In this document: piece after piece, positions 1 through 64,000 of the stretch
How the letters are laid out: the number at the start of each line of letters is the position of its first letter
Numbering within the stretch: the first letter of the stretch is position 1
Assembly: GCA_934646835.1 (NCBI GenBank)
Contig: CAKUES010000005.1
Span: 12,860 to 76,859, forward strand
DNA from: an uncultured Coriobacteriales bacterium
Lineage (GTDB): Bacteria > Actinomycetota > Coriobacteriia > Coriobacteriales > QAMH01
Length of the DNA: 64,000 nt
Direction of reading: 5' to 3'
Position numbers and translations under genes: made by a program
Notes under the pieces: generated by a model
What the model saw: the letters and a program-made list of their open reading frames with translations, nothing else
Told to the model about the DNA's origin: nothing
The model's database searches: none

Positions 1-277
1 CCAGGCAGCGATGAAGAAGGCCGGCATCAAGTACAGCGGCGTGGTGAGGTCGGAGAGCATGAGCGTGCTTTTGGCGCTGTGCAACGAGGGCCTTGGAGCG
101 GTCTTCTGTCCCAACGCGCTGCTCGACGCCTTCGAGCAGGACAACCGACGCCTCGCCCGCATCCACCTCACCGAGCCCGCGTCCTACCAGATCTCCATCG
201 GCCGCCCCTCCAACGCCGAGCCCTGGACCCCCGCTCAAGTCTTCGAGGATATCCTCGGCGCGCTGTACGGGGAGTAG
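1..277 (+). CDS. LysR-family regulator, C-terminal (effector-binding) fragment; the 5' end lies outside the window
   Basis: The reading frame of ORF 11..277 is open to the window edge. The translation (SESMSVLLALCNEGLGAVFCPNALL...ISIGRPSN) resembles the C-terminal lobe of LysR-type regulators. Recognised by eye only. Confidence 0.5.
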   Translation, partial: QAAMKKAGIKYSGVVRSESMSVLLALCNEGLGAVFCPNALLDAFEQDNRRLARIHLTEPASYQISIGRPSNAEPWTPAQVFEDILGALYGE

Positions 278-408
278 GCGGGAAACGGGGTACGCTGCAA
301 TCAGAACCACGTTTATCAAAAGATGCGGGTCTCCCCCTCTTCATGGCAAACCATCGCTTGCGACAACTCACACTCAACAGAGCCGCTATGTCTCGCCGGA
401 GGTCTGCC

Positions 409-555
409 ATCAAAAAGTGCACGAAGTGTTAAGGGTTGATGCAAGTTGTCGAGTAGCCACAAATCTGCAACGCTGTGACCTGCGGTTTTGCAAGCGTCAA
501 CTGCCGGCTACTCGCCTGCTCGCCGAAACCCTTAACACTTCGTGCACTTTTTGAT
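409..555. repeat. Foldback element family F, copy 1: 27-bp perfect inverted repeats around a 93-bp core
   Basis: ATCAAAAAGTGCACGAAGTGTTAAGGG (409-435) is the exact reverse complement of 529-555. The core is 436-528. A second copy lies at 1703-1849 with the core inverted. Confidence 0.9.
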
Positions 556-597
556 TCCAACGCGCGCTTGCGAGACGCCAACCCACCGCAACACGAT

Positions 598-619
598 GGC
601 GCCGACTTCGTCTGGCGCC
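598..619 (-). repeat. REP-like hairpin, class B (degenerate tail)
   Basis: GGCGCCGACTTCGTCTGGCGCC followed by CACA instead of TACG. Same hairpin as 8 other copies. Confidence 0.7.
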
Positions 620-817
620 CACATGGGGTTTCGCGCCCAAAGGCGCTAACGCGAAACTCGCCGCGAGCAGCAGCAAGGCAAGCAAATCATGCCACCCGAG
701 CCATTGTTGGCACCCTGCTTTTTAGCCACAAATACGTTTAAGGAAAGAAATGAACAGGGCCGCAAGTCGATGACCTGCGGCCCCTGCATATAAGTGATTT
801 CCATCTGACGGGAGCGA

Positions 818-1027
818 CTACTCATCTTCCTCATAGCGAATGATGTCTCCAGGCTGACAATCAAGCTCTTTGCAAATGGCCTCGAGCGTGGAGAACCTGA
901 TCGCCTTCACCTTCCCCGCTTTGAGGTTCGACATGTTGACTCGGCTGATGCCGACCTTCTTTGCAAGATCGGTGACCGTGATCTTTTTCATCCTCATCAA
1001 CTCATCTAGATGAACAGTGATTGCCAT
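818..1027 (-). CDS. XRE/YozG-type helix-turn-helix transcriptional regulator
   Basis: MAITVHLDELMRMKKITVTDLAKKVGISRVNMSNLKAGKVKAIRFSTLEAICKELDCQPGDII matches the short YozG-like HTH architecture. Start chosen at the internal Met (1027) of ORF 818..1060. Sits directly downstream of a DUF2975-like membrane gene, the usual pairing. Confidence 0.8.
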   Translation of the reverse strand: MAITVHLDELMRMKKITVTDLAKKVGISRVNMSNLKAGKVKAIRFSTLEAICKELDCQPGDIIRYEEDE

Positions 1028-1056
1028 ATGCGAGTCATCCCGCCCCGTGCCGTCCG

Positions 1057-1437
1057 TCAAACAATATATCTACCGACCAAAGCCAGAATCAGAGAGCAAA
1101 GATAACTGCAAATCAGCACGGAAACAAGGAGTCCCAGACCGGCAATCATAGGAAAAACTCTAAACACATATGCAAAGCCAGCACATACCGCCAAACCCAG
1201 CGCAAGGGCAATCGCATTCCCGCGCTTAGCCTGAAGCGCCCTCGAAGCCAACCATATAGAGGAAAGCGCCACAAGCAGAACAACAGCTATGCGCCACGCA
1301 CCAAAGAGGCTCATGCTGATCTCGAACCTCTGATACATAACCAGCAGATAGGGGTCAGCGAAATAAGCTGCGATCGACAGGCAAGGTATCACCAGCACCG
1401 TCAAACAATGGGACAGAGCCCCCTTCAGTTTTTCCAT
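1057..1437 (-). CDS. DUF2975-like multi-pass membrane protein, partner of the YozG-type HTH
   Basis: Four hydrophobic segments in the translation. Start at MEKLKGAL (1437), preceded by AAGGAGAG. Gene-pair context supports the call. Confidence 0.65.
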   Translation of the reverse strand: MEKLKGALSHCLTVLVIPCLSIAAYFADPYLLVMYQRFEISMSLFGAWRIAVVLLVALSSIWLASRALQAKRGNAIALALGLAVCAGFAYVFRVFPMIAGLGLLVSVLICSYLCSLILALVGRYIV

Positions 1438-1702
1438 GATGCTCTCCTTTCCCTTGGCAGCTAATCTCCAAACGTCATAAAGCAACATCTTTGCAAAACC
1501 AATGCATCATCACTGGCGCAAGTTAAGAATACTATGGAGTGTAATGATTGTCGATACATTATGTGCTTTATTCCATTAATTATTGAGCTGCGGTTGTAAC
1601 CTGGAAGATGTTAGCTGGCTCGAGTGAACTGTCACGCGACAACTGACCCTCAAACACGAAGCCCGACACGGCAAAGGTAATGTGTCTCGCCGGGGGTCTG
1701 CC

Positions 1703-1849
1703 ATCAAAAAGTACACGAAGTGTTAAGGGTTTCGGCGAACAGACGAGTAGACGGCGATTGAAGCTCGCAAAACCGCAGGTCACAGCGTTGCGACCTTGTG
1801 ACTACTCGGTATTCTGCTTTAACCCTTAACACTTCGTGCACTTTTTGAT
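1703..1849. repeat. Foldback element family F, copy 2 (core inverted relative to copy 1)
   Basis: Inverted repeats at 1703-1729 and 1823-1849 (one mismatch, GTACAC vs GTGCAC). The 93-bp core 1730-1822 is about 80 percent identical to the reverse complement of core 436-528, while the outer flanks stay collinear. Confidence 0.9.
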
Positions 1850-1891
1850 TCCGGCGCGCGCTTGCGAGCCGCCAGTTCTCTACAACCTGAT

Positions 1892-1917
1892 AGCGCCGAC
1901 TTCGTCTGGCGTCTACG
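1892..1917 (-). repeat. REP-like hairpin, class B, plus TACG
   Basis: AGCGCCGACTTCGTCTGGCGTC followed by TACG. Confidence 0.75.
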
Positions 1918-1971
1918 AAGGGTTTCGGGCTCGATGAGGCTGACGCACAGCGCATCGCAAGTTGCAACGGT

Positions 1972-1997
1972 GGGGCGGAATGAACTCCGCCCCTACG
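1972..1997 (-). repeat. REP-like hairpin, class C, plus TACG
   Basis: GGGGCGGAATGAACTCCGCCCC followed by TACG. Confidence 0.8.
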
Positions 1998-2095
1998 TAT
2001 TTGCGCTGTGAATCACATGCACTTGAGCGCCATCAATCCCAAACAAAGCGCAAGCAGAAAACCCCTAGGGAAGCGCCGATTAACGGGAGCTATAT

Positions 2096-2122
2096 GGGGA
2101 GGGACAGGGTCCCTCCCCTACG
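2096..2122 (-). repeat. REP-like hairpin, class A, plus TACG
   Basis: GGGGAGGGAC-AGG-GTCCCTCCCC followed by TACG. Confidence 0.85.
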
Positions 2123-2189
2123 AAGGGTCCCAGACCAGCAAAACATTCGTAGCGTCATGCGGATAGCCGCCGACACGCTGCAACCTGAC

Positions 2190-2211
2190 GGCGTCGACTT
2201 CGTCTGACGCC
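2190..2211 (-). repeat. REP-like hairpin, class B (degenerate)
   Basis: GGCGTCGACTTCGTCTGACGCC, with a compensatory C/G to T/A change in the stem. Tail is GAGG rather than TACG. Confidence 0.6.
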
Positions 2212-2266
2212 GAGGGGTTTCGAGCCCGATGGAGCTAACGCGCAGCACGCCGCGAGTTGCAGCGGT

Positions 2267-2292
2267 GGGGCGGAATGAATTCCGCCCCTACG
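2267..2292 (-). repeat. REP-like hairpin, class C, plus TACG
   Basis: GGGGCGGAATGAATTCCGCCCC followed by TACG. Confidence 0.8.
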
Positions 2293-2374
2293 AATTTGCG
2301 CCGCGAATCATACAGCGCACATGAGTCACCGATTCCTAGAAAACACAAGGAAGAATCCCCGCCAAGTTGCCCCA

Positions 2375-2552
2375 TCCACAGGCCGCAGCTCAACGACATC
2401 CGCCCCCACGGAACGAGCACGGCAACGCCCCGCACCCACAAGTTGCAACTCAACGTCACTCGCCCCGCGAAGCGAGCGAACCGATGCTGAGCGCCCACAG
2501 CCCGCAGTTCAACGTCACTCGCCCCGCGAAGCGAGCACAGCGATGCTTCGCG
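2375..2552. repeat. Tandem repeat, three units of about 59-60 bp
   Basis: Units at 2375-2434, 2435-2493 and 2494-2552 share CCACA..GCA.CTCAACG.CA..CGCCCC. The last two each carry the small hairpin CTCGC-CCCGCGAA-GCGAG. Confidence 0.75.
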
Positions 2553-2605
2553 CCAGCTGGCCGCAACCCCCAGCCCCGCCCTCCCACGCAACCACGGGGA
2601 GGGTC

Positions 2606-2796
2606 GGCGGGGGTGGAGGGGAGGCCGGCGAGGTGCGCTCGCGCAACCGCTTCTACTCTAGTTGCGCGTAGCGGAGCGCACGAGCATACAAGAAATCCCC
2701 CGGCAGGGCCGCGCATCGCGCAGGGACCCAACCGGGGGATTTCTTGTATGCGAGCAGCGGAGCGGCCACCTCGCCGGCCTCCCCTCCGCCCCCGCC
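2606..2796. repeat. Long composite palindrome (family H) directly downstream of glnR
   Basis: The 30-bp outer arms GGCGGGGGTGGAGGGGAGGCCGGCGAGGTG (2606-2635) and 2767-2796 are near-perfect reverse complements. Inner hairpins are GCGCAAC..GTTGCGC (2641-2668) and GCATACAAGAAATCCCCCGG (2684-2703) paired with 2732-2751. A related element lies at 36835-36948. Confidence 0.85.
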
Positions 2797-2813
2797 GCCA
2801 CGAGCAGCGGGCG

Positions 2814-3479
2814 TCACATACTCCACATGTACCCAACACCGCGCACCGTCTCCAGTCGCGCGGCAAGCTCCGTCCCGAGCTTTGCGCGCACACGGCGCAC
2901 ATGAACATCGACCGTACGGCTGCCGCCGTAGTACTCGAATCCCCAAACACGGCGCAGCAACGTGTCGCGGCTGTACGCATGCCCGGGATGCGTCACCAAA
3001 AACGCGAGCAGCGCATATTCGAGATACGTGAAGTCCAACGGCTCACCATCGACCTGCACCTGATAGGTCGACAGGTTGATCACCATAGAATCCACGGTGA
3101 TGAAATCGGAGGAAGCCGTCTCCTCGCCCGGCCACAGCAGATGGCGCAGGCGAACCTGGAGCTCCTCGGCACTTGCATCCACCAACGCGAAGTCCGCATT
3201 GAGCTTAGACGGCATGCGCAAGATCTTGAGCGCGTCGTGCTCAACGATGAGCAGCACGGAGTCCTGTCCTGCAAGCTCCATGTTCTTCTCGAAGTCTGCT
3301 ACCTGATCGGCTTTCGAGGTCAGCACCTTGTAGACGACGAGGTCGATATCCTGTGCGGCGCCGGGAAAATCGCGTGACGAGCACGAGACGCAATCGGCGT
3401 CGAGACTTGCAACCGCCGATGCGACGGCATCAGAAGCATGCAGCCCATCATGAACGTAGAGAACCTTTTTCCTATGCAT
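2814..3479 (-). CDS. glnR: GlnR-like orphan OmpR-family response regulator (nitrogen regulation)
   Basis: The C-terminal winged helix (SRTVDVHVRRVRAKLGTELAARLETVRGVGYMW) closely resembles actinobacterial GlnR. Lies 27 bp downstream of glnA on the same strand. The receiver domain looks atypical (DLVVYKVL where DLVLLD is expected). Confidence 0.8.
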   Translation of the reverse strand: MHRKKVLYVHDGLHASDAVASAVASLDADCVSCSSRDFPGAAQDIDLVVYKVLTSKADQVADFEKNMELAGQDSVLLIVEHDALKILRMPSKLNADFALVDASAEELQVRLRHLLWPGEETASSDFITVDSMVINLSTYQVQVDGEPLDFTYLEYALLAFLVTHPGHAYSRDTLLRRVWGFEYYGGSRTVDVHVRRVRAKLGTELAARLETVRGVGYMWSM

Positions 3480-3506
3480 GGTCTTGTACCCTCTCTGCCA
3501 AAACCG

Positions 3507-4850
3507 CTACAGAATCTCGAGATAACGATCGAGTTCCCACTTGGAAACCGTCTTGCAGTACTCGCTCCACTCAGCTTCCTTCGCCTTGAGGATATAGCTG
3601 TGCGTATGCTCGCCCAGAATGTCCTTCATCAGCTTGGAATCACGGAAGCTCTCGATTGCCTGGCCGAGGTCGCGGGGAAGTTGCTCGATGCCAGCCGCCT
3701 CGCGTTCCTCGCGCGTCATCGTGAAGATCTTGTCGTCGATCTCTGCCGGAAGCTCGAGCTTCTGCTCGACGCCCGCCAAGCCTGCGCCGAGCATGACCGC
3801 GAAGGCAAGGTAGGGATTGCAGGCAGGATCCGGGCTGCGCAGCTCGAAGCGCGTAGACTCCGCCTTACCGGGCTTGTACATCGGCACGCGGACGAGCGCA
3901 TTGCGGTTGCGGTTTGCCCAAGTGCAGTACACCGGTGCCTCGCGCCCCGCCTGCAGGCGCTTGTAGGAGTTGACGTATTGGTTGGTGATCAGCGAGAACT
4001 CCGGCGCGTACTTGATGAGGCCGGCGATATAGTGCTTGGCGACATCACTCAGGCCGTAGCCCAACGGGTCCACAGCGTCGAAGAAGACGTTGGAGTCGTC
4101 CATGTCGAACAGCGACTGGTGGACGTGCATGGCGCTGCCGGGCTGGTCGGCGATGGGTTTGGGCATAAAGCTCGCGTGGTAGCCGTGCTTAATCGCGATC
4201 TCCTTGACGATGATGCGGTAGGTCATCACCGCGTCTGCCATCGACATCGCGTCGTCGTAGCGCAGGTGGATCTCCTGCTGGCCGGCACCGACCTCGTGAT
4301 GCGAGTACTCGACGGGAATACCCATCTGCTCGAGGGTGAGGATGGTGTCGCGGCGCAGGTCGCTCGCGTTGTCGAGCGTGGTGAGGTCGAAGTAGGAGCC
4401 GTTGTCGATGGGCGTCGCGTGCTCCGTATCTGTGAAGTAGTAGTACTCAAGCTCCGGGCCGACGATCATGTTGTAGCCCATATCGGCCGCCTTATCGAGG
4501 CTGCGGCGCAGGATATGGCGCGGGTCTCCCTCGAAGGGCTTACCGTCGGGGGTAACGATGTTGCAGAACATGCGAGCGACGCCGTTGTCCTTGGGGCGCC
4601 AAGGCAGCGTCTGGAAGGTGCTTGCATCCGGGAAGGCGAGCATGTCGGACTCGCCGTTGCGACCAAAGCCCTCGATGCAACCGCCATCGAAGCCCATGCC
4701 CTCCTCGAAGGCAGTCGCAAGCTCGCTCGGCGTGATAGCAAAGGACTTCATCTGGCCCAAAGCATCGGTAAACCACAGACGGATGAAGTGGATGTTGCGC
4801 TCCTTGATCGTCTTGAAAACGTAGTCCCTGTTCGCGGCACCCATGTCCAT
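3507..4850 (-). CDS. glnA: Glutamine synthetase, type I
   Basis: Full-length GS-like translation (FIRLWFTDALGQMKSF..., GFDGGCIEGF, EVGAGQQEI, SFMPKP, NRNALVRVP). Start moved to MDMGAAN (4850), preceded by AGGAGG. Confidence 0.92.
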   Translation of the reverse strand: MDMGAANRDYVFKTIKERNIHFIRLWFTDALGQMKSFAITPSELATAFEEGMGFDGGCIEGFGRNGESDMLAFPDASTFQTLPWRPKDNGVARMFCNIVTPDGKPFEGDPRHILRRSLDKAADMGYNMIVGPELEYYYFTDTEHATPIDNGSYFDLTTLDNASDLRRDTILTLEQMGIPVEYSHHEVGAGQQEIHLRYDDAMSMADAVMTYRIIVKEIAIKHGYHASFMPKPIADQPGSAMHVHQSLFDMDDSNVFFDAVDPLGYGLSDVAKHYIAGLIKYAPEFSLITNQYVNSYKRLQAGREAPVYCTWANRNRNALVRVPMYKPGKAESTRFELRSPDPACNPYLAFAVMLGAGLAGVEQKLELPAEIDDKIFTMTREEREAAGIEQLPRDLGQAIESFRDSKLMKDILGEHTHSYILKAKEAEWSEYCKTVSKWELDRYLEIL

Positions 4851-5134
4851 GATGATCCTCCTATAACTAACTGCCATTCGAGCGATCTTGATTTCGTTTT
4901 ATAAGGTAAAGAGTATCGCAGCGTCAGATTGCAAACGCGTTACCGATTCCAAAAAGAAAACATAGCAGGGTGATAGGTCTGATTTCAAGCTCACTCACCC
5001 ATAAAGAGCTGGGCTTTTGCCGAATAATGACCGAGATGAAAAGAAGCTCACAACGACGGACGCCAGAGCTCTCCTGCATCACGTCCGCGCGCACAGCCAC
5101 AAGCTCGCGCAAGGACCTCTTCGATCGGCATAAG

Positions 5135-5252
5135 CTAGGGAGACACTGATTAATGCGAGGTTTATGGGGAGGGACAGGGTCCCTCCCCTACGTGACCAGC
5201 GGTTTTGCCAATCGTACGCAGCGGGCACTTGCTTTAATCAGCGTTTCCCTAG
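5135..5252 (+). mobile_element. MITE-like element (about 118 bp), copy 1, carrying a class A REP hairpin
   Basis: CTAGGGAGACACTGATTAATGCGAGG...GGGGAGGGACAGGGTCCCTCCCCTACG...GCTTTAATCAGCGTTTCCCTAG. Has terminal inverted repeats and CTAG at both ends. Four copies in the window. Confidence 0.85.
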
Positions 5253-5274
5253 GTGGGCTCCACCTGATTTCCGC

Positions 5275-5551
5275 GCGAACTGAGTGGGATCTACCGATTA
5301 CCGTGTCGAACTGGGTGATTTGCGCCTGACTCCTGCGCGAACTGGGTAGTTTTGAGTTTTGTTTTCACGAACTGGGTGGTTTTGGCAGAGCATCTCGATC
5401 TGGGCGAAAACTCGCAAGCCCCTGACCTGCGGCTTTACAGAGCAAGCTCTGAGCTTTCACTCCAAAGGACGAATCAAACCACCCAGTTCGCGAAATTAAC
5501 TTTGCAAACCACCCAGTTCGTCGCAGTTTTCGAGCACAATCGCCCAGTTCC
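5275..5551. repeat. Foldback repeat family G (CGAACTGGGTGGTT motif array)
   Basis: Four direct copies of CGAACTG(G/A)GT.. (5275-5382) face three inverted copies AACCACCCAGTTCG (5477-5551). A related element lies at 35081-35299. Confidence 0.8.
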
Positions 5552-5588
5552 CCACCTCGCAGGCGCAAGCCATCTCGCAGCAAGCTAT

Positions 5589-5614
5589 GGCGCCGACTAC
5601 GTCAGGCGCCTACG
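5589..5614 (-). repeat. REP-like hairpin, class B, plus TACG
   Basis: GGCGCCGACTACGTCAGGCGCC followed by TACG. Confidence 0.8.
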
Positions 5615-5687
5615 TGGGGTCCAGGGCTCACCGTCGCTAACGCGAGAGCGCCTCGTTCGCGGCAAGGACAGAGCGGCTCGCACCAGT

Positions 5688-5783
5688 GGCCAGTGTGCGC
5701 CAGTGACAAGATGACCAACATCGTTGAGTCGATGACATCGAGAGCGCTCTATGTTGGTCAACTTGTCACTGGCACACACTGGC
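5688..5783. repeat. Foldback element family D (GCCAGTGAC core), long form, directly downstream of metH
   Basis: GGCCAGTGTGCGCCAGTGACAAGATGACCAACAT (5688-5720) is nearly the reverse complement of 5751-5783. Confidence 0.8.
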
Positions 5784-5822
5784 CACACTGACCACTTCGA
5801 CCCCGTAACCCTGCAAACTCCC

Positions 5823-8429
5823 CTAGACCTCGTGGGCGGCGAAGTACTCCTCGGCGACGCGGGCAGAGGCGGCGGCATCCTTGGTGTAGTAGGTTGCGCC
5901 GATCTGCTTGGCGTAGTCCTCCGTGAGGACCGCGCCACCAACAAAGGTCTCGACCTCGGGCGCCTCCTTGGCAAGCAAGGCGATAGTCTCCTCCATGGAG
6001 CGCACCGTCGTCGTCATGAGGGCGGAAAGACCCACCAAGCCCACCTTGTACTCGCGCACCGCATCGAGCACCGCTTGCGGGGCCACGTCCTTGCCCAGGT
6101 CGATGATCGTGAAGCCGTAGTTCTCCATAAGCATCTTGACGATGTTCTTGCCGATGTCGTGGATGTCGCCCTTGACCGTCGCGAGGATCACCGGGCACTT
6201 GCCCGGCGGCGTCTCGCCCTGACCCATATGGGCCTTGACCACGTCGAAGCCAGCTTTGACGGCCTCCGCAGAAGCCATGAGCTGCGGCAAGAAGAACTTG
6301 CCGGCGTCAAAGCGCAGGCCCACCTCGTCGAGCGTGGGGATGAGCAGCTTGTTGACGACGTCGAGCGAATCGTGCGCGGCGAGCAGCTCCTCGGTCGCCG
6401 CGCCCATGGGTTCGGCGCGACCGGTGAGGATAAGGTCTTGGATCTGCGCGACGAGCGCGGCACTGTCGGCAAACTCGTCGGGGACGGGCAAGCTGGAAGC
6501 AGCAACAGCAGGCTGCACCGGCGCGGGTGCCTTGGCAGCCGCGACAGCGCCCTCCCCTGCCGCAAGACCCTCGATGCCGGCAGCCTGGCAGACGAGCGCG
6601 AGACCCTGGCGCATCAGCTCCTCGTCAACTGCAACGCCTTGGTTGTCGTAGGGGTCAGGCGTCTCGTTGCAGCGCTCGATATAGGCGCGCGCACCGGCGT
6701 CCTGGCCGGTGAGCACACGCTGACAGGCAACAACGTCGCGGTAGCGACCCGCATTGGGGTTGATAATCGGCAGATCGAGGCCGGCGCCAAAGGCCGCAGC
6801 CAAGAAACTCGAGCTCATGAGGTTGCGCTGGGGCAGGCCAAAGCTGATGTTGGAGACGCCGAGCGTCGTGCGGCAGCCGAGCTCCGCCTTCACGCGGCGG
6901 ATGGCGGCGAGAATCTCACTGGCCTCCGGTTGATTGGTCGCAACGGCCATGGTGAGGCAGTCGATGACGACATCGCAGCGCGGGATGCCGTAGGCCTCGG
7001 CCTCCTCCACGATGCGCTTGGCGATGGCGAAGCGACCCTCTGCCGTGGGCGGAATGCCGCCCTCGTCGAGCGTCAGGCCGATGACCGCCGCACCGTACTT
7101 CTTGGCGATGGGCAGGATGGCGTCGAGGTTGTCGCGCTTGCCGTTGACGGAGTTGATGAGGGGCTTGCCCGCGTAACCGCGCACCGCGCGCTCGACGGCG
7201 GCGGGGTCGCTCGAGTCGATGACGAGCGGCAGCGTGCAGGTCGACTGCAGGCGCTGCACGGCGGCGTCGAGGACAGCGGGCTCGTCGAGCTCTGGCAGGC
7301 CGACGTTGACGTCGAGGATATCCGCGCCAAAGCCCTGCTGGCCGACGGCCTCTCCCACCAGGTAGTCGAGGTTGCCCTCGCGCAGAGCCTCCTTGAGCTT
7401 GGGCTTGCCCGTCGGGTTGATGCGCTCGCCGATTACGGCGATGTCCGCGCTGCCAGCGGGAAGTATCAGCGCCTCCTGGGCGCTGGTGATGATGAAATCC
7501 TCAGGGAGCTCGCGCTTGAGGGGCGCTTTGCGCTCGCGCGTCAAGCGGACGAGCTCGGCGATGAAGGCAGGGCTGGTACCGCAGCAGCCGCCCACCACGC
7601 TCGCGCCGGCGTCGAGGATGCCCTCCATGGCGGCGGCAAAGTCCTGCGCCGTGACGTCATAGACGGTCTGCCCGTCCTCGATGCGCGGCAAGCCGGCGTT
7701 GGGCTGCACCATCAGCGGAACACGGCAGGTCGAGGCAAGCTCGCGCACGATCGGCTCCATCTGCGCGGGGCCGATCGAGCAATTCGCGCCGACCGCATGA
7801 GCACCGAGCGCGGACAGCACCGCGGTCGCCACCTGCGGCTTAGTGCCGAGGAAGGTGCGTCCGTCCTCCTCAAAGGTCATCGTGACGAAGACCGGCAGCG
7901 TCGAGTTCTCCTTGCAGGCGAGCACGGCAGCCTTGACCTCGCGCAAGTCTGCGACGGTCTCGATGAGCAGCAGATCGCAGCCAGCGGCCTGGGCGGCGAT
8001 CGCCTGCTCGGCAAAGAGCTCGTAGGCTTCCTCGAAGGAGAGCTCACCCATCGGCTGCAAAAGCGCACCGGTGGGACCGATGTCACCGGCAACGTAGCGC
8101 GCGCCGGCAGCGCGGGCGCACGCAGTCGCGGCGGCAAAGACCTCTGCGACAGTTGCGCGGCCCTCAAGCTTGCGGCTGTTGGCGCCAAAGGTGTTGGCGG
8201 TGATGACCTGTGCGCCTGCCTCGACATACTGCCGATGGATGGCGGTGATGTCGTCTGGATGCGTGATGTTGAGCAGGTCGGGGACCACACCGGGGCCGGC
8301 CAGGCCCGCAGCCTGCATCATCGTGCCCATCGCCCCGTCGAAGATGAGGAACTCCTCACCGCGCAGCACCGCCTCGAGGTATGCGTCCGCGATCGTCAGC
8401 CCTGCAAACGGGTCGTATGCCGTGGTCAT
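5823..8429 (-). CDS. metH: Cobalamin-dependent methionine synthase, short form (Hcy, pterin, B12-cap and B12 domains; no activation domain)
   Basis: LIFDGAMGTMMQ (Hcy domain), a pterin-binding region, and GDIHDIGKNIV (DxHxxG B12 motif). Start moved to MTTAYDPF (8429), preceded by GGAG. The upstream part of ORF 5823..8594 runs through a repeat. Confidence 0.92.
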   Translation of the reverse strand: MTTAYDPFAGLTIADAYLEAVLRGEEFLIFDGAMGTMMQAAGLAGPGVVPDLLNITHPDDITAIHRQYVEAGAQVITANTFGANSRKLEGRATVAEVFAAATACARAAGARYVAGDIGPTGALLQPMGELSFEEAYELFAEQAIAAQAAGCDLLLIETVADLREVKAAVLACKENSTLPVFVTMTFEEDGRTFLGTKPQVATAVLSALGAHAVGANCSIGPAQMEPIVRELASTCRVPLMVQPNAGLPRIEDGQTVYDVTAQDFAAAMEGILDAGASVVGGCCGTSPAFIAELVRLTRERKAPLKRELPEDFIITSAQEALILPAGSADIAVIGERINPTGKPKLKEALREGNLDYLVGEAVGQQGFGADILDVNVGLPELDEPAVLDAAVQRLQSTCTLPLVIDSSDPAAVERAVRGYAGKPLINSVNGKRDNLDAILPIAKKYGAAVIGLTLDEGGIPPTAEGRFAIAKRIVEEAEAYGIPRCDVVIDCLTMAVATNQPEASEILAAIRRVKAELGCRTTLGVSNISFGLPQRNLMSSSFLAAAFGAGLDLPIINPNAGRYRDVVACQRVLTGQDAGARAYIERCNETPDPYDNQGVAVDEELMRQGLALVCQAAGIEGLAAGEGAVAAAKAPAPVQPAVAASSLPVPDEFADSAALVAQIQDLILTGRAEPMGAATEELLAAHDSLDVVNKLLIPTLDEVGLRFDAGKFFLPQLMASAEAVKAGFDVVKAHMGQGETPPGKCPVILATVKGDIHDIGKNIVKMLMENYGFTIIDLGKDVAPQAVLDAVREYKVGLVGLSALMTTTVRSMEETIALLAKEAPEVETFVGGAVLTEDYAKQIGATYYTKDAAASARVAEEYFAAHEV

Positions 8430-8507
8430 CGTTGTTGCTCCTTCTATATGGTTCATGGCCCAAGGCCGTAGTCGGTGTATCAGTTTGCCACGCAAGACGA
8501 GGCGCCG

Positions 8508-8623
8508 TGACATCGTGACACACATTGTGCCAGTGACATTGTGTATCACGGACAAAACGCTCGGGCATATCGCATACCTAAACCAGTGACACACAATGTC
8601 ACTGGCACAATGTGTGTCACGAC
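8508..8623. repeat. Foldback element family D: inverted pair of 35-bp units between the activation-domain gene and metH
   Basis: GTGACACACATTGTGCCAGTGACATTGTGTATCAC (8515-8549) and GTGACACACAATGTCACTGGCACAATGTGTGTCAC (8586-8620) are reverse complements with one mismatch. Confidence 0.85.
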
Positions 8624-8648
8624 AAAGCTCGTGATCGAACGCCCAACC

Positions 8649-9347
8649 TCAACGCAGTTGCCAGTCGCGACAAGTGGTGCCGCGCTCGCGATAGCAGCAG
8701 TAGCCGCGCGCCGCGCAGACCTCGCATGGGTCCGCGGAGGCATCTGCGCAGCTCTCGTCAAAAAGCCCCACAACCGCTGTGACGCTCTTGCTCGGCAAGA
8801 GGAAGTTGCCGCTGGTGGTCGCCAAGCCGATCTTGCGCGTTGCATCGAGCGCAGACAAAAACGCCGGCTGCACAGCAAGCGGGAGGTCCCCATAGCCCGG
8901 GCTAAAGCGTGCATGGGCGCAAAGTCCCAGCCTGCGGGCCTCCTCGGCGATGATATCTTGCACCGCCTGCGCGCCGACCTCCGCCAAGGAGGAGGCGCAG
9001 CAGTCGAAGAGCAGGTAATCGAGCGCGTTGGTTGCGGCAAGCCTCTTGAGCTCGCGCTCGCAGCCCTGCCCCAGCGTCGCAGCGAAGACGGCAACCAGTT
9101 TGGCGCCGCCCAGATGGCGCGCGACATCCGCACCCTCAAGCACCAGACCGCTGCCTGCAAGCACCACCTGAGGCACGAGCTCGCCAAAGCGACGCGATGC
9201 GTCGACTTCCTCGATCCTCCATATATAGGAGACGTCGCAGCAGGACTCGCACTGGCAGGCGAGCCGCTCGAAGCGCTCCTCGAGAGTTGCGTCGAGCTCT
9301 TGGCCGGCATGGCCCACGTACCTGAGTGCATCGGCGCGATCAACCAT
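8649..9347 (-). CDS. Stand-alone methionine synthase activation (AdoMet-binding, Met_synt_B12-like) domain protein
   Basis: Translation (ALRYVGHAGQELD..., FSPGYGDLPL, LLPSKSVTAVVGL) resembles the reactivation-domain proteins encoded between metF and short metH genes. The start is uncertain; Met at 9347 was chosen, and the ORF extends to 9419. Confidence 0.75.
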   Translation of the reverse strand: MVDRADALRYVGHAGQELDATLEERFERLACQCESCCDVSYIWRIEEVDASRRFGELVPQVVLAGSGLVLEGADVARHLGGAKLVAVFAATLGQGCERELKRLAATNALDYLLFDCCASSLAEVGAQAVQDIIAEEARRLGLCAHARFSPGYGDLPLAVQPAFLSALDATRKIGLATTSGNFLLPSKSVTAVVGLFDESCADASADPCEVCAARGYCCYRERGTTCRDWQLR

Positions 9348-9411
9348 GCAGCTGGCCCGGCCAGCGCCCGTGGCAACGAGCCCCCTGTCGGAGGCAAACC
9401 CCACGATGCGC

Positions 9412-10335
9412 CTACCCACGCGCCGCGCGCAGCACGTTGAGGCGCTGCATGACGGACTCGGCGACGGCAGGGCGGTTCATCGTGTAGAGATGCAGGCCGT
9501 CGACCCCGTTTGCCTCGAGGTCCGCGAACTGCGCCGCCGCATACTCGCAACCGGCCTGCTGCAAGGCGTCCCTGTCGTCCTCGTAGCGTGCCACGAGCTT
9601 GACGATGGGAGACGGCAGACTCGCACCGCACATGAAGACCATGCGCGAGACCTGCTTCTTGGTCATGAAGGGCATGACGCCGCAGCTGATGGGCGCCTCG
9701 ATGCCGCCGGCCTGGGCGCGCTCCCGGAAGCGGTAGAACAGCTCGTTTTGGAAGAAGAGCTGGGTAATGAAGAAGTCCGCACCGGCGTCCTGCTTGGCCT
9801 TGAGATGCTCGATGTCGACACGCGGGTTGTCGCAGTCGATATGGCCCTCCGGATAGGCTGCTGCGCCAACGCAAAAGCCCTGGTCCTTGAGGTAGCCGAT
9901 GATGTCTTTGGCATAGCGGAACTCGCCCGGCACGGTGTTGGGCGTGATGTCGCCACGCAAGGCGAGCACGTTGGCGATGCCGAGCGCGCGCATGTCCTCG
10001 CACGCGGCCTCGAGGCTGGCCCTCGTAGCGTTGATGCAGGTGAGGTGCGCCATGGTCGGGCGGCTGAACTCGTCTTGGATGAGGGCGGAGACCTGGTTGG
10101 TCGCGTTGAAGGCGCGGCCTTGCGTCCCGCTGCCGCCGGCAGAGTAGGTGACGGAGATGAAGTCCGGGCCCAGCGGCGCGAGCTTGCCGGCGACCTCGCG
10201 CGCCGCCTCGTCGGAAAGCTCGCCGCGCGGCGGGAAGATCTCGAAGGAGACGACGGGCCTGCCTGCGTCGGCAGCTGCGGCGAAGATGTCTGTGATGCGC
10301 TTGCCGCGAGCGCTTGTCTGCGTTGTGTTAGTCAT
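9412..10335 (-). CDS. metF: 5,10-methylenetetrahydrofolate reductase
   Basis: VSFEIFPPRG, HLTCIN and YPEGH are MetF-like motifs. Start moved to MTNTTQ (10335). Confidence 0.9.
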   Translation of the reverse strand: MTNTTQTSARGKRITDIFAAAADAGRPVVSFEIFPPRGELSDEAAREVAGKLAPLGPDFISVTYSAGGSGTQGRAFNATNQVSALIQDEFSRPTMAHLTCINATRASLEAACEDMRALGIANVLALRGDITPNTVPGEFRYAKDIIGYLKDQGFCVGAAAYPEGHIDCDNPRVDIEHLKAKQDAGADFFITQLFFQNELFYRFRERAQAGGIEAPISCGVMPFMTKKQVSRMVFMCGASLPSPIVKLVARYEDDRDALQQAGCEYAAAQFADLEANGVDGLHLYTMNRPAVAESVMQRLNVLRAARG

Positions 10336-10593
10336 AGTTGTCCCATCATAGCAAGCGCCCTGAAAACGCGGCACCCATGTTTTGACGATGGTGCGCCATA
10401 GTTAATCCCCATAGCCAAAACGCCAGCTAAAGGGCCCAATGCTGCAATAATAGGCGACGCAAAGACGCACACATCATCGCAAGAGTTGATGGCAGGAATC
10501 CCAGCCACGCGAGCAGCCCGACAACCGCACCGCGCGAGCCAGCAACGAACCCTCCCATCACCTTGTCCACCCATAAGAAAGGTCGCACCAACC

Positions 10594-11727
10594 GTGGAGT
10601 TCTCTACCGCCTGTATCCACCACACGCCGCGCTTTGACGAGCCCACCGGCTCTGTCACCACGCCGATCTACCTCACCTCGACCTTTGCCCACCTAGGCCT
10701 GAGCCGCTCGACCGGCTACGACTACACCCGCACGCAAAACCCGACGCGCCAGTCCGTCGAGGACACCGTGGCGCAGCTCGAGCAGGGCGCCGACGCGCTC
10801 GCCTTCTCTACAGGCATGGCCGCCATCAGCTGCCTGATGGAGCTGTTCTCCCCCGGCGACCACATCGTCACCTCCTTCGACCTCTACGGCGGCTCCATCC
10901 GCCTCTTCGACGCCATCTCGAAGAAAAACGGGCTGAGCTTCAGCTCCGTCGACACGAGCGACCTTGACGCCGTGGCAGCGGCGATCACACCGGCCACCAA
11001 GGCGATCCTCATCGAAAGCCCCACCAACCCCACCATGGTCGTGAGCGACATCCGCGCCGTGGCCGAGCTCGCACACGAGCACGACGCACTGCTCATCGCG
11101 GACAACACCTTCTTGAGCCCGTACTTCTGCCAGCCGATCACCCTCGGCGCCGACATCATCGTCCACAGCGGCAGCAAGTACCTGGGCGGTCACAACGACG
11201 TTCTCTCCGGTTTCCTCGTCGCCGCGACGCAGGAGACCGCCGACGCCTTGCGCTACATCCAAAACACCACCGGCGCGACGCTGACGCCCTTTGACGCATG
11301 GCTCGTCGAGCGCGGCATCAAGACCCTGCCGCTGCGCATGGAGAAGCACCAGCAAAACGCGCTTGCCATCGCCGCATGGCTGCAGGAGCATCCCAAGGTC
11401 GAGCGCGTGCTCTACCCCGGCTTGCCCGAGCACCTCGGCCACGAGCTCTCGCTCGCACAAGGCCGCGGCTTTGGCGGCACCCTCACCTTCTATGTCGACG
11501 ACGCGCAGACCGCCCGCCAGCTCCTCGAGGGCGTGAAGCTCATCAAGTTCGCAGAAAGCCTCGGCGGTGCGGAAAGCCTCGTCACCTACCCGCTCACCCA
11601 GACACACGCGGACCTCTCCCTCGAGGAGCGCGCCACCAAGGGCATCGACGACAAGATGATCCGCCTGTCCGTGGGCCTCGAGGATGCCGACGACCTCATC
11701 GCCGACCTCGCGCAGGCGCTGGCCTAG
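10594..11727 (+). CDS. Cys/Met-metabolism PLP enzyme (cystathionine gamma-synthase / beta-lyase family)
   Basis: TPIYLTSTF, ADNTFLSPY and SGSKYLGGHND (PLP-lysine motif). A GTG start at 10594 after GAAAGG is proposed; the ORF track starts at 10486. Confidence 0.85.
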   Translation: MEFSTACIHHTPRFDEPTGSVTTPIYLTSTFAHLGLSRSTGYDYTRTQNPTRQSVEDTVAQLEQGADALAFSTGMAAISCLMELFSPGDHIVTSFDLYGGSIRLFDAISKKNGLSFSSVDTSDLDAVAAAITPATKAILIESPTNPTMVVSDIRAVAELAHEHDALLIADNTFLSPYFCQPITLGADIIVHSGSKYLGGHNDVLSGFLVAATQETADALRYIQNTTGATLTPFDAWLVERGIKTLPLRMEKHQQNALAIAAWLQEHPKVERVLYPGLPEHLGHELSLAQGRGFGGTLTFYVDDAQTARQLLEGVKLIKFAESLGGAESLVTYPLTQTHADLSLEERATKGIDDKMIRLSVGLEDADDLIADLAQALA

Positions 11728-11738
11728 GTGATGTGGCG

Positions 11739-12920
11739 ATGACCAGCTACGACTTCGACCGCATCATCGACCGCACGGGTACCGGCTGCCTCAAGTACGA
11801 CTTCCACGCCGCACGCGGCAAAGCGCCCGACCTCACGCCGCTGTGGGTAGCAGACATGGACTTCGCGCTGCCCGCAGAGGCCCTCGACGCCCTCAAGCAG
11901 CGCGTCGACCACGGCATCTTTGGCTACACCCAGCCCCTGCAGCCCTACTACGACGCCGTGCTCGGCTGGATTGAGCAGCACCAGCACTGGACGCCGCAGC
12001 AAGAATGGCTCGTCACGACGCCGGGCGTGGTCTTCGCGCTCGCATGCGCCGTGCGCGCCTTCACGCAGCCCGGCGCCGCCGTGCTCATCCAGCAGCCCGT
12101 CTACTACCCCTTCAAAAACGTCATCGTCGACAACGGGCGCACGCTCGTGAACGCACCGCTCAGCTACGCGGACGGCGCCTACTCCATCGACTTTGCCGCC
12201 TTCGAGGAGGCCATCGTCGAAAGCGGCGCCAAGCTCTTCATACTCTGCAACCCGCACAACCCCGCGAGCCGCGTATGGACACGCGACGAGCTCTCCCAGA
12301 TCGCACGCATCTGCACCGCACACGACGTCATCGTCGTCTCCGACGAGATCCACGCGGACTTCATCTGGGGCGAGCGCGCATTTTGCTCCTACGGCTCTCT
12401 GGGCGAGGAGGCAGGCGATCAGTGGGTCGTCTGCACGGCGCCGAGCAAGTCCTTCAACATCGCCGGTCTGCAGATCTCCAACATCTTCATCCCCAACCCC
12501 GAGCTGCGCCGCCGCTTTCGCAGCGCACGCGGCGCCACCGGCTACGACGAACCCTCGACGCTGGGGCTTGCCGCCACGCAGGCCTGCTACACGCTCGGCC
12601 AGGAGTGGTTCGCGCAGGCGTGCGACTACATCTACGCCAACATCTGCTTCATGCGCGACTACCTGGCCGCACGTGCACCGCGGCTGCGCATGGTTGAGTG
12701 CCAGGGTACCTACCTCACCTGGGTCGACTGCACGGCGCTCGGCCTCGATGCCGGGGGCATCCGAGAGCTTGTCGAGGATAAGGCGCGCCTGTGGCTCGAT
12801 TTGGGCGACATGTTCGGACAAGACGGAGCGGGCTTCATCCGCTTCAACGTCGCCTGCCCAAGAAGCACCCTCGAGCGCGCCCTCGAGCAGCTCTGCGACG
12901 CCGTGAGCGAGGTGCGCTGA
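11739..12920 (+). CDS. PatB/MalY-type aminotransferase-fold cystathionine beta-lyase
   Basis: [24 protein letters not shown] and SKSFNIAGL (PLP lysine). ATG at 11739. The N-terminal extension of ORF 11298 is Arg/Pro-rich out-of-context sequence. Confidence 0.85.
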
Positions 12921-13846
12921 TGCCCATCAGAATCCCCGACTCCCTACCCGCGACCTCCGAGCTCGAAGCGGAGAACATCTTCGTCATGACGGAGTACCGC
13001 GCGATCCACCAGGACATCCGTCCGCTGCGCGTGCTGCTCCTCAACCTCATGCCGACCAAGATCGTCACGGAGACGCAGATCTTGCGCAAGCTCTCCAACA
13101 CCCCGCTGCAGGTGGAAGTCGAGCTCTTGCGCCCGATTACGCACGAGGCAAAGAACACGCCAGCCGCACATCTCGAGACCTTCTACCGCAGCTTCGAGGA
13201 GGTAAAGGACAGCCGCTACGACGGCATGATCATCACCGGCGCGCCCGTCGAGCTCTACGACTTCGAGGACGTGGACTACTGGGGTGAGCTCACCCAGATC
13301 ATGGACTGGGCCGACACCCACGTGCACAGCACGCTCCACATCTGCTGGGGTGCGCAGGCTGGCATCTACTACCACTACGGCATCGCCAAGCGCGTACTGC
13401 CCGGCAAGCTCACCGGCATCTTCTCGCACGAGGTCATCAAGCCATCCTCGCCGCTCGTGCGCGGCTTCGACGACGTGTTCGACGCACCGCACTCGCGCTA
13501 CACCGGCGTCGTCGAAAGCGACATCGCTGCACACCCCGAGCTCGAGGTGATCGCCGACTCCGCGGAGGCAGGTGCCTACATCGTCAAAAGCGTCGACTCC
13601 AAGAACTTCTTCGTCTTCGGGCACCCCGAGTACGACCGCGGCACGCTTGCTGCCGAGTACGCGCGCGACGTCGCCCGCGTGAAGGAGGGCACACTCGAGT
13701 TTGCACCCATGCCCGCCCACTACTTCCCCGACGACGACCCGACGCGAACGCCGCACTCCAGCTGGCGCAGCCACGCCCAGCTCCTCTACACCAACTGGCT
13801 CAACTACTACGTCTACCAGACGACCCCGTACAACCTATACGAATAG
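12920..13846 (+). CDS. metA: Homoserine O-acyltransferase (MetA family)
   Basis: [11 protein letters not shown]..., [16 protein letters not shown]. The start overlaps the upstream stop (TGATG). Confidence 0.9.
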
Positions 13847-13863
13847 CAAGCAAGAGGACGACC

Positions 13864-13899
13864 GCCTCGCAGCCCTGCAGGCCGGTCGTCCCACAAACG
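13864..13899 (+). terminator. Stem-loop after metA (no U-tract)
   Basis: GGACGACCG (13864-13872) pairs with CGGTCGTCC (13891-13899). Confidence 0.4.
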
Positions 13900-14067
13900 A
13901 GCTAAGCTGCCCCTCCAGCACCCACATCCCGTCGGAACATGCTTGCCGTATGCGAGATAAGCAGATCAGCCTCGTAACCGAATCGAAACCGCAGTGTTAT
14001 CCTGACGCGATACTTCTAAAGGGTGGGTTATCGCAACCTGCATGGATAAAGCACTGGAGGGAAAATC

Positions 14068-15441
14068 ATGGCAACTGAAAGCCGCGCGACATGGTCAGGC
14101 AAGCTGGCCTTCGTGCTCTCTGCTGCCGCGTCTGCAGTCGGCCTGGGAAGCATGTGGCGCTTCCCGTATCTCGCTGCAAAGTACGGCGGAGGCGCGTTCC
14201 TGTTCGTCTACCTCGTTTTCGTGTTCACGATCGGCATCTCGCTGCTGCTGCTCGAAAATGCACTCGGTCGTAAGACCAAGCAGTCTGCAATCGGCGCCTT
14301 CAAGTCCTTTGGCAAGAAGTTTGCCTTCATCGGCATCTTCACGTCCTGCGTGCCGTTCATCATCGTGCCGTACTACTGCGTCATCGGCGGCTGGACGACC
14401 AAGTACATGTTCTCGTACTTCACCCAAAGCCCGGCTGCAATGGCAGACGGCGGCGCCTTCTTCACCAGCTTCATCACCGATCCCGTGGGCTCCACCATCT
14501 TCCTGTTGATCTTTGCCGCAGCGACTTGCGCCATCGTCGGCCTCGGCGTCAACAAGGGCATCGAGCGCGCCAACCTCATCATGATGCCCGCGCTCATCAT
14601 CGTCTCTGCAGCGCTGGCCATCTACGTGCTCACCATGCCCGGCGCAATCGACGGCCTGGCTTACTACCTGATCCCGGACCCGTCCAAGTTCTCCCCTGAG
14701 ATGATCATCTCCGCTTTGGGCCAGACCTTCTACACGCTCTCGCTCGCCATGGGCATCATGATCACCTACGGCTCCTACCTCGACAAGAAGGAGAAGCTGA
14801 CCAGCAGCGTCACGCAGATCGCCGGCACCACCTTTGGCGTCTCCCTGCTCGCTGGCATGATGATCATCCCGTCCTCCTTCGCGGCCCTCGGCAGCGGCGA
14901 GGCCGTGGCCGAGAACGCCGGCCCCTCCCTGATGTACATCGTCTTGCCCGAGGTCTTCAACTCCATGGGTTCCATCGGCGGCATCCTGGGCGGCATCTTC
15001 TTCATCCTGGTTATCTTCGCAGCGCTGACCAGCTCCATCTCTCTAGTCGAGACCTGCGTCTCCATCATCTCCGACGGCGCTAACATGACCCGCAAGAAGG
15101 CCCTGGCCATCGTCACCGCGTTCCTCCTCGTCGCAGCCTTCATCGTCAACATGGGCTACAGCGGCCTGAGCTTCATCCAGCCGCTTGGCGAGGGCAGCTC
15201 CATCCTGGACTTCCTGGACTTCATCTCCAACTCCGTGATGATGCCCATCGCAGCGATCATGACCTGCATCTTCGTCGGTTGGGTCATCAAGCCCAAGACC
15301 ATCATCGACGAGGTCCGCGAGAGCTCCAAGTTCAGGGCTGCAGGCGCATGGACCGCGATGATCAAGTACATCGCACCTGTCTGCATCGTCTTGATCCTCA
15401 TCACCTACGTCGCCCAGACATTCGGTCTTGTGAGCCTGTAG
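14068..15441 (+). CDS. Neurotransmitter:sodium symporter (NSS/SNF) family amino-acid transporter
   Basis: GLGSMWRFPYL signature and about 11-12 hydrophobic segments. Confidence 0.9.
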   Translation: MATESRATWSGKLAFVLSAAASAVGLGSMWRFPYLAAKYGGGAFLFVYLVFVFTIGISLLLLENALGRKTKQSAIGAFKSFGKKFAFIGIFTSCVPFIIVPYYCVIGGWTTKYMFSYFTQSPAAMADGGAFFTSFITDPVGSTIFLLIFAAATCAIVGLGVNKGIERANLIMMPALIIVSAALAIYVLTMPGAIDGLAYYLIPDPSKFSPEMIISALGQTFYTLSLAMGIMITYGSYLDKKEKLTSSVTQIAGTTFGVSLLAGMMIIPSSFAALGSGEAVAENAGPSLMYIVLPEVFNSMGSIGGILGGIFFILVIFAALTSSISLVETCVSIISDGANMTRKKALAIVTAFLLVAAFIVNMGYSGLSFIQPLGEGSSILDFLDFISNSVMMPIAAIMTCIFVGWVIKPKTIIDEVRESSKFRAAGAWTAMIKYIAPVCIVLILITYVAQTFGLVSL

Positions 15442-15467
15442 GCGACAAGCTGACACATAGCACGCAA

Positions 15468-15504
15468 AGAGCCGCTGCCCACTTTGGGCGGCGGCTCTTT
15501 TGTT
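15468..15504 (+). terminator. Intrinsic terminator after the NSS transporter
   Basis: AGAGCCGCTGCCC-ACTTT-GGGCGGCGGCTCT followed by TTTGTT. Confidence 0.75.
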
Positions 15505-15526
15505 GCCTGCAATGAGCTGTGCTGCC

Positions 15527-15644
15527 TTAAGGAGATGCTGACCAACGCAAGGTTTATGGGGAGGGACAGGGTCCCTCCCCTACGTAGGCGGCGATTTCCG
15601 CCTTGGGCATCTGCTCGACGCGAAGAGATAGTCCCTCCCCTACG
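15527..15644 (+). repeat. Degenerate MITE/REP-A composite with a duplicated right arm
   Basis: The left half resembles the 118-bp MITE (..GATGCTGACCAACGCAAGGTTTATGGGGAGGGACAGGGTCCCTCCCCTACG). GTCCCTCCCCTACGTAGGCGG is repeated at 15571 and 15631. Confidence 0.7.
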
Positions 15645-15775
15645 TAGGCGGTGTTTTCCTAAGTTCACGGAATTGCCAAGTGTGGTTGATTTCGCGCGCG
15701 ACCAGGCGCCGTTCAGCCGCACTTAGCGCACCCGCGCCTCAGCTCGCGCCCAGCAGCCCACGCTCTTCAACAAAA

Positions 15776-15805
15776 AGCGAGCCCCTGGTTTCCCAGAGGC
15801 TCGCT
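15776..15805 (-). terminator. Stem-loop with U-tract downstream of the polyferredoxin gene
   Basis: AGCGAGCC pairs with GGCTCGCT. The minus strand reads ...GGCTCGCTTTTTG. Confidence 0.6.
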
Positions 15806-15849
15806 TTGTCCGCTTGTTCACGCCATCCGTGCGGGCGAGCGACTCTACC

Positions 15850-17010
15850 CTACAGGCCGAACTTGCGCTGGTTCTTCTGCTTCTCGTTCTCGAAGAGGAC
15901 TACGAGCATGTCCGGGTCGAGGTAGTTTGCCGGGATGCGGTTGCCGATGACGATGGCCTTCCTAAAGCAGGAGTCTGCGCACAAACCGCACGCCATGCAC
16001 ATATCCGGCTGGAAGGCGAGCGTGCCGGGCGCCTCCTTGCGCTGGACGCGGGTGGGGTTTTCCGGCAGGTCCTGCACATAGAGCAGCGCGTGCGTGGCGC
16101 ACATGCTCGCGCAGCAGCCGCAGCAGATGCACTTGGTGTTGTCGATGTCGAGCGTCACCCAGAAGCGCGACTCGATGCTCGCGCCCTCCGGCAGCTCTCC
16201 CACGCGGTCGAGCATCTTCTTGATGCGCGGACCGCGGTAGGTGTCGGCGGGAAACACGTCCTCCGGTTTGACGACGACCTGCTTGTCGGAGTTGTCGACG
16301 TGCTTCTTCTGGCCGGTGACGGCCTCGTCGATGCTGTCCATGATGTAGCCCATGGCGCTTCCACCGGCATGCGCCAGCGCCTCGCGACGGTCGCTTTTGG
16401 CATGGCGCAGCTTGCCGCCGCAGTTGCAGATGTTGTCCGGGATGTTGCGGAAGATCTTGACCTTGCCGTCAGTGCCCCAAGTCTTCATCAGGTTGCGCGC
16501 GCTCTTAACCACAACAGGGAAGAACGGCTCGTCGCAGTCGACCTCGCAGCCCTCGCAGCTGGGACACAGCAGCGCCACGCGGTTGATACCGGTGGCGAGC
16601 AAGCCGCAGATGAGGTACTCGTCAAGGTAGTTGAGGCAGGGCAGGACCGTGACGCGGCCCTCGTCGATGTCGAGCGCGTCGGCATGACGGCGGCAGGTGA
16701 AGGCCGCGATGCCGCCGTAGTTGGCAGCCGTCGCCTTTGCCGCACGCACGATGTCGGTCTGGTTGGGCGCACTCGTGAGCATGGCGCTCGTCGGGCACGC
16801 TGCCGCACAGGCACCACAGTTGGTGCACAGCTCGGAGTCGATCTTGATCCTGCCGATCTTGCGCGAGATAGCCTCATGATGGCATGCGTTCATGCATGCC
16901 TTGCAGCTGCTGTTCCAGTTGCGGATATAGCTGCAGCGCTTGGGCAGGATGGTGATAGTGGCGGCGGTGACCTCTTGGGCCAGCGCCTCGATTTCGTCTA
17001 GTTTACTCAT
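15850..17010 (-). CDS. Polyferredoxin-like multi-[4Fe-4S] protein
   Basis: Several CxxCxxCxxxC(P) motifs (CTNCGACAAACP, CICCGCCASMC, CMACGLCADSC) plus CKACMNAC and CPSCEGCEVDC. Start moved to MSKLDEIE (17010). Confidence 0.8.
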   Translation of the reverse strand: MSKLDEIEALAQEVTAATITILPKRCSYIRNWNSSCKACMNACHHEAISRKIGRIKIDSELCTNCGACAAACPTSAMLTSAPNQTDIVRAAKATAANYGGIAAFTCRRHADALDIDEGRVTVLPCLNYLDEYLICGLLATGINRVALLCPSCEGCEVDCDEPFFPVVVKSARNLMKTWGTDGKVKIFRNIPDNICNCGGKLRHAKSDRREALAHAGGSAMGYIMDSIDEAVTGQKKHVDNSDKQVVVKPEDVFPADTYRGPRIKKMLDRVGELPEGASIESRFWVTLDIDNTKCICCGCCASMCATHALLYVQDLPENPTRVQRKEAPGTLAFQPDMCMACGLCADSCFRKAIVIGNRIPANYLDPDMLVVLFENEKQKNQRKFGL

Positions 17011-17082
17011 GGGTGACAGTATAGAACAGGGACGGCGCCCGCATGGGCGCCGTCCCTGCAAAGGGCGTCAATGTTGCGCTGG

Positions 17083-18057
17083 TTACTTGGCAAGAATCTC
17101 CGCAACGCGGGCCACGGTCTCCTTGCGGGCCTTGCCACGCACGTCGATGAGCTCGGCGATGATGGAGATGGCGATCTCCGCAGGGGTCTTGTCGGCGATC
17201 TTCACACCGATGGGAGCACTCAGGTTCTCCCAATCCTCCGCCGTACAACCGCGGGCTTCGGCGTTGGCCATGACGTCGGCGTTCTTGTGGGGGTTGCCCA
17301 TCATGCCCTTGTAGAAGGCGGGGCTCTTCACCGCATGGATGAGGGCGTCCATGTCATGGACGTGACCGCGGGTGACCACACAGCAGTAGTCATCCTTGGT
17401 GATCTCGAGCTTGTCTGCCAGATCGCTCCAATCCGCGTTAACGAAGATACGCTCGGACAGCGGGAAGCGCTCCTCGGTGAGGAAGGCGGCATCGTCGTCG
17501 AGCACGACGGTGTCGAATCCGCAGTCATGGCAGTAGCGCTCCATGAAGACGCTGACCTCGCCTGCGCCGTAGATGACGACGCGCTGCGTGGTAAACAGGG
17601 GGACGCTGCACCAGGTCACGCCGGCAAACTGGTCGACGTGCATGGAGGGGCCGCGCGTGCAGTCGAGCATCTGCTTGCGGTCGCGCTTGTTGTACGGGCG
17701 GCTGGCGACGATGTCCTTGCTCTCGTTTGCAAAGAACAGCGTGGACTTGTCGTCCTCGCTCGGGCCCATGTCGAAGCTCTGGTTGTCCGGGCGCATGCAG
17801 GCCTCGGCGTCGTAGACGATCTTGAAGCCGATCCAGGCCTGGTCGTTGAGGCGCAGCGAGACGATCGCGCGCTCGAGCGCGGGGATGTCATCCTCCGTCA
17901 GACCCTCGAGGATCTGAGCAAGGTGCTCAGGACGAATGATCGGCGAGTTCTCAAGCGCGGCTGCAGAGAAGCAGGGCACGAGCTCAGGGTCGACCTTGGG
18001 GGTCTCGCCGGCCTTGATGGCGTCGATGATGGACTGGATAGTGCTCTCGGTGATCAT
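17083..18057 (-). CDS. XdhC/CoxI-family (molybdenum cofactor insertion chaperone-like) protein
   Basis: The C-terminal Rossmann part (VVIYGAGEVS..., VVTRGHVHD, IGVKIADKTPAEIAISI) resembles the XdhC Rossmann domain. The N-terminal half is not recognisable by eye. Confidence 0.7.
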   Translation of the reverse strand: MITESTIQSIIDAIKAGETPKVDPELVPCFSAAALENSPIIRPEHLAQILEGLTEDDIPALERAIVSLRLNDQAWIGFKIVYDAEACMRPDNQSFDMGPSEDDKSTLFFANESKDIVASRPYNKRDRKQMLDCTRGPSMHVDQFAGVTWCSVPLFTTQRVVIYGAGEVSVFMERYCHDCGFDTVVLDDDAAFLTEERFPLSERIFVNADWSDLADKLEITKDDYCCVVTRGHVHDMDALIHAVKSPAFYKGMMGNPHKNADVMANAEARGCTAEDWENLSAPIGVKIADKTPAEIAISIIAELIDVRGKARKETVARVAEILAK

Positions 18058-18256
18058 ATGATCCCCCTTCGCGTTTAGGGCACATGCCAACGGACCGCTT
18101 GCGTGGGCTGCATTGCGTTAGGCGGCAAGACAGCACGGCACGCTGCAGCATCTACCCGATGTACAGACGACTCGAAGTATACGCCCCTGACAAGGATAAA
18201 TCCCGCAGAGAATAGAGTTTGTAAGATTGAATGCGAGCAGATAGCTCAAACTCGCT

Positions 18257-18355
18257 GTGCAATGTGTGCCAGTGACAAAGCGACCACGCCTTGAAGAGCC
18301 GATGACACCGGAACCCTTCATGGCGTGGTCGCTTTGTCACTGGCACACATTGCAC
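18257..18355. repeat. Foldback element family D, long form
   Basis: GTGCAATGTGTGCCAGTGACAAAGCGACCACGCC (18257-18290) is the perfect reverse complement of 18322-18355. Confidence 0.85.
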
Positions 18356-18697
18356 ACATTGCACTCCGGTGTACTTTATCTTGCTTGTGAATAATCCGCT
18401 CACGCGCGGCAAGCGGAAACCTCCTTGAATCGTGCGCCGCGCTCCGTATACTGCATAGCCGAGAGACGACCACTGTGGTCATTCTGCTATCTCTCGCGGC
18501 TCCGCAAGCCGGGGCAATTCTTCTGCAAAGGGTGCTGGTCACCCTCTCATATCGAGCCCACCGGCCCCTTCTGCAACGGGTTTGGGCATTACTGCACAAT
18601 GCCATACCGCTCACTCACATCAACTGCCTGCGCTTTGGTGCAGTCTCGCGCTGGCCTTCGCTCGCCCAGACGGCGACGCGAAAGAAAGGAATTTGCA

Positions 18698-19201
18698 ATG
18701 AAGAAGGTTCTCGTTATGGCTGCTGCTGCAGCACTGTGCGCTGGCATGCTCTCCGGTTGCGGTGCTTCCGGTGACAACAACAGCTCCAGCTCCAACGGTG
18801 GCTCCACCCCCGCAGCCGAGCAGACCAACGACGTCGCAATGGCATACAAGACCGTCGACGAGCTGAAGGCCGACCTCGGCAACGAGGATGTCGTCGTTGT
18901 CGACGTCCGCAAGGCAGACGACTTCGCCGCAGGCCACATCAAGGGCGCCGTCTCCGCTGACATGGACGCAGCCAAGGAAGGCGACGCAGCTGCAGGCGAG
19001 GCAGCCATGAAGGCAGCCCTCAAGGAGGCCACTGGCGACGAGAAGGGCGCTGGCAAGGAGCTCGTCTTGGTCTGCTACAGTGGCAAGTCCTACGCACAGG
19101 CTGGCACCAACGCCCTCAACGCCATCGGCGCTGACATGACCAAGGTCAAGACCCTCGAGGGCGGCATGCAGGCTTGGGGCTCCGACGACCTCGAGAAGTA
19201 A
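18698..19201 (+). CDS. Rhodanese-domain lipoprotein (predicted extracytoplasmic)
   Basis: MKKVLVMAAAAALCAGMLSGC is a signal peptide plus lipobox. The rhodanese active-site loop CYSGKS lies in VLVCYSGKSYAQAG. ATG at 18698 follows GAAAGGAA. Confidence 0.8.
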   Translation: MKKVLVMAAAAALCAGMLSGCGASGDNNSSSSNGGSTPAAEQTNDVAMAYKTVDELKADLGNEDVVVVDVRKADDFAAGHIKGAVSADMDAAKEGDAAAGEAAMKAALKEATGDEKGAGKELVLVCYSGKSYAQAGTNALNAIGADMTKVKTLEGGMQAWGSDDLEK

Positions 19202-19216
19202 TCGAGAGTATATTCG

Positions 19217-19972
19217 ATGACTAACCCCGAGAAGAAATCGGGCTGGGCAGGGCGCATCGCCGTAGTGGCATGCGCCCTTGCGCTGCTTGCGAGCTACTTC
19301 CTCGTCCCCGCCGTCCACGGCTGGGTTGACGAGGTCGTGAGGATGTTCGCCACAGGCGACTTCACCGTCGTTAAGGACTTCGTCGCCTCCTACGGCGTCT
19401 GGGCCGCGGCTGTCTCCTTCGCGCTCATGATCTTCCAAAGCGTCGCAGCCCCGCTGCCCGCCTTCCTCATCACCTTTGCCAACGCCAACCTCTTTGGCTG
19501 GTGGCAAGGCGCGTTGCTCTCCTGGACCAGCGCCATGGCCGGTGCAGCCGTCTGCTTCTGGATCGCGCGCCTGCTCGGTCGCGATGTTGTGGAAAAGCTC
19601 ATCACCAAAAGCGGCTTGGCAAGCGTGGAAGGCTACTTCGAGCGCCACGGCAACCTGACCATCCTCATCTGCCGCCTGCTGCCCTTTGTCTCCTTTGACT
19701 TCGTCAGCTATGCGGCAGGCCTCACCAGCATGTCCTTCGGCGGCTTCATGCTCGCAACGGGCATCGGCCAGCTGCCGGCGACCATCGTCTACTCCTACGT
19801 GGGCGGCATGCTCACCGGAGGCGCGAAGACCCTCGTGATGGCGCTGTTCATCCTGTTCGCCCTTGCAGGTGTCATCGTCTTGGCGCGCCAGCTCTGCACC
19901 GAGCGCGCCAAGAAGAAGCTCGCAGCACAAGAACAGCCCGCCAAGCTTAAGACCGACAACGCGGAGAGCTAG
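19217..19972 (+). CDS. TVP38/TMEM64 (DedA-superfamily, SNARE_assoc) membrane protein 1
   Basis: Multi-pass membrane protein with the motif RLLPFVSFDFVSYAAGLT, typical of TVP38 proteins. Starts 15 nt after the rhodanese gene. Confidence 0.8.
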   Translation: MTNPEKKSGWAGRIAVVACALALLASYFLVPAVHGWVDEVVRMFATGDFTVVKDFVASYGVWAAAVSFALMIFQSVAAPLPAFLITFANANLFGWWQGALLSWTSAMAGAAVCFWIARLLGRDVVEKLITKSGLASVEGYFERHGNLTILICRLLPFVSFDFVSYAAGLTSMSFGGFMLATGIGQLPATIVYSYVGGMLTGGAKTLVMALFILFALAGVIVLARQLCTERAKKKLAAQEQPAKLKTDNAES

Positions 19973-19978
19973 ACGCCG

Positions 19979-20692
19979 TTGACCAAGAACCCCAACAAGC
20001 AGCCCGGTTCCGCCGGCTTCAAGGCTATCGCGTTTTGCGCGGTAGTCTTGTTGCTGCTTGCCGTCAACGCGCTCCTCGGCCTGACAGATCGCCTCGATAC
20101 CTCGACGCTTGCCGCGCAGCTCAGCTCGCTGGTTGACGAGAACCTGGCACTGGCGCTTGCCGTCTACCTCGTCGCCGTGGTGATCGGCAGCACAGCACTC
20201 GCCTTACCCGGCGTACTCTTTGCCGTCGTCGCCGGCGCGTGCTTTGGCCCCGTGCTCGGCACCGCCGCCTGCGTTGTCGCCTCCTGCACCGGGGCAGTGG
20301 CGGCCTTTATCACCGGACGCTACTTCCTGCGCGACTGGGTCAAGCCGCGCGTTGAGCAAAACGCCTTGCTCGCCAAGTGGCTCTTTGGCAGCCAGGTCAA
20401 CGCAGTCACCTTGCTCGCCATCACAAGACTCGTCCCCATCTTCCCCTTCAACCTGCAAAACTTCGCCTATGGGATCACGGACATCAAGCTGAGCGTCTAC
20501 ACGATCTGCACGGCGGTCTTCATCGTCCCCGGCTGTGCCCTCTACGTCACCGCAACCGCCGGCATCGTCGACCCAACGCAGCGCATCACGTGCTTTGCCT
20601 GCGGCGCCGCATTGCTCGCCGTCACGCTTATGGCCAGCGCGTTTTTGCGCAAACGCTACCTTGGAAAGGAGGATGAACATGCTCTCTCTTAG
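19979..20692 (+). CDS. TVP38/TMEM64 (DedA-superfamily) membrane protein 2
   Basis: RLVPIFPFNLQNFAYGIT motif. TTG start 6 nt after the previous stop. Confidence 0.75.
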   Translation: MTKNPNKQPGSAGFKAIAFCAVVLLLLAVNALLGLTDRLDTSTLAAQLSSLVDENLALALAVYLVAVVIGSTALALPGVLFAVVAGACFGPVLGTAACVVASCTGAVAAFITGRYFLRDWVKPRVEQNALLAKWLFGSQVNAVTLLAITRLVPIFPFNLQNFAYGITDIKLSVYTICTAVFIVPGCALYVTATAGIVDPTQRITCFACGAALLAVTLMASAFLRKRYLGKEDEHALS

Positions 20693-21497
20693 CTCGCTCA
20701 GCGGATACCAGCAGCCACAGGAACACCGCCCCGGTCGCCTCTCCCTGCTTGGCATCGCCTTGGAAAAAGGACACTACCCCTTCAAGAACTACCGCCACGC
20801 AAAGGCGCAAAGCGTCCTTTTCCCAGGGTGCAACTTCCCTTCCCTCTACCCCAAGACTTGCGCCGCGCTCGTCGAGCTACTTGCCGAGCATAACGTCGGC
20901 GTTGCCTACGACTGCTGCGGCAAACCGCTGCGCATGATGCAGCGAGAGGATGACTTCCAGCGCATCTGCAAGCACATCGACGAGCGCCTTGCGCGCCTTG
21001 GCTGCACGGAGATCGTCTGCGTGTGTCCCAACTGCCTCTACGCCCTGCGCAGCAACGTCTCGCAAAGCGTCGTCAGCGTATACGCCAAGCTCAAGGAGCT
21101 GGGTATCGAACCTTGCGCTGACAGCACTGATGGCAGCGGCGATGCCGTCTACTTCCCGCCCTGCCCCGACAGGCGCGTGGGCGCCATCGCCCGCGACATC
21201 GAGGCTTTCCTGCCTGCAGGCACGCGCACGTTGCCCTGCGCCGGCCAGCTTGCCAGCTGTCGCAACGGGGACGAGTGCGGAGGTTGCAAGGCACTCCCCT
21301 GCTGCCGCCAAGACTGCAGCCATGTGCTGGACAGGAAGGACTCTATCCTCACCGCCTGCGCCTCCTGCAGCGGCTACCTCGCTGCAAAGGGCTACGACAA
21401 GGTCGACCTCGCGCTCACCCGCGCCCTCGGCATCGACGAGAAGCACGGCGAGTCCGGCATCCCCTTCATCAACCGCGCGAGAACGAAGCTCCTATGA
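20673..21497 (+). CDS. HdrB/GlcF-like cysteine-rich (CCG) domain protein
   Basis: FPGC...(27)...CCGKP...(35)...CPNC fits the CCG pattern CXnCCX35CXXC. A second degenerate copy follows (PPC...PCC...CASC). The start is ATG 20673 or 20679, directly after GGAAAGGAGG, and overlaps the TVP38-2 gene. Confidence 0.7.
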   Translation: MNMLSLSSLSGYQQPQEHRPGRLSLLGIALEKGHYPFKNYRHAKAQSVLFPGCNFPSLYPKTCAALVELLAEHNVGVAYDCCGKPLRMMQREDDFQRICKHIDERLARLGCTEIVCVCPNCLYALRSNVSQSVVSVYAKLKELGIEPCADSTDGSGDAVYFPPCPDRRVGAIARDIEAFLPAGTRTLPCAGQLASCRNGDECGGCKALPCCRQDCSHVLDRKDSILTACASCSGYLAAKGYDKVDLALTRALGIDEKHGESGIPFINRARTKLL

Positions 21498-22888
21498 GAC
21501 GCGCGGTAGTACTCTTCACCCGCGCACTGGCCAAAGACTGCGGCAAGTCGCGCATGGGGCACGCGCTCTCCTGCGAGCAGCGCGCTGCACTCCAGCACGC
21601 TTTCATCAGCGACCTCGCTGCAAGCATCATGAAAGCACAGTCTCAACGAGATGACATCACCATCATCCCCTGCAGTACCACCGAGGACATCCCCGCAGAA
21701 CTTGAGGCAGCCTTTGCCGGAAGCAACCACCGCTACTTGCAGCAGCGCGGGGACAGCTTTCGTGAGCGCATCGTCAACGTCTTCGCAGACGTGCTCGCAC
21801 AGGGCTTCGACTCCTGCGTGATGCTCGGCTCCGACTGCGTCGAGGCATCCGCACAAGATATCCTCGATGCCTTCGACATCCTCGAAGAGTGCCCGACGGT
21901 CTTTGGCCCTTCCGATGACGGCGGCTTCTACCTCGCAGGCCTGAGCGCTGCGCACCCAGAGCTTTTCGACATCGACGGCTACGGGACCTGCCTGGCGCTG
22001 CGCAACGTCGTGCAGCACGCAGGCGAGCTTGGGCTCGGCTGCGCTATGCTGCGCCCCTGCAGCGACATGGACACCCTCTTCGACCTGCAGCGCCTCTATG
22101 CGCGCGCCCAGCACGCAGGCGAGCATGGAGACGTCAGCACCCACATCCCCAGCGCTACTGTGGCGCTGCTGCGCGAGCTTGCCGAGCATGGCGCGCCCGT
22201 TGACGAGCATTCTATCTCCGTCATCGTCCCCCTCTACAACGAGGCCGATGTCGCGAACAAGCTTGCCAACCAGCTGCGCGAGCTCGCGCTCTTCGCAGAG
22301 ATCGTGCTCGTCGACGGCGGCAGCACCGATGGCACCGTCGAGTACTTCGAGCGCGAGTTCTGCATCGTGCGCTCGTCCAAGGGGCGCGGCCGCCAGCTCA
22401 ACGCCGGAGCCGCCGCCGCACACGGCGAGGTTCTCTTCTTCCTGCACGCAGACAGCGAGCTGCCGGAATACCCCCTCGAGCAGATTCGCGAGGTGCTCGC
22501 CAAATACCGTGCCGGTTGCTTTGGGATCCGATTCCCCCGCTCCACTATCGCCATGCGCTGCTGCCAGGCGCTGTCGAACTTCCGCGCGAGCCGGCGCAAG
22601 ATCATGTTCGGCGACCAGGGCATCTTCATCGAACGCGCACTGTTCGAGGAGCTGGGCGGATTTCGCGAGATTGCCCTCATGGAGGACTACCAGCTCTCGC
22701 TCGACTTGCAGCAACGGCGCATCCCCTTCGGCATGTGCCGCGAGCGCATCCTCACCTCCGACAGGCGCTACCGAGGCGACATCATCCGCCAGCTCGTCGT
22801 CATGAGGAAGATGGCCGTGCTGCGCAAGCGCTACCGAGGCAGCGAGGACCCCGAACAACTCGCCCGCGACTACCGCGACATCCGATAA
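21494..22888 (+). CDS. Fused DUF2064 (TIGR04282-like) / family-2 glycosyltransferase (TIGR04283-like) protein
   Basis: N-terminal half: VVLFTRALAKDCGKSRM...SCVMLGSDC...FGPSDDGGFYLAGL (DUF2064/CofC-like). C-terminal half: ISVIVPLYNE...VLVDGGSTDGT...GRGRQLNAGA...FLHADS...FGDQGIF...LMEDYQLS (GT2). The ATGA overlap with the upstream stop suggests translational coupling. Confidence 0.8.
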   Translation: MRRAVVLFTRALAKDCGKSRMGHALSCEQRAALQHAFISDLAASIMKAQSQRDDITIIPCSTTEDIPAELEAAFAGSNHRYLQQRGDSFRERIVNVFADVLAQGFDSCVMLGSDCVEASAQDILDAFDILEECPTVFGPSDDGGFYLAGLSAAHPELFDIDGYGTCLALRNVVQHAGELGLGCAMLRPCSDMDTLFDLQRLYARAQHAGEHGDVSTHIPSATVALLRELAEHGAPVDEHSISVIVPLYNEADVANKLANQLRELALFAEIVLVDGGSTDGTVEYFEREFCIVRSSKGRGRQLNAGAAAAHGEVLFFLHADSELPEYPLEQIREVLAKYRAGCFGIRFPRSTIAMRCCQALSNFRASRRKIMFGDQGIFIERALFEELGGFREIALMEDYQLSLDLQQRRIPFGMCRERILTSDRRYRGDIIRQLVVMRKMAVLRKRYRGSEDPEQLARDYRDIR

Positions 22889-22920
22889 GGGGACGGTTTG
22901 CCCTCGTCAGGATCGTCCCA

Positions 22921-22955
22921 TTGTCCCATTGTGGACCAGGTCCACAATGGGACAA
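22921..22955. terminator. Perfect 17-bp-arm palindrome after the transferase gene
   Basis: TTGTCCCATTGTGGACC-A-GGTCCACAATGGGACAA. No U-tract. Confidence 0.5.
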
Positions 22956-22959
22956 CCCA

Positions 22960-22986
22960 CGTAGGGGAGGGACCCTGTCCCTTCCC
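22960..22986 (+). repeat. REP-like hairpin, class A (CGTA head on the plus strand)
   Basis: CGTAGGGGAGGGACCCTGTCCCTTCCC. Confidence 0.8.
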
Positions 22987-23050
22987 ATAGGCCTCTCATC
23001 AATCAGCGCCTCCCTGGCACCGAATCGCCACCCATCCCCACCACATGAAA

Positions 23051-23094
23051 AGAGGGGGCTGACCCTAGACAGGTCAGCCCCCTCTTTGTCGTTT
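23051..23094. terminator. Bidirectional intrinsic terminator
   Basis: AAAAGAGGGGGCTGACC-CTAGACA-GGTCAGCCCCCTCTTTGTCGTTT, with an A-tract on one side and a T-tract on the other. Sits between convergent genes. Confidence 0.8.
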
Positions 23095-23108
23095 ATGTCA
23101 GCTCGCGC

Positions 23109-25034
23109 TTAAGCCTGGGTTTCCTCGCCCTGAGCGGCTTCGCCCTCAGCAGACGCGCCTGCCTCGGCGGAGGCGTCGGCACCAGACTGCTGGGAAGTCG
23201 TGGAAGCGAACTCACCCTTGGAGTTCGCGATGGCCGTGACTTCGCGAACCGTGCCATTCTCGTTGTAGCGGAGCTTGATCTTGTCGCCTGCCTCGATGAA
23301 GGGCAGGTTCTCGCTCACGGTGATAGCTGCGACGTAGATGCTCTTGTCGCCCTTGAGCTTGAAGTAGTAGTAGCTGTTGCCGTCCTTGACAACGCTCTCG
23401 AGCGCCTCGATGATGCCGGAGGTCTCAGCTGCGGACGCGTTCGCAATCTCGTTAGGATCGACGTCGATGTCCTTGTCGCTGCCCAAGGCGGTCACGTAAT
23501 TGGCCTGAGCCTGCTCGACGGTAGTGCCGGTACCGACGATCTGGTACTGCTGGACGTCGATGAAGGCGTACATCTTGACCAGGCCCGCGCTGTCCTTGAG
23601 GGACAGGAAGTAAGTCGGGCGGTTGGCGATATTGAGCAGCAGCGGGCTTGTCGCCTCGTACTTCATCTGCTGGACCTGGCCCTCTGCAGAGCGCATCGCG
23701 GAGGTCTCCGTCGCACCCGCGCAGGTGTAATAGCGCGTGTCCTTGGTGCGTAGGTTGGTGAGCACGAAGCCAACCAGGGACTCGTCGGTGTTGGCAGACG
23801 TCATGCCGGTGTACATGTAGACGTCGTCGTCGATGGCGAGGTAGTTGTAGCCGCTCGTGGAGCTAGTGGAGTCACCAACGGTGGAGCCGTCACCGCTGTT
23901 GGCGAAGAGGCTCGGTGCAGCAGAGCCGGTGGGGACGAGCACGCCAGACTGGCCAATCAGGCTGTTCCAGAAGCCGCTGCGGTACTTGCCGTAGGAGCCG
24001 AGCTGCTCGTAGACGAGATCGGCGGAGAAGACCTTGTCGCACCACTGCGGGATGCTGTCGAGGTCGTAGAACTGAGACTCGCCAGTCACGGCGTTGACAA
24101 GGACGGCGCCGTCATAGTCCTTACCGCCAAAGAGCATGATGCGGTACTTGACCGTGGGGACGATCCAGTAGGGGTTGCCGTCGTCGTCGATCTCGAAGGC
24201 GGCGTCGCCGAGGATCTTGGTCGGGAACTGGAAGCGCACATGGCGGTACAGGTAGTTGTTGAAGTGCTCGGCCGTGGAGTAGTGCATGTACTGGCCCTCG
24301 GGCAGGCGGACGAGCTTGGTCTCCTGGGTGGCCATGTTGACGGAGACATAGCCGGGCAGACCGTTGCGGGTGTTGGTGATCCACTTGATGATGTCAGCGT
24401 AGACCAGAGAGCTCACGCGGTAGGGAGCCTCCTTGTAGCTGATCTGGGTGTAGGCGTTGTAGGACTCGTCGACAGCGTACTGGGAGACGAGGTCGCTCAT
24501 CTCGCCGATGGTGCGGCTGCCCAGGCGCACTGCCGTGGAGCGGTCGACGACGGGAACGCTGTCCATGGAGATCTCTGCGATGTCCTTGGAGAACTCACCG
24601 TCCTCGACGTCGAGCAGAGCAGAATAGCTCTTCGCGTTGAAGAACGGGCAGGAGATGACGTTGCCGACGACGAGCACGACAGCACACACGACGACGATGC
24701 CGCCGGCCACGAAGGCAGAACGGGCGCCGTGGCCCTTCTTCTTGCCGGCCTTCTTCTCTGCCTTGGCTGCGGCGCGCTCCTCCTTGGACTTGAAGAGCTT
24801 GCCGGACTTGAGGCGCTCGCCAAAGCTGTCGATGTGGTCCTGCAGGTCCATGAGCAGGGAGGTCACGCCGTCGCTTGCGCGCGGAATGGCAAAGAGCACC
24901 GTCACGATGATCGTGCAGTAGATTACGAACCACCAAAACGCCGTGCTCTGGACGTTGATGGCAGGGATCATCACGTAATAGAGAATCGCGATGATCACAA
25001 TGGAGAGAATTGCGGGTATACCGAACTTCTTCAT
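23109..25034 (-). CDS. Membrane-anchored protein of unknown function (three N-terminal TM segments, Lys-rich linker, large extracytoplasmic domain)
   Basis: Long ORF with coherent composition, three hydrophobic helices and a Ser/Ala/Glu-rich tail. No family recognised by eye. Confidence 0.7.
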   Translation of the reverse strand: MKKFGIPAILSIVIIAILYYVMIPAINVQSTAFWWFVIYCTIIVTVLFAIPRASDGVTSLLMDLQDHIDSFGERLKSGKLFKSKEERAAAKAEKKAGKKKGHGARSAFVAGGIVVVCAVVLVVGNVISCPFFNAKSYSALLDVEDGEFSKDIAEISMDSVPVVDRSTAVRLGSRTIGEMSDLVSQYAVDESYNAYTQISYKEAPYRVSSLVYADIIKWITNTRNGLPGYVSVNMATQETKLVRLPEGQYMHYSTAEHFNNYLYRHVRFQFPTKILGDAAFEIDDDGNPYWIVPTVKYRIMLFGGKDYDGAVLVNAVTGESQFYDLDSIPQWCDKVFSADLVYEQLGSYGKYRSGFWNSLIGQSGVLVPTGSAAPSLFANSGDGSTVGDSTSSTSGYNYLAIDDDVYMYTGMTSANTDESLVGFVLTNLRTKDTRYYTCAGATETSAMRSAEGQVQQMKYEATSPLLLNIANRPTYFLSLKDSAGLVKMYAFIDVQQYQIVGTGTTVEQAQANYVTALGSDKDIDVDPNEIANASAAETSGIIEALESVVKDGNSYYYFKLKGDKSIYVAAITVSENLPFIEAGDKIKLRYNENGTVREVTAIANSKGEFASTTSQQSGADASAEAGASAEGEAAQGEETQA

Positions 25035-25069
25035 GTGATTCTTTCCTTGCTGTTAGTAGGACAAAAAAA

Positions 25070-25642
25070 CTATACGAACATATCGACGTAGTGCGCGATG
25101 ATCGCGGCGGAAGTGGGAGTGCAGAGCTCTCCGTCGAGCTTGTCCTCCACAACCGGGATCTGGTACTCGTCGAGAATCGCCTTAGTGGCGGGAGCGGGAA
25201 TGTCGAGGGTGCCGTGAGAGCACTCGACGGTGCCGCTACCCGTCTGGACAGCCGTTGCGGTGATCTTGTCCGGCGACAAGAACTCGATGGCCGTGCAGAT
25301 ACCCAAGATCTCGCGGACCGTGAGGCCCTTGCCGACCTCGTGGAAGTGAGTCTCCTCCACCGGGCAGCCGTGAACCTGGGCCTCGGCCTTTGCGAGAATG
25401 TTGTAGATGGCCTTGGCATGGGCCTTGGCGTAGTCGCCTGCAACGGTGATGTCGATGGCGCGCTCGACATCTGCGAGGTCATGCAGGTGCTGCTCTGCGC
25501 GGATAGAGTTGTCCCCTACCACGACGCCGACCTTGGCACGGGTGACATCGTCTGCCAGCAGGGGGATCAAAGTGCCAAAGATCGCCTTGCGCGTGGCAGC
25601 CTGGGTGAAATCAAAGTGGACGTCAGCCACAGCTTGCTCCAA
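25070..25642 (-). CDS. LarC/DUF111-like domain fragment (possible gene remnant)
   Basis: AKAEAQVHGCPVEETHFHEVG...LDIPAPATKAIL...GELCTPTSAAII aligns by eye with the central part of the LarC N-terminal domain. The N-terminal SGISGDM-type motif and the whole C-terminal domain are absent. The TTG start lacks an RBS, and a TGA lies immediately upstream. Confidence 0.5.
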   Translation of the reverse strand: MEQAVADVHFDFTQAATRKAIFGTLIPLLADDVTRAKVGVVVGDNSIRAEQHLHDLADVERAIDITVAGDYAKAHAKAIYNILAKAEAQVHGCPVEETHFHEVGKGLTVREILGICTAIEFLSPDKITATAVQTGSGTVECSHGTLDIPAPATKAILDEYQIPVVEDKLDGELCTPTSAAIIAHYVDMFV

Positions 25643-25778
25643 TCAGTGCTGAAGATACATACCCCTCCAGTGTAACCGATGGAAAAGACGCAAAAGACAC
25701 CGTCACCCTGTTGTGCGCAAGCCGTAAGAAGACGACGGGGTGTCATTCGGGCCTACATTCAACATGGCGGACCTGCAC

Positions 25779-25889
25779 CAGCGTGACACACTTTGTGCCA
25801 GTGACATTGTGTGTCATGCCATAGAATCGCAGGATTCCCGAGTCTTCTGCATGAAACACAATGTCACTGGCACAAAGTGTGTCACGCTG
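25779..25889. repeat. Foldback element family D: 41-bp inverted repeats with a 29-bp spacer
   Basis: CAGCGTGACACACTTTGTGCCAGTGACATTGTGTGTCATGC (25779-25819) against 25849-25889, one mismatch. Confidence 0.9.
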
Positions 25890-25906
25890 CCCTAATCCAA
25901 TGCCGC

Positions 25907-27265
25907 CTAGTGGATGAAGATGGGGATACCCACCTCGACGAGGTCGTAGAGCTCGACAACGTTCTCGTTGGCGAGGCGGATACAACCGTGGCTGGCTGCA
26001 GTGCCAAGCTGGCCGTAGTTGGTCGTGCCGTGGATGTAGATGCCTCCACCGCAGGAGACCGCGAGCGCGCGCAGGCCCAGGGGGTTGGTCGCGCCCGGAC
26101 CGATGGTCTCGGGCATGTTCTTGGACCAGTCGCTGTGCGGGTTATACCAAGTAGGAGACGGGTCCTTCTGAGACAGGGTCCAATCCCCGCTCGGGGTGTT
26201 GTAGCCGCTCATGCCCGGCGTGCAGGGGTAGTCCTTCTTCAGCTTGCCGTTGTCGTAGAAGTACAGATGGCAGGCGGAGAGGTTCACGAAGATGGCCTGA
26301 CCGGGCTTGGTCTTCTTGGGCTCGGTAACCGTATCGATGGCGTTGACCTCGGCCGCACCACTCTTGCTCGCAGAGAGGATGGCCTCCACAGTCGCCTGCT
26401 GATCGAGCTGGTAGCCGGTCTTCGCCTTGGTCGTCTTGACCTTGAACTTCGCCATGTCGAACTCGTAGCCGGCATCCTTCACCTCGACGTCGGCATCCTT
26501 GGCGATGTCGGCAACCTTGGCGGTAACCTTGTCCTCAAGCAGCTTGCCGGCAGTCACCAACTCGACAGGCTGCGCCGGCTCGGCCAAACCAAAGAGATCC
26601 ATAGCGCGAGAGAGGCAGCGTTTAGGCATGCTCGGCTCGATCATGGCCATGGCAGCATCAACTGTCGTCTGGACGTCGACGTTGCCAAGGCGCGCATAGT
26701 CGAGCCAATAGCTGTTGCCATTGGACAGCTTGAGCGTGATACCGCCGACCTTGCCGGAGAGCAAGTGCCTGTTGACCTCGGACTTCACCTCGTTGGCCGT
26801 GAATCCGCCGATATTGGCGCCGTCGAGCGTCACGCCCGCAGGGACATGACACGATGCGTTCTTGGAATCGTCGTAGACCAGCCAGCCGACAAAGCAGCCG
26901 ATTACAAGCACCAAGATGGCGAGCAAGGCGATGACGGCGTTGCGGACGGTGTGGGACTTCTCCCCGCCGTCGTCTTCGGCTGCGGCATCGGCAGCTGCAC
27001 CCGTATCCCCGCTTGTCTGCGGTGCAGCCGTCGCACGATCCTGCTGCAAAGCGGCAGCCTCGCCAGCAGGCGGCGCCTCGGCAGCGTCCGCCTCAACTGC
27101 AGCGTCCTCGGCTGCGGCGCCGATGACCGGTACGCTCACGATATCGAGACCAGAGTAGTCGTTGTCTGCACCGATCGCATCGACGATCGGCTCCTCGTCA
27201 GGCTGCCCTGCTGCAAGCTCGTCCTTGTCCTCAGCTGCCACGTTCCATCCCTTCAAAGGGCGCAA
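25907..27265 (-). CDS. L,D-transpeptidase (YkuD domain) with N-terminal membrane anchor
   Basis: C-terminal IYIHGTTNYGQLGTAASHGCIRL catalytic motif and a TM segment VIALLAILVLVIGCFVGWLV. The start is uncertain (TTG 27265 or GTG 27241). Confidence 0.88.
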   Translation of the reverse strand: MRPLKGWNVAAEDKDELAAGQPDEEPIVDAIGADNDYSGLDIVSVPVIGAAAEDAAVEADAAEAPPAGEAAALQQDRATAAPQTSGDTGAAADAAAEDDGGEKSHTVRNAVIALLAILVLVIGCFVGWLVYDDSKNASCHVPAGVTLDGANIGGFTANEVKSEVNRHLLSGKVGGITLKLSNGNSYWLDYARLGNVDVQTTVDAAMAMIEPSMPKRCLSRAMDLFGLAEPAQPVELVTAGKLLEDKVTAKVADIAKDADVEVKDAGYEFDMAKFKVKTTKAKTGYQLDQQATVEAILSASKSGAAEVNAIDTVTEPKKTKPGQAIFVNLSACHLYFYDNGKLKKDYPCTPGMSGYNTPSGDWTLSQKDPSPTWYNPHSDWSKNMPETIGPGATNPLGLRALAVSCGGGIYIHGTTNYGQLGTAASHGCIRLANENVVELYDLVEVGIPIFIH

Positions 27266-27488
27266 AGCCCGTAAACAATCCCATTCCCCCGAACTCTAAC
27301 AGAGCAAGGGGCGGGCATGCCGTCAATTCTCTTAATGATTGGTTAAGCGCAAGCAAATCTGCGCCGCTCAGCAATTGGTCTGCCGATTATCAGCTCTTCC
27401 GATTAAGCGGAGATTGAGTCCCCACAGACGAAACCTCACCTGCCACCTGCGATTAACCCGCTTGAAACACAGGGCGCACCGTGGCAAC

Positions 27489-28199
27489 ATGTCAATCCTT
27501 ATGGATATCAACGTGATCAAAGACGGACTCAAGGCAGCGCTGCCCATCATGGCAGGCTATGTCGTGCTCGGCCTGCCCTGCGGACTGCTGTGCCAGCAGG
27601 CGGGCATCAACGCACTCGAAGCCTTCATCATGTCCATCACCTTCTACTCCGGCGCAGGCCAGTACATGATTCCCAACATGTGGCTCGCCGGCAGCGGCCC
27701 GCTTGCCATCATCGCGAGCGTGAGCCTCGTCAACACCCGTCAGACGCTCTATTCCACGGCCCTGTCCCAGTTCTGCACGAACTGCTCCAAGCGCCTGGGC
27801 TTCCTGTTCTCTGCAACCGTCACCGACGAGAGCTTCGGCGTGAACCTCGCCCGCTTCCAAAACGGCGGCTGGGACGTGCATCGCGCCACCGCGGTCAACC
27901 TCTGCTCCATGTTCACCTGGGCGCTTGCCAACGCCGCCGGCGTCATCTTGGGCAGCCTCGTCTCCGTCCCCACGGTGCTGGCGTCCTTTGCCATGACCTC
28001 GATCTTCATCTGCCTGCTGTGCATGCAGAAAGTCAACCTCGTCAACCTGGTCACGATGGTCACCGCCGCAGCCGGCGTCTTCATCTGCAAGCTCGCAGGT
28101 CTGGGCGGCCCTGCCATCCTGATCGGCGCCGTTGCCGGTGTCGCCGTCGGCTACATCTGCTCGAGCGCCCTGCTCAAAAAGAACAAGGAGGCCGAGTAA
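27489..28199 (+). CDS. azlC: AzlC-family branched-chain amino acid exporter subunit
   Basis: AzlC-like polytopic translation (PIMAGYVVLGLPCG..., FYSGAGQYM), followed by an overlapping azlD. Confidence 0.8.
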   Translation: MSILMDINVIKDGLKAALPIMAGYVVLGLPCGLLCQQAGINALEAFIMSITFYSGAGQYMIPNMWLAGSGPLAIIASVSLVNTRQTLYSTALSQFCTNCSKRLGFLFSATVTDESFGVNLARFQNGGWDVHRATAVNLCSMFTWALANAAGVILGSLVSVPTVLASFAMTSIFICLLCMQKVNLVNLVTMVTAAAGVFICKLAGLGGPAILIGAVAGVAVGYICSSALLKKNKEAE

Positions 28200-28525
28200 T
28201 GAGCACTTCGTCCTTCCTCATCATCTTCCTGTGCTGCCTGGTGACGATGCTCGCCTGCCGCTGCATCCCGCTGCTCGCCCTCAAGGGCCGCGAGCTGCCG
28301 ATGTCGGTCGTGCGCGCGCTCAACCTCATCCCACCGGCAGCCTTTGCAGCGTTGGTCGCAAACGACCTGCTCTCCCCCACCATGTTCGCCGACGGCATGT
28401 GGACCGGCCTCATGCCGCTCATCGCCGCCGTCCTCACCATGGTCGCGGGCTACCTGCGCAAGTCGCTCGTGCTGTGCATCGTCGTGGGCGTCGGCTCCTA
28501 CGCCGCCATGATGTTCCTGCTGTAG
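28199..28525 (+). CDS. azlD: AzlD-family small membrane protein
   Basis: 108-aa hydrophobic protein. The start overlaps the azlC stop (TAATG). Confidence 0.75.
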   Translation: MSTSSFLIIFLCCLVTMLACRCIPLLALKGRELPMSVVRALNLIPPAAFAALVANDLLSPTMFADGMWTGLMPLIAAVLTMVAGYLRKSLVLCIVVGVGSYAAMMFLL

Positions 28526-28550
28526 AAGAGCGTGCCAAACCTGATAGTTC

Positions 28551-28624
28551 TGTACGTCTGAGACCTGGTCATTTCCGTTCAACGCCTTTGGCTTGAACGG
28601 AAATGACCAGGTCTCAGACATACA
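28551..28624. repeat. 32-bp-arm palindrome after azlD (terminator-like)
   Basis: TGTACGTCTGAGACCTGGTCATTTCCGTTCAA (28551-28582) against 28593-28624, one mismatch, 10-nt loop. Confidence 0.85.
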
Positions 28625-28636
28625 GAGCGTGGGGCA

Positions 28637-28739
28637 GCAATTCTCTGAACGATTAGTCGTTCAGAGAATTGCCGAAACAGCGCCTTTTGCCCTGAAACCC
28701 GTATTGTCTGAACGATTGGTCGTTCAGACAATACGGGTT
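28637..28739. repeat. Family E hairpins (CTGAACGA-NNNN-TCGTTCAG core), two units
   Basis: GCAATTCTCTGAACGA-TTAG-TCGTTCAGAGAATTGC (28637-28672) and AACCCGTATTGTCTGAACGA-TTGG-TCGTTCAGACAATACGGGTT (28696-28739). Same family as 49861-50140. Confidence 0.9.
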
Positions 28740-28851
28740 ACGGCACCTGTCCCATTCGAGACGCGGCTTTAGCACCGCGCATCTTCAGCTTGGCTTCAGA
28801 TAGCGCGCCTATAATGCTGCCAACAGGAAACAAGAACCGAAGGCAGGCCCC

Positions 28852-29529
28852 ATGAACATCCTCATCGCAGAAGACGAGCGCAGCTTGGCGGATGCGCTGG
28901 CGCAGATCTTGCGGCAGGAACGCTACCACGTCGACGTGGTCTACAACGGCAACGACGCTGCTGCCTACATCACCGGTGCCGATTACGACGCCTTCATCTG
29001 CGACGTCATGCTTCCCGGCAAGGACGGCTTCCAGATCGTGCGCGAGGCACGCGCCGCAGGCGTCAACACCCCCATCATCATGCTCACCGCGCGCACGGCG
29101 ACTATGGACAAGGTCCACGGCCTCGACGCCGGCGCAGACGACTACATGACCAAGCCCTTCCAGCCCATCGAGCTGCTCGCGCGCCTGCGCGCCATCACCC
29201 GCCGCCAGGGCGAGGTCGTCGTCGACGAGCTCTCTTTTGGCGACCTGCGCCTCAACCTCTCCACCTGCGACCTGTCATGCAACGACGCCGAGCCGGTCCA
29301 TCTCTCCTACAAGGAGTTCGAGGTCCTGCAGACACTCATGTCGCACGCTCCCGCGACCGTGAGCAAAGAGGCGATCATCGCACGCGTGTGGGGTTACGAG
29401 TCCACAGCAGAGGACAACAACGTCGAGGCCTACATCAGCTTTCTGCGCAAGAAGCTCAAGTTCCTCGGCTCCAAGAGCAAGATCGTCACGCAGCGCATGA
29501 TGGGCTACCGCATCGAGGAGGGCGATTAG
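28852..29529 (+). CDS. OmpR-family response regulator
   Basis: MNILIAEDE..., DAFICDVMLPGKDG (phospho-acceptor Asp context), and a winged-helix C-terminus ending MMGYRIEE. Confidence 0.92.
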   Translation: MNILIAEDERSLADALAQILRQERYHVDVVYNGNDAAAYITGADYDAFICDVMLPGKDGFQIVREARAAGVNTPIIMLTARTATMDKVHGLDAGADDYMTKPFQPIELLARLRAITRRQGEVVVDELSFGDLRLNLSTCDLSCNDAEPVHLSYKEFEVLQTLMSHAPATVSKEAIIARVWGYESTAEDNNVEAYISFLRKKLKFLGSKSKIVTQRMMGYRIEEGD

Positions 29530-29569
29530 GATTCTCAAGACCTTCAAGAGGCGCTTCGTCCTCATCACC

Positions 29570-30787
29570 ATGAGCCTGCTGGCGCTCGTCTCGCTCGCTG
29601 CGTTTTGCGTCATGGGCTACATGACCCAACAAAATATGCTGTCGAGCATCGAGGGTGCCTTGAGCAGCGCCATCGACGGCGACGCAAAGGGCTCAGACCT
29701 CCCCTTCATCGGCCACAACAACTCCGGCGAGCGCGGCAACAGCACTGCCGTGCCCGCATACAGCGTCACCGTGACCTGGGACGGCAGCATCTACGCCGAC
29801 AAGAACCTCGTCACCCAGATGGACGAGGACGTCTTGAAGAGCGCCGTCGCAACGGCGGTCAACAGCTGTCATGGCTCTGCCGTGCAAGGTTCCATCCCCG
29901 CCTACTCCCTCTACTTCAAGATCGTCCCCAAGGACTTGGGCTACCGCATCGCCTTCGTCGATTCGAGCTCGTATGACGCGGCCATCCAGGCAATCTTCAT
30001 CTCGTTTGGCCTGGCTTGGCTCGTCTTGATGGTCGTCCTCTTTGTCATCACCATGTTCTTGGCGCGCTTCGTCGCCCGCCCGGTCGAGGCCGCATGGGAG
30101 AACCAGCAGCGCTTCATCGCAGACGCGAGCCACGAGCTCAAGACCCCGCTGACGGTCATCATGGCCGACGCCTCCATCCTCCGGAAGAGCCCGGAGAAGA
30201 CCGTGGCAGAGCAGAAGGACTGGGTCGAGGGCATCTCGAGCGAGGCCGAGCGCATGCGCCGCCTGACCGAGGACCTGCTCGCGCTTGCCCAAGCAGACGC
30301 CGGCATCGACACCGCGCCGGTCATGACAGAGCTTGACTTCTCGCAGATGACCGAGCGCGCCGTGCTGCAGTTCGAGGCGGCTGCCTTCGAGCGCGGCCTC
30401 TTAATCGAGGACGAGATCGAGGAGGGCGTCAAGGTGAGCGGAGCCGCCGATAAGCTCGACGGTATGCTCAAGACCCTGCTGGAAAACGCCTGCAAGTACG
30501 GAGCAGGCAGCGGCGAGCCCGTGCGCGTCAAGCTAACACGCAACAAGACGCATGCCATCCTCTCCGTCTCCAACGGCGGCGTCTCCATCCCGCCCGAGGA
30601 CCTAGTGCACGTCTTCGACCGCTTCTACCGCTCCGACAAGTCGCGCACAAAGGAAGGCGAGAGCGCGAGCTTTGGCCTGGGGCTAGCCATCGCCAAGTCC
30701 ACCGCGGAGCTCCACCGCGGCAGCATCGCCGCCGCCTCCAGCAACGGCATCACGGCCTTCACCGTCAAGCTGCCGCTGGCAAAGTAG
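29570..30787 (+). CDS. Sensor histidine kinase; the true start is possibly upstream at a non-canonical ATT codon
   Basis: H-box ADASHELKTPLT, and ATP-lid motifs NACKYG and FGLGLAIAK. The frame is open from 29501 and encodes IRILKTFKRRFVLIT before the first ATG. Confidence 0.88.
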   Translation: MSLLALVSLAAFCVMGYMTQQNMLSSIEGALSSAIDGDAKGSDLPFIGHNNSGERGNSTAVPAYSVTVTWDGSIYADKNLVTQMDEDVLKSAVATAVNSCHGSAVQGSIPAYSLYFKIVPKDLGYRIAFVDSSSYDAAIQAIFISFGLAWLVLMVVLFVITMFLARFVARPVEAAWENQQRFIADASHELKTPLTVIMADASILRKSPEKTVAEQKDWVEGISSEAERMRRLTEDLLALAQADAGIDTAPVMTELDFSQMTERAVLQFEAAAFERGLLIEDEIEEGVKVSGAADKLDGMLKTLLENACKYGAGSGEPVRVKLTRNKTHAILSVSNGGVSIPPEDLVHVFDRFYRSDKSRTKEGESASFGLGLAIAKSTAELHRGSIAAASSNGITAFTVKLPLAK

Positions 30788-30979
30788 ACCAGAGAACCTG
30801 CAGGCATCCAATGCGCACCGCATCGCCTACATCAACGCTAGGGGTATTAGTCAGCCAATCCTAACCGCTTGCCGAGAGAGGTAAAACCATAGCCCCAGCT
30901 CAACCATGGCAAGGTATTTTTAGTGTCAGGAGCGGCGAGAAGCCGCGAGGAGAGTACCCACGAATCTGGAGGATTCATC

Positions 30980-31147
30980 ATGGCTGTAACTGTTGATACC
31001 GATGCCTGCATCGCCTGCGGTGCATGCGAGTCCGCTTGCCCCCTCGACGCCATCAGCGTTGAGGATGTTGCCGTCATCGACGAGGACATCTGCTGCGAGT
31101 GCGGCGCCTGCATCAGCTCCTGCGCCGTTGACGCACTGAGCCTGTAA
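30980..31147 (+). CDS. 2x[4Fe-4S] ferredoxin (55 aa)
   Basis: CIACGACESACP and CCECGACISSCA. ATG at 30980 follows GGAGGA. Confidence 0.85.
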   Translation: MAVTVDTDACIACGACESACPLDAISVEDVAVIDEDICCECGACISSCAVDALSL

Positions 31148-31174
31148 GCTCACAGCGCAAGCAACATGCTCTGC

Positions 31175-31205
31175 AAAGGGGACCCGTCGGGGTCCCCTTT
31201 CTTTT
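31175..31205 (+). terminator. Intrinsic terminator after the ferredoxin gene
   Basis: AAAGGGGACCC-GTCG-GGGTCCCCTTT followed by CTTTT. Confidence 0.85.
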
Positions 31206-31321
31206 GCCGCAACGTCGATACCGGCACTTGGCACAGCCCTATCCCGACACAAATCACACAGCCATCCCCTGCCTGGGGCAAGTACAATAAAAAGCTACGC
31301 AATCTACCACAAGGAGCAAAC

Positions 31322-32659
31322 ATGATCAGCGAGGAAGTGACGATCGAGTCTTTGGCCTACGGCGGCGACGGTGTCGCGCATCTCGCCGACGGCCGCGCGG
31401 TGTTCGTCCCCATGAGCTGTCCCGGCGACAAGGTCCTCATCGACGTCAAGGAGTCCAAGGACCGCTTTGCGAAGGGCACGATCGACCAGATCGTCGAGGC
31501 TTCCGAGCACCGCGTCCAGCCCCGCTGCGACGAGGCCTGCACCGGCCGCTGCGGCGGCTGCCCTTGGGCACAGGTCGCCTACGAGCAGCAGCTCTACTTC
31601 AAGCGCCGCGCCGTCGTCGACGCCCTGACCCGCACCGGCAAGATCGAGGGCGCAGAGGAGCTCGTTGGCGAGTGCATCCCGAGCGCCAAGCAGTGGAATT
31701 ACCGCAACAAGGTCGAGTTCGTCGTGGGCCAGGATGTCGCAGGGCGCTTCAGCCTGGGCATGCACGCCGCCAACAGCTCCGCCTTCGACCCGCTGGCCAG
31801 CTGCCTGCTCGCCACCAAGCAGTACGAGAAGTTCCCCAAGCAGATGACCGGCGCGCTGCGCTTCCTTCAAGGCGCAGACAACCTGGGCATCGAGCGCGTC
31901 GGCGTGCGCGTCTCCACCCGCACAAGCGACGTCGAGCTCGCCATCTGGACCCGCACGGGGCGCTTCCCTCGCGCGCAGGCGGCAAAGATCCTCACCGACG
32001 CCGTGCGCACCAAGCGTCCCGCCATCACCCGCGTGCTTCTCAAGGACGACACCAAGACCAAGGCCCGCAAGGTGACCGGCACGGAAAACCTCGCCGGCAA
32101 GGGCCATTGGACCGAGGAGATCGACGGTCGCATCATGATCTTGTCCGCGCCGAGCTTCTTCCAGGTAAACACCCCGGGTGCGGAGACGCTCATCAAGCTC
32201 GTCATGGAGGGTCTGCAGCCCGACAGCGAGGACGTCGCACTCGACCTCTACTCCGGCGCCGGCACCTTCACACTGCCGCTTGCTGCCGCTGCAGGTGACG
32301 TCGTCGCCGTCGAGAGCGCCGGAAGCTCCGTACGCGACCTGCGCCGTAACCTCGAGCGCAACAACCTCTACGCCGACGTCATCGGCGGAGACGTCGGCCG
32401 CGAGCTGCCCGAGCTCGGCTACGCGGACGTCGCCGTCGTCGATCCGCCGCGCTGCGGCCTGGCACCGGAGGCGCTGTCTGCCCTGCTCGATACGGAGGCA
32501 CGCCGCATCGCCTACGTGAGCTGCGACCCACAGACGCTCGCACGCGACCTCAAAGCCGTGCTGGCCGATGGCCGCTACGTCATCAAGAGCGTCCAGCCCG
32601 TCGACCTCTTCCCCCAGACCTACCACGTCGAGACCGTGACGATCTTGGAGAAGCGCTAG
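31322..32659 (+). CDS. RumA/TrmA-family RNA (uracil-5)-methyltransferase with TRAM domain and Fe-S cysteines
   Basis: N-terminal TRAM-like region, CDEACTGRCGGCPW cluster, DLYSGAGTF SAM motif, and C-terminal VSCDPQTLARD. Confidence 0.85.
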   Translation: MISEEVTIESLAYGGDGVAHLADGRAVFVPMSCPGDKVLIDVKESKDRFAKGTIDQIVEASEHRVQPRCDEACTGRCGGCPWAQVAYEQQLYFKRRAVVDALTRTGKIEGAEELVGECIPSAKQWNYRNKVEFVVGQDVAGRFSLGMHAANSSAFDPLASCLLATKQYEKFPKQMTGALRFLQGADNLGIERVGVRVSTRTSDVELAIWTRTGRFPRAQAAKILTDAVRTKRPAITRVLLKDDTKTKARKVTGTENLAGKGHWTEEIDGRIMILSAPSFFQVNTPGAETLIKLVMEGLQPDSEDVALDLYSGAGTFTLPLAAAAGDVVAVESAGSSVRDLRRNLERNNLYADVIGGDVGRELPELGYADVAVVDPPRCGLAPEALSALLDTEARRIAYVSCDPQTLARDLKAVLADGRYVIKSVQPVDLFPQTYHVETVTILEKR

Positions 32660-32761
32660 GGCGCCACCGCTGCAATCAGGCGGCGACATGCCGCTATAAT
32701 GAAGAATTGACTTGCCGCAAGACGGCACACACGCATTAATCAGAAGAGGAGAGATGAGCCC

Positions 32762-33490
32762 GTGGAGTTTATCATCACCAAGAACTACGAGGAAATGAGC
32801 CGTAAGGCCGCCGATGTCATCGCCGAGCTGGTCGCCGCAAAGCCCGACTGCACCCTGGGTCTGGCAACGGGCTCCACGCCCGAGGGCCTCTATGCCCAGC
32901 TGGTCAAGGACTACGAGGACGGCAAGATCTCCTTCAAGGATGTCACCACCTACAACCTGGACGAGTACCGCGGCCTCGACCACGACCACGTCCAGTCCTA
33001 CCACTACTTCATGGCCAAGCACCTTTTCGACCACGTCGACATCGACAAGGCCGCAACCCACGTGCCCGACGGCTCCAACCCGGATGCAGGCGCAGCGTGC
33101 GCCGAGTACGAGGCAGCCATCAAGGCTCACGGCGGCGTCGACATCCAGCTGCTGGGTCTGGGCCACAACGGCCACATCGGCTTCAACGAGCCCAACAGCG
33201 AGTTCGTCAAGGAGACCAACTGCGTGAAGCTGACGCAGTCCACCATTGAGGCCAACAGCCGCCTCTTTGACTCCATCGACGAGGTCCCGACCGAGGCCTA
33301 CACCATGGGCATCGGCACCATCATGCGCGCCAAGAAGGTGCTCGTGGTCGCCAACGGCGAGGGCAAGGCAGAGATCGTCAAGAAGGCGTTCTTCGGCCCC
33401 GTCACCCCGGAGGTCCCCGCCTCCGTGCTGCAGTTCCACCCCAACGTCGTCGTCATCGTTGACGAGGCGGCAGCATCCAAGTGCGAGTAA
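32762..33490 (+). CDS. nagB: Glucosamine-6-phosphate deaminase
   Basis: LGLATGSTP, LDEY, LLGLGHNGHIGFNEP. GTG start. Confidence 0.92.
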   Translation: MEFIITKNYEEMSRKAADVIAELVAAKPDCTLGLATGSTPEGLYAQLVKDYEDGKISFKDVTTYNLDEYRGLDHDHVQSYHYFMAKHLFDHVDIDKAATHVPDGSNPDAGAACAEYEAAIKAHGGVDIQLLGLGHNGHIGFNEPNSEFVKETNCVKLTQSTIEANSRLFDSIDEVPTEAYTMGIGTIMRAKKVLVVANGEGKAEIVKKAFFGPVTPEVPASVLQFHPNVVVIVDEAAASKCE

Positions 33491-33519
33491 TCATCTAACT
33501 CGCAGATAGGCTAAACTGG

Positions 33520-33553
33520 CAGGATAGGCTTTTTAAAGCCTATCCTGTTTTTG
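33520..33553 (+). terminator. Intrinsic terminator between nagB and nagA
   Basis: CAGGATAGGC-TTTTTAAA-GCCTATCCTG followed by TTTTTG. Confidence 0.8.
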
Positions 33554-33597
33554 TATTCGAGAGGGCAATGCCCCCTCACGCTACCAAGGGGTTTTAC

Positions 33598-34719
33598 ATG
33601 AGGATCACCAATGGCCGCGTGTTCAATGGCCAGGGTTTCGAGGACGCAGACGTCCTCGTCAACGGCGATCGCTTTGTCGCCGAGTACGACTACGTCGACG
33701 ACGGCATCGTCATCGACGCAGCAGGCTGCATCGTGGCACCGGGTCTGATCGACCTGCACTTCCACGGCTGCATGGGCCAGGACTTCTGCAACGCGACAGA
33801 TGAGTCCATCGACACGATTGCCAGCTACCAAGCCTCGCAAGGCATCACCGCCATCTGCCCGGCGACGATGACTTTCCCGGAGGAGATCCTCAGCCCCATC
33901 ATGGACACGGCAGCCCGCTTCAAGCCGAGCGACGGCCAGTCCGCGCTCGTCGGCATCAACATGGAGGGCCCCTTCATCAGCCCGCACAAGGTCGGTGCCC
34001 AAAACCCCGCCTACGTGCAGGCAGCAGACCTCGCCATGCTCGAGCGCCTGCAAGAGCGCAGCGGCGGGCTCGTGAAGCTCGTCGACATTGCCCCGGAGGA
34101 GCCGGGCAACCTCGAATTTGTCAGCCAGGCGGCTGGCAAGGCCCGCATCTCCATCGCGCACACCTGTTGCAGCTACGAGGATGCCAGCGCCGCCTTCGAG
34201 GCCGGCGCGCGCCACATGACGCACCTCTACAACGCGATGCCCGGCTTGCACCATCGCGAGCCCGGCCCCATCGCTGCAGCGGCAGATCGCGACGACGTCA
34301 CCTGTGAGATCATCTGCGACGGCGTGCATATCAAGCCGAGCATGGTCCGCCTTGCCTTCAAGATCTTTGGCGCAGACCGCATGATCCTCATCAGCGACAC
34401 CGTCGAGGCCTGCGGCCTAGCCGATGGCAAGTACCACCTGGGAGGCCAGGAGATCTTCGTCAACGGCAACCGCGCGACGCTTGCAGACGGCACGCTGGCC
34501 GGCGGCGCGACGAACCTCGCCCGCTGTCTCGCCGTCGCTGCCAACGAGATGGGTATCCCGCTGGCAGACGCCCTCAAGGCCGCGACCATCAACCCTGCCC
34601 GCGCGCTGGGCATCGACGCCGAGCGCGGCAGCATCGAGCCCGGCAAGATCGCAGACTGCATCCTACTCGACGCCAACAACGCCGTCGCCAAGGTCATCCT
34701 GCGCGGCAAAGAGCTGTAG
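33598..34719 (+). CDS. nagA: N-acetylglucosamine-6-phosphate deacetylase
   Basis: PGLIDLHFHG, NMEGPFIS, THLYNAM, ISD.V amidohydrolase motifs. Start at MRITNGRV. Confidence 0.92.
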   Translation: MRITNGRVFNGQGFEDADVLVNGDRFVAEYDYVDDGIVIDAAGCIVAPGLIDLHFHGCMGQDFCNATDESIDTIASYQASQGITAICPATMTFPEEILSPIMDTAARFKPSDGQSALVGINMEGPFISPHKVGAQNPAYVQAADLAMLERLQERSGGLVKLVDIAPEEPGNLEFVSQAAGKARISIAHTCCSYEDASAAFEAGARHMTHLYNAMPGLHHREPGPIAAAADRDDVTCEIICDGVHIKPSMVRLAFKIFGADRMILISDTVEACGLADGKYHLGGQEIFVNGNRATLADGTLAGGATNLARCLAVAANEMGIPLADALKAATINPARALGIDAERGSIEPGKIADCILLDANNAVAKVILRGKEL

Positions 34720-34741
34720 AGAGGCGCGGGAGCCCGCACGG

Positions 34742-34800
34742 GTGACACACAATGTACCAGTGACGGTGACACACAATGTACCAGTGACAAAGTGTGTCAC
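34742..34800. repeat. Family D hairpin unit with a partial tandem duplication
   Basis: GTGACACACAATGTACCAGTGAC-G-GTGACACACAATGTACCAGTGACAAAGTGTGTCAC. Confidence 0.85.
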
Positions 34801-34821
34801 GCCGGCCCGCTGTTACCTAAT

Positions 34822-34847
34822 GGCGCCGACTTCGTCTGGCGCCTACG
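34822..34847 (-). repeat. REP-like hairpin, class B, plus TACG
   Basis: GGCGCCGACTTCGTCTGGCGCC followed by TACG. Confidence 0.85.
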
Positions 34848-34902
34848 TGGGGTCCGGGGCCCGCAGATGCTAACGCGAAGCTCACGGCGAGCAGCAAGGT
34901 TT

Positions 34903-34928
34903 GGGGCCGAATGAATTCGGCCCCTACG
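34903..34928 (-). repeat. REP-like hairpin, class C variant, plus TACG
   Basis: GGGGCCGAATGAATTCGGCCCC followed by TACG. Has a compensatory G:C to C:G swap relative to 2267-2288. Confidence 0.8.
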
Positions 34929-35027
34929 CATTCCAAAGCGCAAGGTTATTGGGTGTTGCTGCCTGCATTGCATAGCGATGGGGAGACATCGCGTTAGCGC
35001 CATCGAGCCACAAGGGCACGTAGGCGC

Positions 35028-35053
35028 CTGACGAAGTCGGCGCCATAGGTCGC
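35028..35053 (+). repeat. REP-like hairpin, class B (CGTA head on the plus strand)
   Basis: CGTAGGCGCCTGACGAAGTCGGCGCC. Confidence 0.85.
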
Positions 35054-35080
35054 AGCGGGATGACTGGCGCCTGCGAGGTG

Positions 35081-35299
35081 CCGGAACTGGGCGGTTCGCG
35101 CTCGAAGACGCGACGATCTGGGTGGTTTAAGGCTTTTATTTCGTGAACTGGGTGGTTTTGGCGATGCTCGGCGAGGACGCCTCCGAGTGACGGCGCTCTG
35201 ACCTGCAGTTTTACAAATCGGATTCTGACGCATCGCTTCAACGTGCGAACCAGACCACCCAGATCGCGAAATAAAAGCCTTAAACCACCCAGATCGTCG
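35081..35299. repeat. Foldback repeat family G with 33-bp perfect terminal inverted repeats
   Basis: CGACGATCTGGGTGGTTTAAGGCTTTTATTTCG (35111-35143) is the exact reverse complement of 35267-35299. Additional GAACTGGG.GGTT motifs occur at 35081 and 35142. Confidence 0.88.
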
Positions 35300-35310
35300 C
35301 GTCAGCCGAC

Positions 35311-35394
35311 CGGTCAACACTCTAGTCAGGCTGATTTGTTGACCATGCCAGGCCTGGCATGGTCAACAAATCAGCCTGACTAGAGTGTTGACCG
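35311..35394. repeat. Perfect 84-bp palindrome (42 + 42 bp, no loop)
   Basis: CGGTCAACACTCTAGTCAGGCTGATTTGTTGACCATGCCAGG followed directly by its exact reverse complement. Confidence 0.95.
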
Positions 35395-35528
35395 TGCCCC
35401 AAGACAGCGCGGCGCCCCATTCGGGACCAGCAAGTTAGAGAGCCCGTTCACGGCGAACAGCCGATGGATTCGCAAGCCCCTCCCCGGCGGCTCGGGCTGC
35501 AGGTTTACGCCATCTCGTTGCAACCCGT

Positions 35529-35554
35529 GGCGCCGACTTCGTCTGGCGCCTACG
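35529..35554 (-). repeat. REP-like hairpin, class B, plus TACG
   Basis: GGCGCCGACTTCGTCTGGCGCC followed by TACG. Confidence 0.85.
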
Positions 35555-35629
35555 AGGGGTCGGGGCCCACCGGTGCTGACGCGAGGCTCACGGCGAGCAG
35601 CAGAACCCGGCCCCCGGCACGCGTCGCAA

Positions 35630-36697
35630 TCAAAGCAGCTCGAGTGAGAGACCGTCGGTCTTCAGCACCGCGCCATCGCGCGTGAGGAGGACCGCCTCAA
35701 TCCCCGGCAACGCCCGCGCAAAGACCAACGCCCTGGCAGATCCGAGCGCCAGCAGGGTCGTGCTGTAGCCGTCTCCGTCGATTGAGTGCTCGCTGACGAC
35801 TGTCGCGCTGACAAGGTCCGTCTCAACCGGCAAACCCGCCAAAGGATCGAGCACATGGTGGTACACGATGCCGTCTTTCTCGAACGCACGCTCGTAAACG
35901 CCGCTCGTCACGACTGACTTGCCCCTCACCTCAACAACAGCGAAGGATCCCGAACCCTCGGCGCTGGGGCGCGGGGAGCGGATGCCGATTCTCCACGGCC
36001 TGCCCCCTTCCTTGCTCCCTAACGTCAGGATATTGCCACCCAAGTCGGTAATCGCCCGCTCAACCCCACGCGCGTGCAGCAGTTCGCCGAGTCTATCGGC
36101 GATATAACCCTTCGCTATCCCGCCCAGGTCGATCCATGCGCAGGGGTCGCCCAGCCATGCTACGTCACCGTCGACGTGAACCCTACGCCAATCGACATGC
36201 CGCAAGGCCTCGGCCAGCTCGGCTGCCTGCGGTACGCGACTCTCATGAAAGTCCCACAGCCTGCAGACAGAGCCCATGGTGATGTCGAAGCAGCCCTCGC
36301 TGCGCGCGCAATAGCCAAGCGCCTCCTCGATGAAATCCGCCAACTCCTGCGGCAGCGCCACATGGCGCCCGCAAGCATGGTTAAGCGCCCAAAGCGGTCC
36401 TTGCTCGTCAAAGCGGGAGAGCAAGCGCTCGTAATGCGTGCAAGCGGCACGGCAGGCCTCGAGCACAGAAGCATCATCCGTATCTGCCGTTATCTCGACA
36501 ACCGTGTCAAACGCCGTGAAGCAAATCGACTCCACAAGTCCCTCCCTCACTCGATGAGCCTCAAAATAACACGAGGGGCAGGACTCATGCCCCACCCCTC
36601 GCAAAACGCATTTATCGCAGACGAACCACTGCTCGATCTCCTTCTGGATGTCGTCAAGCGTAACGCTCCCGCGGTCTTCACTATGAGTTGTAGACAA
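35630..36697 (-). CDS. apbE: FAD:protein FMN transferase (ApbE family) with an N-terminal Cys-rich extension
   Basis: ApbE-like core (FDITMGSV, IDLGGIAKGY, HHVLDP, TVVSEHSIDGDGYST). There is no ATG near the 5' end, so TTG at 36697 is proposed. The upstream part of ORF 35630..36865 runs into a REP. Confidence 0.8.
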   Translation of the reverse strand: MSTTHSEDRGSVTLDDIQKEIEQWFVCDKCVLRGVGHESCPSCYFEAHRVREGLVESICFTAFDTVVEITADTDDASVLEACRAACTHYERLLSRFDEQGPLWALNHACGRHVALPQELADFIEEALGYCARSEGCFDITMGSVCRLWDFHESRVPQAAELAEALRHVDWRRVHVDGDVAWLGDPCAWIDLGGIAKGYIADRLGELLHARGVERAITDLGGNILTLGSKEGGRPWRIGIRSPRPSAEGSGSFAVVEVRGKSVVTSGVYERAFEKDGIVYHHVLDPLAGLPVETDLVSATVVSEHSIDGDGYSTTLLALGSARALVFARALPGIEAVLLTRDGAVLKTDGLSLELL

Positions 36698-36762
36698 ACT
36701 TCGCTGCGCACAATCGCCCTCAAGAGCGAGCTGTAGACACCCGCCAGCTCGACGCAACCTAT

Positions 36763-36788
36763 GGCGCCGACTGCGTCTGGCGCCTACG
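36763..36788 (-). repeat. REP-like hairpin, class B, plus TACG
   Basis: GGCGCCGACTGCGTCTGGCGCC followed by TACG. Confidence 0.85.
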
Positions 36789-36834
36789 TGAGGTCCGGGG
36801 CCCACAGATGCTGACGCGAAGCTCGCAGCGCTGG

Positions 36835-36948
36835 CGGGGAGGGGTCGGCGAAACGCCTCGCGCAACCGTCCCTCGTATAGTTGCGCGGAGCGCAGCGCAC
36901 GAGCCCGCAGGGCGAGCAGCGAAGCGGGCTTTCGCAGACCCCTCCCCG
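36835..36948. repeat. Family H composite palindrome
   Basis: CGGGGAGGGGTC (36835-36846) pairs with GACCCCTCCCCG (36937-36948). The inner GCGCAACC...GTTGCGCG.AGCG.AGCGCACGAGC is shared with 2641-2685. Confidence 0.75.
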
Positions 36949-36990
36949 ACGGCGCGGGCCACAGGTCTCTGCAGGCTCGATGCGACCTAT

Positions 36991-37016
36991 GGCGCCGACT
37001 GCGTCTGGCGCCTACG
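36991..37016 (-). repeat. REP-like hairpin, class B, plus TACG
   Basis: GGCGCCGACTGCGTCTGGCGCC followed by TACG. Confidence 0.85.
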
Positions 37017-37073
37017 TGTCCCCGCGGATCGATGATGTTGCTGCGAAAGCAGTCGAGGATTTGCGGCTGTGGG

Positions 37074-37119
37074 GCAAAGCAAAAAGGGCGAGACTTGCGT
37101 CTCGCCCTTTTTGCTTTGC
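37074..37119. terminator. Bidirectional intrinsic terminator
   Basis: GCAAAGCAAAAAGGGCGAGAC-TTGC-GTCTCGCCCTTTTTGCTTTGC. Confidence 0.85.
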
Positions 37120-37154
37120 AGATCTCGTTGAAGGGTCCGCATGTCTTTGAGGGG

Positions 37155-37330
37155 TTGGATCTCTAAGAAGAGAGAAGCCCCAGGCGCCGAAGAGGAGGGG
37201 CGCGCCTGGGGCTAACACCGTTGGTTTCCAAAGAGGAAAGGAAGAAGGAAACCGGTGTTATGAGGTGCCGGGTTGTTGAAGAGGGGACCCGGCGGTCGGG
37301 TTGTTGAAGAGAGGGGACCCGACCAAGTCA
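37155..37330 (-). ncRNA. Candidate structured sRNA with C/U-rich hairpin loops (6C-like architecture)
   Basis: The minus strand reads four consecutive hairpins: GGTCGGGT-CCCCTCTCTTCAACA-ACCCGACC; GCCGGGT-CCCCTCTTCAACA-ACCCGGC; TAACACCGGTTTCC-(CU-rich loop)-GGAAACCAACGGTGTTA; and GCCCCAGGCGC...GCGCCTGGGGC followed by TTCTCTCTTCTT. Structure only; no homology search was run. Confidence 0.4.
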
Positions 37331-37483
37331 GCTGCTTGATTTCTGACACTGAGCACTTTACGCAGAAACCCCCGGTAGAGCATCACACAAAAATGGTGAT
37401 TGCCTATTTACCCATTAACAGGCGAGCTTTTTACACCCTGATAGAGGGTAATTGGGGAGAAAACCGCCCAAAAAGGACGTGCG

Positions 37484-38232
37484 TTAATCAGCGACAGTGA
37501 TTCTGGCATGGTTGAGAAGATACTCAGACGCCACATGGCGCTCTGCAGTCTCTCGCAAAATAAACTTGCGACCCGTCTCCTCAAGAAGTTTGCGAGTCTG
37601 CGCAGAGTCCGCCTTGGGGTTGATCTGTCGCGCCGCCTCGTCAAAATCGCTCTCGTCGACCTTGAGACCCTCGTATACAAACAGCGCATCGAGCACGTAG
37701 CCCTCGACCAACTTTCCATCTCGAGCAGCACTGCGTCCCCGCTCTCGACCGCGCGATCCTGATCAGCAGCGCGCACGTACTCCGTGTTGCGCTTGGCGAT
37801 CTCCTCGATCTGGCGGTCGATGAGCGTCGTGTCCATCTCGAACTTTGGGACAGTGACCTCGACGGGATCATAGGAGGACAGCTCGTAGCGCTGCTTGGGC
37901 TGCACTTCGAGCGTGAAACTCGCTTCCTGGCCGCGGCGCAAAGCGGAGCACTCGGTCACTGCAGGCGGATAGGCCGGCATGAGGCCACTCTTGTCAATCG
38001 CATAGGGAATGAGCGCCTCGAGGGCGGAGTTGCGCACGGCGCTGTAAAGGTCCTTGATGCCAAGCTGTTCCTCGACAGCCTGGTTCACGGTCTTTCCATG
38101 CTCGGGCTTGAGGCCCATGCTGTTCACGAAAGTCAGATACGCAGTCGCGAAGGCGTCTTCGACTTCCTTTACCGTCGCTCGTGCGCTCAACGCGATCTTG
38201 CCCTAATCAAGCTTCTTCTCGGTGAGTTTCAT
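37484..38232 (-). pseudogene. Trigger-factor-like (N- and C-domain, no PPIase) gene inactivated by an in-frame TAG and a 1-nt frameshift
   Basis: The frame reads MKLTEKKLD-TAG(38205-38203)-GKIALSARATVKEVEDAF.... It breaks after ...AVLLEMES near 37712 (GAAAG run) and continues in the -1 frame as LVEGYVLDALFVYEGLKVDESDF (ORF 37484..37711). Confidence 0.75.
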
Positions 38233-38334
38233 AGCCAGCCTCTCTCTCGAAGGTGAATCTCATGAACTCGATACTAGGGAGAAGCGCGCGCCATACCACC
38301 ACCGCAAGGAGTGAAATACACTCTAAAAGCAGCG

Positions 38335-38367
38335 GCGCCCTCTCATACCAATGGCATGAGAGGGCGC
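38335..38367. terminator. Stem-loop with flanking A- and T-tracts downstream of the flavoenzyme gene
   Basis: GCGCCCTCTCAT-ACCAATGGC-ATGAGAGGGCGC, flanked by AAAAGCAGCG and TTTG. Confidence 0.65.
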
Positions 38368-38430
38368 TTTGACCTGCAGAAACACAAAACTAGCTATACC
38401 GCTCGCCCCTCTTAGAGCGAGCTTGGTCTC

Positions 38431-38549
38431 CCAGGGAAATGCTGATTAATGCGAGGCTTATGGGGAGGGACTTCGGTCCCTCCCCTACGTAACCAGCGGT
38501 TTTGCTAATCGTATGCGGAAAGCATCTCCCTTAATGAGCGTTTCCCTAG
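38431..38549 (+). mobile_element. MITE-like element, copy 2 (loop variant TTCG); abuts and supplies the stop codon of the adjacent gene
   Basis: CCAGGGAAATGCTGATTAATGCGAGG...GGGGAGGGACTTCGGTCCCTCCCCTACG...CTTAATGAGCGTTTCCCTAG. The terminal CTAG contains the TAG stop of CDS 38546..40498. Confidence 0.85.
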
Positions 38550-40498
38550 ATGTCCAGCGCGGCGTGAAAGGCTTCATAAGTCGCGTCGGTAATGGTGCGC
38601 GCCGACACCGCATCGCCGACAACGCGGACGAAGGGCGCGCTGTAACGCAGCTGCTCGACGACATCCTCGCGCGAGCGCTGGCCGAGCGCGCAGACCACGG
38701 TGTCTGCCTCGACAAAACGTTCCTCGCCCTCGGCATTGGACAGCAAGACACCATCAGCCTTGACCTCCTTGCCGCGGAAGCCCTGGTGCACGTGGATGCC
38801 CGCCTTCTCGATCTCTGCGAGCAGGATGGGGCGCTGGCGGATGTTGCAGTCCTTGGCAAGCGGGCTGCGCTGGGCGATGTGGACCTCCTTGCCCTTCGAT
38901 GCCATGAGCAGCGCGCACTCGCAGCCGGTCAGGCCTCCACCCATGATGAAGACCCTCTCCCCCACCTCGGCGCCATCGAGGTAGATGTCGTCAACCTGCA
39001 ACACCTGAGCGCCATCTGCAACGGGCATGGGCGGCTTCACGGCTTCGCTGCCCACCGCGATGATGACCGCATCGGGGTTGACTGCCTCGACATATGCCTC
39101 GCCAACCTCCGTATTAAGGCGGATCTCGACGCCCTCGCGTTCACACAGGCGCGCATAGGTCACGCCAAGCTCGTACATGTCGTGCTTGAAGGGAATCGCC
39201 CACTCGGCGCGCAGGATGCCGCCGAGCTCGCCTTCGGCCTCGCACAGAATCGTCTCATGGCCTCGCTGCTTGGCAGTGATCGCCGCCACCATGCCAGCAA
39301 TACCACCGCCGATGACGAGCACGCGCTTGCGGCGGTGCTGCGACACGGGGATGACCTCGTAGCCCTCGAGCTCGCGGCCGATGAGCGGATTCACCGCGCA
39401 ACGACGCGTCTGGGTCATCGCGCGCTCCGCCATGCACACATAGCAGCGCAGGCACTTGACGACCTCGTCGCCCTTGTTCGCCATCACCTTGTTGGGGAGC
39501 ATGTGGTCGGCAAGCAGGGCGCGGCCCATGTAGATGAGGTCAGCCTGACCGGAGGCGATGATCTCCTCCATCTGAGCGGGGTCGCTCAGACCGCCGAGCG
39601 TGGCGACGGGTTTGGAGACGTGCTTCTTGATCTCTGCCGCAAGGTAGACGTTGCAGCCGTGCTCGCGGAACATGCTCGGATGGGTGATGCCAAAGCCAAA
39701 CTGGTAGCTGCCGGCGGAGACGTGGATGAGATCGCAGTAGTCCTCGAGCGCCTGGGCGATGCGCACGCCTTCGTCGAGGTCGTAGCCGCCGTCGAAGAGC
39801 TCGCTGCCGCTCATGCGGATCTCGATCGGGAAGTCCTTGCCGCACTTCTCGCGAATGGCGATAAGCACCTCGCGAGCAAGGCGCGTGCGGTTCTCAAAGC
39901 TGCCGCCGTACTCGTCGGTGCGCTTGTTGAAGTACGGGCTCAAAAACTGGTTGATCAGCCAGCCGTGGCCGCAGTGCAGCATGCACATCTGAAAACCAGC
40001 GCGCTCGGCAAGCGCCGCTCCCTCGGCATAGGCAGCGACGATATCGTCGATCTGCTCCTTGGTGAGGGCCTTGACCTTCATGCCGTCGGGACGCACGCCG
40101 TCGCTGGGTCCGTACTGGCACAAATCGCCCTTGCCGTCCTTGTCGACCATGTAGGTGCCGGCATACTGACCGGAGTGTGACAGCTCAATGCTGGGGATGG
40201 AGCCGTGACGGCGGATCGCATCGGCAACGTAGGTGAAGGCGCCGAGCTGGCCGATGTTCTTAAGGTTGAGATGCAACATCTGCGAGCCGTCGGTCTCAGG
40301 GTGGACGACAAGCTCTGAGACGGTGACGATGGCGGCACCGCCCTTGGCGCGGGCTTCGTAAAAGCCCTGCGTGCGCGGCCCGGGTGTTCCGTCCTTGTCG
40401 ATGTCAGTCGCACCCATAGGCGCCGAGCACATGCGGTTGTGCAGGGTCAGGTTGCCGACCTTAAGCGATTTGCACAGATTTGGGTAGTCAAGCTTCAT
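38546..40498 (-). CDS. OYE-family NADH:flavin oxidoreductase fused to an FAD/NAD(P) domain (2,4-dienoyl-CoA / enoate reductase type)
   Basis: N-terminal TIM-barrel OYE motifs (HNRMCSAPMG, ELSHSG, HCGHGWLINQFLSP), the Fe-S motif CLRCYVCM...C, and the dinucleotide motifs VLVIGGGIAGM and VFIMGGGLTGCE. Confidence 0.88.
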   Translation of the reverse strand: MKLDYPNLCKSLKVGNLTLHNRMCSAPMGATDIDKDGTPGPRTQGFYEARAKGGAAIVTVSELVVHPETDGSQMLHLNLKNIGQLGAFTYVADAIRRHGSIPSIELSHSGQYAGTYMVDKDGKGDLCQYGPSDGVRPDGMKVKALTKEQIDDIVAAYAEGAALAERAGFQMCMLHCGHGWLINQFLSPYFNKRTDEYGGSFENRTRLAREVLIAIREKCGKDFPIEIRMSGSELFDGGYDLDEGVRIAQALEDYCDLIHVSAGSYQFGFGITHPSMFREHGCNVYLAAEIKKHVSKPVATLGGLSDPAQMEEIIASGQADLIYMGRALLADHMLPNKVMANKGDEVVKCLRCYVCMAERAMTQTRRCAVNPLIGRELEGYEVIPVSQHRRKRVLVIGGGIAGMVAAITAKQRGHETILCEAEGELGGILRAEWAIPFKHDMYELGVTYARLCEREGVEIRLNTEVGEAYVEAVNPDAVIIAVGSEAVKPPMPVADGAQVLQVDDIYLDGAEVGERVFIMGGGLTGCECALLMASKGKEVHIAQRSPLAKDCNIRQRPILLAEIEKAGIHVHQGFRGKEVKADGVLLSNAEGEERFVEADTVVCALGQRSREDVVEQLRYSAPFVRVVGDAVSARTITDATYEAFHAALDI

Positions 40499-40606
40499 TG
40501 ATTGCAGTCCTTCCTCTCCTCAAAAAAGACAACGCATGCATTTTAGTTCGCATGCGTTGTCTTGCCGAGCACCCAAGTTGGGTGATTTTGTGGTTATAGG
40601 GCTGCG

Positions 40607-40642
40607 TGTGACACACTTTGTGCCAGTGACATTGTGTGTCAC
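40607..40642. repeat. Family D hairpin unit (type 1: TT/TT bubble, loop GCCAGTG)
   Basis: GTGACACACTTTGTGCCAGTGACATTGTGTGTCAC. Confidence 0.85.
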
Positions 40643-40699
40643 CAAATCCGTCATTCTGAGCGTTGACCCGCAGAACAACCTTTGATTGTGTGCTGTGCT

Positions 40700-41374
40700 T
40701 TAGATAGCGTCGACAAACCAGCGGGTGATGCTGGTGGGATGGGTGATCGCCGTGCCGACGACGCAGGCAAAGGCGCCGTTCTCGAAAGCCTCGTGCAGCT
40801 GAGCGGGCGTGTGGATACGACCCTCGCAAATGACGGGGGTGTCGCCAGCGATAGCGACGGCCTCGCGCAGCAGCTCGAAGTCCGGGCCCTCGGTCTTCTC
40901 GCGGCCACCGGGCACGTAGCCGGCCATGGTCGTGGAGACAATGTCGCAACCAGCAGCAAGACCGCGCTTGATGTCCTCGATGCAGGAGCAGTCGGCCATC
41001 GTCAGGATGCCCTCCTCCTTGCACTGGGCGACGATCTCCTCGAAGGTCTCGCCGTTGGGGCGGGGGCGGTCAGTCGCGTCGAGTGCGACAACATCAGCGC
41101 CGGCAAGGCTGCAGGCGCGCGCATGGCGCATGGTCGGGGTGATGTAGACACCCTCGTGGCCCTCCTTCCAGATGCCGATAATCGGCACCTCGACCTGGCC
41201 CTTGATCGCGGAGATGTCAGAGAGGCCCTGGCAACGGATAGCAGCAGCACCACCCTGCTCAGCAGCAAGCGCCATCTGGGCCATGGTCTCAGGATGGCGC
41301 ATGGGCTCGCCAACGTATGCCTGGCAGCTCACCACGAGCTTGCCACGGAACTGCTCGATAATCGGATGAGTCAT
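40700..41374 (-). CDS. nanE: N-acetylmannosamine-6-phosphate 2-epimerase
   Basis: LVVSCQA, PIIGIWK, DATDRPRP and STTMAGY are NanE-like motifs. Confidence 0.9.
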   Translation of the reverse strand: MTHPIIEQFRGKLVVSCQAYVGEPMRHPETMAQMALAAEQGGAAAIRCQGLSDISAIKGQVEVPIIGIWKEGHEGVYITPTMRHARACSLAGADVVALDATDRPRPNGETFEEIVAQCKEEGILTMADCSCIEDIKRGLAAGCDIVSTTMAGYVPGGREKTEGPDFELLREAVAIAGDTPVICEGRIHTPAQLHEAFENGAFACVVGTAITHPTSITRWFVDAI

Positions 41375-41449
41375 CGTTTTCTCCTATCGCTTGCTACCGC
41401 ACACGCGGCAGATTGATTTGATTCCAAGATAATGCAGGACCCTGCTCTT

Positions 41450-41580
41450 CGTAGGGGAGGGACCCTGTCCCTCCCCTTGAACCCTGCAGGTTCATAGCGG
41501 CAAAGCCCCAATACGCTACGTTGCACGATTCCCGCTGTCATCGCATGGGATATGGGGAGGGACAGGGTCCCTCCCCTACG
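41450..41580. repeat. Inverted pair of class A REP hairpins (about 131 bp unit)
   Basis: CGTAGGGGAGGGACCCTGTCCCTCCCC (41450-41476) and GGGGAGGGACAGGGTCCCTCCCCTACG (41554-41580) face each other across 77 bp. Confidence 0.9.
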
Positions 41581-41610
41581 AAGGACAACGCCCCGCAAGC
41601 AGCCTCATCC

Positions 41611-42561
41611 CTACGCGATTGCGTCGAGGAGGTTTTCCGCTGCGCCGATGAGCGGGGCGTCACCCCCGAGCTCAGCCTCGAGGATGGGCGTGTCGAGCAT
41701 GGGGACCATCGCCTGCGCGCGGTAGCCTTCCTCGAGCGCCGCGCGCCAGATGGGACCTGCCTTGGTAACGGTGCCTGTGAGGACGATTGCCGCAGGGTCG
41801 AGGATATTGACCATGGAAGCGATTGCCTCGCCAAGGGTGCGACCAGCAAGTGCGAGCGTCTCGCGCGCTTTGTCCTCCCCTGCCTGCGCCCTACGGGAAA
41901 CCTCGCCACCGTCGGTTGCGGGGTCGAAGGCAGGATCCATCATGGAAACACCCTGGTAGAGCGCGCCGATGCCCGTGCCGCTCGTCACAGACTCGACATG
42001 ACCGTCAGCACCACATGCACAGGTGTAGCCTGTCGCCGCAGGGTGCGTGATGTGGCCGATGTGGCCAGCCGCACCGTGCGCGCCGCGCATGACCCTGCCG
42101 TCAACCACATAGGCACCGCCCATGCCGGTTCCAGCAGCGACAAACAGGCAGCTTGAGAGCCCCTGAGCGCCGCCCCAACGCGTCTCGCCGAGCGCATGGC
42201 CGTGGACATCGCCCATGGCCGCAACGGGAAGACCGCATGCCTCGCGCACGGCAGCTGCCAGAGGTTGACCGCTCCAGCCAGGCATGATCTCGTTGGCGTA
42301 GAAAACGCTGCCGTCATCGGGGCTGATGCAGCCCGCTGCCGCGATGCCGATGCCTACAGGCGCCCCCTCGCTAGCTGCGATCATCTCGCGCACGACGTCG
42401 ATGACAGATGCCAAGACAGCCTCGCCTCCGCGACGGGCATCTGTCGGAGTCGAGGTACGCGCAATGACCTGCGGCGCAGCACCGTCAGCCTCATAGTGCA
42501 CCAGCGCGCCGGCGATCTTCGTGCCGCCCAAATCGACAGCCACAACATTGCAGGGCTTCAT
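41611..42561 (-). CDS. nanK: ROK-family sugar kinase (N-acetylmannosamine kinase by context)
   Basis: VAVDLGGTKIAG, the ROK zinc motif CACGADGHVE, and a position between nanA and nanE. Start at MKPCNVV (42561). Confidence 0.8.
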   Translation of the reverse strand: MKPCNVVAVDLGGTKIAGALVHYEADGAAPQVIARTSTPTDARRGGEAVLASVIDVVREMIAASEGAPVGIGIAAAGCISPDDGSVFYANEIMPGWSGQPLAAAVREACGLPVAAMGDVHGHALGETRWGGAQGLSSCLFVAAGTGMGGAYVVDGRVMRGAHGAAGHIGHITHPAATGYTCACGADGHVESVTSGTGIGALYQGVSMMDPAFDPATDGGEVSRRAQAGEDKARETLALAGRTLGEAIASMVNILDPAAIVLTGTVTKAGPIWRAALEEGYRAQAMVPMLDTPILEAELGGDAPLIGAAENLLDAIA

Positions 42562-42683
42562 TGCCACCATCCTTACCGTTACTTGCTTACACATCGCAGC
42601 CCCTTGCAGGCTGCCACTTCACTCGCAGGAGAGGAGCTAGCTAAACATACGCTAACTGCACACGAGCATCGCCACCACTCCAC

Positions 42684-42821
42684 CGTAGGGGAAGGACCCT
42701 GTCCCTCCCCATATGCCATGCAACAATCCGAAAGCCCACACACAAGACAAGCACGCTTCAAAACAGCATGGCTCGTTGACAACACAGCACTCCCAGGGAG
42801 GGACAGGGTCCCTCCCCTACG
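42684..42821. repeat. Inverted pair of class A REP hairpins
   Basis: CGTAGGGGAAGGACCCTGTCCCTCCCC (42684-42710) and GGGAGGGACAGGGTCCCTCCCCTACG (42796-42821). Confidence 0.9.
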
Positions 42822-42978
42822 AAATCAAGCTCCCAATCTGGTGCTTCTGCGCAGGCGCCGCAGCACCGATAACGTCACGGCGCGCCCAATCGGACACGGC
42901 GCGCTCTGGCGCAAAGAAGGGGCATACCAATCGGCACGCCCCTCCCCTAATGAATCATATGGACTTTGCTCCCGCAGC

Positions 42979-43926
42979 TTACATGCGGGGAGCAGCAGCG
43001 ACGTCCATGAGGCCGGCGCGCTTGAGGACGCGAACGATCTCGACGACGTCGTCGCCAACCAGCGGCTGAACCGGCTCGCGCATCTGGTTGGTGTTGAAGA
43101 TACCCATCTGCCACAGCGCGGTCTTGAAGGCGCCGACGCCAGCGCCAAAGCCGACGGTGGCCTGAACGCGGCGGGTGACGAACATCAGGCGTGCGAGGTA
43201 GTCCTGCTTCTCGCGGACGGTATCCCAGTCGCCAACCTGAGCGGCATTCCACATCTCGACGTACTCCTTGGGAGCCAGGTTTGCGAGACCGGGGACGGAG
43301 CCGTCAGCGCCGCCGAGGTATGCGCCGTCGACGACGACCTCATGGCCGGTGAGCAGCTGCAGGGGATGACCGGCGTCCTCGTTCTCCAACATCAGCCAGC
43401 GGAAGGAGACGTCATCACCAGAGGAGTCCTTGACACCGGCGAGGACGCCGTCGTTGCCCAGACGGACGAGCATGGTCGGGTCCAGCTTGGTGTGGACGCA
43501 AACGGGCAGGTCGTAGGCGAACAAGGGAATGTCGTTGGTGTGCTCGCGCAGAACGCGGAAGTGGCGCTCGTTCTCCTTGGGGCCGCCCAGGGCATAGAAG
43601 GGAGCGGTTGCAACGAGGCCGTCGATGTCGAAGTCGCGGGTGCGCTCGATCTGCTTGATGACGCGGTTGGTCTCCATGTCGATGACGCCGGCCAGGACCG
43701 GGACGCGATGGTCGACAATACGCACGGCCTCCTCGAGGACCTGGTAGCGTTGCTCGTCGTTAAGGAAGGCGACCTCGCCAGAGGAACCGAGGAAGAACAG
43801 ACCGTGGACACCGCCGTCGATCATGTGGTTGATGGAGCGCTCGAAAGCCTCGACATCCAACTGGCGGTTGGCATCCAGGGGAACGACAACCGGCGGGATA
43901 ACGCCGCGGAACTTAGAATCTGCCAT
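42979..43926 (-). CDS. nanA: DapA-family aldolase, N-acetylneuraminate lyase by context
   Basis: IPPVVVPL, FFLGSSGEVAFL, and a DHDPS/NAL-like fold pattern. Clustered with nanK and nanE. Confidence 0.75.
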   Translation of the reverse strand: MADSKFRGVIPPVVVPLDANRQLDVEAFERSINHMIDGGVHGLFFLGSSGEVAFLNDEQRYQVLEEAVRIVDHRVPVLAGVIDMETNRVIKQIERTRDFDIDGLVATAPFYALGGPKENERHFRVLREHTNDIPLFAYDLPVCVHTKLDPTMLVRLGNDGVLAGVKDSSGDDVSFRWLMLENEDAGHPLQLLTGHEVVVDGAYLGGADGSVPGLANLAPKEYVEMWNAAQVGDWDTVREKQDYLARLMFVTRRVQATVGFGAGVGAFKTALWQMGIFNTNQMREPVQPLVGDDVVEIVRVLKRAGLMDVAAAPRM

Positions 43927-44057
43927 GAGGCGACCTCTCTCTGTTTAGTCAAAATCACTGCGCGAAAACGCGCTCACAAAAGTATGACGCTCGAGCCGCC
44001 AAATGCAAGAACCGATTTGCAGAACTTGCCCCATACGACCAGCTGAGACGCACTTTT

Positions 44058-44423
44058 CTAAGCTTCAGCCTCAGCTGCTGCCTGCTCGGCAGCCGCCTTA
44101 TCCTCGCCAATGCTCATCAACGCGATGCCGGCGACGACTGCCACCATGCCAATGCCGATGACCAGCGAGAACGGGTCGTCCCAAATGACGATGCCCACGA
44201 CGGTGGTGAGCATCGTGCCGGCGCCTCCCCAGATGCCATACACCAGGCCTAGGCTCATCTCCTTGAGCATGAGGGTGAGCAAGGAAAAGGACACAACGTA
44301 GCCGACAATCGTCAACACCAAGAAGCTGGGATGCGTAAAACCCTCAGAAAGCTTGAGAGAGGTTGTGGCGATAAGCTCAGAGATGATTGCCACAACCATG
44401 TAGAGAACACACTTGCCATGCAT
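44058..44423 (-). CDS. SMR-family (EmrE/Qac-like) small multidrug efflux subunit
   Basis: 121 aa with four TM segments. The conserved membrane Glu lies in ISELIATTSLK. Confidence 0.8.
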   Translation of the reverse strand: MHGKCVLYMVVAIISELIATTSLKLSEGFTHPSFLVLTIVGYVVSFSLLTLMLKEMSLGLVYGIWGGAGTMLTTVVGIVIWDDPFSLVIGIGMVAVVAGIALMSIGEDKAAAEQAAAEAEA

Positions 44424-44743
44424 TAGAGCACTCCCATTCGCATACAGACAACGCCAAAGATAATCAAGCCGACGCCGACGACCTTCATCGCGTTGAACTT
44501 CTCTTTCCAGATAATGCGGCTCACTACCGCCGTCAGGGCGACCGCCGCGCTCGTCCAGATTGCATAGGCCAAGCCCAGGGGCAAAGCTTGCAGGACCTTG
44601 GAGAGCATGGTGAAGGATACGGCGTAGCCGATGACGATGCCCACGATGGGCAGCTTGCGCGCGAAACCGTTCGAGAGCTTCATGCAGGTGTCTGCAAACA
44701 CCTCGAAGATGACGGAAACGCTCAACAACAGGTACGGACTCAT
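44423..44743 (-). CDS. SMR-family small multidrug efflux subunit (paired)
   Basis: 106 aa with FEVFADTCMKLS. Overlaps its neighbours by 1 and 4 nt. Confidence 0.8.
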   Translation of the reverse strand: MSPYLLLSVSVIFEVFADTCMKLSNGFARKLPIVGIVIGYAVSFTMLSKVLQALPLGLAYAIWTSAAVALTAVVSRIIWKEKFNAMKVVGVGLIIFGVVCMRMGVL

Positions 44744-45174
44744 TGGGTCAAACCCTCCTCAAACGCTTTCACATACTGGCGCGCCACCTTGAGAAAGACA
44801 GCGGCCTCCCAATCGGCGATTCCCTTGGCGGAATCGTGCTCGAGCTTCCTCATGCGCTTCACCGGGTCATCCCAGCGCGTGTACCCCTCGTCGGTGAGGG
44901 TGATGATGCGCTCGCGCTTATCGACAGCACCCTGTTGAGAGCTGATGCAACCGTCAGCCGCAAGGCGCTTGCACGTCGCGCTCACGGTCTGCTTGTTGAG
45001 GTCGCACAGATCGCATATCTCTCGCTGTGTCAGGCCGCCGCCCTTCTTCCAGAGCGCGTCGACAACGTAGAGCTCGTTCTCGTCGACCGTCTCCATCTTC
45101 GCGAAGGTGCGGTAGGCAACGTTGAGGTCGCGCCAACAGGACCACAGCTCATTGCCAAAATCGTCGTGTTCCAT
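44740..45174 (-). CDS. MarR-family transcriptional regulator
   Basis: Winged-HTH region LTQREICDLCDLNKQTVSATCKRLAADGCI. First gene of the marR-SMR-SMR operon. Confidence 0.85.
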   Translation of the reverse strand: MEHDDFGNELWSCWRDLNVAYRTFAKMETVDENELYVVDALWKKGGGLTQREICDLCDLNKQTVSATCKRLAADGCISSQQGAVDKRERIITLTDEGYTRWDDPVKRMRKLEHDSAKGIADWEAAVFLKVARQYVKAFEEGLTQ

Positions 45175-45194
45175 AGCATTCCTTACTAGTACAG

Positions 45195-45235
45195 ATAGTC
45201 CATTTTTGGACTATTATAGTCTACAAATGGACTAT
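45195..45235. promoter_or_regulatory. Two tandem 20-bp palindromes upstream of marR (candidate MarR operators)
   Basis: ATAGTCCATTTTTGGACTAT (45195-45214, perfect) and ATAGTCTACAAATGGACTAT (45216-45235, one mismatch), 21-61 nt upstream of the marR start. Confidence 0.6.
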
Positions 45236-45320
45236 TGCCAGCGATTCAGGGTTACGTCAAGGCAACGAGCAGACACAAAGAGAGGCGAGCCCCTAAGGAC
45301 TCGCCTCTCTTCTCATTGCA

Positions 45321-45456
45321 CGTAGGGGAGGGACCCTGTCCCTCCCCATGAACGATGCAAAGTCAAGAGTGTCGTAAGCCCTGACGATGCCTCGCACAGT
45401 CGCAATGTAACTTAACACGCCTGTCATATGGGGAGGGACAGGGTCCCTCCCCTACG
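45321..45456. repeat. Inverted pair of class A REP hairpins
   Basis: CGTAGGGGAGGGACCCTGTCCCTCCCC (45321-45347) and GGGGAGGGACAGGGTCCCTCCCCTACG (45430-45456). Confidence 0.9.
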
Positions 45457-45467
45457 CTCGACATAGC

Positions 45468-45499
45468 AGGACCTCTGCAATCAGCATTGCAGAGGTCCT
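45468..45499 (-). terminator. Stem-loop downstream of the ABC operon (no U-tract)
   Basis: AGGACCTCTGCAAT-CAGC-ATTGCAGAGGTCCT. Confidence 0.5.
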
Positions 45500-45530
45500 A
45501 ATCTACGACCAACACGCACAGCGCTCGCTT

Positions 45531-46481
45531 CTAGATGAAGCTCTCCTCGCCGGGATGCAGCAAGGACGGAGCAGCGCCGAGCAGCAGCTTGGTGTAGGGG
45601 TCCTTCGGGTTCTCGAAGACCTCCTTGGCATTGCCGCGCTCAACGATGACGCCCTTGTTCATGACCACGATGCGGTCGGAGATATAGCGCACGGTGGAGA
45701 TGTCGTGGCTGATGAAGACCATTGCCAGGCCAAGCTCCTTCTTGAGGTCCATCAGCAGGTTGAGGATCTGCGCGCGAACGGAGACGTCGAGTGCGGAGGT
45801 AGGCTCGTCGGCGATGATGACCTCGGGGTTGAGAGCCAGGGCGCGGGCGATTGCCACGCGCTGGCGCTGACCGCCGGACATCTGGCCGGGCAGTGCCTCG
45901 AGGCAGCTCATGGGCAGGCCGACGAGGTGAATGAGCTCCTTGACGCGAGCCTCGCGCTCCTCAGGGGTGCCGACCTTGTGGACAATCATCGGATCGAGCA
46001 GCTGGTCATGCACAGACATGCGGGCGTTGAGCGCGGTCGCAGGATCCTGGAACACGACGCTCAGCACGCGGCCGATGGTCTTGCGGTCCGCCGCAGTGCG
46101 CTGCGTGACATCCTTGCCCTTGAAGTACACATGTCCGCTCGTGGGTGCTTGCAGGCCGCAGAGCACGTTGGCGGTGGTGGACTTGCCGCAGCCGGACTCG
46201 CCGACGATACCGATGGTCTCGCCGGGAAGCAGCTTGAGCGACAGGCCGCGGACGGCCTTCACCATGTTGGGATGCAGCAGCGAGCCGGTGCGCGTCTTGA
46301 AGGTGACGTGGATGTCGTCCAAGAAGACGATGGGCTCGCCAGCGTCTGCGGGCGTGTCGTCGGGGACGGAGGTCTCCGGCACGGGGATGGCCTGGAGCTG
46401 CTCGCGCACATCGCGGCGGCCAGCCATAGGAGCGGCGTAGACGTCCTCCTCGATGGGGACAACCTTCTTATCTTCAGCCAT
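45531..46481 (-). CDS. Peptide/nickel ABC transporter ATP-binding protein (OppF/DppF-like)
   Basis: Walker A GESGCGKST, signature MSGGQRQR, Walker B IIADEPTSALD. Confidence 0.9.
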   Translation of the reverse strand: MAEDKKVVPIEEDVYAAPMAGRRDVREQLQAIPVPETSVPDDTPADAGEPIVFLDDIHVTFKTRTGSLLHPNMVKAVRGLSLKLLPGETIGIVGESGCGKSTTANVLCGLQAPTSGHVYFKGKDVTQRTAADRKTIGRVLSVVFQDPATALNARMSVHDQLLDPMIVHKVGTPEEREARVKELIHLVGLPMSCLEALPGQMSGGQRQRVAIARALALNPEVIIADEPTSALDVSVRAQILNLLMDLKKELGLAMVFISHDISTVRYISDRIVVMNKGVIVERGNAKEVFENPKDPYTKLLLGAAPSLLHPGEESFI

Positions 46482-48511
46482 TATTCCCTCCCCTCTGCCG
46501 GCACCAGCGGCGTCAAGCCGATGCGGGTCAGCTCGCTGTCAGGCAGCTCTGCATAGTAGTGGTCCGTGCCCTTGAGGCGCTTGAGCATCGGGCGGACGTT
46601 GGAGACCTTGTCCGGGTGGCTCGAGCGCGGGCAGAAGCGGTCGCCCTCGGGGAAGTCCTTGGGGCTGGGAACGCTGCCGGGAACCTGGTGCAGGCGGTCG
46701 CCGCCGGCCTCGATGGAGAGGACAGAGCCGAGCAGGCCGCGGGTGTACTCGTGGACCGGGTTGGTCATGATCTCGCGCACGGGACCCTGCTCCACGACCT
46801 GGCCGGCGTACATGACGGTGATGGAGTTGGCGACCTCTGCCACGAGGGCGAGGTCGTGGCTCACGAACACCATCGCGAAGCCAAGCTCGTGCTGCAGGCG
46901 GTTGAGCAAGTCGACGACCTGCTTTTGGACCGTGACGTCGAGAGCCGTGGTGGGCTCGTCGGCGATGATGACCTTGGGGTCGCGGGTCAGGGCCATGGCG
47001 ATAAGGACGCGCTGGCGCTGGCCGCCGGACAGCTCATGCGGATAGGAGTCAAGCACGCGGGCAGGATCAAGGCCGACGAGCTCGAGGAGCTCCTCTGCCG
47101 TACGGGTACCGCCGCGCTTGGTCAGCTGCTTGAACTGGGCCTTGATCAGCATGGACGGGTTGAGCGAGGACAGCGCGTCCTGGTAGATCATCGCGATCTC
47201 CTTGCCGCGCAGCTCGTTCATCGCCTTGTTATCGAGGTCGAGCAGGTTCTGGCCGTTGTAGATGATCTCGCCGGAGATCTGGGCCTTGGGGTCGAGCAGA
47301 CCCATGATCGCCATGGAGGAGATGGACTTGCCGCAACCGGACTCACCCACGAGACCCATGGTCTGGCGCGGGCGCACCACGAAGTTGAGGTGGTCGACGA
47401 CGTTGACCTCGCCGTGGCGCGGGAAGCGGATGCAGAGGTCCTTGACCTCGAGGATGGGCGGAACATCGGTGCGGGCCTCGAAGCGGTCCGTGCGCTTGAG
47501 CTCAACCTCGCGCAGTGCCGCGAGGCGCTTCTCCAGGGACTCGGCCTGAGCGGCGTAAGCCAGCTTGGGGTCGGCGACGAGGCGGTCTGCCTCGCGGTCG
47601 GAGGAGAGGTTGGAGTCGGATGCCTCCATGGGAGCGCTCGGGGCGGCGGCCATGGCGTCAGTCACGCCCTCAGCCAGGATGTTGAGGGCAAGGACGGTGA
47701 TCATGATAGCCAGGCCGGGGAACAGCGCCTGCCACCAGCGGCCGGCAAGGACGCCGGCGCGGGCATCGGCGAGAATGTTGCCCCAGGTGGGGTTGGGCTC
47801 GGGGATGCCAGCGGAGATGAAGGCGAGGGATGCCTCGAAGACGATCGCGTCTGCCGTCGCCGTGATAGCGAAGACGAGGATCGGGGCCAGGCAGTTGCGC
47901 ATGACATGCTTCCACAGGATCCACGGAGCACGGTCACCTGCGACCATGCAGGCACGGACGTAGTCGCGGCCGTACTCGGACATGATGTTCGCGCGCACGA
48001 CGCGGGCGACCTGCGGCGCGTACATGACGCCGATGGCGATGATCAAGGAACCGACAGTGCGGCCAAAGACGATGACCAGGGTGGCTGCCAGAGCGATGCC
48101 GGGGAAGGACATGACGATGTCCATGATGCGCATGATGACCTCGGACACCCACTTGCGGCTGACCGCGGCGATGGCACCGAAGATCGCACCAAAGACCAGT
48201 GCGAAGACGGTTGCGCCCAGACCGATGGTCAGGGAGTACGCGCCGCCGTAAATCATGCGGGACAAGACGTCGCGGCCCTTGTCGTCCGTGCCGAAGATGA
48301 ACTCAGAGCACGGGGCGAGGCGCGCGGTGAAGATCTGCAGGGGATCATAGGGCGCGATGAACTGCGCCGTGGCGGAGACCAGGACGATCAAGACCAGCAC
48401 GACAAGGGAGATCTTGCCGCCGATGCTCATGGCCTTGAGATGCTTGGCCTTCATCGGCTTGCCGGCCTGGGCCTCCAGCTTCTTGGTTGTATTCTCACGA
48501 AACGCCATCAC
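46481..48511 (-). CDS. Fused ABC permease (DppC/OppC-like) and ATP-binding (DppD/OppD-like) protein
   Basis: N-terminal six-TM permease half, then GESGCGKSIS, LSGGQRQRV, IIADEPTTALD. Confidence 0.9.
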   Translation of the reverse strand: MMAFRENTTKKLEAQAGKPMKAKHLKAMSIGGKISLVVLVLIVLVSATAQFIAPYDPLQIFTARLAPCSEFIFGTDDKGRDVLSRMIYGGAYSLTIGLGATVFALVFGAIFGAIAAVSRKWVSEVIMRIMDIVMSFPGIALAATLVIVFGRTVGSLIIAIGVMYAPQVARVVRANIMSEYGRDYVRACMVAGDRAPWILWKHVMRNCLAPILVFAITATADAIVFEASLAFISAGIPEPNPTWGNILADARAGVLAGRWWQALFPGLAIMITVLALNILAEGVTDAMAAAPSAPMEASDSNLSSDREADRLVADPKLAYAAQAESLEKRLAALREVELKRTDRFEARTDVPPILEVKDLCIRFPRHGEVNVVDHLNFVVRPRQTMGLVGESGCGKSISSMAIMGLLDPKAQISGEIIYNGQNLLDLDNKAMNELRGKEIAMIYQDALSSLNPSMLIKAQFKQLTKRGGTRTAEELLELVGLDPARVLDSYPHELSGGQRQRVLIAMALTRDPKVIIADEPTTALDVTVQKQVVDLLNRLQHELGFAMVFVSHDLALVAEVANSITVMYAGQVVEQGPVREIMTNPVHEYTRGLLGSVLSIEAGGDRLHQVPGSVPSPKDFPEGDRFCPRSSHPDKVSNVRPMLKRLKGTDHYYAELPDSELTRIGLTPLVPAEGRE

Positions 48512-49467
48512 TACACCGTCCTAATCCTGGGGTCGATCAGGATGTAGAGCATGTCGACGATGATGTTGATCACGATGAAGGACAGTGCGACGACAAGCAC
48601 GCAACCCTGGATGAGCAAAACATAGTTGGCCTGGATACCGGAGAGGATGGCCATGCCCATACCGGGGAGGTTGAAGATGACCTCGATGACGACGGCACCG
48701 CCGATGAGGTGGGCGATCTTGAGGCCGATAACCGTAACCGGGCTGATGAGGGCGTTGCGCAGGACATTGCGTGCGATGACGGTGCCCTTGGGAATACCCG
48801 CGCCGAGTGCGGTGCGGACGTAGTCCTTGTCAAGCTCCTCGACCATGGAGGTTCGGATGACGCGAATCATCTGACCGGCGACAGGCACGGCAAGCGCAAA
48901 CGCCGGCAGCGCCATGCGAGCCATCCATCCGCCTGGATCGGAGAAGAAGGCAGGCAGCGGACCAGAAGAGGGCAGCAGGCCCATATTGAAGGTGAAGACC
49001 AAGATCAGCAGGACTGCCAGCCAGAAGGAAGGCATTGCCAGGAAGACGATGGAGATGACGCGGATCACCTGGTCGGGCCACTTGTCGCGATAGACAGCGG
49101 AGATGACGCCCAAGACGACGGAGATGACCAGCGCGATGATCAAGCCGAAGAAAGTCAGCTCCAAGGTGACGGGCAGGGACTCGGCGATACGGTCGAGAAC
49201 GGATGCGTTGGCCGCACCGTAGGTACCAAAATCACCATGGCAGATGTTGACCAGGTAGCGTCCGTACTGGACGAGGAGCGGGTCGTTGAGACCGTGTGCC
49301 TCGCGGTAGGCGTCAGCCTGCTCTGCCGTTGCGCTCTCGCCCAAGACGGAGTACGCCTGGTCGATCGGCGAAAGCGCCATAATGAAGAACACGAGGATGG
49401 TTACGCCCAAGACCATGATGGGCAGCGCAACAAGGCGCCTTCCGATGAGGCGCAGCAGATTATTCAC
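48511..49467 (-). CDS. ABC transporter permease (DppB/OppB-like)
   Basis: BPD-type permease translation with a typical N-terminus (MNNLLRLIGRRLVALPIMVLGVTILVFF). Confidence 0.9.
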   Translation of the reverse strand: MNNLLRLIGRRLVALPIMVLGVTILVFFIMALSPIDQAYSVLGESATAEQADAYREAHGLNDPLLVQYGRYLVNICHGDFGTYGAANASVLDRIAESLPVTLELTFFGLIIALVISVVLGVISAVYRDKWPDQVIRVISIVFLAMPSFWLAVLLILVFTFNMGLLPSSGPLPAFFSDPGGWMARMALPAFALAVPVAGQMIRVIRTSMVEELDKDYVRTALGAGIPKGTVIARNVLRNALISPVTVIGLKIAHLIGGAVVIEVIFNLPGMGMAILSGIQANYVLLIQGCVLVVALSFIVINIIVDMLYILIDPRIRTV

Positions 49468-49718
49468 CCTTGTCCTCCTTTCTTGCCCGGGACCACGCGG
49501 GCCCCCTCTTTAGTACTAACTGCTCTGCAAATAAACACAGCAGAGCCCCTCCTGCGAAAAAACGCATAGTCAGAAGTATATGGGCAAATCACTATGCAAG
49601 CGGTGAAATTAACCGATAAATGGCCACTAATGCAGCAGCCTTGCAAGTACTCAGCATACGGCGGCGCGAGATTCCAAGCGCGCGTTGCCCCCGCGGACAA
49701 GCTTGCCGGTCGCCGTTG

Positions 49719-49836
49719 CTAGAGAAACGCTGATTAAAGCAAGTGCCCGCTGCGTACGATTGGCAAAACCGCTGGTCACGTAGGGGAGGGACCCTGTCCC
49801 TCCCCATAAACCTTGCATTAATCACTGTTTCCCTAG
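49719..49836 (-). mobile_element. MITE-like element, copy 3 (inverted orientation)
   Basis: CTAGAGAAACGCTGATTAAAGC...CGTAGGGGAGGGACCCTGTCCCTCCCC...GCATTAATCACTGTTTCCCTAG. Confidence 0.85.
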
Positions 49837-49860
49837 ACACCGCCCTGTCATCCCAGGAGC

Positions 49861-50140
49861 AATTGTCTGAACGAAATTTCGTTCAGACAATTCGTGAAAC
49901 CGCTGCCACAGGCCCTTTTCTGCGATTATCTGAACGATTTGCCATTCAGACTTTTCTCGAAATCCTCACTGTAGGCGCTTTTCTGCAATCTTCTGAATGA
50001 TTGGTCGTTCAGAAGATTGCAACCCTCGCTGCACGACCCTTCCCCAATTGCCTGAACGATATTTCGTTCAGGCAATTGGGGAAACCTCCGCCGCAAGCCC
50101 TTTTCCATAATTGTCTGAACGGATAATCATTCAGACAATC
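49861..50140. repeat. Tandem array of five family E hairpins, period about 62 bp
   Basis: Hairpins at 49861-49892, about 49924-49956 (degenerate), 49985-50020, 50042-50081 and about 50109-50140. Related linkers follow the pattern GAAAC.(G/T)C..C....GC.CTTTTC.GC. Confidence 0.9.
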
Positions 50141-50186
50141 ACAAAAGGCACCCCGCGCTTCTGCAATCCTCCCCTACTCACACCAA

Positions 50187-50222
50187 CAAAAAGAGCCGCA
50201 GGCGAATACCTGCGGCTCTTTG
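50187..50222 (-). terminator. Intrinsic terminator immediately after the substrate-binding-protein gene
   Basis: The minus strand reads AAGAGCCGCAGG-TATTCG-CCTGCGGCTCTTTTTG. Confidence 0.8.
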
Positions 50223-50258
50223 AGATATACGAGCTTGTCGCGCTATGCGGCTATCAGC

Positions 50259-51854
50259 TTACTTGGAGGTAGCGGATGCACCGAGCATGAACAGACCGGT
50301 GGTGCCGATGGGGCTGAAGCCGGTGATCATGTCCTCGCGATGTGCGGTTGCAACCTGGCGATGGAACAGGCCGTACAGGGGCACTTCCTCTGCGATGATG
50401 TCGCAGATCTCCTTGTAGGCTGCCTTCTTGGCGTCGCCAGCCTCCATCTTGACAGCCTCGGCCATCTTGTCCTGGACGGACTGCCAGGTCTTCTTGTCGC
50501 CCTTGGCCCAGCAGCTGCGGCCGTTGGTCCAGACGTTGTCGCCGTACCACCACTTGAGGAGCATGTCTGCATCCTTGCCAAAGCAGGTGGGGTCGCCCGG
50601 GGTGAGCATGACGTCGTAGGGCAGAACCTTGTCAGAGGGGTTCATAGTTGCCCAGTCGATGGTGGTGACGTTCAGCGTGCACTCCAGACCGACGGCGTCG
50701 AGGTCCTCCTTGATCTGTGCGGACAGGTTGGAAACCCAGTTGTTGTTGCACATCAGCTCGAACTTCAGGCCCTCTGCACCGGCCTCCTTGAGCAGGGCCT
50801 TGGCCTTCTCGGGGTCGTAGGTGTAGACGGTGGAAGCCTCGGAATAGTTCTCGGAGTCCTTGGGCAGGTAGCCCTTAATGGCCTCTGCATGGCCGACGAG
50901 CTGGTTGGAGATCAGCTTCTCGACGTCGATTGCATAGAAGAATGCCTGGCGGACGCGCTTGTCGTTGAAGGGCTTCTTCTCGCAGTTGAACATGAAGAAG
51001 GCCTGGTTGAAGCCGTCGACGTAGTCAACAGCAGCGCCTGCTGCAGTGATCTGGTCGGCGTTTGCGTCGGGCACGTTCTCGACGACGCCCACGGTGCCCT
51101 CGACGATGGAGGTGGTACGGGAGGTGTCGTCCTTCAGGACATGCCACTGCATGGTGTCAGCAGTTGCAGCCTTGGGGCCGTTGTAGTGCTCGTTCTTGAC
51201 GAAGTCGATCTCGCCGCCCTCGTCGCCGTTGATGGCGTCGTATGCCCAGGGACCGGAGCCGATGGGCTTCTTTGCCAGCTCGTCTGCAGTAGCGGCCTTG
51301 GGGAAGACCTTGCACAGAGCCAGGCGGGGCTTGACCAGGTCATCGCATGCGTATTTGGCGGTGACGACGACCTTCTCGCCGTCTGCCTTGACGTCCTTGA
51401 TCCAGTCGAGCATTGGGCCGATGGTCGGAGCGGCCATGTTGGTCTTGATGGCGTTGACGACGTCAGCAGCGGTGACGTCGGTGCCGTCGGAGAACTTGGC
51501 GCCGTCGCGCAGGGCGATGGTGTAGACGCCGTCCTTGGCCTCGGGGTCGCCGGCAGCCAAAGCTGCATAGGGCTGGTAGGTTGCCATGTCGAGGTCGTAC
51601 AGACCCTCGAAGACATGCCAGGTTGCACCAATCATCAGTGCAGAGCCGCCGCACATGTCAACGGGAGTGTAGTTAGTGGAGCTGTAAGCAGTAGCTGCAG
51701 TCAGGGTACCGCCCTCGACTGCTGCAGCAGAGCCAGCGCCCTCCTGCTTCTTGTCGCCGCCACCGCAGCCGGCCAGGCCAAGTGCCAGAGCGCCTGCAGT
51801 TGCAGCTGCGCCACCAGCGACGAATGCGCGGCGGCTCACGTTCTTCTGTGCCAT
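50259..51854 (-). CDS. ABC transporter substrate-binding lipoprotein, family 5 (peptide/nickel), Tat signal
   Basis: MAQKNVSRRAFVAGGAAATAGALALGLAGCGG has a twin-arginine motif plus lipobox. The mature part is SBP_bac_5-like. Confidence 0.88.
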   Translation of the reverse strand: MAQKNVSRRAFVAGGAAATAGALALGLAGCGGGDKKQEGAGSAAAVEGGTLTAATAYSSTNYTPVDMCGGSALMIGATWHVFEGLYDLDMATYQPYAALAAGDPEAKDGVYTIALRDGAKFSDGTDVTAADVVNAIKTNMAAPTIGPMLDWIKDVKADGEKVVVTAKYACDDLVKPRLALCKVFPKAATADELAKKPIGSGPWAYDAINGDEGGEIDFVKNEHYNGPKAATADTMQWHVLKDDTSRTTSIVEGTVGVVENVPDANADQITAAGAAVDYVDGFNQAFFMFNCEKKPFNDKRVRQAFFYAIDVEKLISNQLVGHAEAIKGYLPKDSENYSEASTVYTYDPEKAKALLKEAGAEGLKFELMCNNNWVSNLSAQIKEDLDAVGLECTLNVTTIDWATMNPSDKVLPYDVMLTPGDPTCFGKDADMLLKWWYGDNVWTNGRSCWAKGDKKTWQSVQDKMAEAVKMEAGDAKKAAYKEICDIIAEEVPLYGLFHRQVATAHREDMITGFSPIGTTGLFMLGASATSK

Positions 51855-52010
51855 GTGATTCTCCAAATCATCCTGTCGGGCCAAGCAACCCGAATGGGCA
51901 TTACGCACGCCGTTCCTCATATACGGCGCACCTATTCATTGTGCACTATTTTGCGCAAAGTTGACCCATGATTAACGCATTTGCAAATCAAGAATGATAG
52001 GGATTGCAAT

Positions 52011-52043
52011 ACAGGAGGACGGGAGCTGGCCCCGTCCTCCTGT
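52011..52043 (-). terminator. Stem-loop downstream of ffh
   Basis: ACAGGAGGACGGG-AGCTGGC-CCCGTCCTCCTGT. No clear U-tract. Confidence 0.45.
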
Positions 52044-52120
52044 AGCTGATGTGTATTCGTTTCAAGCGCAGGCTGTTAGACTCGCCAGCCATGGCAACCG
52101 CTCGTAAAGCGAGAGGCGCG

Positions 52121-53560
52121 CTATTTCAGGTCGATGCCGCCGTCCTTCATCATGGAGGCGATCGCCTTCATATCCAGGCCTTCCATGCCGGGGATGCCGC
52201 CTCCGCGACCAAACATGCCGCGGCGCTTCTTGCCCTTCTTGCCCTTCTTGCCGGACTGCTGCTCCATCTGCTTGGCCTTGGCGGTGAGCTTCTTGACCAT
52301 CTTGCGGGTCTCGTTGAACTTCTTGATGACCTGGTTGACCTCGGTCACGGTGAGGCCGCAGCCCTTGGCGATGCGAGCGCGGCGGCTGCCGTTGATGACC
52401 TGCGGCTTGCGGCGCTCCTCCGGGGTCATGGAGTTAATCATCGCCTCGACGCGGTCGAGCTCCTTCTCGTCCACGCGGCCCTCGGCCTGTGCCTTGGCAC
52501 CGCCGGGCAGAGCCTCGACGAGCTTTCCCAGACCGCCCATCTTGCGGGTCTGGCCGATAACCGTGTAGAAGTCCTCGAAGGTGAACTCCGCCTTGGCGAG
52601 GCGCTCCGCCTCCTCGGCGTCAATCTCTTGCTGCTGGACCTCGACGGCCTTCTCGATGACGGAAAGCACATCACCCATGCCGAGGATGCGGCCGGCCATG
52701 CGATCGGGGTGGAAGATCTCGAGGGAGTCGGGCTTCTCGCCTGCGGAGATGAAGGCAATGGGCTTGCCGGTGACCTCGCGGATGGACAGGGCGCCGCCGC
52801 CACGGGCGTCGCCGTCCATCTTGGACATGATCACGCCGTCAAAGTCGACGCGCTCGGCAAAGGCAGAGGCCGTGGTCACGGCATCCTGACCGGTCATGGC
52901 GTCGACAACGAGGAAGATGTAGTCGGGCTTGACGGCATCGCGGATGGCGACGGCCTCGTCCATCATCGCGTCGTCGATAGTCAGGCGACCTGCGGTGTCG
53001 ACGATGACCACGTCGCGCATGTTGTCGATTGCATCTTGGATCGCGCCCTTGGCGATGGCGACGGGGTCTTGGCCGTCACCGCGGTAGACGCGCACGCCCT
53101 GCTCGTCGCCGAGGGTCTGCAGCTGATCGGCTGCGGCGGGACGGTAGACGTCGCAGGCTGCCAGCAGGGGCTGGTGGCCCTGCTTGGCCAAGCGGTAGGC
53201 GAGCTTGGCCGTTGCAGTCGTCTTACCAGAGCCCTGCAGGCCGAGCATCATGATGACGCCGGGGATGCGGCTGCCAAAGTCCAGACGCACCGTCTCGCCG
53301 CCGAGCAGCGCCGTGAGCTCCTCGTTGACGATCTTCACGACGTTTTGCGCCGGCGTGAGGCTTTCCATGACGTCTGCGGTCAGGCAGCGCTCCTTCGTGC
53401 GCTTGATGAAGCCCTTGACGACCTTGAAGTTGACGTCGGCCTCGAGCAGCGCCATGCGGATTTCCTTCATGGCGGCGTCGATGTCGGCCTCCGTCAGGCG
53501 ACCTTTGCTCTTAAGGCCGCCAAAGACGCTCTGGAGTTTTTCGGACAGGTTCTCAAACAT
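52121..53560 (-). CDS. ffh: Signal recognition particle protein
   Basis: MFENLSEKLQ..., GLQGSGKTTT, DTAGRL, and a Met-rich M domain. Start at 53560. Confidence 0.95.
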   Translation of the reverse strand: MFENLSEKLQSVFGGLKSKGRLTEADIDAAMKEIRMALLEADVNFKVVKGFIKRTKERCLTADVMESLTPAQNVVKIVNEELTALLGGETVRLDFGSRIPGVIMMLGLQGSGKTTATAKLAYRLAKQGHQPLLAACDVYRPAAADQLQTLGDEQGVRVYRGDGQDPVAIAKGAIQDAIDNMRDVVIVDTAGRLTIDDAMMDEAVAIRDAVKPDYIFLVVDAMTGQDAVTTASAFAERVDFDGVIMSKMDGDARGGGALSIREVTGKPIAFISAGEKPDSLEIFHPDRMAGRILGMGDVLSVIEKAVEVQQQEIDAEEAERLAKAEFTFEDFYTVIGQTRKMGGLGKLVEALPGGAKAQAEGRVDEKELDRVEAMINSMTPEERRKPQVINGSRRARIAKGCGLTVTEVNQVIKKFNETRKMVKKLTAKAKQMEQQSGKKGKKGKKRRGMFGRGGGIPGMEGLDMKAIASMMKDGGIDLK

Positions 53561-53691
53561 ATGATCTACCTCGCGGTTCACAGGTATCGGTCAGTGATCG
53601 GACCAGATGCGGCTGTGCATCTTGCAATCGATCACGAAAGATGTCGATGGTCAGCATAGCAAGCAAGCCGGGCAGCTGACCACCAACAGGT

Positions 53692-54912
<1,221 letters not shown>

Positions 54913-54988
54913 CGCCAACGCACCTCCTTTTCTCATCTGCAAACCCCGGGTTCGACCTCGGGGCTCTAAAGCTCTCCGCTTCTCTTTC

Positions 54989-57900
54989 CTACTTCGCGCC
55001 GGTGAACGAATCCACGTCGCGGGCGTTGGAGACGTTCCTGATCGCCTGGTCGAGCTTTTGGCTCACCAGCTTGGAGACACCGTCGCTGCGCATGGACACG
55101 CCATAGAGCAGGTCTGCCATCTCCATAGTGCGGCGCTGGTGACTGATTATGATCACCTGCGTCGTGCCGCGGATGCTGTCGAGGTAGGACAGCAGGCGGC
55201 GCAGGTTGGTGTCGTCAAGCGCCGCCTCGACCTCGTCGAGGATGTAAAACGGCGTCGAGCGCACGCGGTAGACCGCAAACATCAACGCCAAACTCACCAG
55301 GCTCTGCTCGCCACCGGACAGCAGGCTTTGCTTGCGCACCGTCTTGCCGCGCGGCTGCACGTGCACCTCGACGCCTGTCGTCTCCGGGCTCTCCGGGTCC
55401 GTGAGCTCGAGATAACCCTGACCGCCGGGGAAGAGGCTTTCGACAATCTCCTGGAAGTTGCCGTTGACCTGGTTGAAGGTCTCCATGAAGCGGTTGCGCA
55501 TCTTGCGGTCGATCGCCGCGACGATACGCTCGAGCGCCTTTGCCGCGCTTTGCAGGTCGTCGACCTGGATGGCGATGAAATCGCGGCGCTCCTTGAGCTT
55601 GCGGTACTCGTCCACGGCAACGGGGTTGACGCTGCCGAGGTTCTTGATGCGGCGGCTCAGACGGTCGCGCTGCTGCTCCATCTCGCGACGGTCCTCAGGC
55701 GCGGGCAGCTCGAGCGCGATCTCGAGCAAGACACCGCTTTCCTCGGTGATCGCCTTGATTGCTTGCTCGACGCGGACCTCGAGCTTGGACTTCTCGATGC
55801 GGATCTGCACCAGGCCCTCGCTCGCCTCGTCGACCTGCCTTTGGCGCTCGGCCACCGCCTTGCGCACCAAGTCGATGGTGTTGCGCAAGTCGCCTTGGCC
55901 GGCCTGCTCGAGCTGGGCGCGGTCGCGCAGGGCCTCCGCCTTCTCCATCACAAGCTCGCGCAGCTCCGTGAGCGTGCTGTAGAGGGGCTGGACCCTCTGA
56001 CGCAAGAGCTCGAGGTTGCGCTCGGTCTGACGAGAGACCTCGAGGGACTCGTCGAGCTGGCTGATGACACGCGTGGCACTGTCTACCGTCGCGCGCAGGT
56101 GGCGCTCGCGCTCGCGGGTGCCCGCCATCTCGACTTGAAGCTGCTGGATGCGGTTCGAGAGAACCGTCTCGTCCTCGAAGAAGCGGCGGCGCTCGTCGCG
56201 CACCTTGGCGAGCTCGTCGTCGAGCTCGACCTTCTCCTTCTCGAGAGCGGCCTTCTTCTCCTCGAGCTCGCCGATGCGCTTGCGTGTGGCCTCCGTGTCG
56301 GCGGCGACCTTGGCACGTCGAGCCTCGATCTCGCCTTGCTCCTGCATGAGGCCGGCGATGCTCGACTCGAGGCGCCCGGCTTCCTCGCGCAGAGAGTCTC
56401 GCTCGCCGCTGAGCTGGGCAATCTGCTGCGAGAGCTCGAAATCGTCAGCCTGCGCAACCTGCAAGCGCTCCTGCGCTTGCGCGGCTGCGGCCTGGCACTC
56501 CTCAACGGCCTGCTCTGCCGCCGGTTGAGCATCGGCAAGCGCGTTCATGCGACGCTTGCGGGCGAGCACGCCCTCCGCATCTGCCGTGCGCTGACCGTAG
56601 CTGATCTTGCCGCTCGGCCAGACGACGACGCCCTCGCGCGTGACAAAGCGTGCGCCGGTCGTATCCGCAGCACTCGCCTCTATCGCCTGCTCGATGCTGT
56701 CGACTAGGTAGATATCGCCCAGCAGCGCATATGCCACGTGGGCGTTGGCCTCGTCGAAGTCGAGCTTGTCGATCAAGCGCTCGCCTGCCGCTGCGCGCTG
56801 GCCTTGCTGCGCCTTGCCAGACGCCGGCACGAGGGCGAGCTCGCCGCGCTCGATGTCGCTGGCGATGATGCCGTTGACCAGGCTCGCCGCGCTTGCCGCG
56901 TCCTGGACCGCAAGGCCAAAGAGGTCTCCACCCATCAGGTGCTCGACCAGTGCCTCGAGCTCGCTTGGAGCGGTGAGCACCTCGGACAGCGGAGCGACGA
57001 TACCGTCAAACTGCCCCTTGCGCTCCATCACCCAAGACAGCAGCGGGCTTGCTGCGTCGAAGGCGCGATCGACTTCCTCGAGGCCCTTGAGCTCTGCTTT
57101 GAGCTGGGAGAGCTCGTCTTGCTTGACGTTGAGCGCCTTGCGCGCGTCGTCCAAGAGGCGCACGCGCTTATCGATATCGCTTTTAGCAAGCGCAGACTCG
57201 CGCTGCAGCTTGGAGAGCTGCTCCTCGAGCTCCTCGATGCGGCTGCGTCGTGATGCGAGCGTGGCCTGCGTCGCAGAGAAGCTGTCCTCGATCTGCTGCG
57301 CACGGCGCTTGAGGAGGTCCTCCTCGACATCAGCCGTAGACAGCGACTCCGTCGCCTTGACGATGGCCAGCGTCGCCTCGTCGATCTGCTTGCCGCGGTT
57401 GCGCACCGAGCCGTTGAGGCGGCCGATCTCGCTGTCGAGCTGCTTGCGCTCCTTGCGCGTCTCCTCCATCTTGGAGCGGACCTCGTCGACCTGCGCGGTG
57501 ACGGCCTCGAGCGACGCCGCGGCCTCGACCTGCTCGACACTCGATTTCTCGAGCGCCTCGCGGTTCTCGACCAGGCGCTTCTCGTTTTGGTGGATGCTCT
57601 GGCGCAGCTCCGACAGGCGGGTCACCATGTTGTGGCCCTTCTCCTCCAAGAGCAGCATGCCCGCATCGAGCTGGGAGAGCACCATCTGGCAGCGGCGGCG
57701 CTGCTCGGCCAAATCGCCGGCGAACAGGCCCTTCTCCTCGAGAAGGTGTTGGAGCTTCTCAAGCTCGCGCTGCTTTTCCTCCAGGCGGAAGCGCACCAGC
57801 TCGACAGAGGCATCCGCCTCGCGCTCGCGGCGCTCGATGTCGTTCCATGCACCCTGAAGCTGGCGCAAATCGTCCACGGCGAGCGTGAGCTCGATCTCCT

Positions 57901-58567
57901 TGAGCTCACCGGAGAGCAGCTCGTACTGGCGAGCGCGGCTCGCCTGGCGCTCGAGAGGCTTGAGCTGGCGGTCGATCTCTGCAGCGATGTCGTTCACACG
58001 CGCGAGCTCGACATCCATGTTCTTGAGCTTGCGACCAGCGCGCTCTTTGCGCTTCTTGTGCTTGAGGATGCCCGCAGCCTCCTCGATAAGGACGCGGCGG
58101 TCCTCGGGGCGGGCCTGGAGCAGGGACTGCAGGGAGCCCTGCGAGATGATGGAATGCGTGTCGCGGCCCAAGCCGGAGTCGTTGAGGACATCAAGGATGT
58201 CCATAAGGCGGCTGGGGCTGCCGTTGATGAGGTACTCGCTGTCACCGCTGCGGTACATGCGGCGCGTGATGACGACCTCCGTGAAGTCGAGCGGGAGCGT
58301 GCCATCGGAGTTGTCGAGCACGAGGTCGACCTCCGCGAGGCTCACTGCCTGGCGCGCGGAGCTGCCGGCAAAGATGACATCCTCCATCGCCTGACCGCGC
58401 AGCTGCTTGGCGCTTTGCTCGCCCAGTACCCACAGGACCGCGTCGCTCACGTTGGACTTGCCACTGCCGTTGGGGCCCACGACGACGGTCATCCCCGGCT
58501 CGAGCTTGAGCACGGAGCGATCGGCGAAGGATTTGAAGCCCTTGAGGACTAGTGATTTGAGGTACAC
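54989..58567 (-). CDS. smc: Chromosome segregation protein SMC
   Basis: VYLKSLVLKGFKSF, GPNGSGKSN, long coiled coils, hinge, LSGGEQSL, and Walker B ILDEVEAALD. GTG start at 58567. Confidence 0.95.
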   Translation of the reverse strand: MYLKSLVLKGFKSFADRSVLKLEPGMTVVVGPNGSGKSNVSDAVLWVLGEQSAKQLRGQAMEDVIFAGSSARQAVSLAEVDLVLDNSDGTLPLDFTEVVITRRMYRSGDSEYLINGSPSRLMDILDVLNDSGLGRDTHSIISQGSLQSLLQARPEDRRVLIEEAAGILKHKKRKERAGRKLKNMDVELARVNDIAAEIDRQLKPLERQASRARQYELLSGELKEIELTLAVDDLRQLQGAWNDIERREREADASVELVRFRLEEKQRELEKLQHLLEEKGLFAGDLAEQRRRCQMVLSQLDAGMLLLEEKGHNMVTRLSELRQSIHQNEKRLVENREALEKSSVEQVEAAASLEAVTAQVDEVRSKMEETRKERKQLDSEIGRLNGSVRNRGKQIDEATLAIVKATESLSTADVEEDLLKRRAQQIEDSFSATQATLASRRSRIEELEEQLSKLQRESALAKSDIDKRVRLLDDARKALNVKQDELSQLKAELKGLEEVDRAFDAASPLLSWVMERKGQFDGIVAPLSEVLTAPSELEALVEHLMGGDLFGLAVQDAASAASLVNGIIASDIERGELALVPASGKAQQGQRAAAGERLIDKLDFDEANAHVAYALLGDIYLVDSIEQAIEASAADTTGARFVTREGVVVWPSGKISYGQRTADAEGVLARKRRMNALADAQPAAEQAVEECQAAAAQAQERLQVAQADDFELSQQIAQLSGERDSLREEAGRLESSIAGLMQEQGEIEARRAKVAADTEATRKRIGELEEKKAALEKEKVELDDELAKVRDERRRFFEDETVLSNRIQQLQVEMAGTRERERHLRATVDSATRVISQLDESLEVSRQTERNLELLRQRVQPLYSTLTELRELVMEKAEALRDRAQLEQAGQGDLRNTIDLVRKAVAERQRQVDEASEGLVQIRIEKSKLEVRVEQAIKAITEESGVLLEIALELPAPEDRREMEQQRDRLSRRIKNLGSVNPVAVDEYRKLKERRDFIAIQVDDLQSAAKALERIVAAIDRKMRNRFMETFNQVNGNFQEIVESLFPGGQGYLELTDPESPETTGVEVHVQPRGKTVRKQSLLSGGEQSLVSLALMFAVYRVRSTPFYILDEVEAALDDTNLRRLLSYLDSIRGTTQVIIISHQRRTMEMADLLYGVSMRSDGVSKLVSQKLDQAIRNVSNARDVDSFTGAK

Positions 58568-58699
58568 GCGAATCCTTTTGCTCGCAGGTGGGCACAACTG
58601 ATTGATTTTAGCATGACGACGATGCGCCGATGGCAGGGATGGCCAGCAAGGCGGCGCAGGCCTGCATGGTACGGTTGACGAACCATCGCCTCACTGTCG

Positions 58700-58738
58700 C
58701 GGTCAACACTTCCGTCAGACTGTTTTGTTGACCACGCC
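58700..58738. repeat. Single-arm relative of the 84-bp palindrome
   Basis: CGGTCAACACTTCCGTCAGACTGTTTTGTTGACCACGCC resembles one arm of 35311-35394. Confidence 0.6.
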
Positions 58739-58747
58739 GCGACTACT

Positions 58748-58866
58748 CTAGGGAAACGCCGAGCAATGCGAGGTTTATGGGGAGGGACAGGGTCCCTCCC
58801 CTACGTAACCAGCGGTTTTGCTAATTGCAGATATTGGGTATCTGCTTTAACCGGCGTTTCCCCATG
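58748..58866 (+). mobile_element. MITE-like element, copy 4 (right end degenerate)
   Basis: CTAGGGAAACGCCGAGCAATGCGAGG...GGGGAGGGACAGGGTCCCTCCCCTACG...CTTTAACCGGCGTTTCCCCATG. Confidence 0.8.
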
Positions 58867-58903
58867 ACAGCAAAAAGGCGCCCACAGGGAGCGCCTCTCA
58901 TTG

Positions 58904-59650
58904 CTATTTGTCTGCGCCGAGCGCTTTGAGCGCTTGGGCGGCAGCTGCGGCCTCCGCGGCCTTCTTGCTGTGACCCTCGCCCACACCAAGCGTCTCATCG
59001 TCGCAGTAGACCTCGGCCTGGAAGATGCGGTCGTGCGGCGGGCCGATGATGTCGGTGATCCTGTAGTACGGCTTCTTGCGGCGCGCCTGCAGGTACTCCT
59101 GCAGCGAGCTTTTGGGGCTCTCGGGCTCGGTCGCAATGTCGCGGCTGATGTGCGGTCCCAGCGTGCGCAGGACCCACTCGCGCGCGGCATCGATACCGCC
59201 ATCGAGATAGAGCGCGGCGACAAGCGCCTCGTACACGTTCTCCAGCGCGCTGTGCAAGCCGCGGCCCTTGGTACCGGCCTCGGAGTCGCCAAAGATGATG
59301 CACTCGCCCAGGCCCTCGTCACCGCAGACCTTGGAGAGGCTTGCGCCGGAGACGAGGCTCACCTTGATGCGGGTGAGACCGCCCTCTTCCAGATCCGGGA
59401 AGCGCCCGAAGGTCTCCTCGGCGATGATGAAGCCGAGGATGCTGTCGCCCAAAAACTCGAGGCGCTCGTAGTTGTTGGTGCTGCGTGTGTGCTTGCCGTA
59501 GCTGGGATGCGTGAGCGCTACCTGTAGCAAGCCGCGGTTGAAGAACTCGCGGCCAATGATCTTTTCCGCCTTGTCGAGGTTTGCCAGATGGCACTCCTCG
59601 ATCTCCGGGATGTCGAGGTGCTCGATGAGCTTGCTTGGCCTACGTGCCAT
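58904..59650 (-). CDS. rnc: Ribonuclease III
   Basis: ERLEFLGDS catalytic signature and a C-terminal dsRBD. Confidence 0.93.
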   Translation of the reverse strand: MARRPSKLIEHLDIPEIEECHLANLDKAEKIIGREFFNRGLLQVALTHPSYGKHTRSTNNYERLEFLGDSILGFIIAEETFGRFPDLEEGGLTRIKVSLVSGASLSKVCGDEGLGECIIFGDSEAGTKGRGLHSALENVYEALVAALYLDGGIDAAREWVLRTLGPHISRDIATEPESPKSSLQEYLQARRKKPYYRITDIIGPPHDRIFQAEVYCDDETLGVGEGHSKKAAEAAAAAQALKALGADK

Positions 59651-59652
59651 GG

Positions 59653-60645
59653 CTACTCCTCCTCGCCGATCGCCGCTGCGAGCTTGACAGGCATGTCCTG
59701 GCGGATCGCCTGCGCCGTCGCGAGCACGCCGCTGCAGATGGCCTGGGCGTTGGAGCTACCATGGCCGATGAGGCACACACCCTTCACACCGAGCAGCTGC
59801 GCGCCGCCGTACTGGTCTGCGTCGACCTTTTTCATCAGCTCCTTGAGCGCGGGCTTGATGAGCAGCGCGCCGAGCTTGGTCCTCGTGGAGGACAGCAGCG
59901 CCTCCTTCAGGCTGCCGAGCAGCGCCTTGCCGACGCCCTCGAAGGTCTTGAGCGCGACGTTGCCGGTGAAACCGTCGGTAACGATGACGTCGAAGCCGCC
60001 GAGCGCGATGTTCTTGCCCTCTGCGTTGCCGATGAATCCGGGGCACTCGGCCTTGAGCAGTTGGTGGACCTCCTGGGCGAACTCGGAGCCCTTCGTCTCC
60101 TCCTCGCCGATGTTGAGCAAGCCCACGGTGGGGTTGGCGACACCCAAGGTCTCCTGAGAATAGACGCGGCACATCTTGGCAAACTGCAGCAGGTACTCGG
60201 GGCGGCAGTCGGCGTTAGCGCCCATGTCGGCCAGAATGCACTTGGTCACCGGGCTCGGGACGACGCTTGCGATGCAGGGGCGCTTGACGCCCTTGATGCG
60301 GCCCATGACAAGCGTGGCTGCAGACATGCAGGCGCCCGTGCTGCCGGCGCTGAAGAAGCCCGCGGCCTCGCCGTCGCGCACCATGCGGCAGCCGACGACG
60401 ATGCTGGAGTCCTTTTTCTTGCGAACGGCCATCGCGGGGTGCTCCCCCATCTCGATGACCTGCGTTGTTGCCACGGCGCTGCAGCGCTCGTGCTTGGCGG
60501 CAAAGGGCTCGACGACCTCTGCCGGACCGGTAAGAATCACATGGATGTCGTCTGCTTGGGCAAGCGCCATCTCCACACCCTCGAGCACCACGCCGGGAGC
60601 GTCGTCGCCGCCGAGGGCGTCGACCACCAGTTTGACCATCTCCAT
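59653..60645 (-). CDS. plsX: Phosphate acyltransferase PlsX
   Basis: VDALGGDDAP, GFTGNVALK, and an overall PlsX-like translation. Start MEMVKLV (60645) follows GAGAGGAGA. Confidence 0.92.
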   Translation of the reverse strand: MEMVKLVVDALGGDDAPGVVLEGVEMALAQADDIHVILTGPAEVVEPFAAKHERCSAVATTQVIEMGEHPAMAVRKKKDSSIVVGCRMVRDGEAAGFFSAGSTGACMSAATLVMGRIKGVKRPCIASVVPSPVTKCILADMGANADCRPEYLLQFAKMCRVYSQETLGVANPTVGLLNIGEEETKGSEFAQEVHQLLKAECPGFIGNAEGKNIALGGFDVIVTDGFTGNVALKTFEGVGKALLGSLKEALLSSTRTKLGALLIKPALKELMKKVDADQYGGAQLLGVKGVCLIGHGSSNAQAICSGVLATAQAIRQDMPVKLAAAIGEEE

Positions 60646-60820
60646 TGACGGTCTCCTCTCATGATGGATCGCACACGCTTGCACCAGCCGCGGCTTCGGC
60701 TTGCGCAAGCTTATGCGATGCGAACACATACAGCCAACAGAATAGCCGCTTGAAAGAAGCGCGCGAGATCACGTGGCCTATTTGACGCAAAAGAGCACAA
60801 ACGACAGGAGGTGCGGCCTG

Positions 60821-60860
60821 CGTGACACACAATGTGCCAGTGACAAAGTGTGTCATGGCC
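60821..60860. repeat. Family D hairpin unit (type 2: AA/AA bubble, loop GCCAGTG)
   Basis: GTGACACACAATGTGCCAGTGACAAAGTGTGTCAT. Confidence 0.85.
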
Positions 60861-60867
60861 TTGCACG

Positions 60868-60898
60868 CAAAAGAGCCGACTCCAAAGAGCCGGCTTTT
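60868..60898 (-). terminator. Intrinsic terminator after rpmF
   Basis: The minus strand reads AGCCGGCTC-TTTG-GAGTCGGCT followed by CTTTTG. Confidence 0.65.
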
Positions 60899-60930
60899 CA
60901 TGCAGCTATATGTTGTAGCTAACGATCGAT

Positions 60931-61110
60931 TTACTCGACGTCGAGAACCTCGCGGTTCTTGTAGAAGCCGCAGCTGGGGCACACGCGGTGCGGAAGCTTG
61001 ACCTCGCCGCACTGAGGGCAGACAGAGCGGGACGGAGTAGCGCAACGATCGTTTGCAGAGCGACGAGCATGGGTAACTGCTCGACCGGTTTTCCTTTTGG
61101 GTACAGCCAT
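60931..61110 (-). CDS. rpmF: 50S ribosomal protein L32 (59 aa; below the ORF-track cutoff)
   Basis: Hand translation of the minus strand gives MAVPKRKTGRAVTHARRSANDRCATPSRSVCPQCGEVKLPHRVCPSCGFYKNREVLDVE. This has the canonical MAVPKRKTS-type N-terminus and a CxxC...CxxC zinc ribbon. Confidence 0.9.
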   Translation of the reverse strand: MAVPKRKTGRAVTHARRSANDRCATPSRSVCPQCGEVKLPHRVCPSCGFYKNREVLDVE

Positions 61111-61251
61111 GTTCCTAATTACCTTTCGTACACGGCCCTCCGTTTGGGGAAGCCGTAAATCCTAAACACGCGAATTGGTATTCTAACACCGTAAAAGCTT
61201 TCTGTGAAGCCTTTTCTGCTTTTCGTCGAAAGTCGTCGAGAAAAAGCAGGC

Positions 61252-62502
61252 TTACTTCCTCACCAGCAGCGCAACCGTCTCCGCATGCTTGGTGTGCGGG
61301 AACATGTCGACCGGAATGATGCGCTTGAGGGTGTAGGCATCCCCCATCATCTGAATATCGCGCACCTGGGTCTCCGGGTTGCAGCTGATGTAGACGACGC
61401 GCTTGGGCGAGGCAGCAAGCAGGCCCTCGATGAACTCCTCGGAGGCGCCGGCTCGCGGCGGGTCCATGAGGACCACGTCAAAGTGCCTGCTACAGCTATG
61501 CAGGTACTCGCCTGCATCGCCCTGTATAAACTGAGCGCGCTTAACGTTGTTGATGCGCGCGTTCTCGGAGGCGATCTCCACCGCAGACGGGGTCATCTCC
61601 ACGCCGGTGAGCTCGACGGGCTTGGGCTGGGCTTCCTTGCCCTTCTTCTTCGCCTTGGCAGCGGCCTTGGCAGCCTTCTTCTTGTGAACGGGTGCCGTGC
61701 CGGCGCGCTGTTGCTCGATGCTGCGATTGGCAGCGACGATGCCGATCGTGCCGATGCCGCAGTAGGCGTCCAGCACGCTCTCGCCGCCCTGAAGCGCCGC
61801 AAGCTCGACCGCGGTGTTGTAGAGCACCTCGGTCTGCTTGGGGTTGGTCTGGTAGAAGGCAGGGCTCGGGATCCTGAAGGTCTGGCCGCACAGCTTGTCC
61901 TCGATCCAACCCTGGCCGTAGGCGACGCTGTCGCGGTTGCCGAGCACGGCGTTGGTGTTGCGCGTGTTGACGTTGAAGACAACGGTCGAGATCTCCGGGT
62001 GCTCCGCCCTCAAAGCGCGCACGAACTCCTTCTTGTGCGGGAACTCCTTGCTGTTGCACACGAGCGTGACCATGACCTCGTCCGTGTTGGCAGCGCAGCG
62101 GATGATCGCATGGCGCAGCAGACCGCTGCCGCGGTCCTCGTCGTAGGCCTTGAGCTTGAACTCGCGCGCGAGCTTGGCGATGCTGTCGAAGATGGGACGC
62201 GCCTGCGGGTCTTCCACCAGGCAGCTGGGGCAGGCGATGAGCTTGTGGGTTCCCGGCTTGTACATGCCGTGGACGAGCTTGCCCTTCTGCCCGGGCTGAA
62301 ACGGCGTCATGCTCTTGGCACGGTAGGCCACCGGCTCGTCCATGCCGACGATGGGCTCCGGCTCGACGCCCAGCGGCTCGAAGAGCTCCTTGAGGGCCTC
62401 CTGCTTGCGCTCAAGCTGGATCTCATAGGGGACCGCCAGCCACTCGCAGCCACCGCAGTCCTTGGCCTGCGGACAAGTGTAGGTTTTGTAGTACTCAGAC
62501 AA
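61252..62502 (-). CDS. RlmD/RumA-family RNA (uracil-5)-methyltransferase with a Lys/Ala-rich insertion
   Basis: CPQAKDCGGCEW Fe-S cysteines, LDAYCGIGTIG SAM motif, DPPRAG, ISCNPET. An insertion QQRAGTAPVHKKKAAKAAAKAKKKGKEAQPKPV follows motif I. The start is uncertain (TTG 62502 after GGGAAGGAA, or GTG 62541). Confidence 0.82.
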   Translation of the reverse strand: MSEYYKTYTCPQAKDCGGCEWLAVPYEIQLERKQEALKELFEPLGVEPEPIVGMDEPVAYRAKSMTPFQPGQKGKLVHGMYKPGTHKLIACPSCLVEDPQARPIFDSIAKLAREFKLKAYDEDRGSGLLRHAIIRCAANTDEVMVTLVCNSKEFPHKKEFVRALRAEHPEISTVVFNVNTRNTNAVLGNRDSVAYGQGWIEDKLCGQTFRIPSPAFYQTNPKQTEVLYNTAVELAALQGGESVLDAYCGIGTIGIVAANRSIEQQRAGTAPVHKKKAAKAAAKAKKKGKEAQPKPVELTGVEMTPSAVEIASENARINNVKRAQFIQGDAGEYLHSCSRHFDVVLMDPPRAGASEEFIEGLLAASPKRVVYISCNPETQVRDIQMMGDAYTLKRIIPVDMFPHTKHAETVALLVRK

Positions 62503-62648
62503 CGGGGTTTCCTTCCCAACTGCATCTGCCGTCGACTTCACACGAATGCGACCTGGCCCAAAACGCTCGAACCTGCCAGCAGGCGAGGCCGGGCATCTCA
62601 GACCAGGTCGCATCCCATCAAAAGCAACACACATCCGAAGAATCGGTA

Positions 62649-63407
62649 TTACTCGGCGTCCTTATCCTCATCTTGAGCGTCGTCCTCGATGAAGACGAGG
62701 TTGCCTTCGTCGTCGAACTCGAGAGTGCCGGCGGCTCCATCGGCGAAGATAGCGTCGAGCGCGCGCTCCAGCTCTGCCGCCTCCTCAGGCGTGAGCTCAG
62801 GGGCGTCGTCGGCTGGCGCCTCGTGGGCGGCAGCGTCGCCGAACTCGTCCTTGGCAGCCTGGCCGCGGGCGACGTCATCGTCGCTGAAGTTCAAGCCGGC
62901 AAGCGCGGCAAAGGGATTGGTCGGGTCCGGCTTGCTCGAGCAGTCGCAGCTCTCCTCGTTGAGGTTGCAGCCGCAATGCGGGCACAGGCCCTTGCAATCG
63001 TCCTTGCACAGCACCACGAACGGAGTCGCGTAGCAAACGGCAGCCAGGATGTTGTAGGAGATGTCGAAGTCGCCGTTGGCGTCGATGACATCGACCTCGT
63101 CTTCCTCGTAGCCCTCTGCGAGATCTGCCTCGTTGAGGAGGAAGTAACCCTGGACCTCCGCTTCAACCTCGACCGTGGCGGGCTCGAGGCAGCGAGCACA
63201 CTCCGTGTTGCCGGTGGTGCGCACCTTGCCCTGGAGCAAGATGGCCTCGCCGGTATTGGTGAGCGTCAACTCGTACTCGAAGCCGCCCGGGGTCTCCACC
63301 TGCATGCCGCCGACCTCGTACGACTTCTCGTCGAGGGTGCCGGAAAGCTTGCGGATACCGCCGAAGTTGACGAGCTCAGGATAGATTGACTGGGGAAATG
63401 CCTGCAT
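62649..63407 (-). CDS. yceD: YceD/DUF177 family protein with an acidic C-terminal extension
   Basis: CARCLEP...CKGLCPHCGCNLN is the DUF177 cysteine pattern. About 90 acidic residues lie at the C-terminus. Confidence 0.85.
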   Translation of the reverse strand: MQAFPQSIYPELVNFGGIRKLSGTLDEKSYEVGGMQVETPGGFEYELTLTNTGEAILLQGKVRTTGNTECARCLEPATVEVEAEVQGYFLLNEADLAEGYEEDEVDVIDANGDFDISYNILAAVCYATPFVVLCKDDCKGLCPHCGCNLNEESCDCSSKPDPTNPFAALAGLNFSDDDVARGQAAKDEFGDAAAHEAPADDAPELTPEEAAELERALDAIFADGAAGTLEFDDEGNLVFIEDDAQDEDKDAE

Positions 63408-63444
63408 CGGCCCTCCTTCGCTTATCTGCGCGAGCGCAATGCGC

Positions 63445-63909
63445 CTAGTCTGCAGAGCTGTTGTTCAGACGTGCGCGGCAGCGCGTGACGTTCTTGAGCA
63501 GGTTGTCGAGGTTGGTCTCGAGGTTCGCGAAGATCTGGTCTGCGTAGTCCTCTGCGCCGACGCGCATCTCGCGCTCGCGGACCATGGCCTCCTCGACGAT
63601 CTCCGTGGCCTTGGCCTCGGCGATGCGGACGACCTCCTGCTCGCTGGCGATCTGGTCTGCCTGGCGCTCTGCGTCCTCGAGGATGCGGTTTGCGTCGATC
63701 TCCGCGGCCTCGATCATGCCCTGACGGTCGCGAACGATGATGCGCGCCTGGCGCAGCTCCTCCGGGAGGATGTCGCGAATCTCGTCCAAAATCTCGAAAA
63801 CAGGCCCGATCTCGACCTGACGCTTCTGGCTGTTACCCAGGACAGGCTTGGAGTTCTCGATGCGCTCTGCAAGCTCGTCAAGCAGCTCCTCGATGCCGGC
63901 TTCGTCCAT
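63445..63909 (-). CDS. Coiled-coil protein of unknown function
   Basis: Charged heptad-like translation. Start MDEAGIEE (63909) follows GAAGGAGGTG. No family assigned by eye. Confidence 0.6.
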   Translation of the reverse strand: MDEAGIEELLDELAERIENSKPVLGNSQKRQVEIGPVFEILDEIRDILPEELRQARIIVRDRQGMIEAAEIDANRILEDAERQADQIASEQEVVRIAEAKATEIVEEAMVREREMRVGAEDYADQIFANLETNLDNLLKNVTRCRARLNNSSAD

Positions 63910-64000
63910 GGGGCACCTCCTTCGTTGGTGTGTTTGATTGCTACGTTTGAGATGCGGGTGCAATGCACCCACAGGTGTAAAACATACTAGCAGATAGCAA

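Follow-up and report, generated by a model that had tools for sequence, protein, structure and literature searches.

Two copies of a 147-nt foldback element, here called F, lie on either side of a small operon in an uncultured human-gut bacterium, and the core between their inverted arms reads in opposite directions in the two copies. Does such a pair represent the two states of a working genetic switch, or a rearrangement that happened once and has been inherited since? An earlier reading of the sequence alone (the sequence-only reading) had pointed to both copies, to their opposite cores, and to an inverton-like or flip/flop process as a possible cause. Here we analysed the 64-kb window (the whole stretch of 64,000 nt that contains the locus) together with orthologous assemblies and wider searches for relatives of F. 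Our results show that F is a REP-like repeat whose core was rearranged long ago and has stayed as it was since; they do not support a switch in operation.

Layout of the two F copies

The copies are separated by 1294 nt from start to start, matching the earlier estimate of 1.29 kb, and the features of the locus are as follows.

389–408, + strand: left flank of F copy 1, TGTCTCGCCGGAGGTCTGCC, found at copies 1 and 2 only
409–555: F copy 1, 147 nt
409–435, + strand: left arm of copy 1, 27 nt, exact match to the arm pattern, base of the hairpin
436–528, + strand: core of copy 1, 93 nt, asymmetric, central motif GCAACGCTGTGACCTGCGGTTTTGCAAG on the + strand
529–555, − strand: right arm of copy 1, 27 nt, exact reverse complement of the arm
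556–579, + strand: 24-nt linker from F copy 1 to REP-B, 21/24 identical to 1850–1873
580–672, + strand: class-B REP (REP-B) unit that follows copy 1, with its palindromic core GGCGCCGACTTCGTCTGGCGCC at 598–619
756–784, − strand: intrinsic-terminator-like hairpin of the HTH/membrane operon, between the operon and F copy 1
818–1060, − strand: gene for a Cro/C1-type HTH regulator, 80 aa (Pfam HTH_26, E = 6.9e-24)
1057–1488, − strand: small membrane-protein ORF, 126–143 aa, species-restricted, without family assignment
1526–1635, − strand: candidate sigma-70-type operon promoters (two 9/12 matches), between the operon start and F copy 2
1683–1702, + strand: left flank of F copy 2, 19/20 identical to 389–408
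1703–1849: F copy 2, 147 nt
1703–1729, + strand: left arm of copy 2, one mismatch (GTACAC)
1730–1822, − strand: core of copy 2, 93 nt, inverted relative to copy 1, central motif on the − strand
1823–1849, − strand: right arm of copy 2, exact match
1850–1873, + strand: 24-nt linker of F copy 2, 21/24 identical to 556–579
1874–1966, + strand: class-B REP unit that follows copy 2, with its core at 1892–1913

Four matches to the 27-nt arm, ATCAAAAAGTGCACGAAGTGTTAAGGG, lie in the window, one of them with a single mismatch, where the chance expectation is 0. The 27-bp inverted repeats described before are thus present, but the imperfect stem of F reaches beyond them to about 50 nt per arm. Core 436–528 aligns with the reverse complement of 1730–1822 at 76/94 positions (81% identity, as against the roughly 80% first proposed), compared with 54–57% when the same two cores are aligned forward, while the left flanks and right linkers stand in direct orientation at both copies, with a REP-B unit next in each. 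This confirms that the core is inverted between near-identical arms within direct flanks. The signature of a spacer inversion is complete: arms identical at 53/54 positions, spacers of 93 and 93 nt that match as reverse complements, and direct flanks (19/20 and 21/24).

A concern raised with the original observation was that the core might be too symmetric to orient. Each core matches its own reverse complement at 59–60%, so that neither is self-symmetric, and the family profile (nhmmer) scores copy 1 at 166.5 bits on the + strand and 85.3 on the − strand, and copy 2 at 160.7 bits on the − strand and 73.9 on the + strand. Because these scores differ strongly between strands at both copies, the orientation of the core is unambiguous and the concern can be dismissed. 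The flanks, described before as distinguishable from each other, are both direct.

Between the two copies, mismatches amount to 18/94 in the core and 4/44 in the flanks, which is no difference (Fisher p = 0.21), and this similar divergence fits a single unit that was duplicated and evolved as a whole. Conservation is significantly higher in the arms than in the core (p = 0.0017). The shared flanks and the REP-B that follows them had likewise been pointed out, and both are there; the REP-B parts, however, are not specially related, since the REP-B of copy 1 is 68% identical to that of copy 2 and 77% identical to a third REP-B (2165–2263). What copies 1 and 2 specifically share as paralogues is therefore limited to 20 nt of flank, F and 24 nt of linker. 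REP-B occurs nine times in the window with a different upstream module before each, and in the REP-B alignment the 24-nt linker is absent from the unit as seen at other REP-B copies. A 20-nt flank without an adjoining F arm was found neither in the window nor in 378 kb of locus sequence, and the same 378 kb hold no empty site and no 24-nt linker without F.

Fixed orientation and the operon between the copies

The upstream-locus F copy has the window's orientation in 16/16 independent gut-metagenome assemblies and the downstream-locus copy in 14/14, these being consensus assemblies from three strain lineages, in which a minority orientation within a population would not show. The alternative state is thus seen in 0/30 locus-assemblies (95% upper bound, 9.5% of assemblies). 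Orientation is constant across lineages down to about 93% identity, with partial contigs, one of them from the ~93% lineage, in agreement, and in one lineage an arm has decayed by 3–4 mismatches while the orientation state is unchanged. No orthologous locus was found with both orientations, as an ancestor-descendant pair would have; the orthologues of each locus share one state.

Pfam scans of the 30 GC3-supported ORFs in the 64-kb window revealed no invertase, tyrosine recombinase, transposase or RAYT, and the gene tables of orthologous contigs likewise list no recombinase for the window region, so that a search for a nearby invertase or tyrosine recombinase, proposed as a check, returned none among the window's genes. 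An IS110 insertion in one strain is unrelated. The sequence-only reading could not identify a convincing −35/−10 pair in the core, and a consensus scan for one promoter type, sigma-70, agrees in finding no such site inside F. One conserved candidate in the core, TTTGCA-N16-TACTCG, was rejected for its poor −10; the scan had found none there. Both copies lie inside a core chromosomal region holding SMC, Ffh, FtsY and RNase III, and the locus is flanked by lysR-type and response-regulator genes. An active inverton or flip/flop finds no support in the fixed orientation or in the recombinase and promoter scans, nor does flip/flop of the viral-terminus type in the position of F within this region. 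The sequence-only reading had itself held that a single fixed orientation at each locus in all populations would refute active switching and leave an ancient flip standing; by that measure, at the level of consensus assemblies, active switching is refuted and the ancient flip stays.

The operon between the copies had been described as a YozG-HTH/DUF2975 pair and as a cassette bounded by composite repeats. The regulator gene belongs to HTH_26, and DUF2975 was not confirmed: the membrane ORF has zero Pfam matches, even at E = 10. Its homologues among 5.8 billion proteins are near-identical ones only, and it is frameshifted in some strains. The idea of a cassette is not borne out, as all strains carry the operon (none among the assemblies compared is without it) and neither an empty site nor a mobility gene was found. 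Distant operon orthologues, considered as a source of empty sites, yielded none because the membrane protein is species-restricted. In addition, both F copies lie outside the candidate promoter-terminator unit of the operon, whose terminator-like hairpin combines a 13-bp stem, 9 of its pairs being G-C, with a T-rich tail behind it. Having its own candidate promoters (1526–1635) and terminator (756–784) between the repeats further weakens the view of the operon as a repeat-bounded cassette.

F as a repeat family

F represents a family of REP/ERIC-like foldbacks that is rare and undescribed. The host of F has a GC content of 62% and intergenic regions that are mosaics of several foldback/REP modules. 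We found F at no fewer than seven loci that are unrelated to one another. At least three belong to one organism, of which 64 kb and roughly 30 kb more were read, and two of these are the window copies. The several genomic copies supposed earlier thus do form a real family beyond the window. F stands 41–43 nt from REP-B in 5/7 loci; its core is co-oriented with REP-B at copy 1, L011 and L013, and opposed to it at copy 2 and L033. Tabulating orientation across copies, as had been suggested, thus reveals both core orientations relative to REP-B at independent loci. L033 contains an array of four related foldbacks. The core of copy 1 is 85% identical to that of L034, from the same organism, compared with 80% to that of copy 2, a gap of only about 5 positions.

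The arms are conserved across the seven loci, and in L010 both have undergone a concerted change (GTGGAC/GTCCAC). Arm mutations are mostly uncompensated, and for this reason the copies look like decaying relics. Across subfamilies, the centre of F is better conserved than the arms. The only trace of a target-site duplication is an ambiguous palindromic AT, indistinguishable from the repeat itself and absent at L010, L033 and L034.

Wider searches added few members. The pattern GTRCACGAAGTGTTAAGGG, which is too strict at the variable GTGCAC, was run against 185,579 species genomes and gave only a chance match in a gammaproteobacterial MAG, whereas a paired-arm metagenome scan gave one new locus and viral scans one F copy (L011); PHROGs returned no matches that would mark L011 as a phage. 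The core 20-mer matched five unrelated phage intergenic sites, all without F arms, and these are not family members. There was no match to F in Rfam, at gathering or permissive thresholds, or by plasmid and phage BLAST. An autonomous element with F ends was not found by arm and core patterns in species-representative genomes (where the pattern misses variant arms), JGI metagenomes, IMG/VR, plasmids or phages. When a spurious F ORF was used as a protein query, frame 1 led to P0001 and frame 2 to nothing; an exhaustive profile search with the spurious-ORF translations gave useful hits in P0005 and P0007–P0009, and P0006 and P0010 were discarded, being a tandem-repeat translation and an LRR protein.

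As DNA, F folds strongly on either strand (−43 to −52 kcal/mol, z = −9 to −12; copy 1 hairpin −47.5 kcal/mol, z = −10.6). At the RNA level, no strand is consistently favoured among 8 copies, and selection for an RNA on one strand was rejected, with strand energy differences ranging from −14 to +12 kcal/mol and mixed G·U versus A·C counts. Core orientation does not significantly track local transcription (five co-directional, one opposite and one ambiguous relative to the nearest known gene). Restriction avoidance at GTGCAC as the origin of the arm mutation hotspot was also rejected, there being no under-representation (12 observed versus 10.6 expected). A nested inversion at CGAGTAG/CTACTCG in L033 fails because the outer-core halves do not swap cleanly, and an attC-like reading of GTTAAGG/CCTTAAC has, by inspection, the wrong order and consensus. 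The arm stem is bracketed by A5 and T5 and, as a strong stem in that setting, resembles a bidirectional terminator or insulator hairpin; the arms, which are symmetric, may plausibly have a terminator or insulator role.

Origin of the opposite cores

The explanation we consider probable is a single ancient inversion of the spacer between perfect arms, functionally neutral, through arm-arm recombination or replication template switching. We infer that a short composite (20-nt flank, F, 24-nt linker and REP-B unit) was duplicated to give copies 1 and 2 as paralogues, and that the 93-nt spacer of one copy was then reversed once, before the present strain lineages diverged. The arms may have recombined with each other within one molecule, or replication may have switched template twice across the hairpin; each route would leave arms and length intact and the spacer reverse-complemented. 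The new orientation would then have been inherited unchanged, and tolerated because the conserved, plausibly functional parts of F, the arms, are symmetric. Arm recombination and hairpin template-switch copying both stood in the original list of mechanisms and are judged the likeliest for a one-off event; the active switching also contained in that list is unsupported.

The main rival to inversion is a (former) non-autonomous mobile foldback of MITE/REPIN type that inserted near REP-B modules either way round, with copies 1 and 2 as independent insertions into paralogous targets. We regard this as distinctly less probable, though a serious contender: F occurs at seven or more loci without relation to one another, at least three of which lie in one organism; it recurs at a regular distance from REP-B with the core facing the same way three times and the opposite way twice; and a concerted arm change such as that in L010 is expected for functional terminal repeats. 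The closer match of copy 1 to L034 favours it too, and would be unexpected if copies 1 and 2 were the most recent duplicates. The recurrence of both orientations at 41–43 nt spacing counts against inversion in situ, and two-way mobile insertion explains it equally well. Against mobility, the possible target-site duplication is inconsistent between loci, the 20-nt and 24-nt flanks never appear without F, the window encodes neither a transposase nor a RAYT, and the reference-genome, metagenome, viral, plasmid and phage searches uncovered no autonomous relative. Moreover, the mostly uncompensated arm mutations suggest relic-like copies, and a centre better conserved than the arms is the opposite of a typical MITE. 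An active inverton, in which a recombinase encoded elsewhere flips the core and the two loci happen by chance to be in opposite states, would account for the perfect 27-nt inverted repeats around a short intergenic segment, the occurrence of both states in the F family, and the placement of copy 2 upstream of the operon. It is nevertheless very improbable. The alternative state was not seen in any locus-assembly, states are kept across lineages about 7% apart in sequence and through arm decay, no nearby recombinase was found, the sigma-70 scan gave no promoter-like site in the core, and the candidate promoters of the operon are not within F. In addition, the two cores are not interconverting copies of one sequence because they differ by 19%.

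Flip/flop copying primed by a hairpin, of the kind seen at hairpin termini such as those of parvoviruses, finds formal support in the long hairpin formed by arms and core, whose geometry is alike. Chromosomal context, with F internal and not at the end of a linear replicon, effectively refutes it; the related suspicion of an assembly artefact at the palindrome is effectively refuted by the identical structures that different assemblers (SPAdes NODE contigs, MEGAHIT k141 contigs and other scaffolds) yielded in more than 16 independent assemblies. Either would be extremely improbable. It is also conceivable, but rather unlikely, that F belongs to an undescribed superfamily of ~150-nt foldbacks of high-GC gut bacteria whose conserved apex has an orientation-dependent function, the orientation being selected or flipped at low frequency. 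The most conserved part would then be the asymmetric apex, CGAGTAG..AAATC.GCAACGCTGTGACCTGCGGyTTTGCAA, and not the arms. This apex would be kept across subfamilies with different arms and across organisms (F; F' in L035/L036; three diverged L033 elements), and the window families W and 'GGGGAGGG' would perhaps share it as well. If the superfamily were real, apex conservation would point to a protein-binding site, a small RNA or a processing signal.

The proposed ancient spacer inversion has parallels among known systems. Template switching is described as recurrently inverting the spacer or loop that separates inverted-repeat arms, with examples in rRNA hairpins of bacteria and in genes of yeast (PMC8794818, PMC8604942), with spacers mostly of 2–5 nt and of about 4 nt in rRNA loops (PMC8604942, PMC8794818). 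F resembles these cases in that arms and spacer length are kept and the spacer is reverse-complemented, but differs in its 93-nt spacer and 27-nt arms and in that the event is deduced from paralogues rather than from an ancestor-descendant pair. With a spacer and arms of this length, it is no less plausible that the arms recombined, by a homologous or an illegitimate route. Invertons, as defined by the criteria for PhaseFinder-detected invertible promoters (PMC11892184, PMC11602134, bioRxiv 10.1101/2023.03.11.532203), share with F the inverted repeats around a short intergenic segment near an operon; unlike them, F shows no population heterogeneity in consensus assemblies, no invertase in the window and no promoter found in the segment, and its two states occur at two different loci with different sequences. 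In contrast to a parvovirus-type terminal hairpin, F lies inside the chromosome. Like a MITE it has terminal inverted repeats, but no clear target-site duplication was found, nor an autonomous partner in the genome, metagenome, viral, plasmid and phage searches.

Among repeat elements, REPINs are REP doublets that form hairpins and are mobilised by RAYT transposases (PMC3337134, PMC3116915). F is like them an intergenic, non-coding unit of inverted arms and spacer forming one hairpin of about 100–150 nt (PMC3337134, PMC3116915), but its arms are not clear REP palindromes, its centre is more conserved than its arms, no RAYT occurs in the 64 kb, and REPINs typically number hundreds of copies per genome, whereas the 64 kb and roughly 30 kb more read from this organism gave at least three copies of F, two of them in the window. 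BIMEs and F are alike as intergenic mosaics of palindromic modules with regular spacing and varying relative orientations. However, a BIME/REP unit measures 20–40 nt, against 147 nt for F, whose copy number appears low; BIME units have a fixed orientation per linker type, whereas F is found both ways beside the same linker (copies 1 and 2); and the window contains no RAYT that would accompany F. ERIC/Correia-type elements, imperfect palindromes of 127–155 nt in enterobacteria and Neisseria, resemble F in size, in being long, imperfect and intergenic, in standing in either orientation relative to neighbouring genes, and in their conserved central region. The TA target duplications of Correia elements, and their known promoter and IHF sites, were not seen in F. 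ERIC/Correia elements, which occur in a different phylum from F, are not known to resemble it in sequence.

If the ancient inversion is true, F would be a clean natural case of inverted-repeat spacer inversion on a long (93-nt) spacer in a bacterial repeat element, one that could be recognised since the two paralogues have kept both private flanks. The finding opens no new mechanism and makes no long-standing question testable. Its practical lesson is that both orientations of a segment between inverted repeats in one genome are not evidence of phase variation, and that inverton predictors working from sequence only could mis-call such relics. With F and its relatives, an uncultured gut bacterium also gains a repeat family that had no annotation. 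Several short contigs break inside F, so that the family is of interest chiefly to those who assemble and annotate such genomes.

Structure of the two F copies

The 27-nt arm ATCAAAAAGTGCACGAAGTGTTAAGGG has four sites in the 64-kb window and no others, with none expected by chance. They form two copies of F, a 147-nt foldback repeat with inverted arms and a 93-nt core, which flank a minus-strand operon of a HTH regulator gene (818-1060) and a small membrane-protein ORF (1057-1488). Each copy adjoins a class-B REP unit (REP-B).

409-435, plus strand: left arm of copy 1, match to ATCAAAAAGTGCACGAAGTGTTAAGGG
529-555, minus strand: right arm of copy 1, match to ATCAAAAAGTGCACGAAGTGTTAAGGG
1703-1729, plus strand: left arm of copy 2, one mismatch to ATCAAAAAGTGCACGAAGTGTTAAGGG
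1823-1849, minus strand: right arm of copy 2, match to ATCAAAAAGTGCACGAAGTGTTAAGGG
389-408 and 1683-1702, direct orientation: left flank, 19/20 identical
556-579 and 1850-1873, direct orientation: right linker, 21/24 identical, REP-B next in both
1526-1635, minus strand: candidate operon promoters, between the operon and copy 2
756-784, minus strand: strong terminator hairpin of the operon, with copy 1 beyond it

The sequence-only reading had proposed that the core is inverted between the same arms and that the flanks are shared in direct orientation, and both proposals were borne out. The two cores are about 80-81% identical as reverse complements and 54-57% identical forward, and self-symmetry was found in neither. 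Using a nucleotide profile built from all F family members and scored on both strands, copy 1 reached 166.5 bits on the plus strand versus 85.3 on the minus strand, and copy 2 reached 160.7 on the minus strand versus 73.9 on the plus strand, placing the core orientation of both copies beyond doubt. The imperfect stem reaches about 50 nt per side. The REP-B units of the two copies are 68% alike, no closer than that of copy 1 is to a third REP-B (2165-2263; 77%), and the paralogy specific to the pair therefore comprises just 20 nt, F itself and 24 nt. Because the core of one copy is flipped, the two elements also form a 147-nt inverted-repeat pair, 86% complementary, that encloses the entire operon. 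Inversion of the 1.15-kb segment between them would be possible in principle and was seen in no assembly.

The F family and its mosaic setting

Family members were sought by DNA scans and by protein queries with spurious ORFs that read through F, which yielded five further loci on metagenome and viral contigs (L-numbers).

L010: F without REP-B; a TetR-like start codon follows after 18 nt
L011 (IMGVR_UViG_3300014955_000076), 1-146: F with a REP-B-like unit after it, at the very end of a 7.3-kb contig predicted to be viral
L013: separate F locus, REP-B 43 nt downstream
L033: separate F locus, REP-B 41 nt upstream
L034: F locus that shares sample and coverage with a contig orthologous to the window locus

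Given its shared sample and coverage, L034 is a third F copy in the same organism. ORFs adjacent to the L011 copy had no PHROG match that would indicate phage origin, and searches of Rfam, plasmids and phages returned nothing similar to F. When the loci are oriented by core, copy 1, L011 and L013 have REP-B on the plus strand, 43 nt downstream, and copy 2 and L033 have it on the minus strand, about 42 nt upstream. Core orientation relative to REP-B is therefore dimorphic: each isomer is found at more than one independent locus, and the spacing stays constant. Core identity is 76% between copy 2 and L034 and 91% between L010 and L011.

The window is core chromosome (62% GC; lysR, response regulator, glnA, metH, transporters, SMC, ftsY, ffh, rnc, plsX), its gene content may point to Coriobacteriia, and its intergenic regions are crowded with foldback and REP-like families. 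REP-B (GGCGCCGACTTCGTCTGGCGCC plus about 70 nt) has nine units, at 598, 1892, 2190, 5589, 34822, 35023 (minus strand), 35529, 36763 and 36991, every one behind a different upstream repeat module with the same boundary (CGCC..), a mosaic architecture that resembles BIMEs. Such intergenic, palindromic mosaic repeats are a known class, to which F adds a new and rare member. Further long near-perfect palindromes or foldbacks of other families lie at 2605-2635/2767-2797, 35311-35394 (a perfect 84-nt palindrome), 25779-25889, 18256-18356 and 8513-8622; GTGACA..TGTCAC arms are common to several of them.

Fixed orientation and origin of the flip

Exact matches to the response regulator, to the HTH protein and to variants of the membrane protein led to the orthologous locus in many independent samples. 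Proteins of the window had exact matches solely in assemblies of human gut metagenomes, from Hadza and other cohorts, with contigs of at most 200 kb and no isolate genome. The window orientation was found in 16/16 independent assemblies for the upstream F copy and 14/14 for the downstream copy, and partial contigs agreed. These assemblies represent three or more lineages whose nucleotide identity goes as low as about 93%, and in one lineage an F arm carries 3-4 uncompensated substitutions with the core orientation unaltered. The alternative orientation, at 0/30, has a 95% upper bound of 9.5% of assemblies, a count resting on consensus assemblies that could hide a minority orientation. Taken together with the absence of any recombinase, invertase or transposase among window genes, with the absence of a sigma-70-like promoter site from the core, and with the 19% divergence between the two cores, this fixed orientation makes an active inverton very unlikely. 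Several short contigs of this locus (L027, L008, L026) terminate within F copies, so the repeat evidently breaks assemblies.

The idea that F bounds the operon as a cassette likewise found no support, the operon being present in all strains compared and neither an empty site nor a solo flank without F occurring in 378 kb of locus sequence. The positions of the candidate promoters and the terminator place both F copies outside the transcription unit, copy 2 ahead of the promoter and copy 1 past the terminator. The operon had been described as YozG-HTH/DUF2975; its regulator is HTH_26, and DUF2975 is unconfirmed, the membrane ORF having no Pfam match. Among 5.8 billion proteins this orphan has no homologues other than near-identical ones. 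It is species-restricted and frameshifted in some strains, being cut to 71 aa in several (L023-L026), and many assemblies call the HTH gene at 59 aa rather than 80 aa. The operon thus seems dispensable or in decay. The earlier interpretation is supported in part: the core did flip, but long ago, and its orientation has stayed fixed. One strain (L021, 18832-20046) carries an IS110-family transposase (DEDD_Tnp_IS110 and Transposase_20) about 5 kb past the lysR side of the locus, and other strains lack it at that position.

How the flip arose may be explained by duplication of a unit followed by one in-situ inversion of the spacer, either by recombination between the F arms or by a replication template switch that crosses the hairpin in two hops. 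Arms, spacer length and flanks are unaltered while the spacer is reverse-complemented, which is the product expected of either route. Template switching of this kind is known as 'spacer inversion' or 'loop inversion', bacteria included, although mostly with very short spacers (PMC8604942, PMC8794818), whereas that of F is 93 nt. Divergence of the core is statistically indistinguishable from that of the private flanks (p = 0.21), and these flanks never occur without F in the 378 kb, which fits a duplicated unit with one later inversion. Between the two copies the arms have changed significantly less than the core (p = 0.0017), as would fit either homogenisation of the arms or a function that they carry. 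A mobile foldback inserted in either orientation would account for the family-wide dimorphism relative to REP-B, and for a copy 1 core slightly nearer to L034 (85%) than to copy 2 (80%). However, the F loci have no consistent target-site duplications, the 378 kb contain neither an empty site nor a solo target, and the window has no transposase. We consider insertion the less likely origin; inversion in situ between the arms is the probable one.

Arms, apex and possible function

F folds as a very stable hairpin on both strands, with no consistent RNA-level preference for either. An A5 run and a T5 run flank the base of the stem, one on each side, so that it resembles a bidirectional intrinsic terminator. 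Copy 1 lies between convergent genes, copy 2 between tandem transcription units, L034 just after a gene and L010 just before one. We infer that F may act, in a REP/ERIC-like role, as a terminator, insulator or 3'-end stabiliser independently of core orientation, and we propose that the flip would be tolerated for this reason. The sole feature left unexplained by such a role is that the asymmetric apex is unusually well conserved from one subfamily to another, which would carry a further, unlikely reading in which the apex has an orientation-dependent function of its own.

416-421, 543-548, 1710-1715 and 1837-1842; also in L002, L003, L010, L011, L027 and L033: GTGCAC hexamer sites in F arms
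L033 (1.3-kb metagenome contig), 42-195, 290-442, 551-700 and 929-1075: four F-superfamily foldbacks in an array, one F and three diverged subfamily members
L036 4854-5001 and L035 680-823: sister family F', in a different organism (57% GC), between chorismate-mutase and RelA/SpoT-type genes
5194-5208, 5424-5438, 35200-35214, 38491-38505, 58807-58821; 49763-49777 (minus strand): motif GACCTGCGGTTTTGC
5338-5520 and 35107-35303: family W, arms of repeated CGAACTGGGTGGTTT, cores 93-97 nt

Almost all arm substitutions fall in or beside the GTGCAC hexamer (arm positions 8-13), with the variants GTACAC, GTGAAC, ACACAC and CACCAC, and GTGGAC in both arms of L010; the inner 15 nt of the arm (ACGAAGTGTTAAGGG) hardly vary. 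Restriction avoidance does not account for this hotspot, because the window has 12 GTGCAC sites against 10.6 expected and so shows no shortage of them.

At the apex, all four L033 foldbacks carry a central CTGACC(A/T)GCGGTTTTG motif in one common direction, with a REP-B unit between the third and fourth. F' has diverged arms (CAAAAAGTACGCGAAGTAGGCAG), and its left core and apex CGAGTAGGCCAAAAATCGCAACGCTGTGACCTGCGGCTTTGCAA are almost as in F, so that the two families are more conserved at the centre than in the arms. The central 15-nt motif of F, GACCTGCGGTTTTGC, recurs with at most two mismatches in two other window repeat families, a four-copy foldback of about 115 nt (CTAGGGAAAC..GGGGAGGGACAGGGTCCCTCCCCTACGT-GACCAGCGGTTTTGC-..GTTTCCCTAG) and family W. 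As only about 0.12 hits are expected by chance at two mismatches, and 0.006 at one, an apical module is common to different foldback families. Family W is also detected by the F profile, in register though with a weak score (E = 0.006). The two W copies carry the motif in opposite directions relative to a common linker and REP-B (73% identity, about 120 nt), and their cores, at 56% versus 47%, are too diverged for a firm orientation call. The 20-mer GCTGTGACCTGCGGTTTTGC, for which about 0.1 hits are expected by chance, is also intergenic in two unrelated predicted phage contig groups (L028-L031 and L032; IMG/VR); F arms are absent from these sites, and in one group the 20-mer forms GTGACC-N22-GGTCAC.

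Follow-up and report, generated by a model that had tools for sequence, protein, structure and literature searches.

The 64-kb window analyzed here, meaning the whole 64,000-nucleotide stretch of DNA, contains 25 copies of short hairpins that closely resemble the REP elements of Proteobacteria and that, as far as the literature shows, are apparently undescribed in this phylum. The host is an uncultured human-gut bacterium of the class Coriobacteriia, order Eggerthellales, so the actinobacterial origin proposed in a preliminary description of this DNA was correct. Most known REPs, and the domesticated RAYT transposases that go with them, come from Proteobacteria. Our search of the literature on REP, REPIN or RAYT in Actinobacteria, Collinsella and Eggerthellaceae found nothing relevant, and a survey of REPs lists no actinobacterial GTAG REPs, its supplements included (PMC3733652). 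The best explanation as a whole combines a superfamily of REP/BIME-type repeats, a candidate HUH Y1 enzyme, a MITE, and duplication; we put its probability at about 0.5.

Three hairpin classes share one tag

Class A was represented by 13 copies (a count that takes in the TTCG-loop variant at 38462), class B by 9, and class C by 3, with stems of 9-10 bp and loops of 2-4 nt. All 25 were intergenic, and no other repeated family of short GC-rich hairpins was identified in the window. The three classes are listed below; "long form" denotes the 118-nt element with terminal inverted repeats (TIRs) to which several class A copies belong.

Class A
2096-2122, plus strand: hairpin + TACG; long-form left arm present from about 2065, long-form similarity stopping right after TACG; right flank TACGAAGGGTCC resembles a class B flank
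5135-5252, plus strand: full 118-nt long form, a TIR element between CTAGs; hairpin + TACG at 5166-5192
15528-15614, plus strand: truncated long form; hairpin + TACG at 15558-15584
15631-15659, plus strand: partial copy (3' arm, TACG, and flank) starting exactly at the loop/3' arm boundary; family D16
22958-23016, minus strand: truncated long form that stops at the tag; one A-C mismatch in its CGTA + hairpin (22960-22986)
38432-38549, plus strand: full long form with loop TTCG; hairpin + TACG at 38462-38489; the TAG stop codon of an oxidoreductase gene is part of its terminal CTAG
41450-41580: inverted dimer 1, tags outward; CGTA + hairpin at 41450-41476 (minus), hairpin + TACG at 41554-41580 (plus)
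42684-42821: inverted dimer 2; 42684-42710 (minus) and 42795-42821 (plus)
45321-45456: inverted dimer 3; 45321-45347 (minus) and 45430-45456 (plus); lies between the stop codon of an ABC gene and a terminator-like site
49719-49836, minus strand: full long form; CGTA + hairpin at 49779-49805
58748-58864, plus strand: full long form; hairpin + TACG at 58779-58805; a second hairpin, GCAGATA-TTGGG-TATCTGC, in the right arm

Classes B and C
598-619, plus strand: class B hairpin, perfect, then CACA instead of TACG
1892-1917, plus strand: class B hairpin + TACG, stem base degenerate; within a B-C unit duplicated in tandem
1972-1997, plus strand: class C hairpin + TACG; A-C mismatch, G-C in strain L022
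2190-2211, plus strand: class B hairpin with compensated pair GGCGTC/GACGCC; tag lost through a 3-nt deletion
2267-2292, plus strand: class C hairpin + TACG
5589-5614, plus strand: class B hairpin + TACG
34822-34847, plus strand: class B hairpin + TACG; tails-inward inverted pair with 35019-35044
34903-34928, plus strand: class C hairpin + TACG with compensated pair GGGGCCGAAT/ATTCGGCCCC
35019-35044, minus strand: class B, CGTA + hairpin, reversed
35529-35554, plus strand: class B hairpin + TACG
36763-36788, plus strand: class B hairpin + TACG
36991-37016, plus strand: class B hairpin + TACG; similarity to other class B copies stops shortly past TACGTG

All three classes were present where they had originally been reported, save that the reversed class B copy lies at 35019-35044, not at 35028. 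Two class B copies had been called degenerate: the one at 2190 has lost its tag, and at 598 the stem is perfect and only the tag is degenerate. The common tetranucleotide flank proposed at the outset was likewise borne out, as TACG directly followed the hairpin in 23 of the 25 copies (92%; 13/13 in class A, 7/9 in class B, 3/3 in class C), which on the other strand reads as CGTAG followed by the hairpin. Zero matches to any of the three classes are expected in shuffled sequence, and TACG is under-represented in the window (126 occurrences of TACG and 153 of CGTA, versus 250 each if tetranucleotides were equally frequent). The foot of a hairpin was occupied by 23 of these 279 sites. Under independence, the probability that three families share one flank would be about (2/256)^2, a figure to be read with the caveat that the copies themselves are not independent events, several of them going back to duplication in tandem or of segments (families D4 and D18) or to a single MITE family.

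The consensus head was 5'-(Y)(W)CGTA-G...hairpin, equivalent to hairpin+TACG(W)(R) on the opposite strand, and the tag persisted in copies whose other flanks are unrelated. Counting against a REP reading, the G of GTAG is able to pair as the first base of the stem, whereas the tag is unpaired in published families. Classes B and C together had an orientation bias of 11:1 in favor of the G-rich strand carrying the CGTAG-first form; the two orientations of class A were equally represented. Past the right end of the window, an additional class B copy with TACG was found at L020:6103, and the density beyond the window was one copy in 9 kb on the right and none in 7 kb on the left.

Tandem and segmental duplication was evident among the class B and C copies, and hairpins were clustered at 1892-2292 and 34822-35554. 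Most class B copies were alike for about 50 nt past TACG, so common descent accounts for much of the class B flank, another point against the REP reading. The arms of the class B inverted pair (34822/35019) were about 75 nt long, with a class C hairpin in between.

Stem relationship and covariation

The stems of the three classes had been described as unrelated, but alignment in one structural register showed otherwise: stem positions 1, 2, and 4 are near-invariant G-C pairs in all three, and an apical GAC/GTC is common to classes A and B. In the same register, at least two Watson-Crick pair types occurred at five stem positions across classes, with few mismatches. The three pair-preserving variants initially listed (34903, 2190, and the class A TTCG loop) were all correct. 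Compensation was also seen between strains, with the pair series C-G to T.G to T-A at the class B site 2190, where strain L022 retains both TACG and the T.G intermediate, and A-T to A-C to G-C at the class C site 1972. In an alignment of long forms, the hairpin and TACG were invariant, and the terminal repeats were only about 80% alike. Single-nucleotide polymorphisms among strains fell at 3 of 268 hairpin sites versus 61 of 3,385 sites in other spacer DNA, small counts in which the hairpin density is not clearly lower. The pairing of the hairpins is under selection. Classes A, B, and C may well form a single superfamily of REP/BIME-type repeats, whose units are GC-rich hairpins of 9-10 bp that carry a fixed head; we hold this at the even odds of the whole explanation, enzyme included, to which it belongs.

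A sharp edge at the tag, inverted dimers, and mosaics

Nine of the 13 class A copies matched the long-form profile only as far as positions 58-60, just past TACG, and on the opposite side these matches started anywhere from position 1 to 33. The repeat thus has a sharp edge at its tag. At 2096, the edge joins two classes, this copy being an A/B chimera in which a class B-type flank follows TACG. The three class A inverted dimers had their tags outward, spacers of 77-84 nt, and a period of about 105 nt (100-107); folded as single-stranded DNA, they formed stems of 27-30 bp with z-scores of -6.7 to -10.9. The spacers were not homologous, the doublets numbered only three and showed no doublet-level polymorphism among strains, and a search for target-site duplications at the three dimers found none. 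These repeats form REPIN-like inverted dimers and mosaics.

A 118-nt TIR element carries part of class A

A 118-nt TIR element accounts for 7 of the 13 class A copies (four complete, three truncated); its terminal inverted repeats (GGGAAACGCTGATTAA) measure 16-19 nt, and CTAG (or YTAR) lies on either side. An empty site, ATCTAG/G, was found in the sister species L026 exactly where the window has the 38432-38549 element, the one such site found. In L003, one CTAG was common to two adjacent long-form copies, and unrelated contigs from other metagenomes contained the long form at 85-90% identity. Some MITEs of IS5-like or other DDE families insert at CTAG or TA (e.g., Correia-type elements), and the 118-nt form shares with them its TIRs, the CTAG on each side, and the empty CTAG in a sister species. 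It differs from them in that its most conserved part is the internal tagged hairpin and not the TIRs. The combination of TIRs, target duplication, and empty site was confined to the class A long form and was not observed for short class A units, class B, or class C; TIRs were found around no class B unit except the B/B inverted pair.

Insertion of the TIR element at CTAG is a different mode of spread, which probably depends on a DDE transposase. Since seven class A copies reside in this element, their spread is explained without a Y1 enzyme, which counts against the REP reading, and the spread of the hairpins is not purely REP-like. The original proposal of REP-like elements therefore stands for the tag, the palindrome, the extragenic position, the dimers, and the several families with one tag, but has to be qualified for the 7 of 13 class A copies in the TIR element and for some local duplication.

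The whole set could in principle be ordinary MITEs plus local duplication, with the hairpins as passengers of TIR elements moved by a DDE transposase, the short forms as decayed remnants, and TACG inherited from one ancestral module. We consider this rather improbable. It draws on the long form itself (its TIRs, the flanking CTAG/YTAR, the empty site in L026, the neighboring L003 copies with one CTAG, and the recurrence in other metagenomes), on the 12-19 nt of the long form's left arm that recur in short class A forms, and on the tandem or segmental duplication of classes B and C. It has difficulty with a hairpin and TACG that are invariant, yet internal, while the TIRs needed by a DDE transposase have diverged by about 20%, and with nine class A copies that end sharply at TACG, as is not expected from random decay. 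Nor does it account for dimers with neither TIRs nor target duplications or for class B units with no TIRs around them, and the compensatory changes mean selection on pairing itself.

Genomic location, strains, and relatives

The genes flanking each copy were convergent or tandem, never divergent; the repeats are confined to spacers 3' of genes. Every hairpin copy was kept in 6-7 strains at 99% identity, and no presence/absence polymorphism of hairpin copies was detected among six strains (21 kb) or 2+2 strains (window ends), which gives no sign of recent mobility and counts against the REP reading. Those strains differed by just two indels, a 50-bp terminator hairpin and 69 bp belonging to another palindrome. 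Copies were absent from sister and related species that share this gene order, whose spacers were far shorter (the ROK-NanE spacer is 236 bp here versus 10-86 bp in relatives) and too diverged to align at the dimer boundaries. The repeats were gained in the lineage of this species.

Searched against genome contigs, the class A hairpin had one match, in another Coriobacteriaceae MAG and flanked by TACA, not TACG; six metagenome contigs were matched, among them L007 and probably also L005 being rejected as chance or unrelated high-GC matches that lack the tag. Neither A+TACG nor B+TACG matched viral contigs. The repeat is a break point for contigs of other metagenomes, as is usual for high-copy mobile repeats. 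The window contained no tRNAs. Rfam searches for structured RNA returned nothing at gathering thresholds, and relaxing the cutoff to E ≤ 1 added only miRNA-model matches of other long palindromes, all spurious; in a candidate extended RNA fold around class B, the hairpin alone was supported.

The elements might instead be structures selected by the host, serving as 3' RNA stabilizers, terminator helpers, or DNA sites for host proteins, and spread by recombination and duplication with no dedicated transposase. This appears unlikely. Their restriction to the 3' side of genes would suit such a role, as would the two elements (38432-38549 and 45321-45456) that sit between a stop codon and a terminator-like hairpin and are therefore probably transcribed, the pairing kept through G.T intermediates, and the invariance of the hairpin sequence among diverged copies. 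Yet the hairpins have no U-tract, separate terminator-like hairpins are present, and class A occurs equally in both orientations, unlike what a strand-specific RNA role would give. The lack of an Rfam match or an extended conserved RNA fold, the absence of copies from close relatives with the same genes, and the breaking of metagenome contigs at the repeat also argue against it.

The data reject an origin of the common flank as an artifact of chance or composition: a mechanical scan of perfect and near-perfect hairpins did place TACG at only four stem families versus up to five for other tetranucleotides, but with zero matches expected per class in shuffles, a tetranucleotide rare in the window yet present on 23 of 25 copies, and a tag retained where other flanks are unrelated, the odds of such an artifact are negligible.

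Comparison with known repeats

In Stenotrophomonas maltophilia, a REP consists of GTAG, a short perfect palindrome, and a 3-nt loop and is cleaved by its RAYT, which requires the tag (PMC8266576); typical of GTAG REPs are dimers whose tags point outward and whose members lie 20-100 bp apart, and a position between genes that are convergent or unidirectional (PMC3733652). The structural hallmarks of GTAG REPs were found here: a short GC-rich palindrome (20-40 bp, perfect or imperfect), a GT[AG]G tag in more than 90% of copies, and location in convergent or unidirectional spacers with clusters and dimers (three HH dimers and one TT pair). The closest likeness is to the S. maltophilia group 3 REPs (SMAG, GTAG-6 to -9) and those of Pseudomonas, with the tag at the 5' foot of a GC-rich, near-perfect stem of 8-10 bp and a loop of 2-4 nt (PMC3733652, PMC8266576, PMC2817692). 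Shared with these are also several stem families per genome with one tag, complementary stem variants, extragenic position, a preference for convergent or unidirectional spacers, HH dimers 20-100 bp apart, and mosaic clusters. The present elements differ in their host, a Coriobacteriia actinobacterium; in a head one base longer (CGTAG) whose G is able to pair; in a conserved T just 3' of the hairpin in the CGTAG-first reading; in the residence of part of the family in a TIR MITE; and in that no RAYT was found in about 80 kb.

Like REPINs with RAYTs in Pseudomonas fluorescens and Escherichia coli, the doublets are inverted, here with a nearly constant period of about 105 nt, and have conserved cores and a poorly conserved middle (PMC5581495, PMC8049555). 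The long single-stranded hairpin predicted for them is a further likeness; in contrast to REPINs, the halves of their spacers are hardly complementary, and only three doublets are present. IS200/IS605 ends and PATEs, the miniature elements derived from them, share single-stranded hairpin recognition, a junction tetranucleotide, no target duplication, and a replication strand bias. In IS608, however, 10-19 nt separate the cleavage sites from the hairpin foot; in the present elements, the conserved tetranucleotide directly adjoins it. No tnpA or tnpB is nearby, and the two arms of a dimer are inverted relative to each other rather than alike in orientation. CGTC-tagged REPs resemble the present elements in the tag bases CGT and in the predominance of HH dimers (PMC3733652) but have an A-T stem start, a 4-5 nt loop, and a CCA tail, none of which hold here. 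Membership in that group was rejected, with the tag being CGTA, the stems beginning with G-C, and the CCA tail absent.

The enzyme question and a proposed mechanism

The preliminary description had noted no candidate enzyme in the window, in agreement with our search of about 45 ORFs against Pfam and NCBIfam, in which the family matches were all housekeeping and a few ORFs lacked any match. No Y1/HUH gene was found in about 80 kb of this species (the window plus about 17 kb of flanks), which counts against the RAYT reading, nor was a small Y1-like gene found among ORFs on short metagenome contigs and L001. In a phylogenomic survey, the Actinobacteridae had IS200-type Y1 proteins only, RAYT-like classes being absent (PMC6006769).

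On the reading that we favor, the folded single-stranded hairpin with its CGTAG foot would be the substrate of a hairpin- and tag-specific HUH Y1 nuclease or transposase. This putative enzyme, RAYT-like or of IS200 type, would be encoded elsewhere in the genome and would cut and rejoin at the tag during replication, thereby copying units into new spacers and occasionally fusing modules of different classes. The sharp edge at TACG and the A/B chimera at 2096 are indirect hints of such tag-dependent cleavage and strand transfer. Part of class A also spreads in another way, inside the 118-nt MITE that inserts at CTAG, and local duplication has added further copies.

A bolder version, which we offer tentatively and expect to fail more readily than to hold, is that of a working REP/REPIN-type system in Actinomycetota, in which a putative HUH enzyme copies and recombines three co-evolving stem classes and cuts exactly at the tag. 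That enzyme would be a horizontally acquired RAYT or a repurposed IS200-type TnpA, and the system might have seeded both the REPIN-like doublets and the TIR MITE that carries the hairpin between species.

Significance

A dense, tagged, and covarying hairpin family in a common human-gut lineage of Coriobacteriia would bring a new phylum within the REP paradigm and would offer a natural test of the idea that a GTAG-type tag always points to a RAYT. The repeats explain break points in metagenome assemblies of these organisms and supply species-specific markers. With compensatory substitutions that separate strains and a sharp recombination edge at TACG, they offer a usable system for the study of repeat evolution.

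Hairpin classes, tag, and stems

Every copy listed in the preliminary description was recovered by pattern searches of the window, which returned 13 class A hairpins (GGGGAGGGAC-AGG-GTCCCTCCCC, including a variant at 38462 with a TTCG loop), 9 of class B (GGCGCCGAC-TTC-GTC-T-GGCGCC, with one bulged T), and 3 of class C (GGGGCGGAAT-GA-ATTCCGCCCC). One reversed class B copy exists but had been misplaced at 35028; it lies at 35019-35044 (-) and is called B35023 here. With the flanks read in one orientation, TACG directly followed the hairpin in 13/13 class A, 7/9 class B, and 3/3 class C copies, bearing out the shared tag (GTAG head) described previously. TACG is a rare tetranucleotide in the window (126 TACG and 153 CGTA, with 250 each expected under equal tetranucleotide frequencies), and hairpin feet account for 23 of these 279 sites. 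The two exceptions were B2190, which has lost three bases and whose counterpart in L022 (another strain of the host species) reads TACG, and B598, which carries CACA in all strains and whose stem is not degenerate as had been supposed. Across classes, the conserved flank comprised T at -1 (22 of 25) and TACG at +1 to +4, then W-R; the opposite strand reads (Y)(W)CGTA-G-hairpin, in which a GTAG head is preceded by one further conserved C.

Apart from classes A, B, and C, no short GC-rich hairpin family was repeated in the window; the remaining repeated palindromes were long, more AT-rich, and without the tag. One long AT-richer family (GTGACACACTTTGTGCCAGTGACATTGTGTGTCAC) gave spurious weak matches to Rfam miRNA models, and one of its copies carries a 69-bp indel between strains at ~40642.

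Repeat features of the window
5135-5252, 38432-38549, 49719-49836, 58748-58864: full 118-nt long forms (4 class A copies)
41450-41580, 42684-42821, 45321-45456: class A inverted dimers, made up of six short copies
8510-8621, 25778-25886, 34737-34801, 40603-40643, 60817-60857 (and 5685-5787, 18263-18349): GTGACACACTTTGTGCCAGTGACATTGTGTGTCAC palindrome family
5193-5208, 476-491, ~1769-1790 (-), 5424-5440, 38491-38506, 58808-58823: TGACCWGCGGTTTTGC motif

The stems had been described as unrelated. When copies and strain variants were set in one common structural register, few stem mismatches remained, and the three classes proved to be related: positions 1, 2, and 4 were near-invariant G-C (26-27 of 28), while positions 3, 5, 6, 8, and 10 each showed at least two Watson-Crick pair types, divided by class. 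The apical GAC/GTC was common to classes A and B. Two compensatory changes were caught mid-course between strains, one in B2190 (C-G consensus to T.G in L022 to T-A in the window) and one in C1972 (A-T consensus to A-C in the window to G-C in L022), showing that selection acts on pairing at the time scale of populations. SNP density among strains did not differ distinguishably between hairpins (3/268) and other spacer DNA (61/3385).

A MITE-like long form and an edge at the tag

Long forms end in terminal inverted repeats (TIRs; GGGAAACGCTGATTAA...) with CTAG at either side and contain, in order, hairpin A, TACG, a 20-nt spacer, CGTA, and a weak, variable second hairpin. The TAG stop codon of an oxidoreductase gene is part of the CTAG from element 38432-38549; the sister species L026 has the same ATCTAG at the end of this gene and no element there, making this an empty site. 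The long form also occurred, at 85-90% identity, on short contigs from another metagenome; these were otherwise unlike the window and lower in G+C (53-59%), and two abutting copies on metagenome contig L003 have one CTAG in common. Given the CTAG flanks, the empty site, and the common CTAG, the long form behaves as a TIR MITE, inserting at CTAG or TA. MITEs combined with simple descent are one rival explanation for the family as a whole, and the ~50 nt past TACG common to most class B copies indicates that part of the B flank does come from simple descent. In diverged long-form copies, however, the hairpin and TACG were invariant and the terminal repeats only ~80% alike, the reverse of what purely TIR-driven spread would lead one to expect.

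Comparison with the long-form profile showed that the class A copies at 2096, 15558, and 22964 (hairpin at 22960-22986, minus strand) are truncated and that six short copies, in the hairpin-TACG reading, have 12-19 nt in common 5' of the hairpin and no more. The profile match stopped at positions 58-60, right after TACG, in 9 of the 13 class A copies, and its opposite end was ragged. Beyond its TACG, A2096 runs on into sequence that resembles the right flank of class B (TACGAAGGGTCC...), so that it looks like an A/B chimera whose junction is the tag. The three inverted dimers have outward-facing tags, spacers of 77-84 nt, and non-homologous middles, with no target duplications found around them; as single-stranded DNA, each is predicted to fold as a single long hairpin whose stem spans 27-30 bp (z-scores -6.7 to -10.9). 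They match the HH dimer described by Di Nocera et al. in arrangement and the REPIN of Bertels and Rainey in geometry.

Class B and C mosaics

Class C followed class B by ~55 nt at 1892/1972, 2190/2267, and 34822/34903, the first two of these units being a 295-nt tandem duplication; B34822 makes an inverted pair with B35023, with ~75-nt arms and a C copy between. Local duplication, like carriage inside the CTAG-targeting MITE, is a demonstrated secondary route of spread.

Several other repeats were noted. A second MITE-like family of ~140 nt (412-553 and ~1705-1847; terminal inverted repeats AAAAAGTGCACGAAGTGTTAAGGG) precedes a class B unit at both window copies, as a duplicated ~146-nt block, and has a relative in L026 (~2050-2200; TIR AAAAAGTGCGCCAAGTAGGCAGG). 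[quoted passage not shown] Directly upstream of B5589 lies a palindromic block of ~280 nt (5262-5560) with four direct and three inverted CGAACTGGGTGGTTT repeats around the centre TGACCTGCGGCTTTAC; its CCCAGTTC motif also precedes B35023. A perfect 84-nt palindrome with 41-bp arms (35311-35394; CGGTCAACACTCTAGTCAGGCTGATTTGTTGACC...) sits among class B and C copies, with a related half-copy beside A58779 (~58690-58740). In L018, a lower-GC relative, the hairpin CCCCTCCGCC-CCCAC-GGCGGAGGGG (1183-1207) lacks TACG and follows TGCAACCT, the same left flank as that of class B (TGCAACCTAT); it may be a distant relative, or chance.

Host, lineage, and genomic setting

Exact window proteins were found on dozens of human-gut metagenome contigs, the named members of their 90% clusters were Eggerthellales, Eggerthellaceae, or Coriobacteriales bacterium MAGs, and more distant named homologues came from Raoultibacter, Adlercreutzia, and Eggerthellaceae. 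Contigs with these proteins reach 171 kb in NCBI and ENA, a related cluster member is MDD6289147.1 (Eggerthellales bacterium), and the species is present in many gut metagenomes, including Hadza and other ENA assemblies. The protein matches bear out the earlier label "actinobacterial" and place the host among uncultured gut Coriobacteriia, order Eggerthellales.

Over a 21-kb stretch at ~99% identity, all hairpin copies were kept in 7 genomes of the species, with indels touching other repeats only; no unit-level presence/absence polymorphism of hairpins was seen among the strains compared. Strain L011 has lost a terminator-like hairpin with a 21-bp stem (37064-37114; GCAAAGCAAAAAGGGCGAGAC...) by a precise deletion between short direct repeats. 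L026 has the same gene order as the window at 80-90% nucleotide identity in genes, yet A, B, or C copies, or any GC-rich intergenic hairpin with a TACG foot, were absent from it and from the related species L024/L025, L014, and L016-L019. Spacers in these relatives were much shorter: 10 (L026), 29 (L024), 80 (L025), 86 (L014), and 35 bp (L016/L017) between ROK and NanE versus 236 bp in the window, and 299 versus 910 bp between ApbE and the amidohydrolase. It follows that the family was acquired or amplified within the host species' lineage. In a scan of one genome per species, the class A hairpin occurred in one other genome only. In 5 of 6 metagenome contigs carrying it, this hairpin lay within ~260 nt of a contig end (two end right at the hairpin), as expected for a high-copy repeat.

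Gene positions were taken from a GC3-based gene map, called genes of matching contigs, and Pfam. Every hairpin copy in the window was intergenic, between convergent or tandem genes, with 0 between divergent genes. Class A orientation was balanced (7:6); that of B plus C was 11:1, the G-rich strand carrying the CGTAG-first form, in a small sample that partly consists of duplicates. Two elements are flanked by a stop codon on one side and a terminator-like hairpin on the other and are thus probably transcribed as 3' UTR, a setting compatible with a second rival, hairpins selected by the host as RNA or DNA structures; around class B, no extended RNA fold beyond the hairpin was supported.

Among neighbouring features, a trigger-factor homologue (37408-38190, -; ~260 aa) retains the N-terminal domain alone, with ~550 nt missing internally relative to the 432-aa L026 gene, and the long spacer downstream (36514-37407) holds two class B copies. 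Beside A22964 lies a 641-aa ORF (23109-25034, -) with strong coding GC3 and no Pfam or NCBIfam match. The palindrome ATTGTCTGAACG-N4-CGTTCAGACAAT repeats with a ~63-nt period at two sites that resemble operator or iteron arrays: 2 units upstream of a response-regulator gene (28640-28744) and 5 units separating opp-like binding-protein and permease genes (49862-50151).

A probable REP/REPIN-type superfamily

Chance, the weakest rival, can be set aside, as dinucleotide-preserving shuffles gave 0 matches to the class A, B, and C patterns. The constrained hairpin, the fixed foot tetranucleotide across covarying classes, the sharp edge, the module exchange, the doublets without target duplications, and the confinement to 3' spacers together point to an activity that recognises the folded single strand along with its fixed foot and that cuts and joins at this foot. 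HUH Y1 enzymes recognise a folded single strand and its foot, and cut and join there. We therefore favour a REP/REPIN-type superfamily for classes A, B, and C, one that is probably serviced by a Y1 enzyme encoded elsewhere and that may still be mobile. No Y1 or other transposase gene was found in the window, where the preliminary description had also seen no gene for a hairpin-specific enzyme, or in ~17 kb beyond.

The RAYTs of E. coli, S. maltophilia, and Marinomonas bind single-stranded REP and, dependent on GTAG, cleave at a dinucleotide close by (PMC8266576); the S. maltophilia REP (GTAG, an 8-bp perfect stem, and a 3-nt loop) is very close to class A in design. At the sequence level, the elements qualify as GTAG-tagged REPs, and they match neither the CGTC type nor any Rfam family. 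Actinobacteria are not mentioned in a GTAG/CGTC survey of >80 species in 8 phyla or its supplements (PMC3733652), a large survey recorded only IS200-type Y1 proteins in Actinobacteridae (PMC6006769), and our literature search turned up nothing on REPs, REPINs, or RAYTs in Coriobacteriia. The elements extend beyond the textbook picture of REPs in their CGTAG head, in their hybrid with a TIR MITE, and in the question of the enzyme that would service them.

Follow-up and report, generated by a model that had tools for sequence, protein, structure and literature searches.

The closest described relatives of the operon analysed here are the ArsS-associated clusters (TIGR04167, TIGR04169, TIGR04282 and TIGR04283), for example those of Desulfitobacterium hafniense DCB-2 and of Synechocystis with ArsS/ArsM, in which a VTT protein and a disulfide reductase are regular partners. 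As far as the account given in PMC8552651 extends, ArsM and ArsS are the only members with experimental support (Xue et al. 2019), and our literature search returned no paper characterising the transferases, VTT proteins, reductase or rhodaneses of these clusters. A second relative is the E. coli K-12 cluster ydjX-ydjY-ydjZ-ynjA-ynjB-ynjC-ynjD, ynjE, ynjF (b1750-b1758), which belongs to an anaerobic setting, FNR directly activating ydjXYZ-ynjABCD and ynjE (PMC3688515); for this cluster as a whole the search found no paper establishing a function. Single components also resemble two enzyme groups, namely the CofC/FbiD guanylyltransferases of F420 biosynthesis together with DUF2064, and the HdrB/HdrD-type CCG proteins (LutA, GlpC, EtfD), of which HdrD/HdrE and EtfD are coupled to the membrane.

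The window, that is the whole stretch of 64 kb analysed from an uncultured Coriobacteriales bacterium, carries five genes on the same strand, with the following features:

18698-19201, + strand: G1, rhodanese lipoprotein gene, 167 aa
19217-19972, + strand: G2, VTT/TVP38 gene, 251 aa
19979-20692, + strand: G3, VTT/TVP38 gene, TTG start, 237 aa
20679-21497, + strand: G4, HdrB-like CCG gene, 272 aa
21494-22888, + strand: G5, DUF2064::GT2 fusion gene, 464 aa
21494-22138, + strand: N-terminal DUF2064 half of G5, CofC/FbiD-like nucleotidyl (guanylyl) transferase fold
22205-22888, + strand: C-terminal half of G5, GT-A glycosyltransferase, TIGR04283 (by profile score, motifs and fold)
18425-18452, + strand: promoter-like site TTGAAT-16-TATACT, ~245 nt 5' of G1 (consensus scan)
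23049-23087, no strand assigned: 16-bp GC-rich hairpin between G5 and a convergent 641-aa gene (terminator scan)

G1 and G2 are separated by 15 nt and G2 and G3 by 6 nt, G3 and G4 overlap by 14 nt, and G4 and G5 share an ATGA overlap. The start of G4 is placed at the ATG at 20679, with GGAGG 6 nt upstream; the alternative start at 20673, which would extend the G3/G4 overlap to 20 nt, is less likely. The same genes, of 167/251/237/272/464 aa, were called independently in a public annotation of an identical contig (L176), in agreement with the five coupled genes described in the earlier note, and one coupled transcription unit, as proposed there, is plausible. The consensus scan returned 2 promoter-like sites against 0.6 expected, which makes the site upstream of G1 a weak candidate for the operon promoter; the only strong terminator-like hairpin found by the terminator scan is the one after G5, which likely acts as a bidirectional terminator closing the operon. 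The five genes form a genuine operon, which is conserved among gut Coriobacteriia. Profile searches with all five families, which the earlier note had recommended, upheld all five of its family assignments.

G1 is a single-domain Rhodanese (PF00581, E=8e-18) with a lipobox LSGC at aa 18-21 (nt 18749-18760) and a catalytic loop CYSGKS beginning at C126 (nt 19073-19090), and it shares the signature VAMQY...CYSGK(S/K)YAQ with its orthologues in Coriobacteriia and Oscillospiraceae. Of the rhodaneses encoded in the homologous Gram-positive loci, nearly all carried a lipobox, in keeping with the earlier prediction that the rhodanese lies outside the membrane. In one relative (L092), whose context includes the sulfur/selenium carriers TusA+DsrE and PF11823 Se_S_carrier, the N-terminal rhodanese of a Rhodanese::YdjY fusion is 49.6% identical to G1.

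Both G2 and G3 match VTT_dom (PF09335, 95.5 and 65 bits, respectively), as expected of paralogous TVP38 proteins. By homology, G2 is assigned as an A-type VTT and YdjZ orthologue (55.6% identity to E. coli YdjZ over the full length, E=1e-87), and G3 as a B-type, YdjX-type VTT (29% identity to YdjX, E=2e-26), the divergence of the two paralogues being ancient. In the VTT tree the G2 type forms a distinct deep clade; clade B, to which the G3 type belongs, contains VTT::CCG and CCG::VTT fusions and has FAD-reductase-fused VTTs as its sister. G2 is the most conserved component of the operon, being ~70% identical to Firmicutes homologues and 89-92% identical among Coriobacteriia-type lineages, with ~95 positions at least 85% conserved across the 18 loci compared. 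In the same 18-locus check only one well-conserved Cys was found in each VTT clade, thus a DsbD-like transmembrane thiol relay is not indicated.

G4 scores 28.6 bits with CCG (PF02754), above the cut-off of 20.6. Of the two CCG-type modules claimed for it, the first is canonical (C51-X27-C79C80-X35-C116-X2-C119), but the second (C162...C187...C227-X2-C230) is not, the 'CCG' of the family being replaced by 'CAG'. In the alignment C51, C79, C80, C116, C119, C162, C187, C227 and C230 are invariant, and a Cys-rich insert (C194, C200, C203, C208, C209, C213) is limited to the Coriobacteriia subgroup. The AF2 model (pLDDT 82.9) retrieved EtfD, LutA and HdrB with Foldseek at probability 1.0 and TM 0.46-0.55, consistent with the two-lobed CCG fold of the HdrB/HdrD-type proteins, whose first motif CX27CCX35CXXC is also shared; in contrast to these, and to Firmicutes homologues, G4 lacks the N-terminal ferredoxin domain. 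A coupling to the membrane is predicted for G4 as for HdrD/HdrE and EtfD, the partner being a TVP38 protein and not cytochrome b. In fact, CCG is fused to a YdjX-type VTT, as VTT-B::CCG or CCG::VTT-B, in L012, L029, L064 and L074, whereas the sister VTTs in L066 and L087 are fused to, or lie beside, an FAD reductase; this backs the earlier suggestion that an HdrB-like protein stands in the place of an FAD disulfide reductase. The fusions VTT-B::CCG, VTT::FAD-reductase, DUF2064::Fer4-CCG (in L128) and rhodanese::YdjY link the components to each other.

G5 combines DUF2064 (PF09837, 70 bits) with Glycos_transf_2 (64.6 bits). The earlier assignment of its halves to TIGR04282 and TIGR04283 held for the latter (212 bits, cut-off 182) but not at the curated cut-off for the former (117.9 bits against 134). 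The motifs DGGSTDG (274), HADS (318), MEDYQ (396) and SDRRY (422) are invariant. The N-terminal half resembles the DUF2064 structure 3cgx (E=1e-15 by sequence, TMt 0.82 by fold) and FbiD/CofC (7p97 and 6bwh, TMt 0.72-0.77), with a weak TIGR03552 match; unlike CofC/FbiD, it forms a fusion with a GT-A domain, and F420 genes are not nearby. The C-terminal half gave GT-A fold matches. NCBI labels the glycosyltransferase family of G5 as 'arsenosugar biosynthesis', a label owed to the radical-SAM partner ArsS. The fusion had been taken to set the locus apart, but it is common, with >800 homologues, many of them adjoining ArsS.

The earlier note would have abandoned its proposal if the gene order were peculiar to this strain. 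Instead, the same five-gene order was found in at least 6 other Coriobacteriia-type lineages with G5 identities of 45-81% (loci L001-L005, L021, L022, L089 and L090), so that this ground for rejection falls away; on these comparisons, the arrangement lies far beyond chance. To place it more broadly, we took a census of the 66 loci that span 12 kb or more and carry an A-type VTT: a B-type VTT was present in 61, CCG in 56 and DUF2064+GT2 in 52. CCG occurred in all 52 loci with both a YdjZ-type VTT and the transferases, the kinase in 39 and ArsS in 22; ArsS was also absent from 18 low-GC loci. In D. hafniense DCB-2 the order is Rhod166-VTT-VTT-CCG(Dhaf_3863)-CMD/AhpD-rSAM/DUF3641-GT2-DUF2064, and profile scores confirmed both ArsS (TIGR04167, 412 bits) and an AhpD-like protein (TIGR04169, 194.6 bits) in L012. 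These two are inserted in the fuller clusters of D. hafniense and of many gut Lachnospiraceae, and many human-gut Firmicutes clusters also hold an APH-type kinase, a GCAxxG redox protein, further rhodanese lipoproteins, a YnjBCD-like ABC importer and a nucleoside hydrolase. Members of the Coriobacteriia clade have the five-gene core alone, to which some add a rhodanese of YnjE type together with a small membrane protein.

The locus shares with the ArsS clusters the TIGR04282-like::TIGR04283 pair, fused in G5 in the order opposite to the D. hafniense genes, and the Rhod-VTT-VTT-CCG order; its reductase, however, is CCG-type and not FAD-type. In the 64-kb window we found no ArsS, ArsM, AhpD-like protein, kinase, PNP/nucleosidase or YnjB-type importer, which leaves G5 with no obvious dedicated substrate supply, and the count of ArsS, AhpD-like protein and kinase was 0 within the flanks searched at the Coriobacteriia-type loci (up to 10 kb per side in several; the contigs of L021, L022 and L090 are short). 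The missing radical-SAM gene had been read as the mark of a separate pathway; since the same block adjoins ArsS in D. hafniense and in 22 of the 52 loci, the window rather holds a reduced derivative of an ArsS-type cluster. In the GT2 tree ArsS-positive loci occupy both deep and derived positions, so that ArsS absence at a locus is a derived and recurrent state, and the Coriobacteriia loci form one clade, so that their loss is old.

We therefore tentatively favour the explanation that the operon is the conserved core, cut down and ArsS-less, of a widespread putative membrane set handling sulfur, selenium or arsenic. By homology and synteny it is the core, here reduced, of a large and widely conserved set of genes and no orphan pathway; it comprises an envelope module (G1+G2+G3), a cytoplasmic CCG iron-sulfur protein (G4) and a bifunctional enzyme (G5). 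As for the chemistry, which we can only infer, the rhodanese Cys of G1 would capture a thiophilic species, either a chalcogen such as sulfane sulfur or selenium or a metalloid such as an arsenical, on the outer side of the membrane, and this species, or a carrier-bound form of it, would be passed across the membrane by the YdjZ/YdjX-type pair. G4, docked on the YdjX-type subunit, would reduce the (seleno)disulfide or oxidised species so formed. The substrate that G5 might nucleotide-activate would be a small phosphorylated molecule, a pentose-1-phosphate being the most plausible, and its transfer by G5 to an acceptor would give a glycoside conjugate. With no local ArsS, a modified-sugar precursor would have to be supplied by another part of the genome or by the environment or, alternatively, the core could have an ArsS-independent substrate. 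We count against this explanation the window's lack of partner genes, the loss of G3 in L001/L002, the elevated dN/dS of the operon, the missing ferredoxin domain and non-canonical second motif of G4, and the single conserved VTT Cys. The passage of a chalcogen sits uneasily with the DedA family, for which lipid transport, and not ion or chalcogen transport, is currently best supported.

It is unlikely, instead, that the locus belongs to an ordinary ArsS-type pathway that has been split. On this reading other parts of the genome would encode ArsS, the AhpD-like protein, the kinase and possibly ArsM, and the five genes would cooperate with them just as they do in D. hafniense or in Lachnospiraceae of the gut. 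The TIGR04283 score of G5, the ArsS-adjoining blocks and the recurrent loss in the GT2 tree would fit such a split, as would Extibacter muris, which has two separate loci (L013, L026) with ArsS at one only. Yet none of the partners lies in the window or in the Coriobacteriia-type flanks, the one-clade loss is old while the five genes remained intact, and the 18 low-GC loci likewise lack ArsS.

Rather doubtful is the main proposal of the earlier note, an envelope glycoconjugate route in which G5 would form a nucleotide-sugar and attach it to polyprenyl phosphate or some other lipid, with the TVP38 pair either flipping the lipid-linked sugar or recycling the carrier, and with rhodanese and CCG in accessory roles. 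In its favour, a mycobacterial GT2 loads 5-methylthio-xylose on decaprenyl phosphate, and the GT2 half of G5 weakly resembles GtrB (sll0501), a polyprenyl-phosphate glucosyltransferase, in sequence. Moreover, a CDP-alcohol phosphatidyltransferase takes the place of the transferases in E. coli and L092, a hint of a lipid head-group product. UptA and DedA, of the DedA family, transport undecaprenyl phosphate (preprint 10.1101/2022.02.03.479048), but the UptA models scored only 37 and 22 bits (cut-offs 250 and 300), which speaks against the TVP38 pair as lipid-carrier flippases. No transmembrane segment is present in G5, which by fold is best matched by soluble GT-A enzymes, and the route accounts neither for the obligatory disulfide-reductase partner, of CCG or FAD type, nor for the multiple exported rhodaneses and the AhpD-like and GCAxxG redox proteins.

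Between the window and L001, dN/dS was 0.17-0.39 for G1, G2, G4 and G5, indicating purifying selection, but 2-15x that of the flanking genes (0.02-0.11), with G4 the highest (0.39); selection on the operon is relaxed, and the system may include dispensable parts. In L001/L002, the 81%-identity relative, a ~480 bp internal deletion removes most of G3. That these signs, with the ferredoxin domain and canonical second motif lost from G4, mark a remnant decaying after the loss of ArsS and partners, its five genes drifting to pseudogenes with no coherent function, is improbable, given dN/dS well below 1, the high identity of G2 among lineages and to Firmicutes homologues, and five ORFs that are intact and translationally coupled both in the window and in L003-L005, L089 and L090, in spite of G5 identities down to 47-58%.

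The reading of the operon as a reduced core also extends to the E. coli cluster, through the YdjZ and YdjX-type pair and the association with an exported rhodanese. Among the relatives, L003 and L089 have YnjE-like two-domain rhodaneses; Rhod360 is 36-39% identical to YnjE, and the SBP and ATPase are ~36% identical to YnjB and YnjD, respectively. In contrast to E. coli, YdjY, the AhpD-like YnjA and the YnjBCD importer are missing from the window, and CCG and DUF2064::GT2 replace the CDP-alcohol phosphatidyltransferase YnjF. The earlier note had overlooked the YdjZ/YdjX identity of G2 and G3, assigned here from homology, and with it the tie to ydjXYZ-ynjABCD/ynjE/ynjF; this identity newly connects the operon of the window to the FNR-activated ydj/ynj cluster of E. 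coli.

The five same-strand ORFs between 18698 and 22888 all show the high third-position GC that is usual for the genes of the window. A terminator scan found a sole convincing hairpin at the operon, 3' of the last gene, and a promoter-like site on the 5' side is a candidate only. The features are as follows:

18698-19201, + strand: G1, rhodanese lipoprotein, 167 aa, best-supported start
19217-19972, + strand: G2, TVP38/VTT membrane protein, 251 aa, best-supported start
19979-20692, + strand: G3, TVP38/VTT membrane protein, TTG start, 237 aa
20679-21497, + strand: G4, CCG protein, 272 aa, best-supported start
21494-22888, + strand: G5, DUF2064::GT2 fusion, 464 aa, best-supported start
23049-23087, 3' of G5: terminator-like hairpin
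about 245 nt 5' of G1: promoter-like site (candidate)

G1 and G2 are 15 nt apart and G2 and G3 6 nt; G3 overlaps G4 by 14 nt, and G4 and G5 meet in an ATGA overlap. The public gene call of an identical metagenomic contig (L176) gave the same five products. Near-identical proteins bear names that point to an uncultured organism of the Eggerthellales/Coriobacteriia. Coordinates, junctions and gene call agree with the five-gene same-strand operon described in the earlier note, and the VTT_dom assignment of its two TVP38/VTT genes holds for both G2 and G3. No Rfam match at gathering scores was found in the 600 nt 5' of G1; a riboswitch or leader there was rejected, as Rfam at E ≤ 1 returned miRNA-shaped matches on a long hairpin and nothing else, and the identity to the nearest relative, L001, in this region (0.45-0.89) was no higher than in the coding flanks. 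An intergenic, 41-nt near-perfect inverted repeat (98% complementary, 19-nt loop) is located 5' of G1 at 18256-18356; it matches only miRNA-precursor models of Rfam, through its hairpin shape, and is poorly kept in L001.

The ORFs of 88 loci were clustered and labelled by HMMs, and 80 more loci, mostly from human-gut assemblies, were then retrieved with a YdjZ-type query. YdjZ-type homologues number more than 7,900 and homologues of the G5 fusion more than 800, and the full form of the gene set counts about 15 genes. In D. hafniense DCB-2 the order is Rhod-VTT-VTT-CCG(Dhaf_3863)-AhpD-like-ArsS-GT2-DUF2064, which corresponds to the window operon plus the pair formed by the radical-SAM enzyme ArsS and its AhpD-like partner, although the transferases are unfused in D. 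hafniense and fused in the window. The clusters of gut Lachnospiraceae and related Firmicutes reach about 15 genes, including two to four rhodanese lipoproteins, a YnjBCD-like ABC importer (solute-binding protein, SBP, 474 bits to PRK11622), a nucleoside hydrolase, a VTT protein of the YdjZ-like clade (A-type), an AhpD-like protein, a VTT protein of the YdjX-type clade (B-type), Fer4-CCG, DUF2064::GT2, an APH-fold kinase, a GCAxxG protein and ArsS. The operon had been read as a candidate for an uncharacterised sulfur/selenium/metalloid or lipid-carrier pathway; the observation stands and this interpretation holds in part, but a separate new pathway does not, since this larger conserved gene set, in D. 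hafniense and in Firmicutes, contains the same core. The locus represents a reduced form, of CCG type and without ArsS, of a gene set that is known but has seen very little biochemistry, and not a categorically new pathway.

The composition of the set was evaluated in a census of 66 loci of at least 12 kb carrying an A-type VTT, which are not independent, several being from the same species. A B-type VTT was present in 61 and a CCG protein in 56 of them. DUF2064 and GT2 occurred together in 52 of the 66; all 52 also had CCG and only 22 had ArsS, showing that in this sample the coupling of CCG to the transferases is absolute and ArsS an optional member of the locus. Classical ArsS loci, from Bacteroidota, Proteobacteria and others, contain ArsS, AhpD-like, ArsM, PNP, a fatty-acid hydroxylase, DUF547 and an FAD-dependent disulfide reductase; a VTT protein is found there sometimes, the A-type never. 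A neighbour-joining tree of the GT2 domain separated these loci from the VTT-A/CCG group, within which the Coriobacteriia loci form one clade, all without ArsS and kinase. Since the same tree has ArsS-positive loci at deep positions (L135, L088) as well as at derived ones, the absence of ArsS is derived and recurrent. A mutually exclusive use of ArsS plus AhpD (de novo) or ABC importer plus nucleoside hydrolase (salvage) was true in the first 20 loci, and was rejected because L100 and L103 have both.

No ArsS-like ORF was found in the 64-kb window or in nine Coriobacteriia-type loci, whereas ArsS is present in the homologous loci L088, L091, L012 and others. HMMs built from the loci detected neither ArsM nor the AhpD-like partner (TIGR04169) in the window, which thus differs from the ArsS-type arsenosugar pathway in having none of these three components. 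The accepted first arsenosugar steps are carried out by ArsM and ArsS (Xue et al. 2019, cited in PMC8552651). The 'arsenosugar biosynthesis' label, the sole functional one that the gene set has, rests on work on ArsM and ArsS in a cyanobacterium and not on the genes considered here. The absence of ArsS from 30 of the 52 comparable loci puts this label into question: in about half of the loci, and throughout one clade of gut Coriobacteriia, the core of rhodanese, YdjZ, YdjX, CCG and transferase persists although ArsS is missing. Because none of the supply genes (ArsS, nucleosidase/PNP, APH-type kinase) occurs in the 64-kb window, the Coriobacteriia core must use genes elsewhere, an environmental precursor or a different substrate. 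The first of these options amounts to an ordinary ArsS pathway split over the genome, which we consider rather unlikely. That the system can spread over two loci is shown by Extibacter muris DSM 28560, with two partial copies (L013 and L026), one having an intact DUF2064::GT2 fusion and the kinase without ArsS, the other ArsS and AhpD-like, with the GT2 and kinase genes as fragments only.

A tree of all VTT domains gave two deep clades, to each of which every locus contributes one member. G2 is 55.6% identical to E. coli YdjZ over 234 aa, that is full length (E=1e-87), and G3 is 29% identical to YdjX (E=2e-26); these comparisons showed the orthology of G2 to YdjZ and of the YdjX-type G3 to YdjX. 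The A clade is exceptionally constrained, with about 95 positions conserved at 85% or more, and G2 of the window actinobacterium is about 70% identical to its Firmicutes homologues, against only about 40% for G4 and G5. The B clade groups with VTTs fused to, or lying beside, an FAD reductase, and its members are fused to the CCG protein in L012, L029, L064 and L074. A DsbD-like thiol relay through the VTT proteins was not supported, as each clade has one well-conserved Cys only. In a recurrent gut organism (L124, L141-L143, L146, L147, L150, L152, L157, L160-L163) the human-gut metagenome contigs, 20 kb long in L142, have a bare VTT-B/VTT-A pair side by side and no further gene of the system; the two may work as an independent unit.

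In E. coli the gene order is ydjX-ydjY-ydjZ-ynjA(AhpD-like)-ynjBCD, followed by ynjE (rhodanese) and ynjF (CDP-alcohol phosphatidyltransferase). The window shares with this cluster the adjacent YdjZ orthologue and YdjX-type paralogue (G2/G3) and an exported rhodanese partner (G1); the YdjY lipoprotein, which has a conserved TGCxxCLDSC motif, the AhpD-like YnjA, the YnjBCD importer and the YnjF transferase are on the E. coli side only, none of them being found in the 64-kb window. Relatives come closer, with a large rhodanese that shares 36-39% identity with YnjE and with an SBP and an ATPase that match YnjB and YnjD, respectively; YnjB-like SBPs are frequent in those from Firmicutes. It has been reported that ydjXYZ-ynjABCD and ynjE are directly activated by FNR (PMC3688515). 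A literature search on the transferases and on ydjXYZ/ynj found no function beyond FNR regulation, DedA-family surveys and the annotation of YnjE, as a molybdopterin-synthase sulfurtransferase. Locus L092 (JGI 3300042601, Christensenellaceae MAG, 9001-17954) combines VTT-A, a fusion of a G1-type rhodanese to YdjY, VTT-B, TusA+DsrE, a PF11823 Se/S-carrier protein, a YnjBCD-like importer, a YnjF-like CDP-alcohol phosphatidyltransferase and a CCG protein, without DUF2064 or GT2. It bridges the E. coli-type and CCG-type clusters, and is the clearest hint of S/Se trafficking in the gene set.

The TVP38 pair had also been proposed to flip a lipid carrier, a reading that is weakened by two results. 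Against the curated UptA models G2 scored 37.4 and 22.1 bits, far below the cut-offs of 250 and 300, and G3 had no match. Moreover, of the eight E. coli paralogues tested DedA alone gave high-level undecaprenyl-phosphate transport in B. subtilis, weak transport being noted for YqjA and YabI and for no other non-DedA paralogue (10.1101/2022.02.03.479048). A lipid head-group product is conceivable in view of the YnjF-type phosphatidyltransferase of some relatives; flipping of a lipid carrier seems to us decidedly unlikely.

G1 was assigned to PF00581 (Rhodanese, 65 bits) and has a signal peptide with an LSGC lipobox, the predicted catalytic Cys lying in a GlpE-like six-residue loop, C126-Y-S-G-K-S, conserved among orthologues. 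The rhodanese lipoprotein with an intact loop, as first proposed, was thus recovered. G1 is a single-domain rhodanese and not a YnjE orthologue; YnjE-like rhodaneses, 36-39% identical to YnjE, occur in L003, L089 and L007. The rhodaneses of the gene set were shown to carry extracytoplasmic targeting signals.

G4 scored 28.6 bits against Pfam CCG (cut-off 20.6), and its AF2 model (pLDDT 82.9) matched EtfD, LutA and HdrB with a Foldseek probability of 1.0 and TM of 0.46-0.55. These matches confirmed a two-lobed HdrB-like CCG fold and, at the level of the predicted structure, G4 as an HdrB-like CCG protein. Of the two CCG-type cysteine modules that had been assigned to it, one is as described and the other is modified. 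The HdrB type has two CXnCCX35-36CXXC motifs with ten cluster-ligating Cys; in G4 the first is complete and canonical, whereas the second, although C162, C187, C227 and C230 are present, has 'CAG' in place of the family 'CCG' and a lineage-specific Cys-rich insert, which could be the source of the fifth ligand. The N-terminal ferredoxin domain usual in homologues is absent from G4 of the Coriobacteriia subgroup.

The assignment of G5 as a TIGR04282/TIGR04283 pair was borne out for one half. The C-terminal GT2 half reached 212 bits against the TIGR04283 cut-off of 182, while the N-terminal half remained below that of TIGR04282 (117.9 vs 134); its DUF2064 fold holds, with 70.3 bits in Pfam (cut-off 25.8) and a match of the G5 model (pLDDT 87.5) to the DUF2064 structure 3cgx at TMt 0.82. 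This half also matches CofC/FbiD guanylyltransferases (TMt 0.72-0.77). The C-terminal half, assigned to Glycos_transf_2 by Pfam, matches soluble GT-A enzymes both in fold and at the sequence level. Since L128 has a true DUF2064::Fer4-CCG fusion with GT2 directly after it, VTT-B, CCG, DUF2064 and GT2 are chained by fusions.

The check on gene order that the earlier note had proposed was made on the contexts of G5 homologues, which showed that the order is kept outside this strain: it is identical in several Coriobacteriia-type lineages, namely L001/L002 (81% G5 identity), L003-L005 and L089 (about 56%) and L090 (47%), and on the short contigs L021 and L022. In L003-L005 and L089 two further genes lie downstream, one for a rhodanese lipoprotein with two domains that resembles YnjE and one for a membrane protein with four helices and about 140 aa. 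L001/L002 have lost most of G3 through an internal deletion of about 480 bp. Between the window and L001, dN/dS was 0.17-0.39 for G1, G2, G4 and G5, and 0.02-0.11 for the flanking genes; selection on the operon is purifying but relaxed. A degenerating remnant is very improbable, the ORFs being intact and coupled across lineages diverged to about 50% identity.

Two genes divergent from the operon were considered as partners and rejected:

17083-18090, - strand: XdhC_C-family protein; closest model, below cut-off, an XdhC-related aldehyde-oxidoreductase maturation factor
15850-17061, - strand: polyferredoxin, about 390 aa

Their synteny is limited to close relatives, and they are absent from L090 and from all Firmicutes loci; they are therefore neighbours and not parts. 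The XdhC gene, which is very strongly constrained (dN/dS 0.02), is found at this position also in L001-L005 and L089, and three lineages share a conserved stretch of about 90 nt on its 5' side (18091-18190). Convergent to the operon, a 641-aa protein with an N-terminal membrane segment (23109-25034, - strand) is kept in all close relatives and had no Pfam or NCBIfam match. A Ni_insertion (LarC-family) ORF of about 186-190 aa (25070-25642, - strand) covers profile positions 61-203 of 375. Relatives keep the same short length, so this is probably a LarC that was split or truncated, and not a recent pseudogene.

A mobile element bounded by a 58-nt inverted repeat (15531-15588 and 22956-23013) was also rejected: its core palindrome recurs at 12 sites of the window, so the repeat is dispersed and REP-like, not an element end, and these two copies bracket the Fer4-XdhC-operon block by happenstance. 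The palindrome, GGGAGGGAC(AGG/CCT)GTCCCTCCCC, is intergenic at all 12 sites, against 0.16 expected by chance, and several sites are paired about 100 nt apart:

REP-like palindrome sites: 2097, 5167, 15559, 22965, 41455, 41555, 42689, 42796, 45326, 45431, 49784, 58780

What is new here is the YdjZ/YdjX orthology, the CCG-transferase coupling, the VTT-B/CCG/DUF2064/GT2 fusion chain and the lack of ArsS in 30 of 52 loci. A mechanism can be proposed in which the exported rhodanese, elsewhere also YdjY, would capture a thiophilic S, Se or As species, which a YdjZ/YdjX-type heteromer would pass inward; the reductase, of CCG (or FAD) type, would dock onto the YdjX-type subunit and reduce it. The DUF2064 half would then nucleotide-activate a phosphorylated small molecule, and the GT-A half would transfer it to an acceptor. 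Full clusters would provide a 5-modified pentose-1-phosphate through ArsS, a nucleosidase or PNP, and the APH-type kinase, which is consistent with the ArsM/ArsS first steps (Xue et al. 2019, cited in PMC8552651), the later steps being our own inference. We tentatively suggest, although it is unlikely to hold, that the YdjZ/YdjX-type pair with exported rhodanese/YdjY is a general envelope system for S, Se or As uptake or handover, conserved from E. coli to gut anaerobes, which the Coriobacteriia core couples directly, without any radical-SAM step, to a guanylyltransferase::glycosyltransferase, the product being an S/Se glycoside or a re-glycosylated diet-derived organoarsenical.

If this were true, the product would be either a glycoside so far undescribed or such a re-glycosylated organoarsenical, the 'arsenosugar' label would not cover all that these transferases do, and a function for the E. 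coli ydjXYZ-ynj cluster would follow. The set is abundant, most of the 80 retrieved metagenome loci being from human-gut assemblies, and the homology to E. coli ydjXYZ-ynjABCD/ynjE/ynjF offers a genetically tractable entry to an FNR-controlled y-gene cluster, which could open up the handling of S, Se or dietary arsenic by gut anaerobes.
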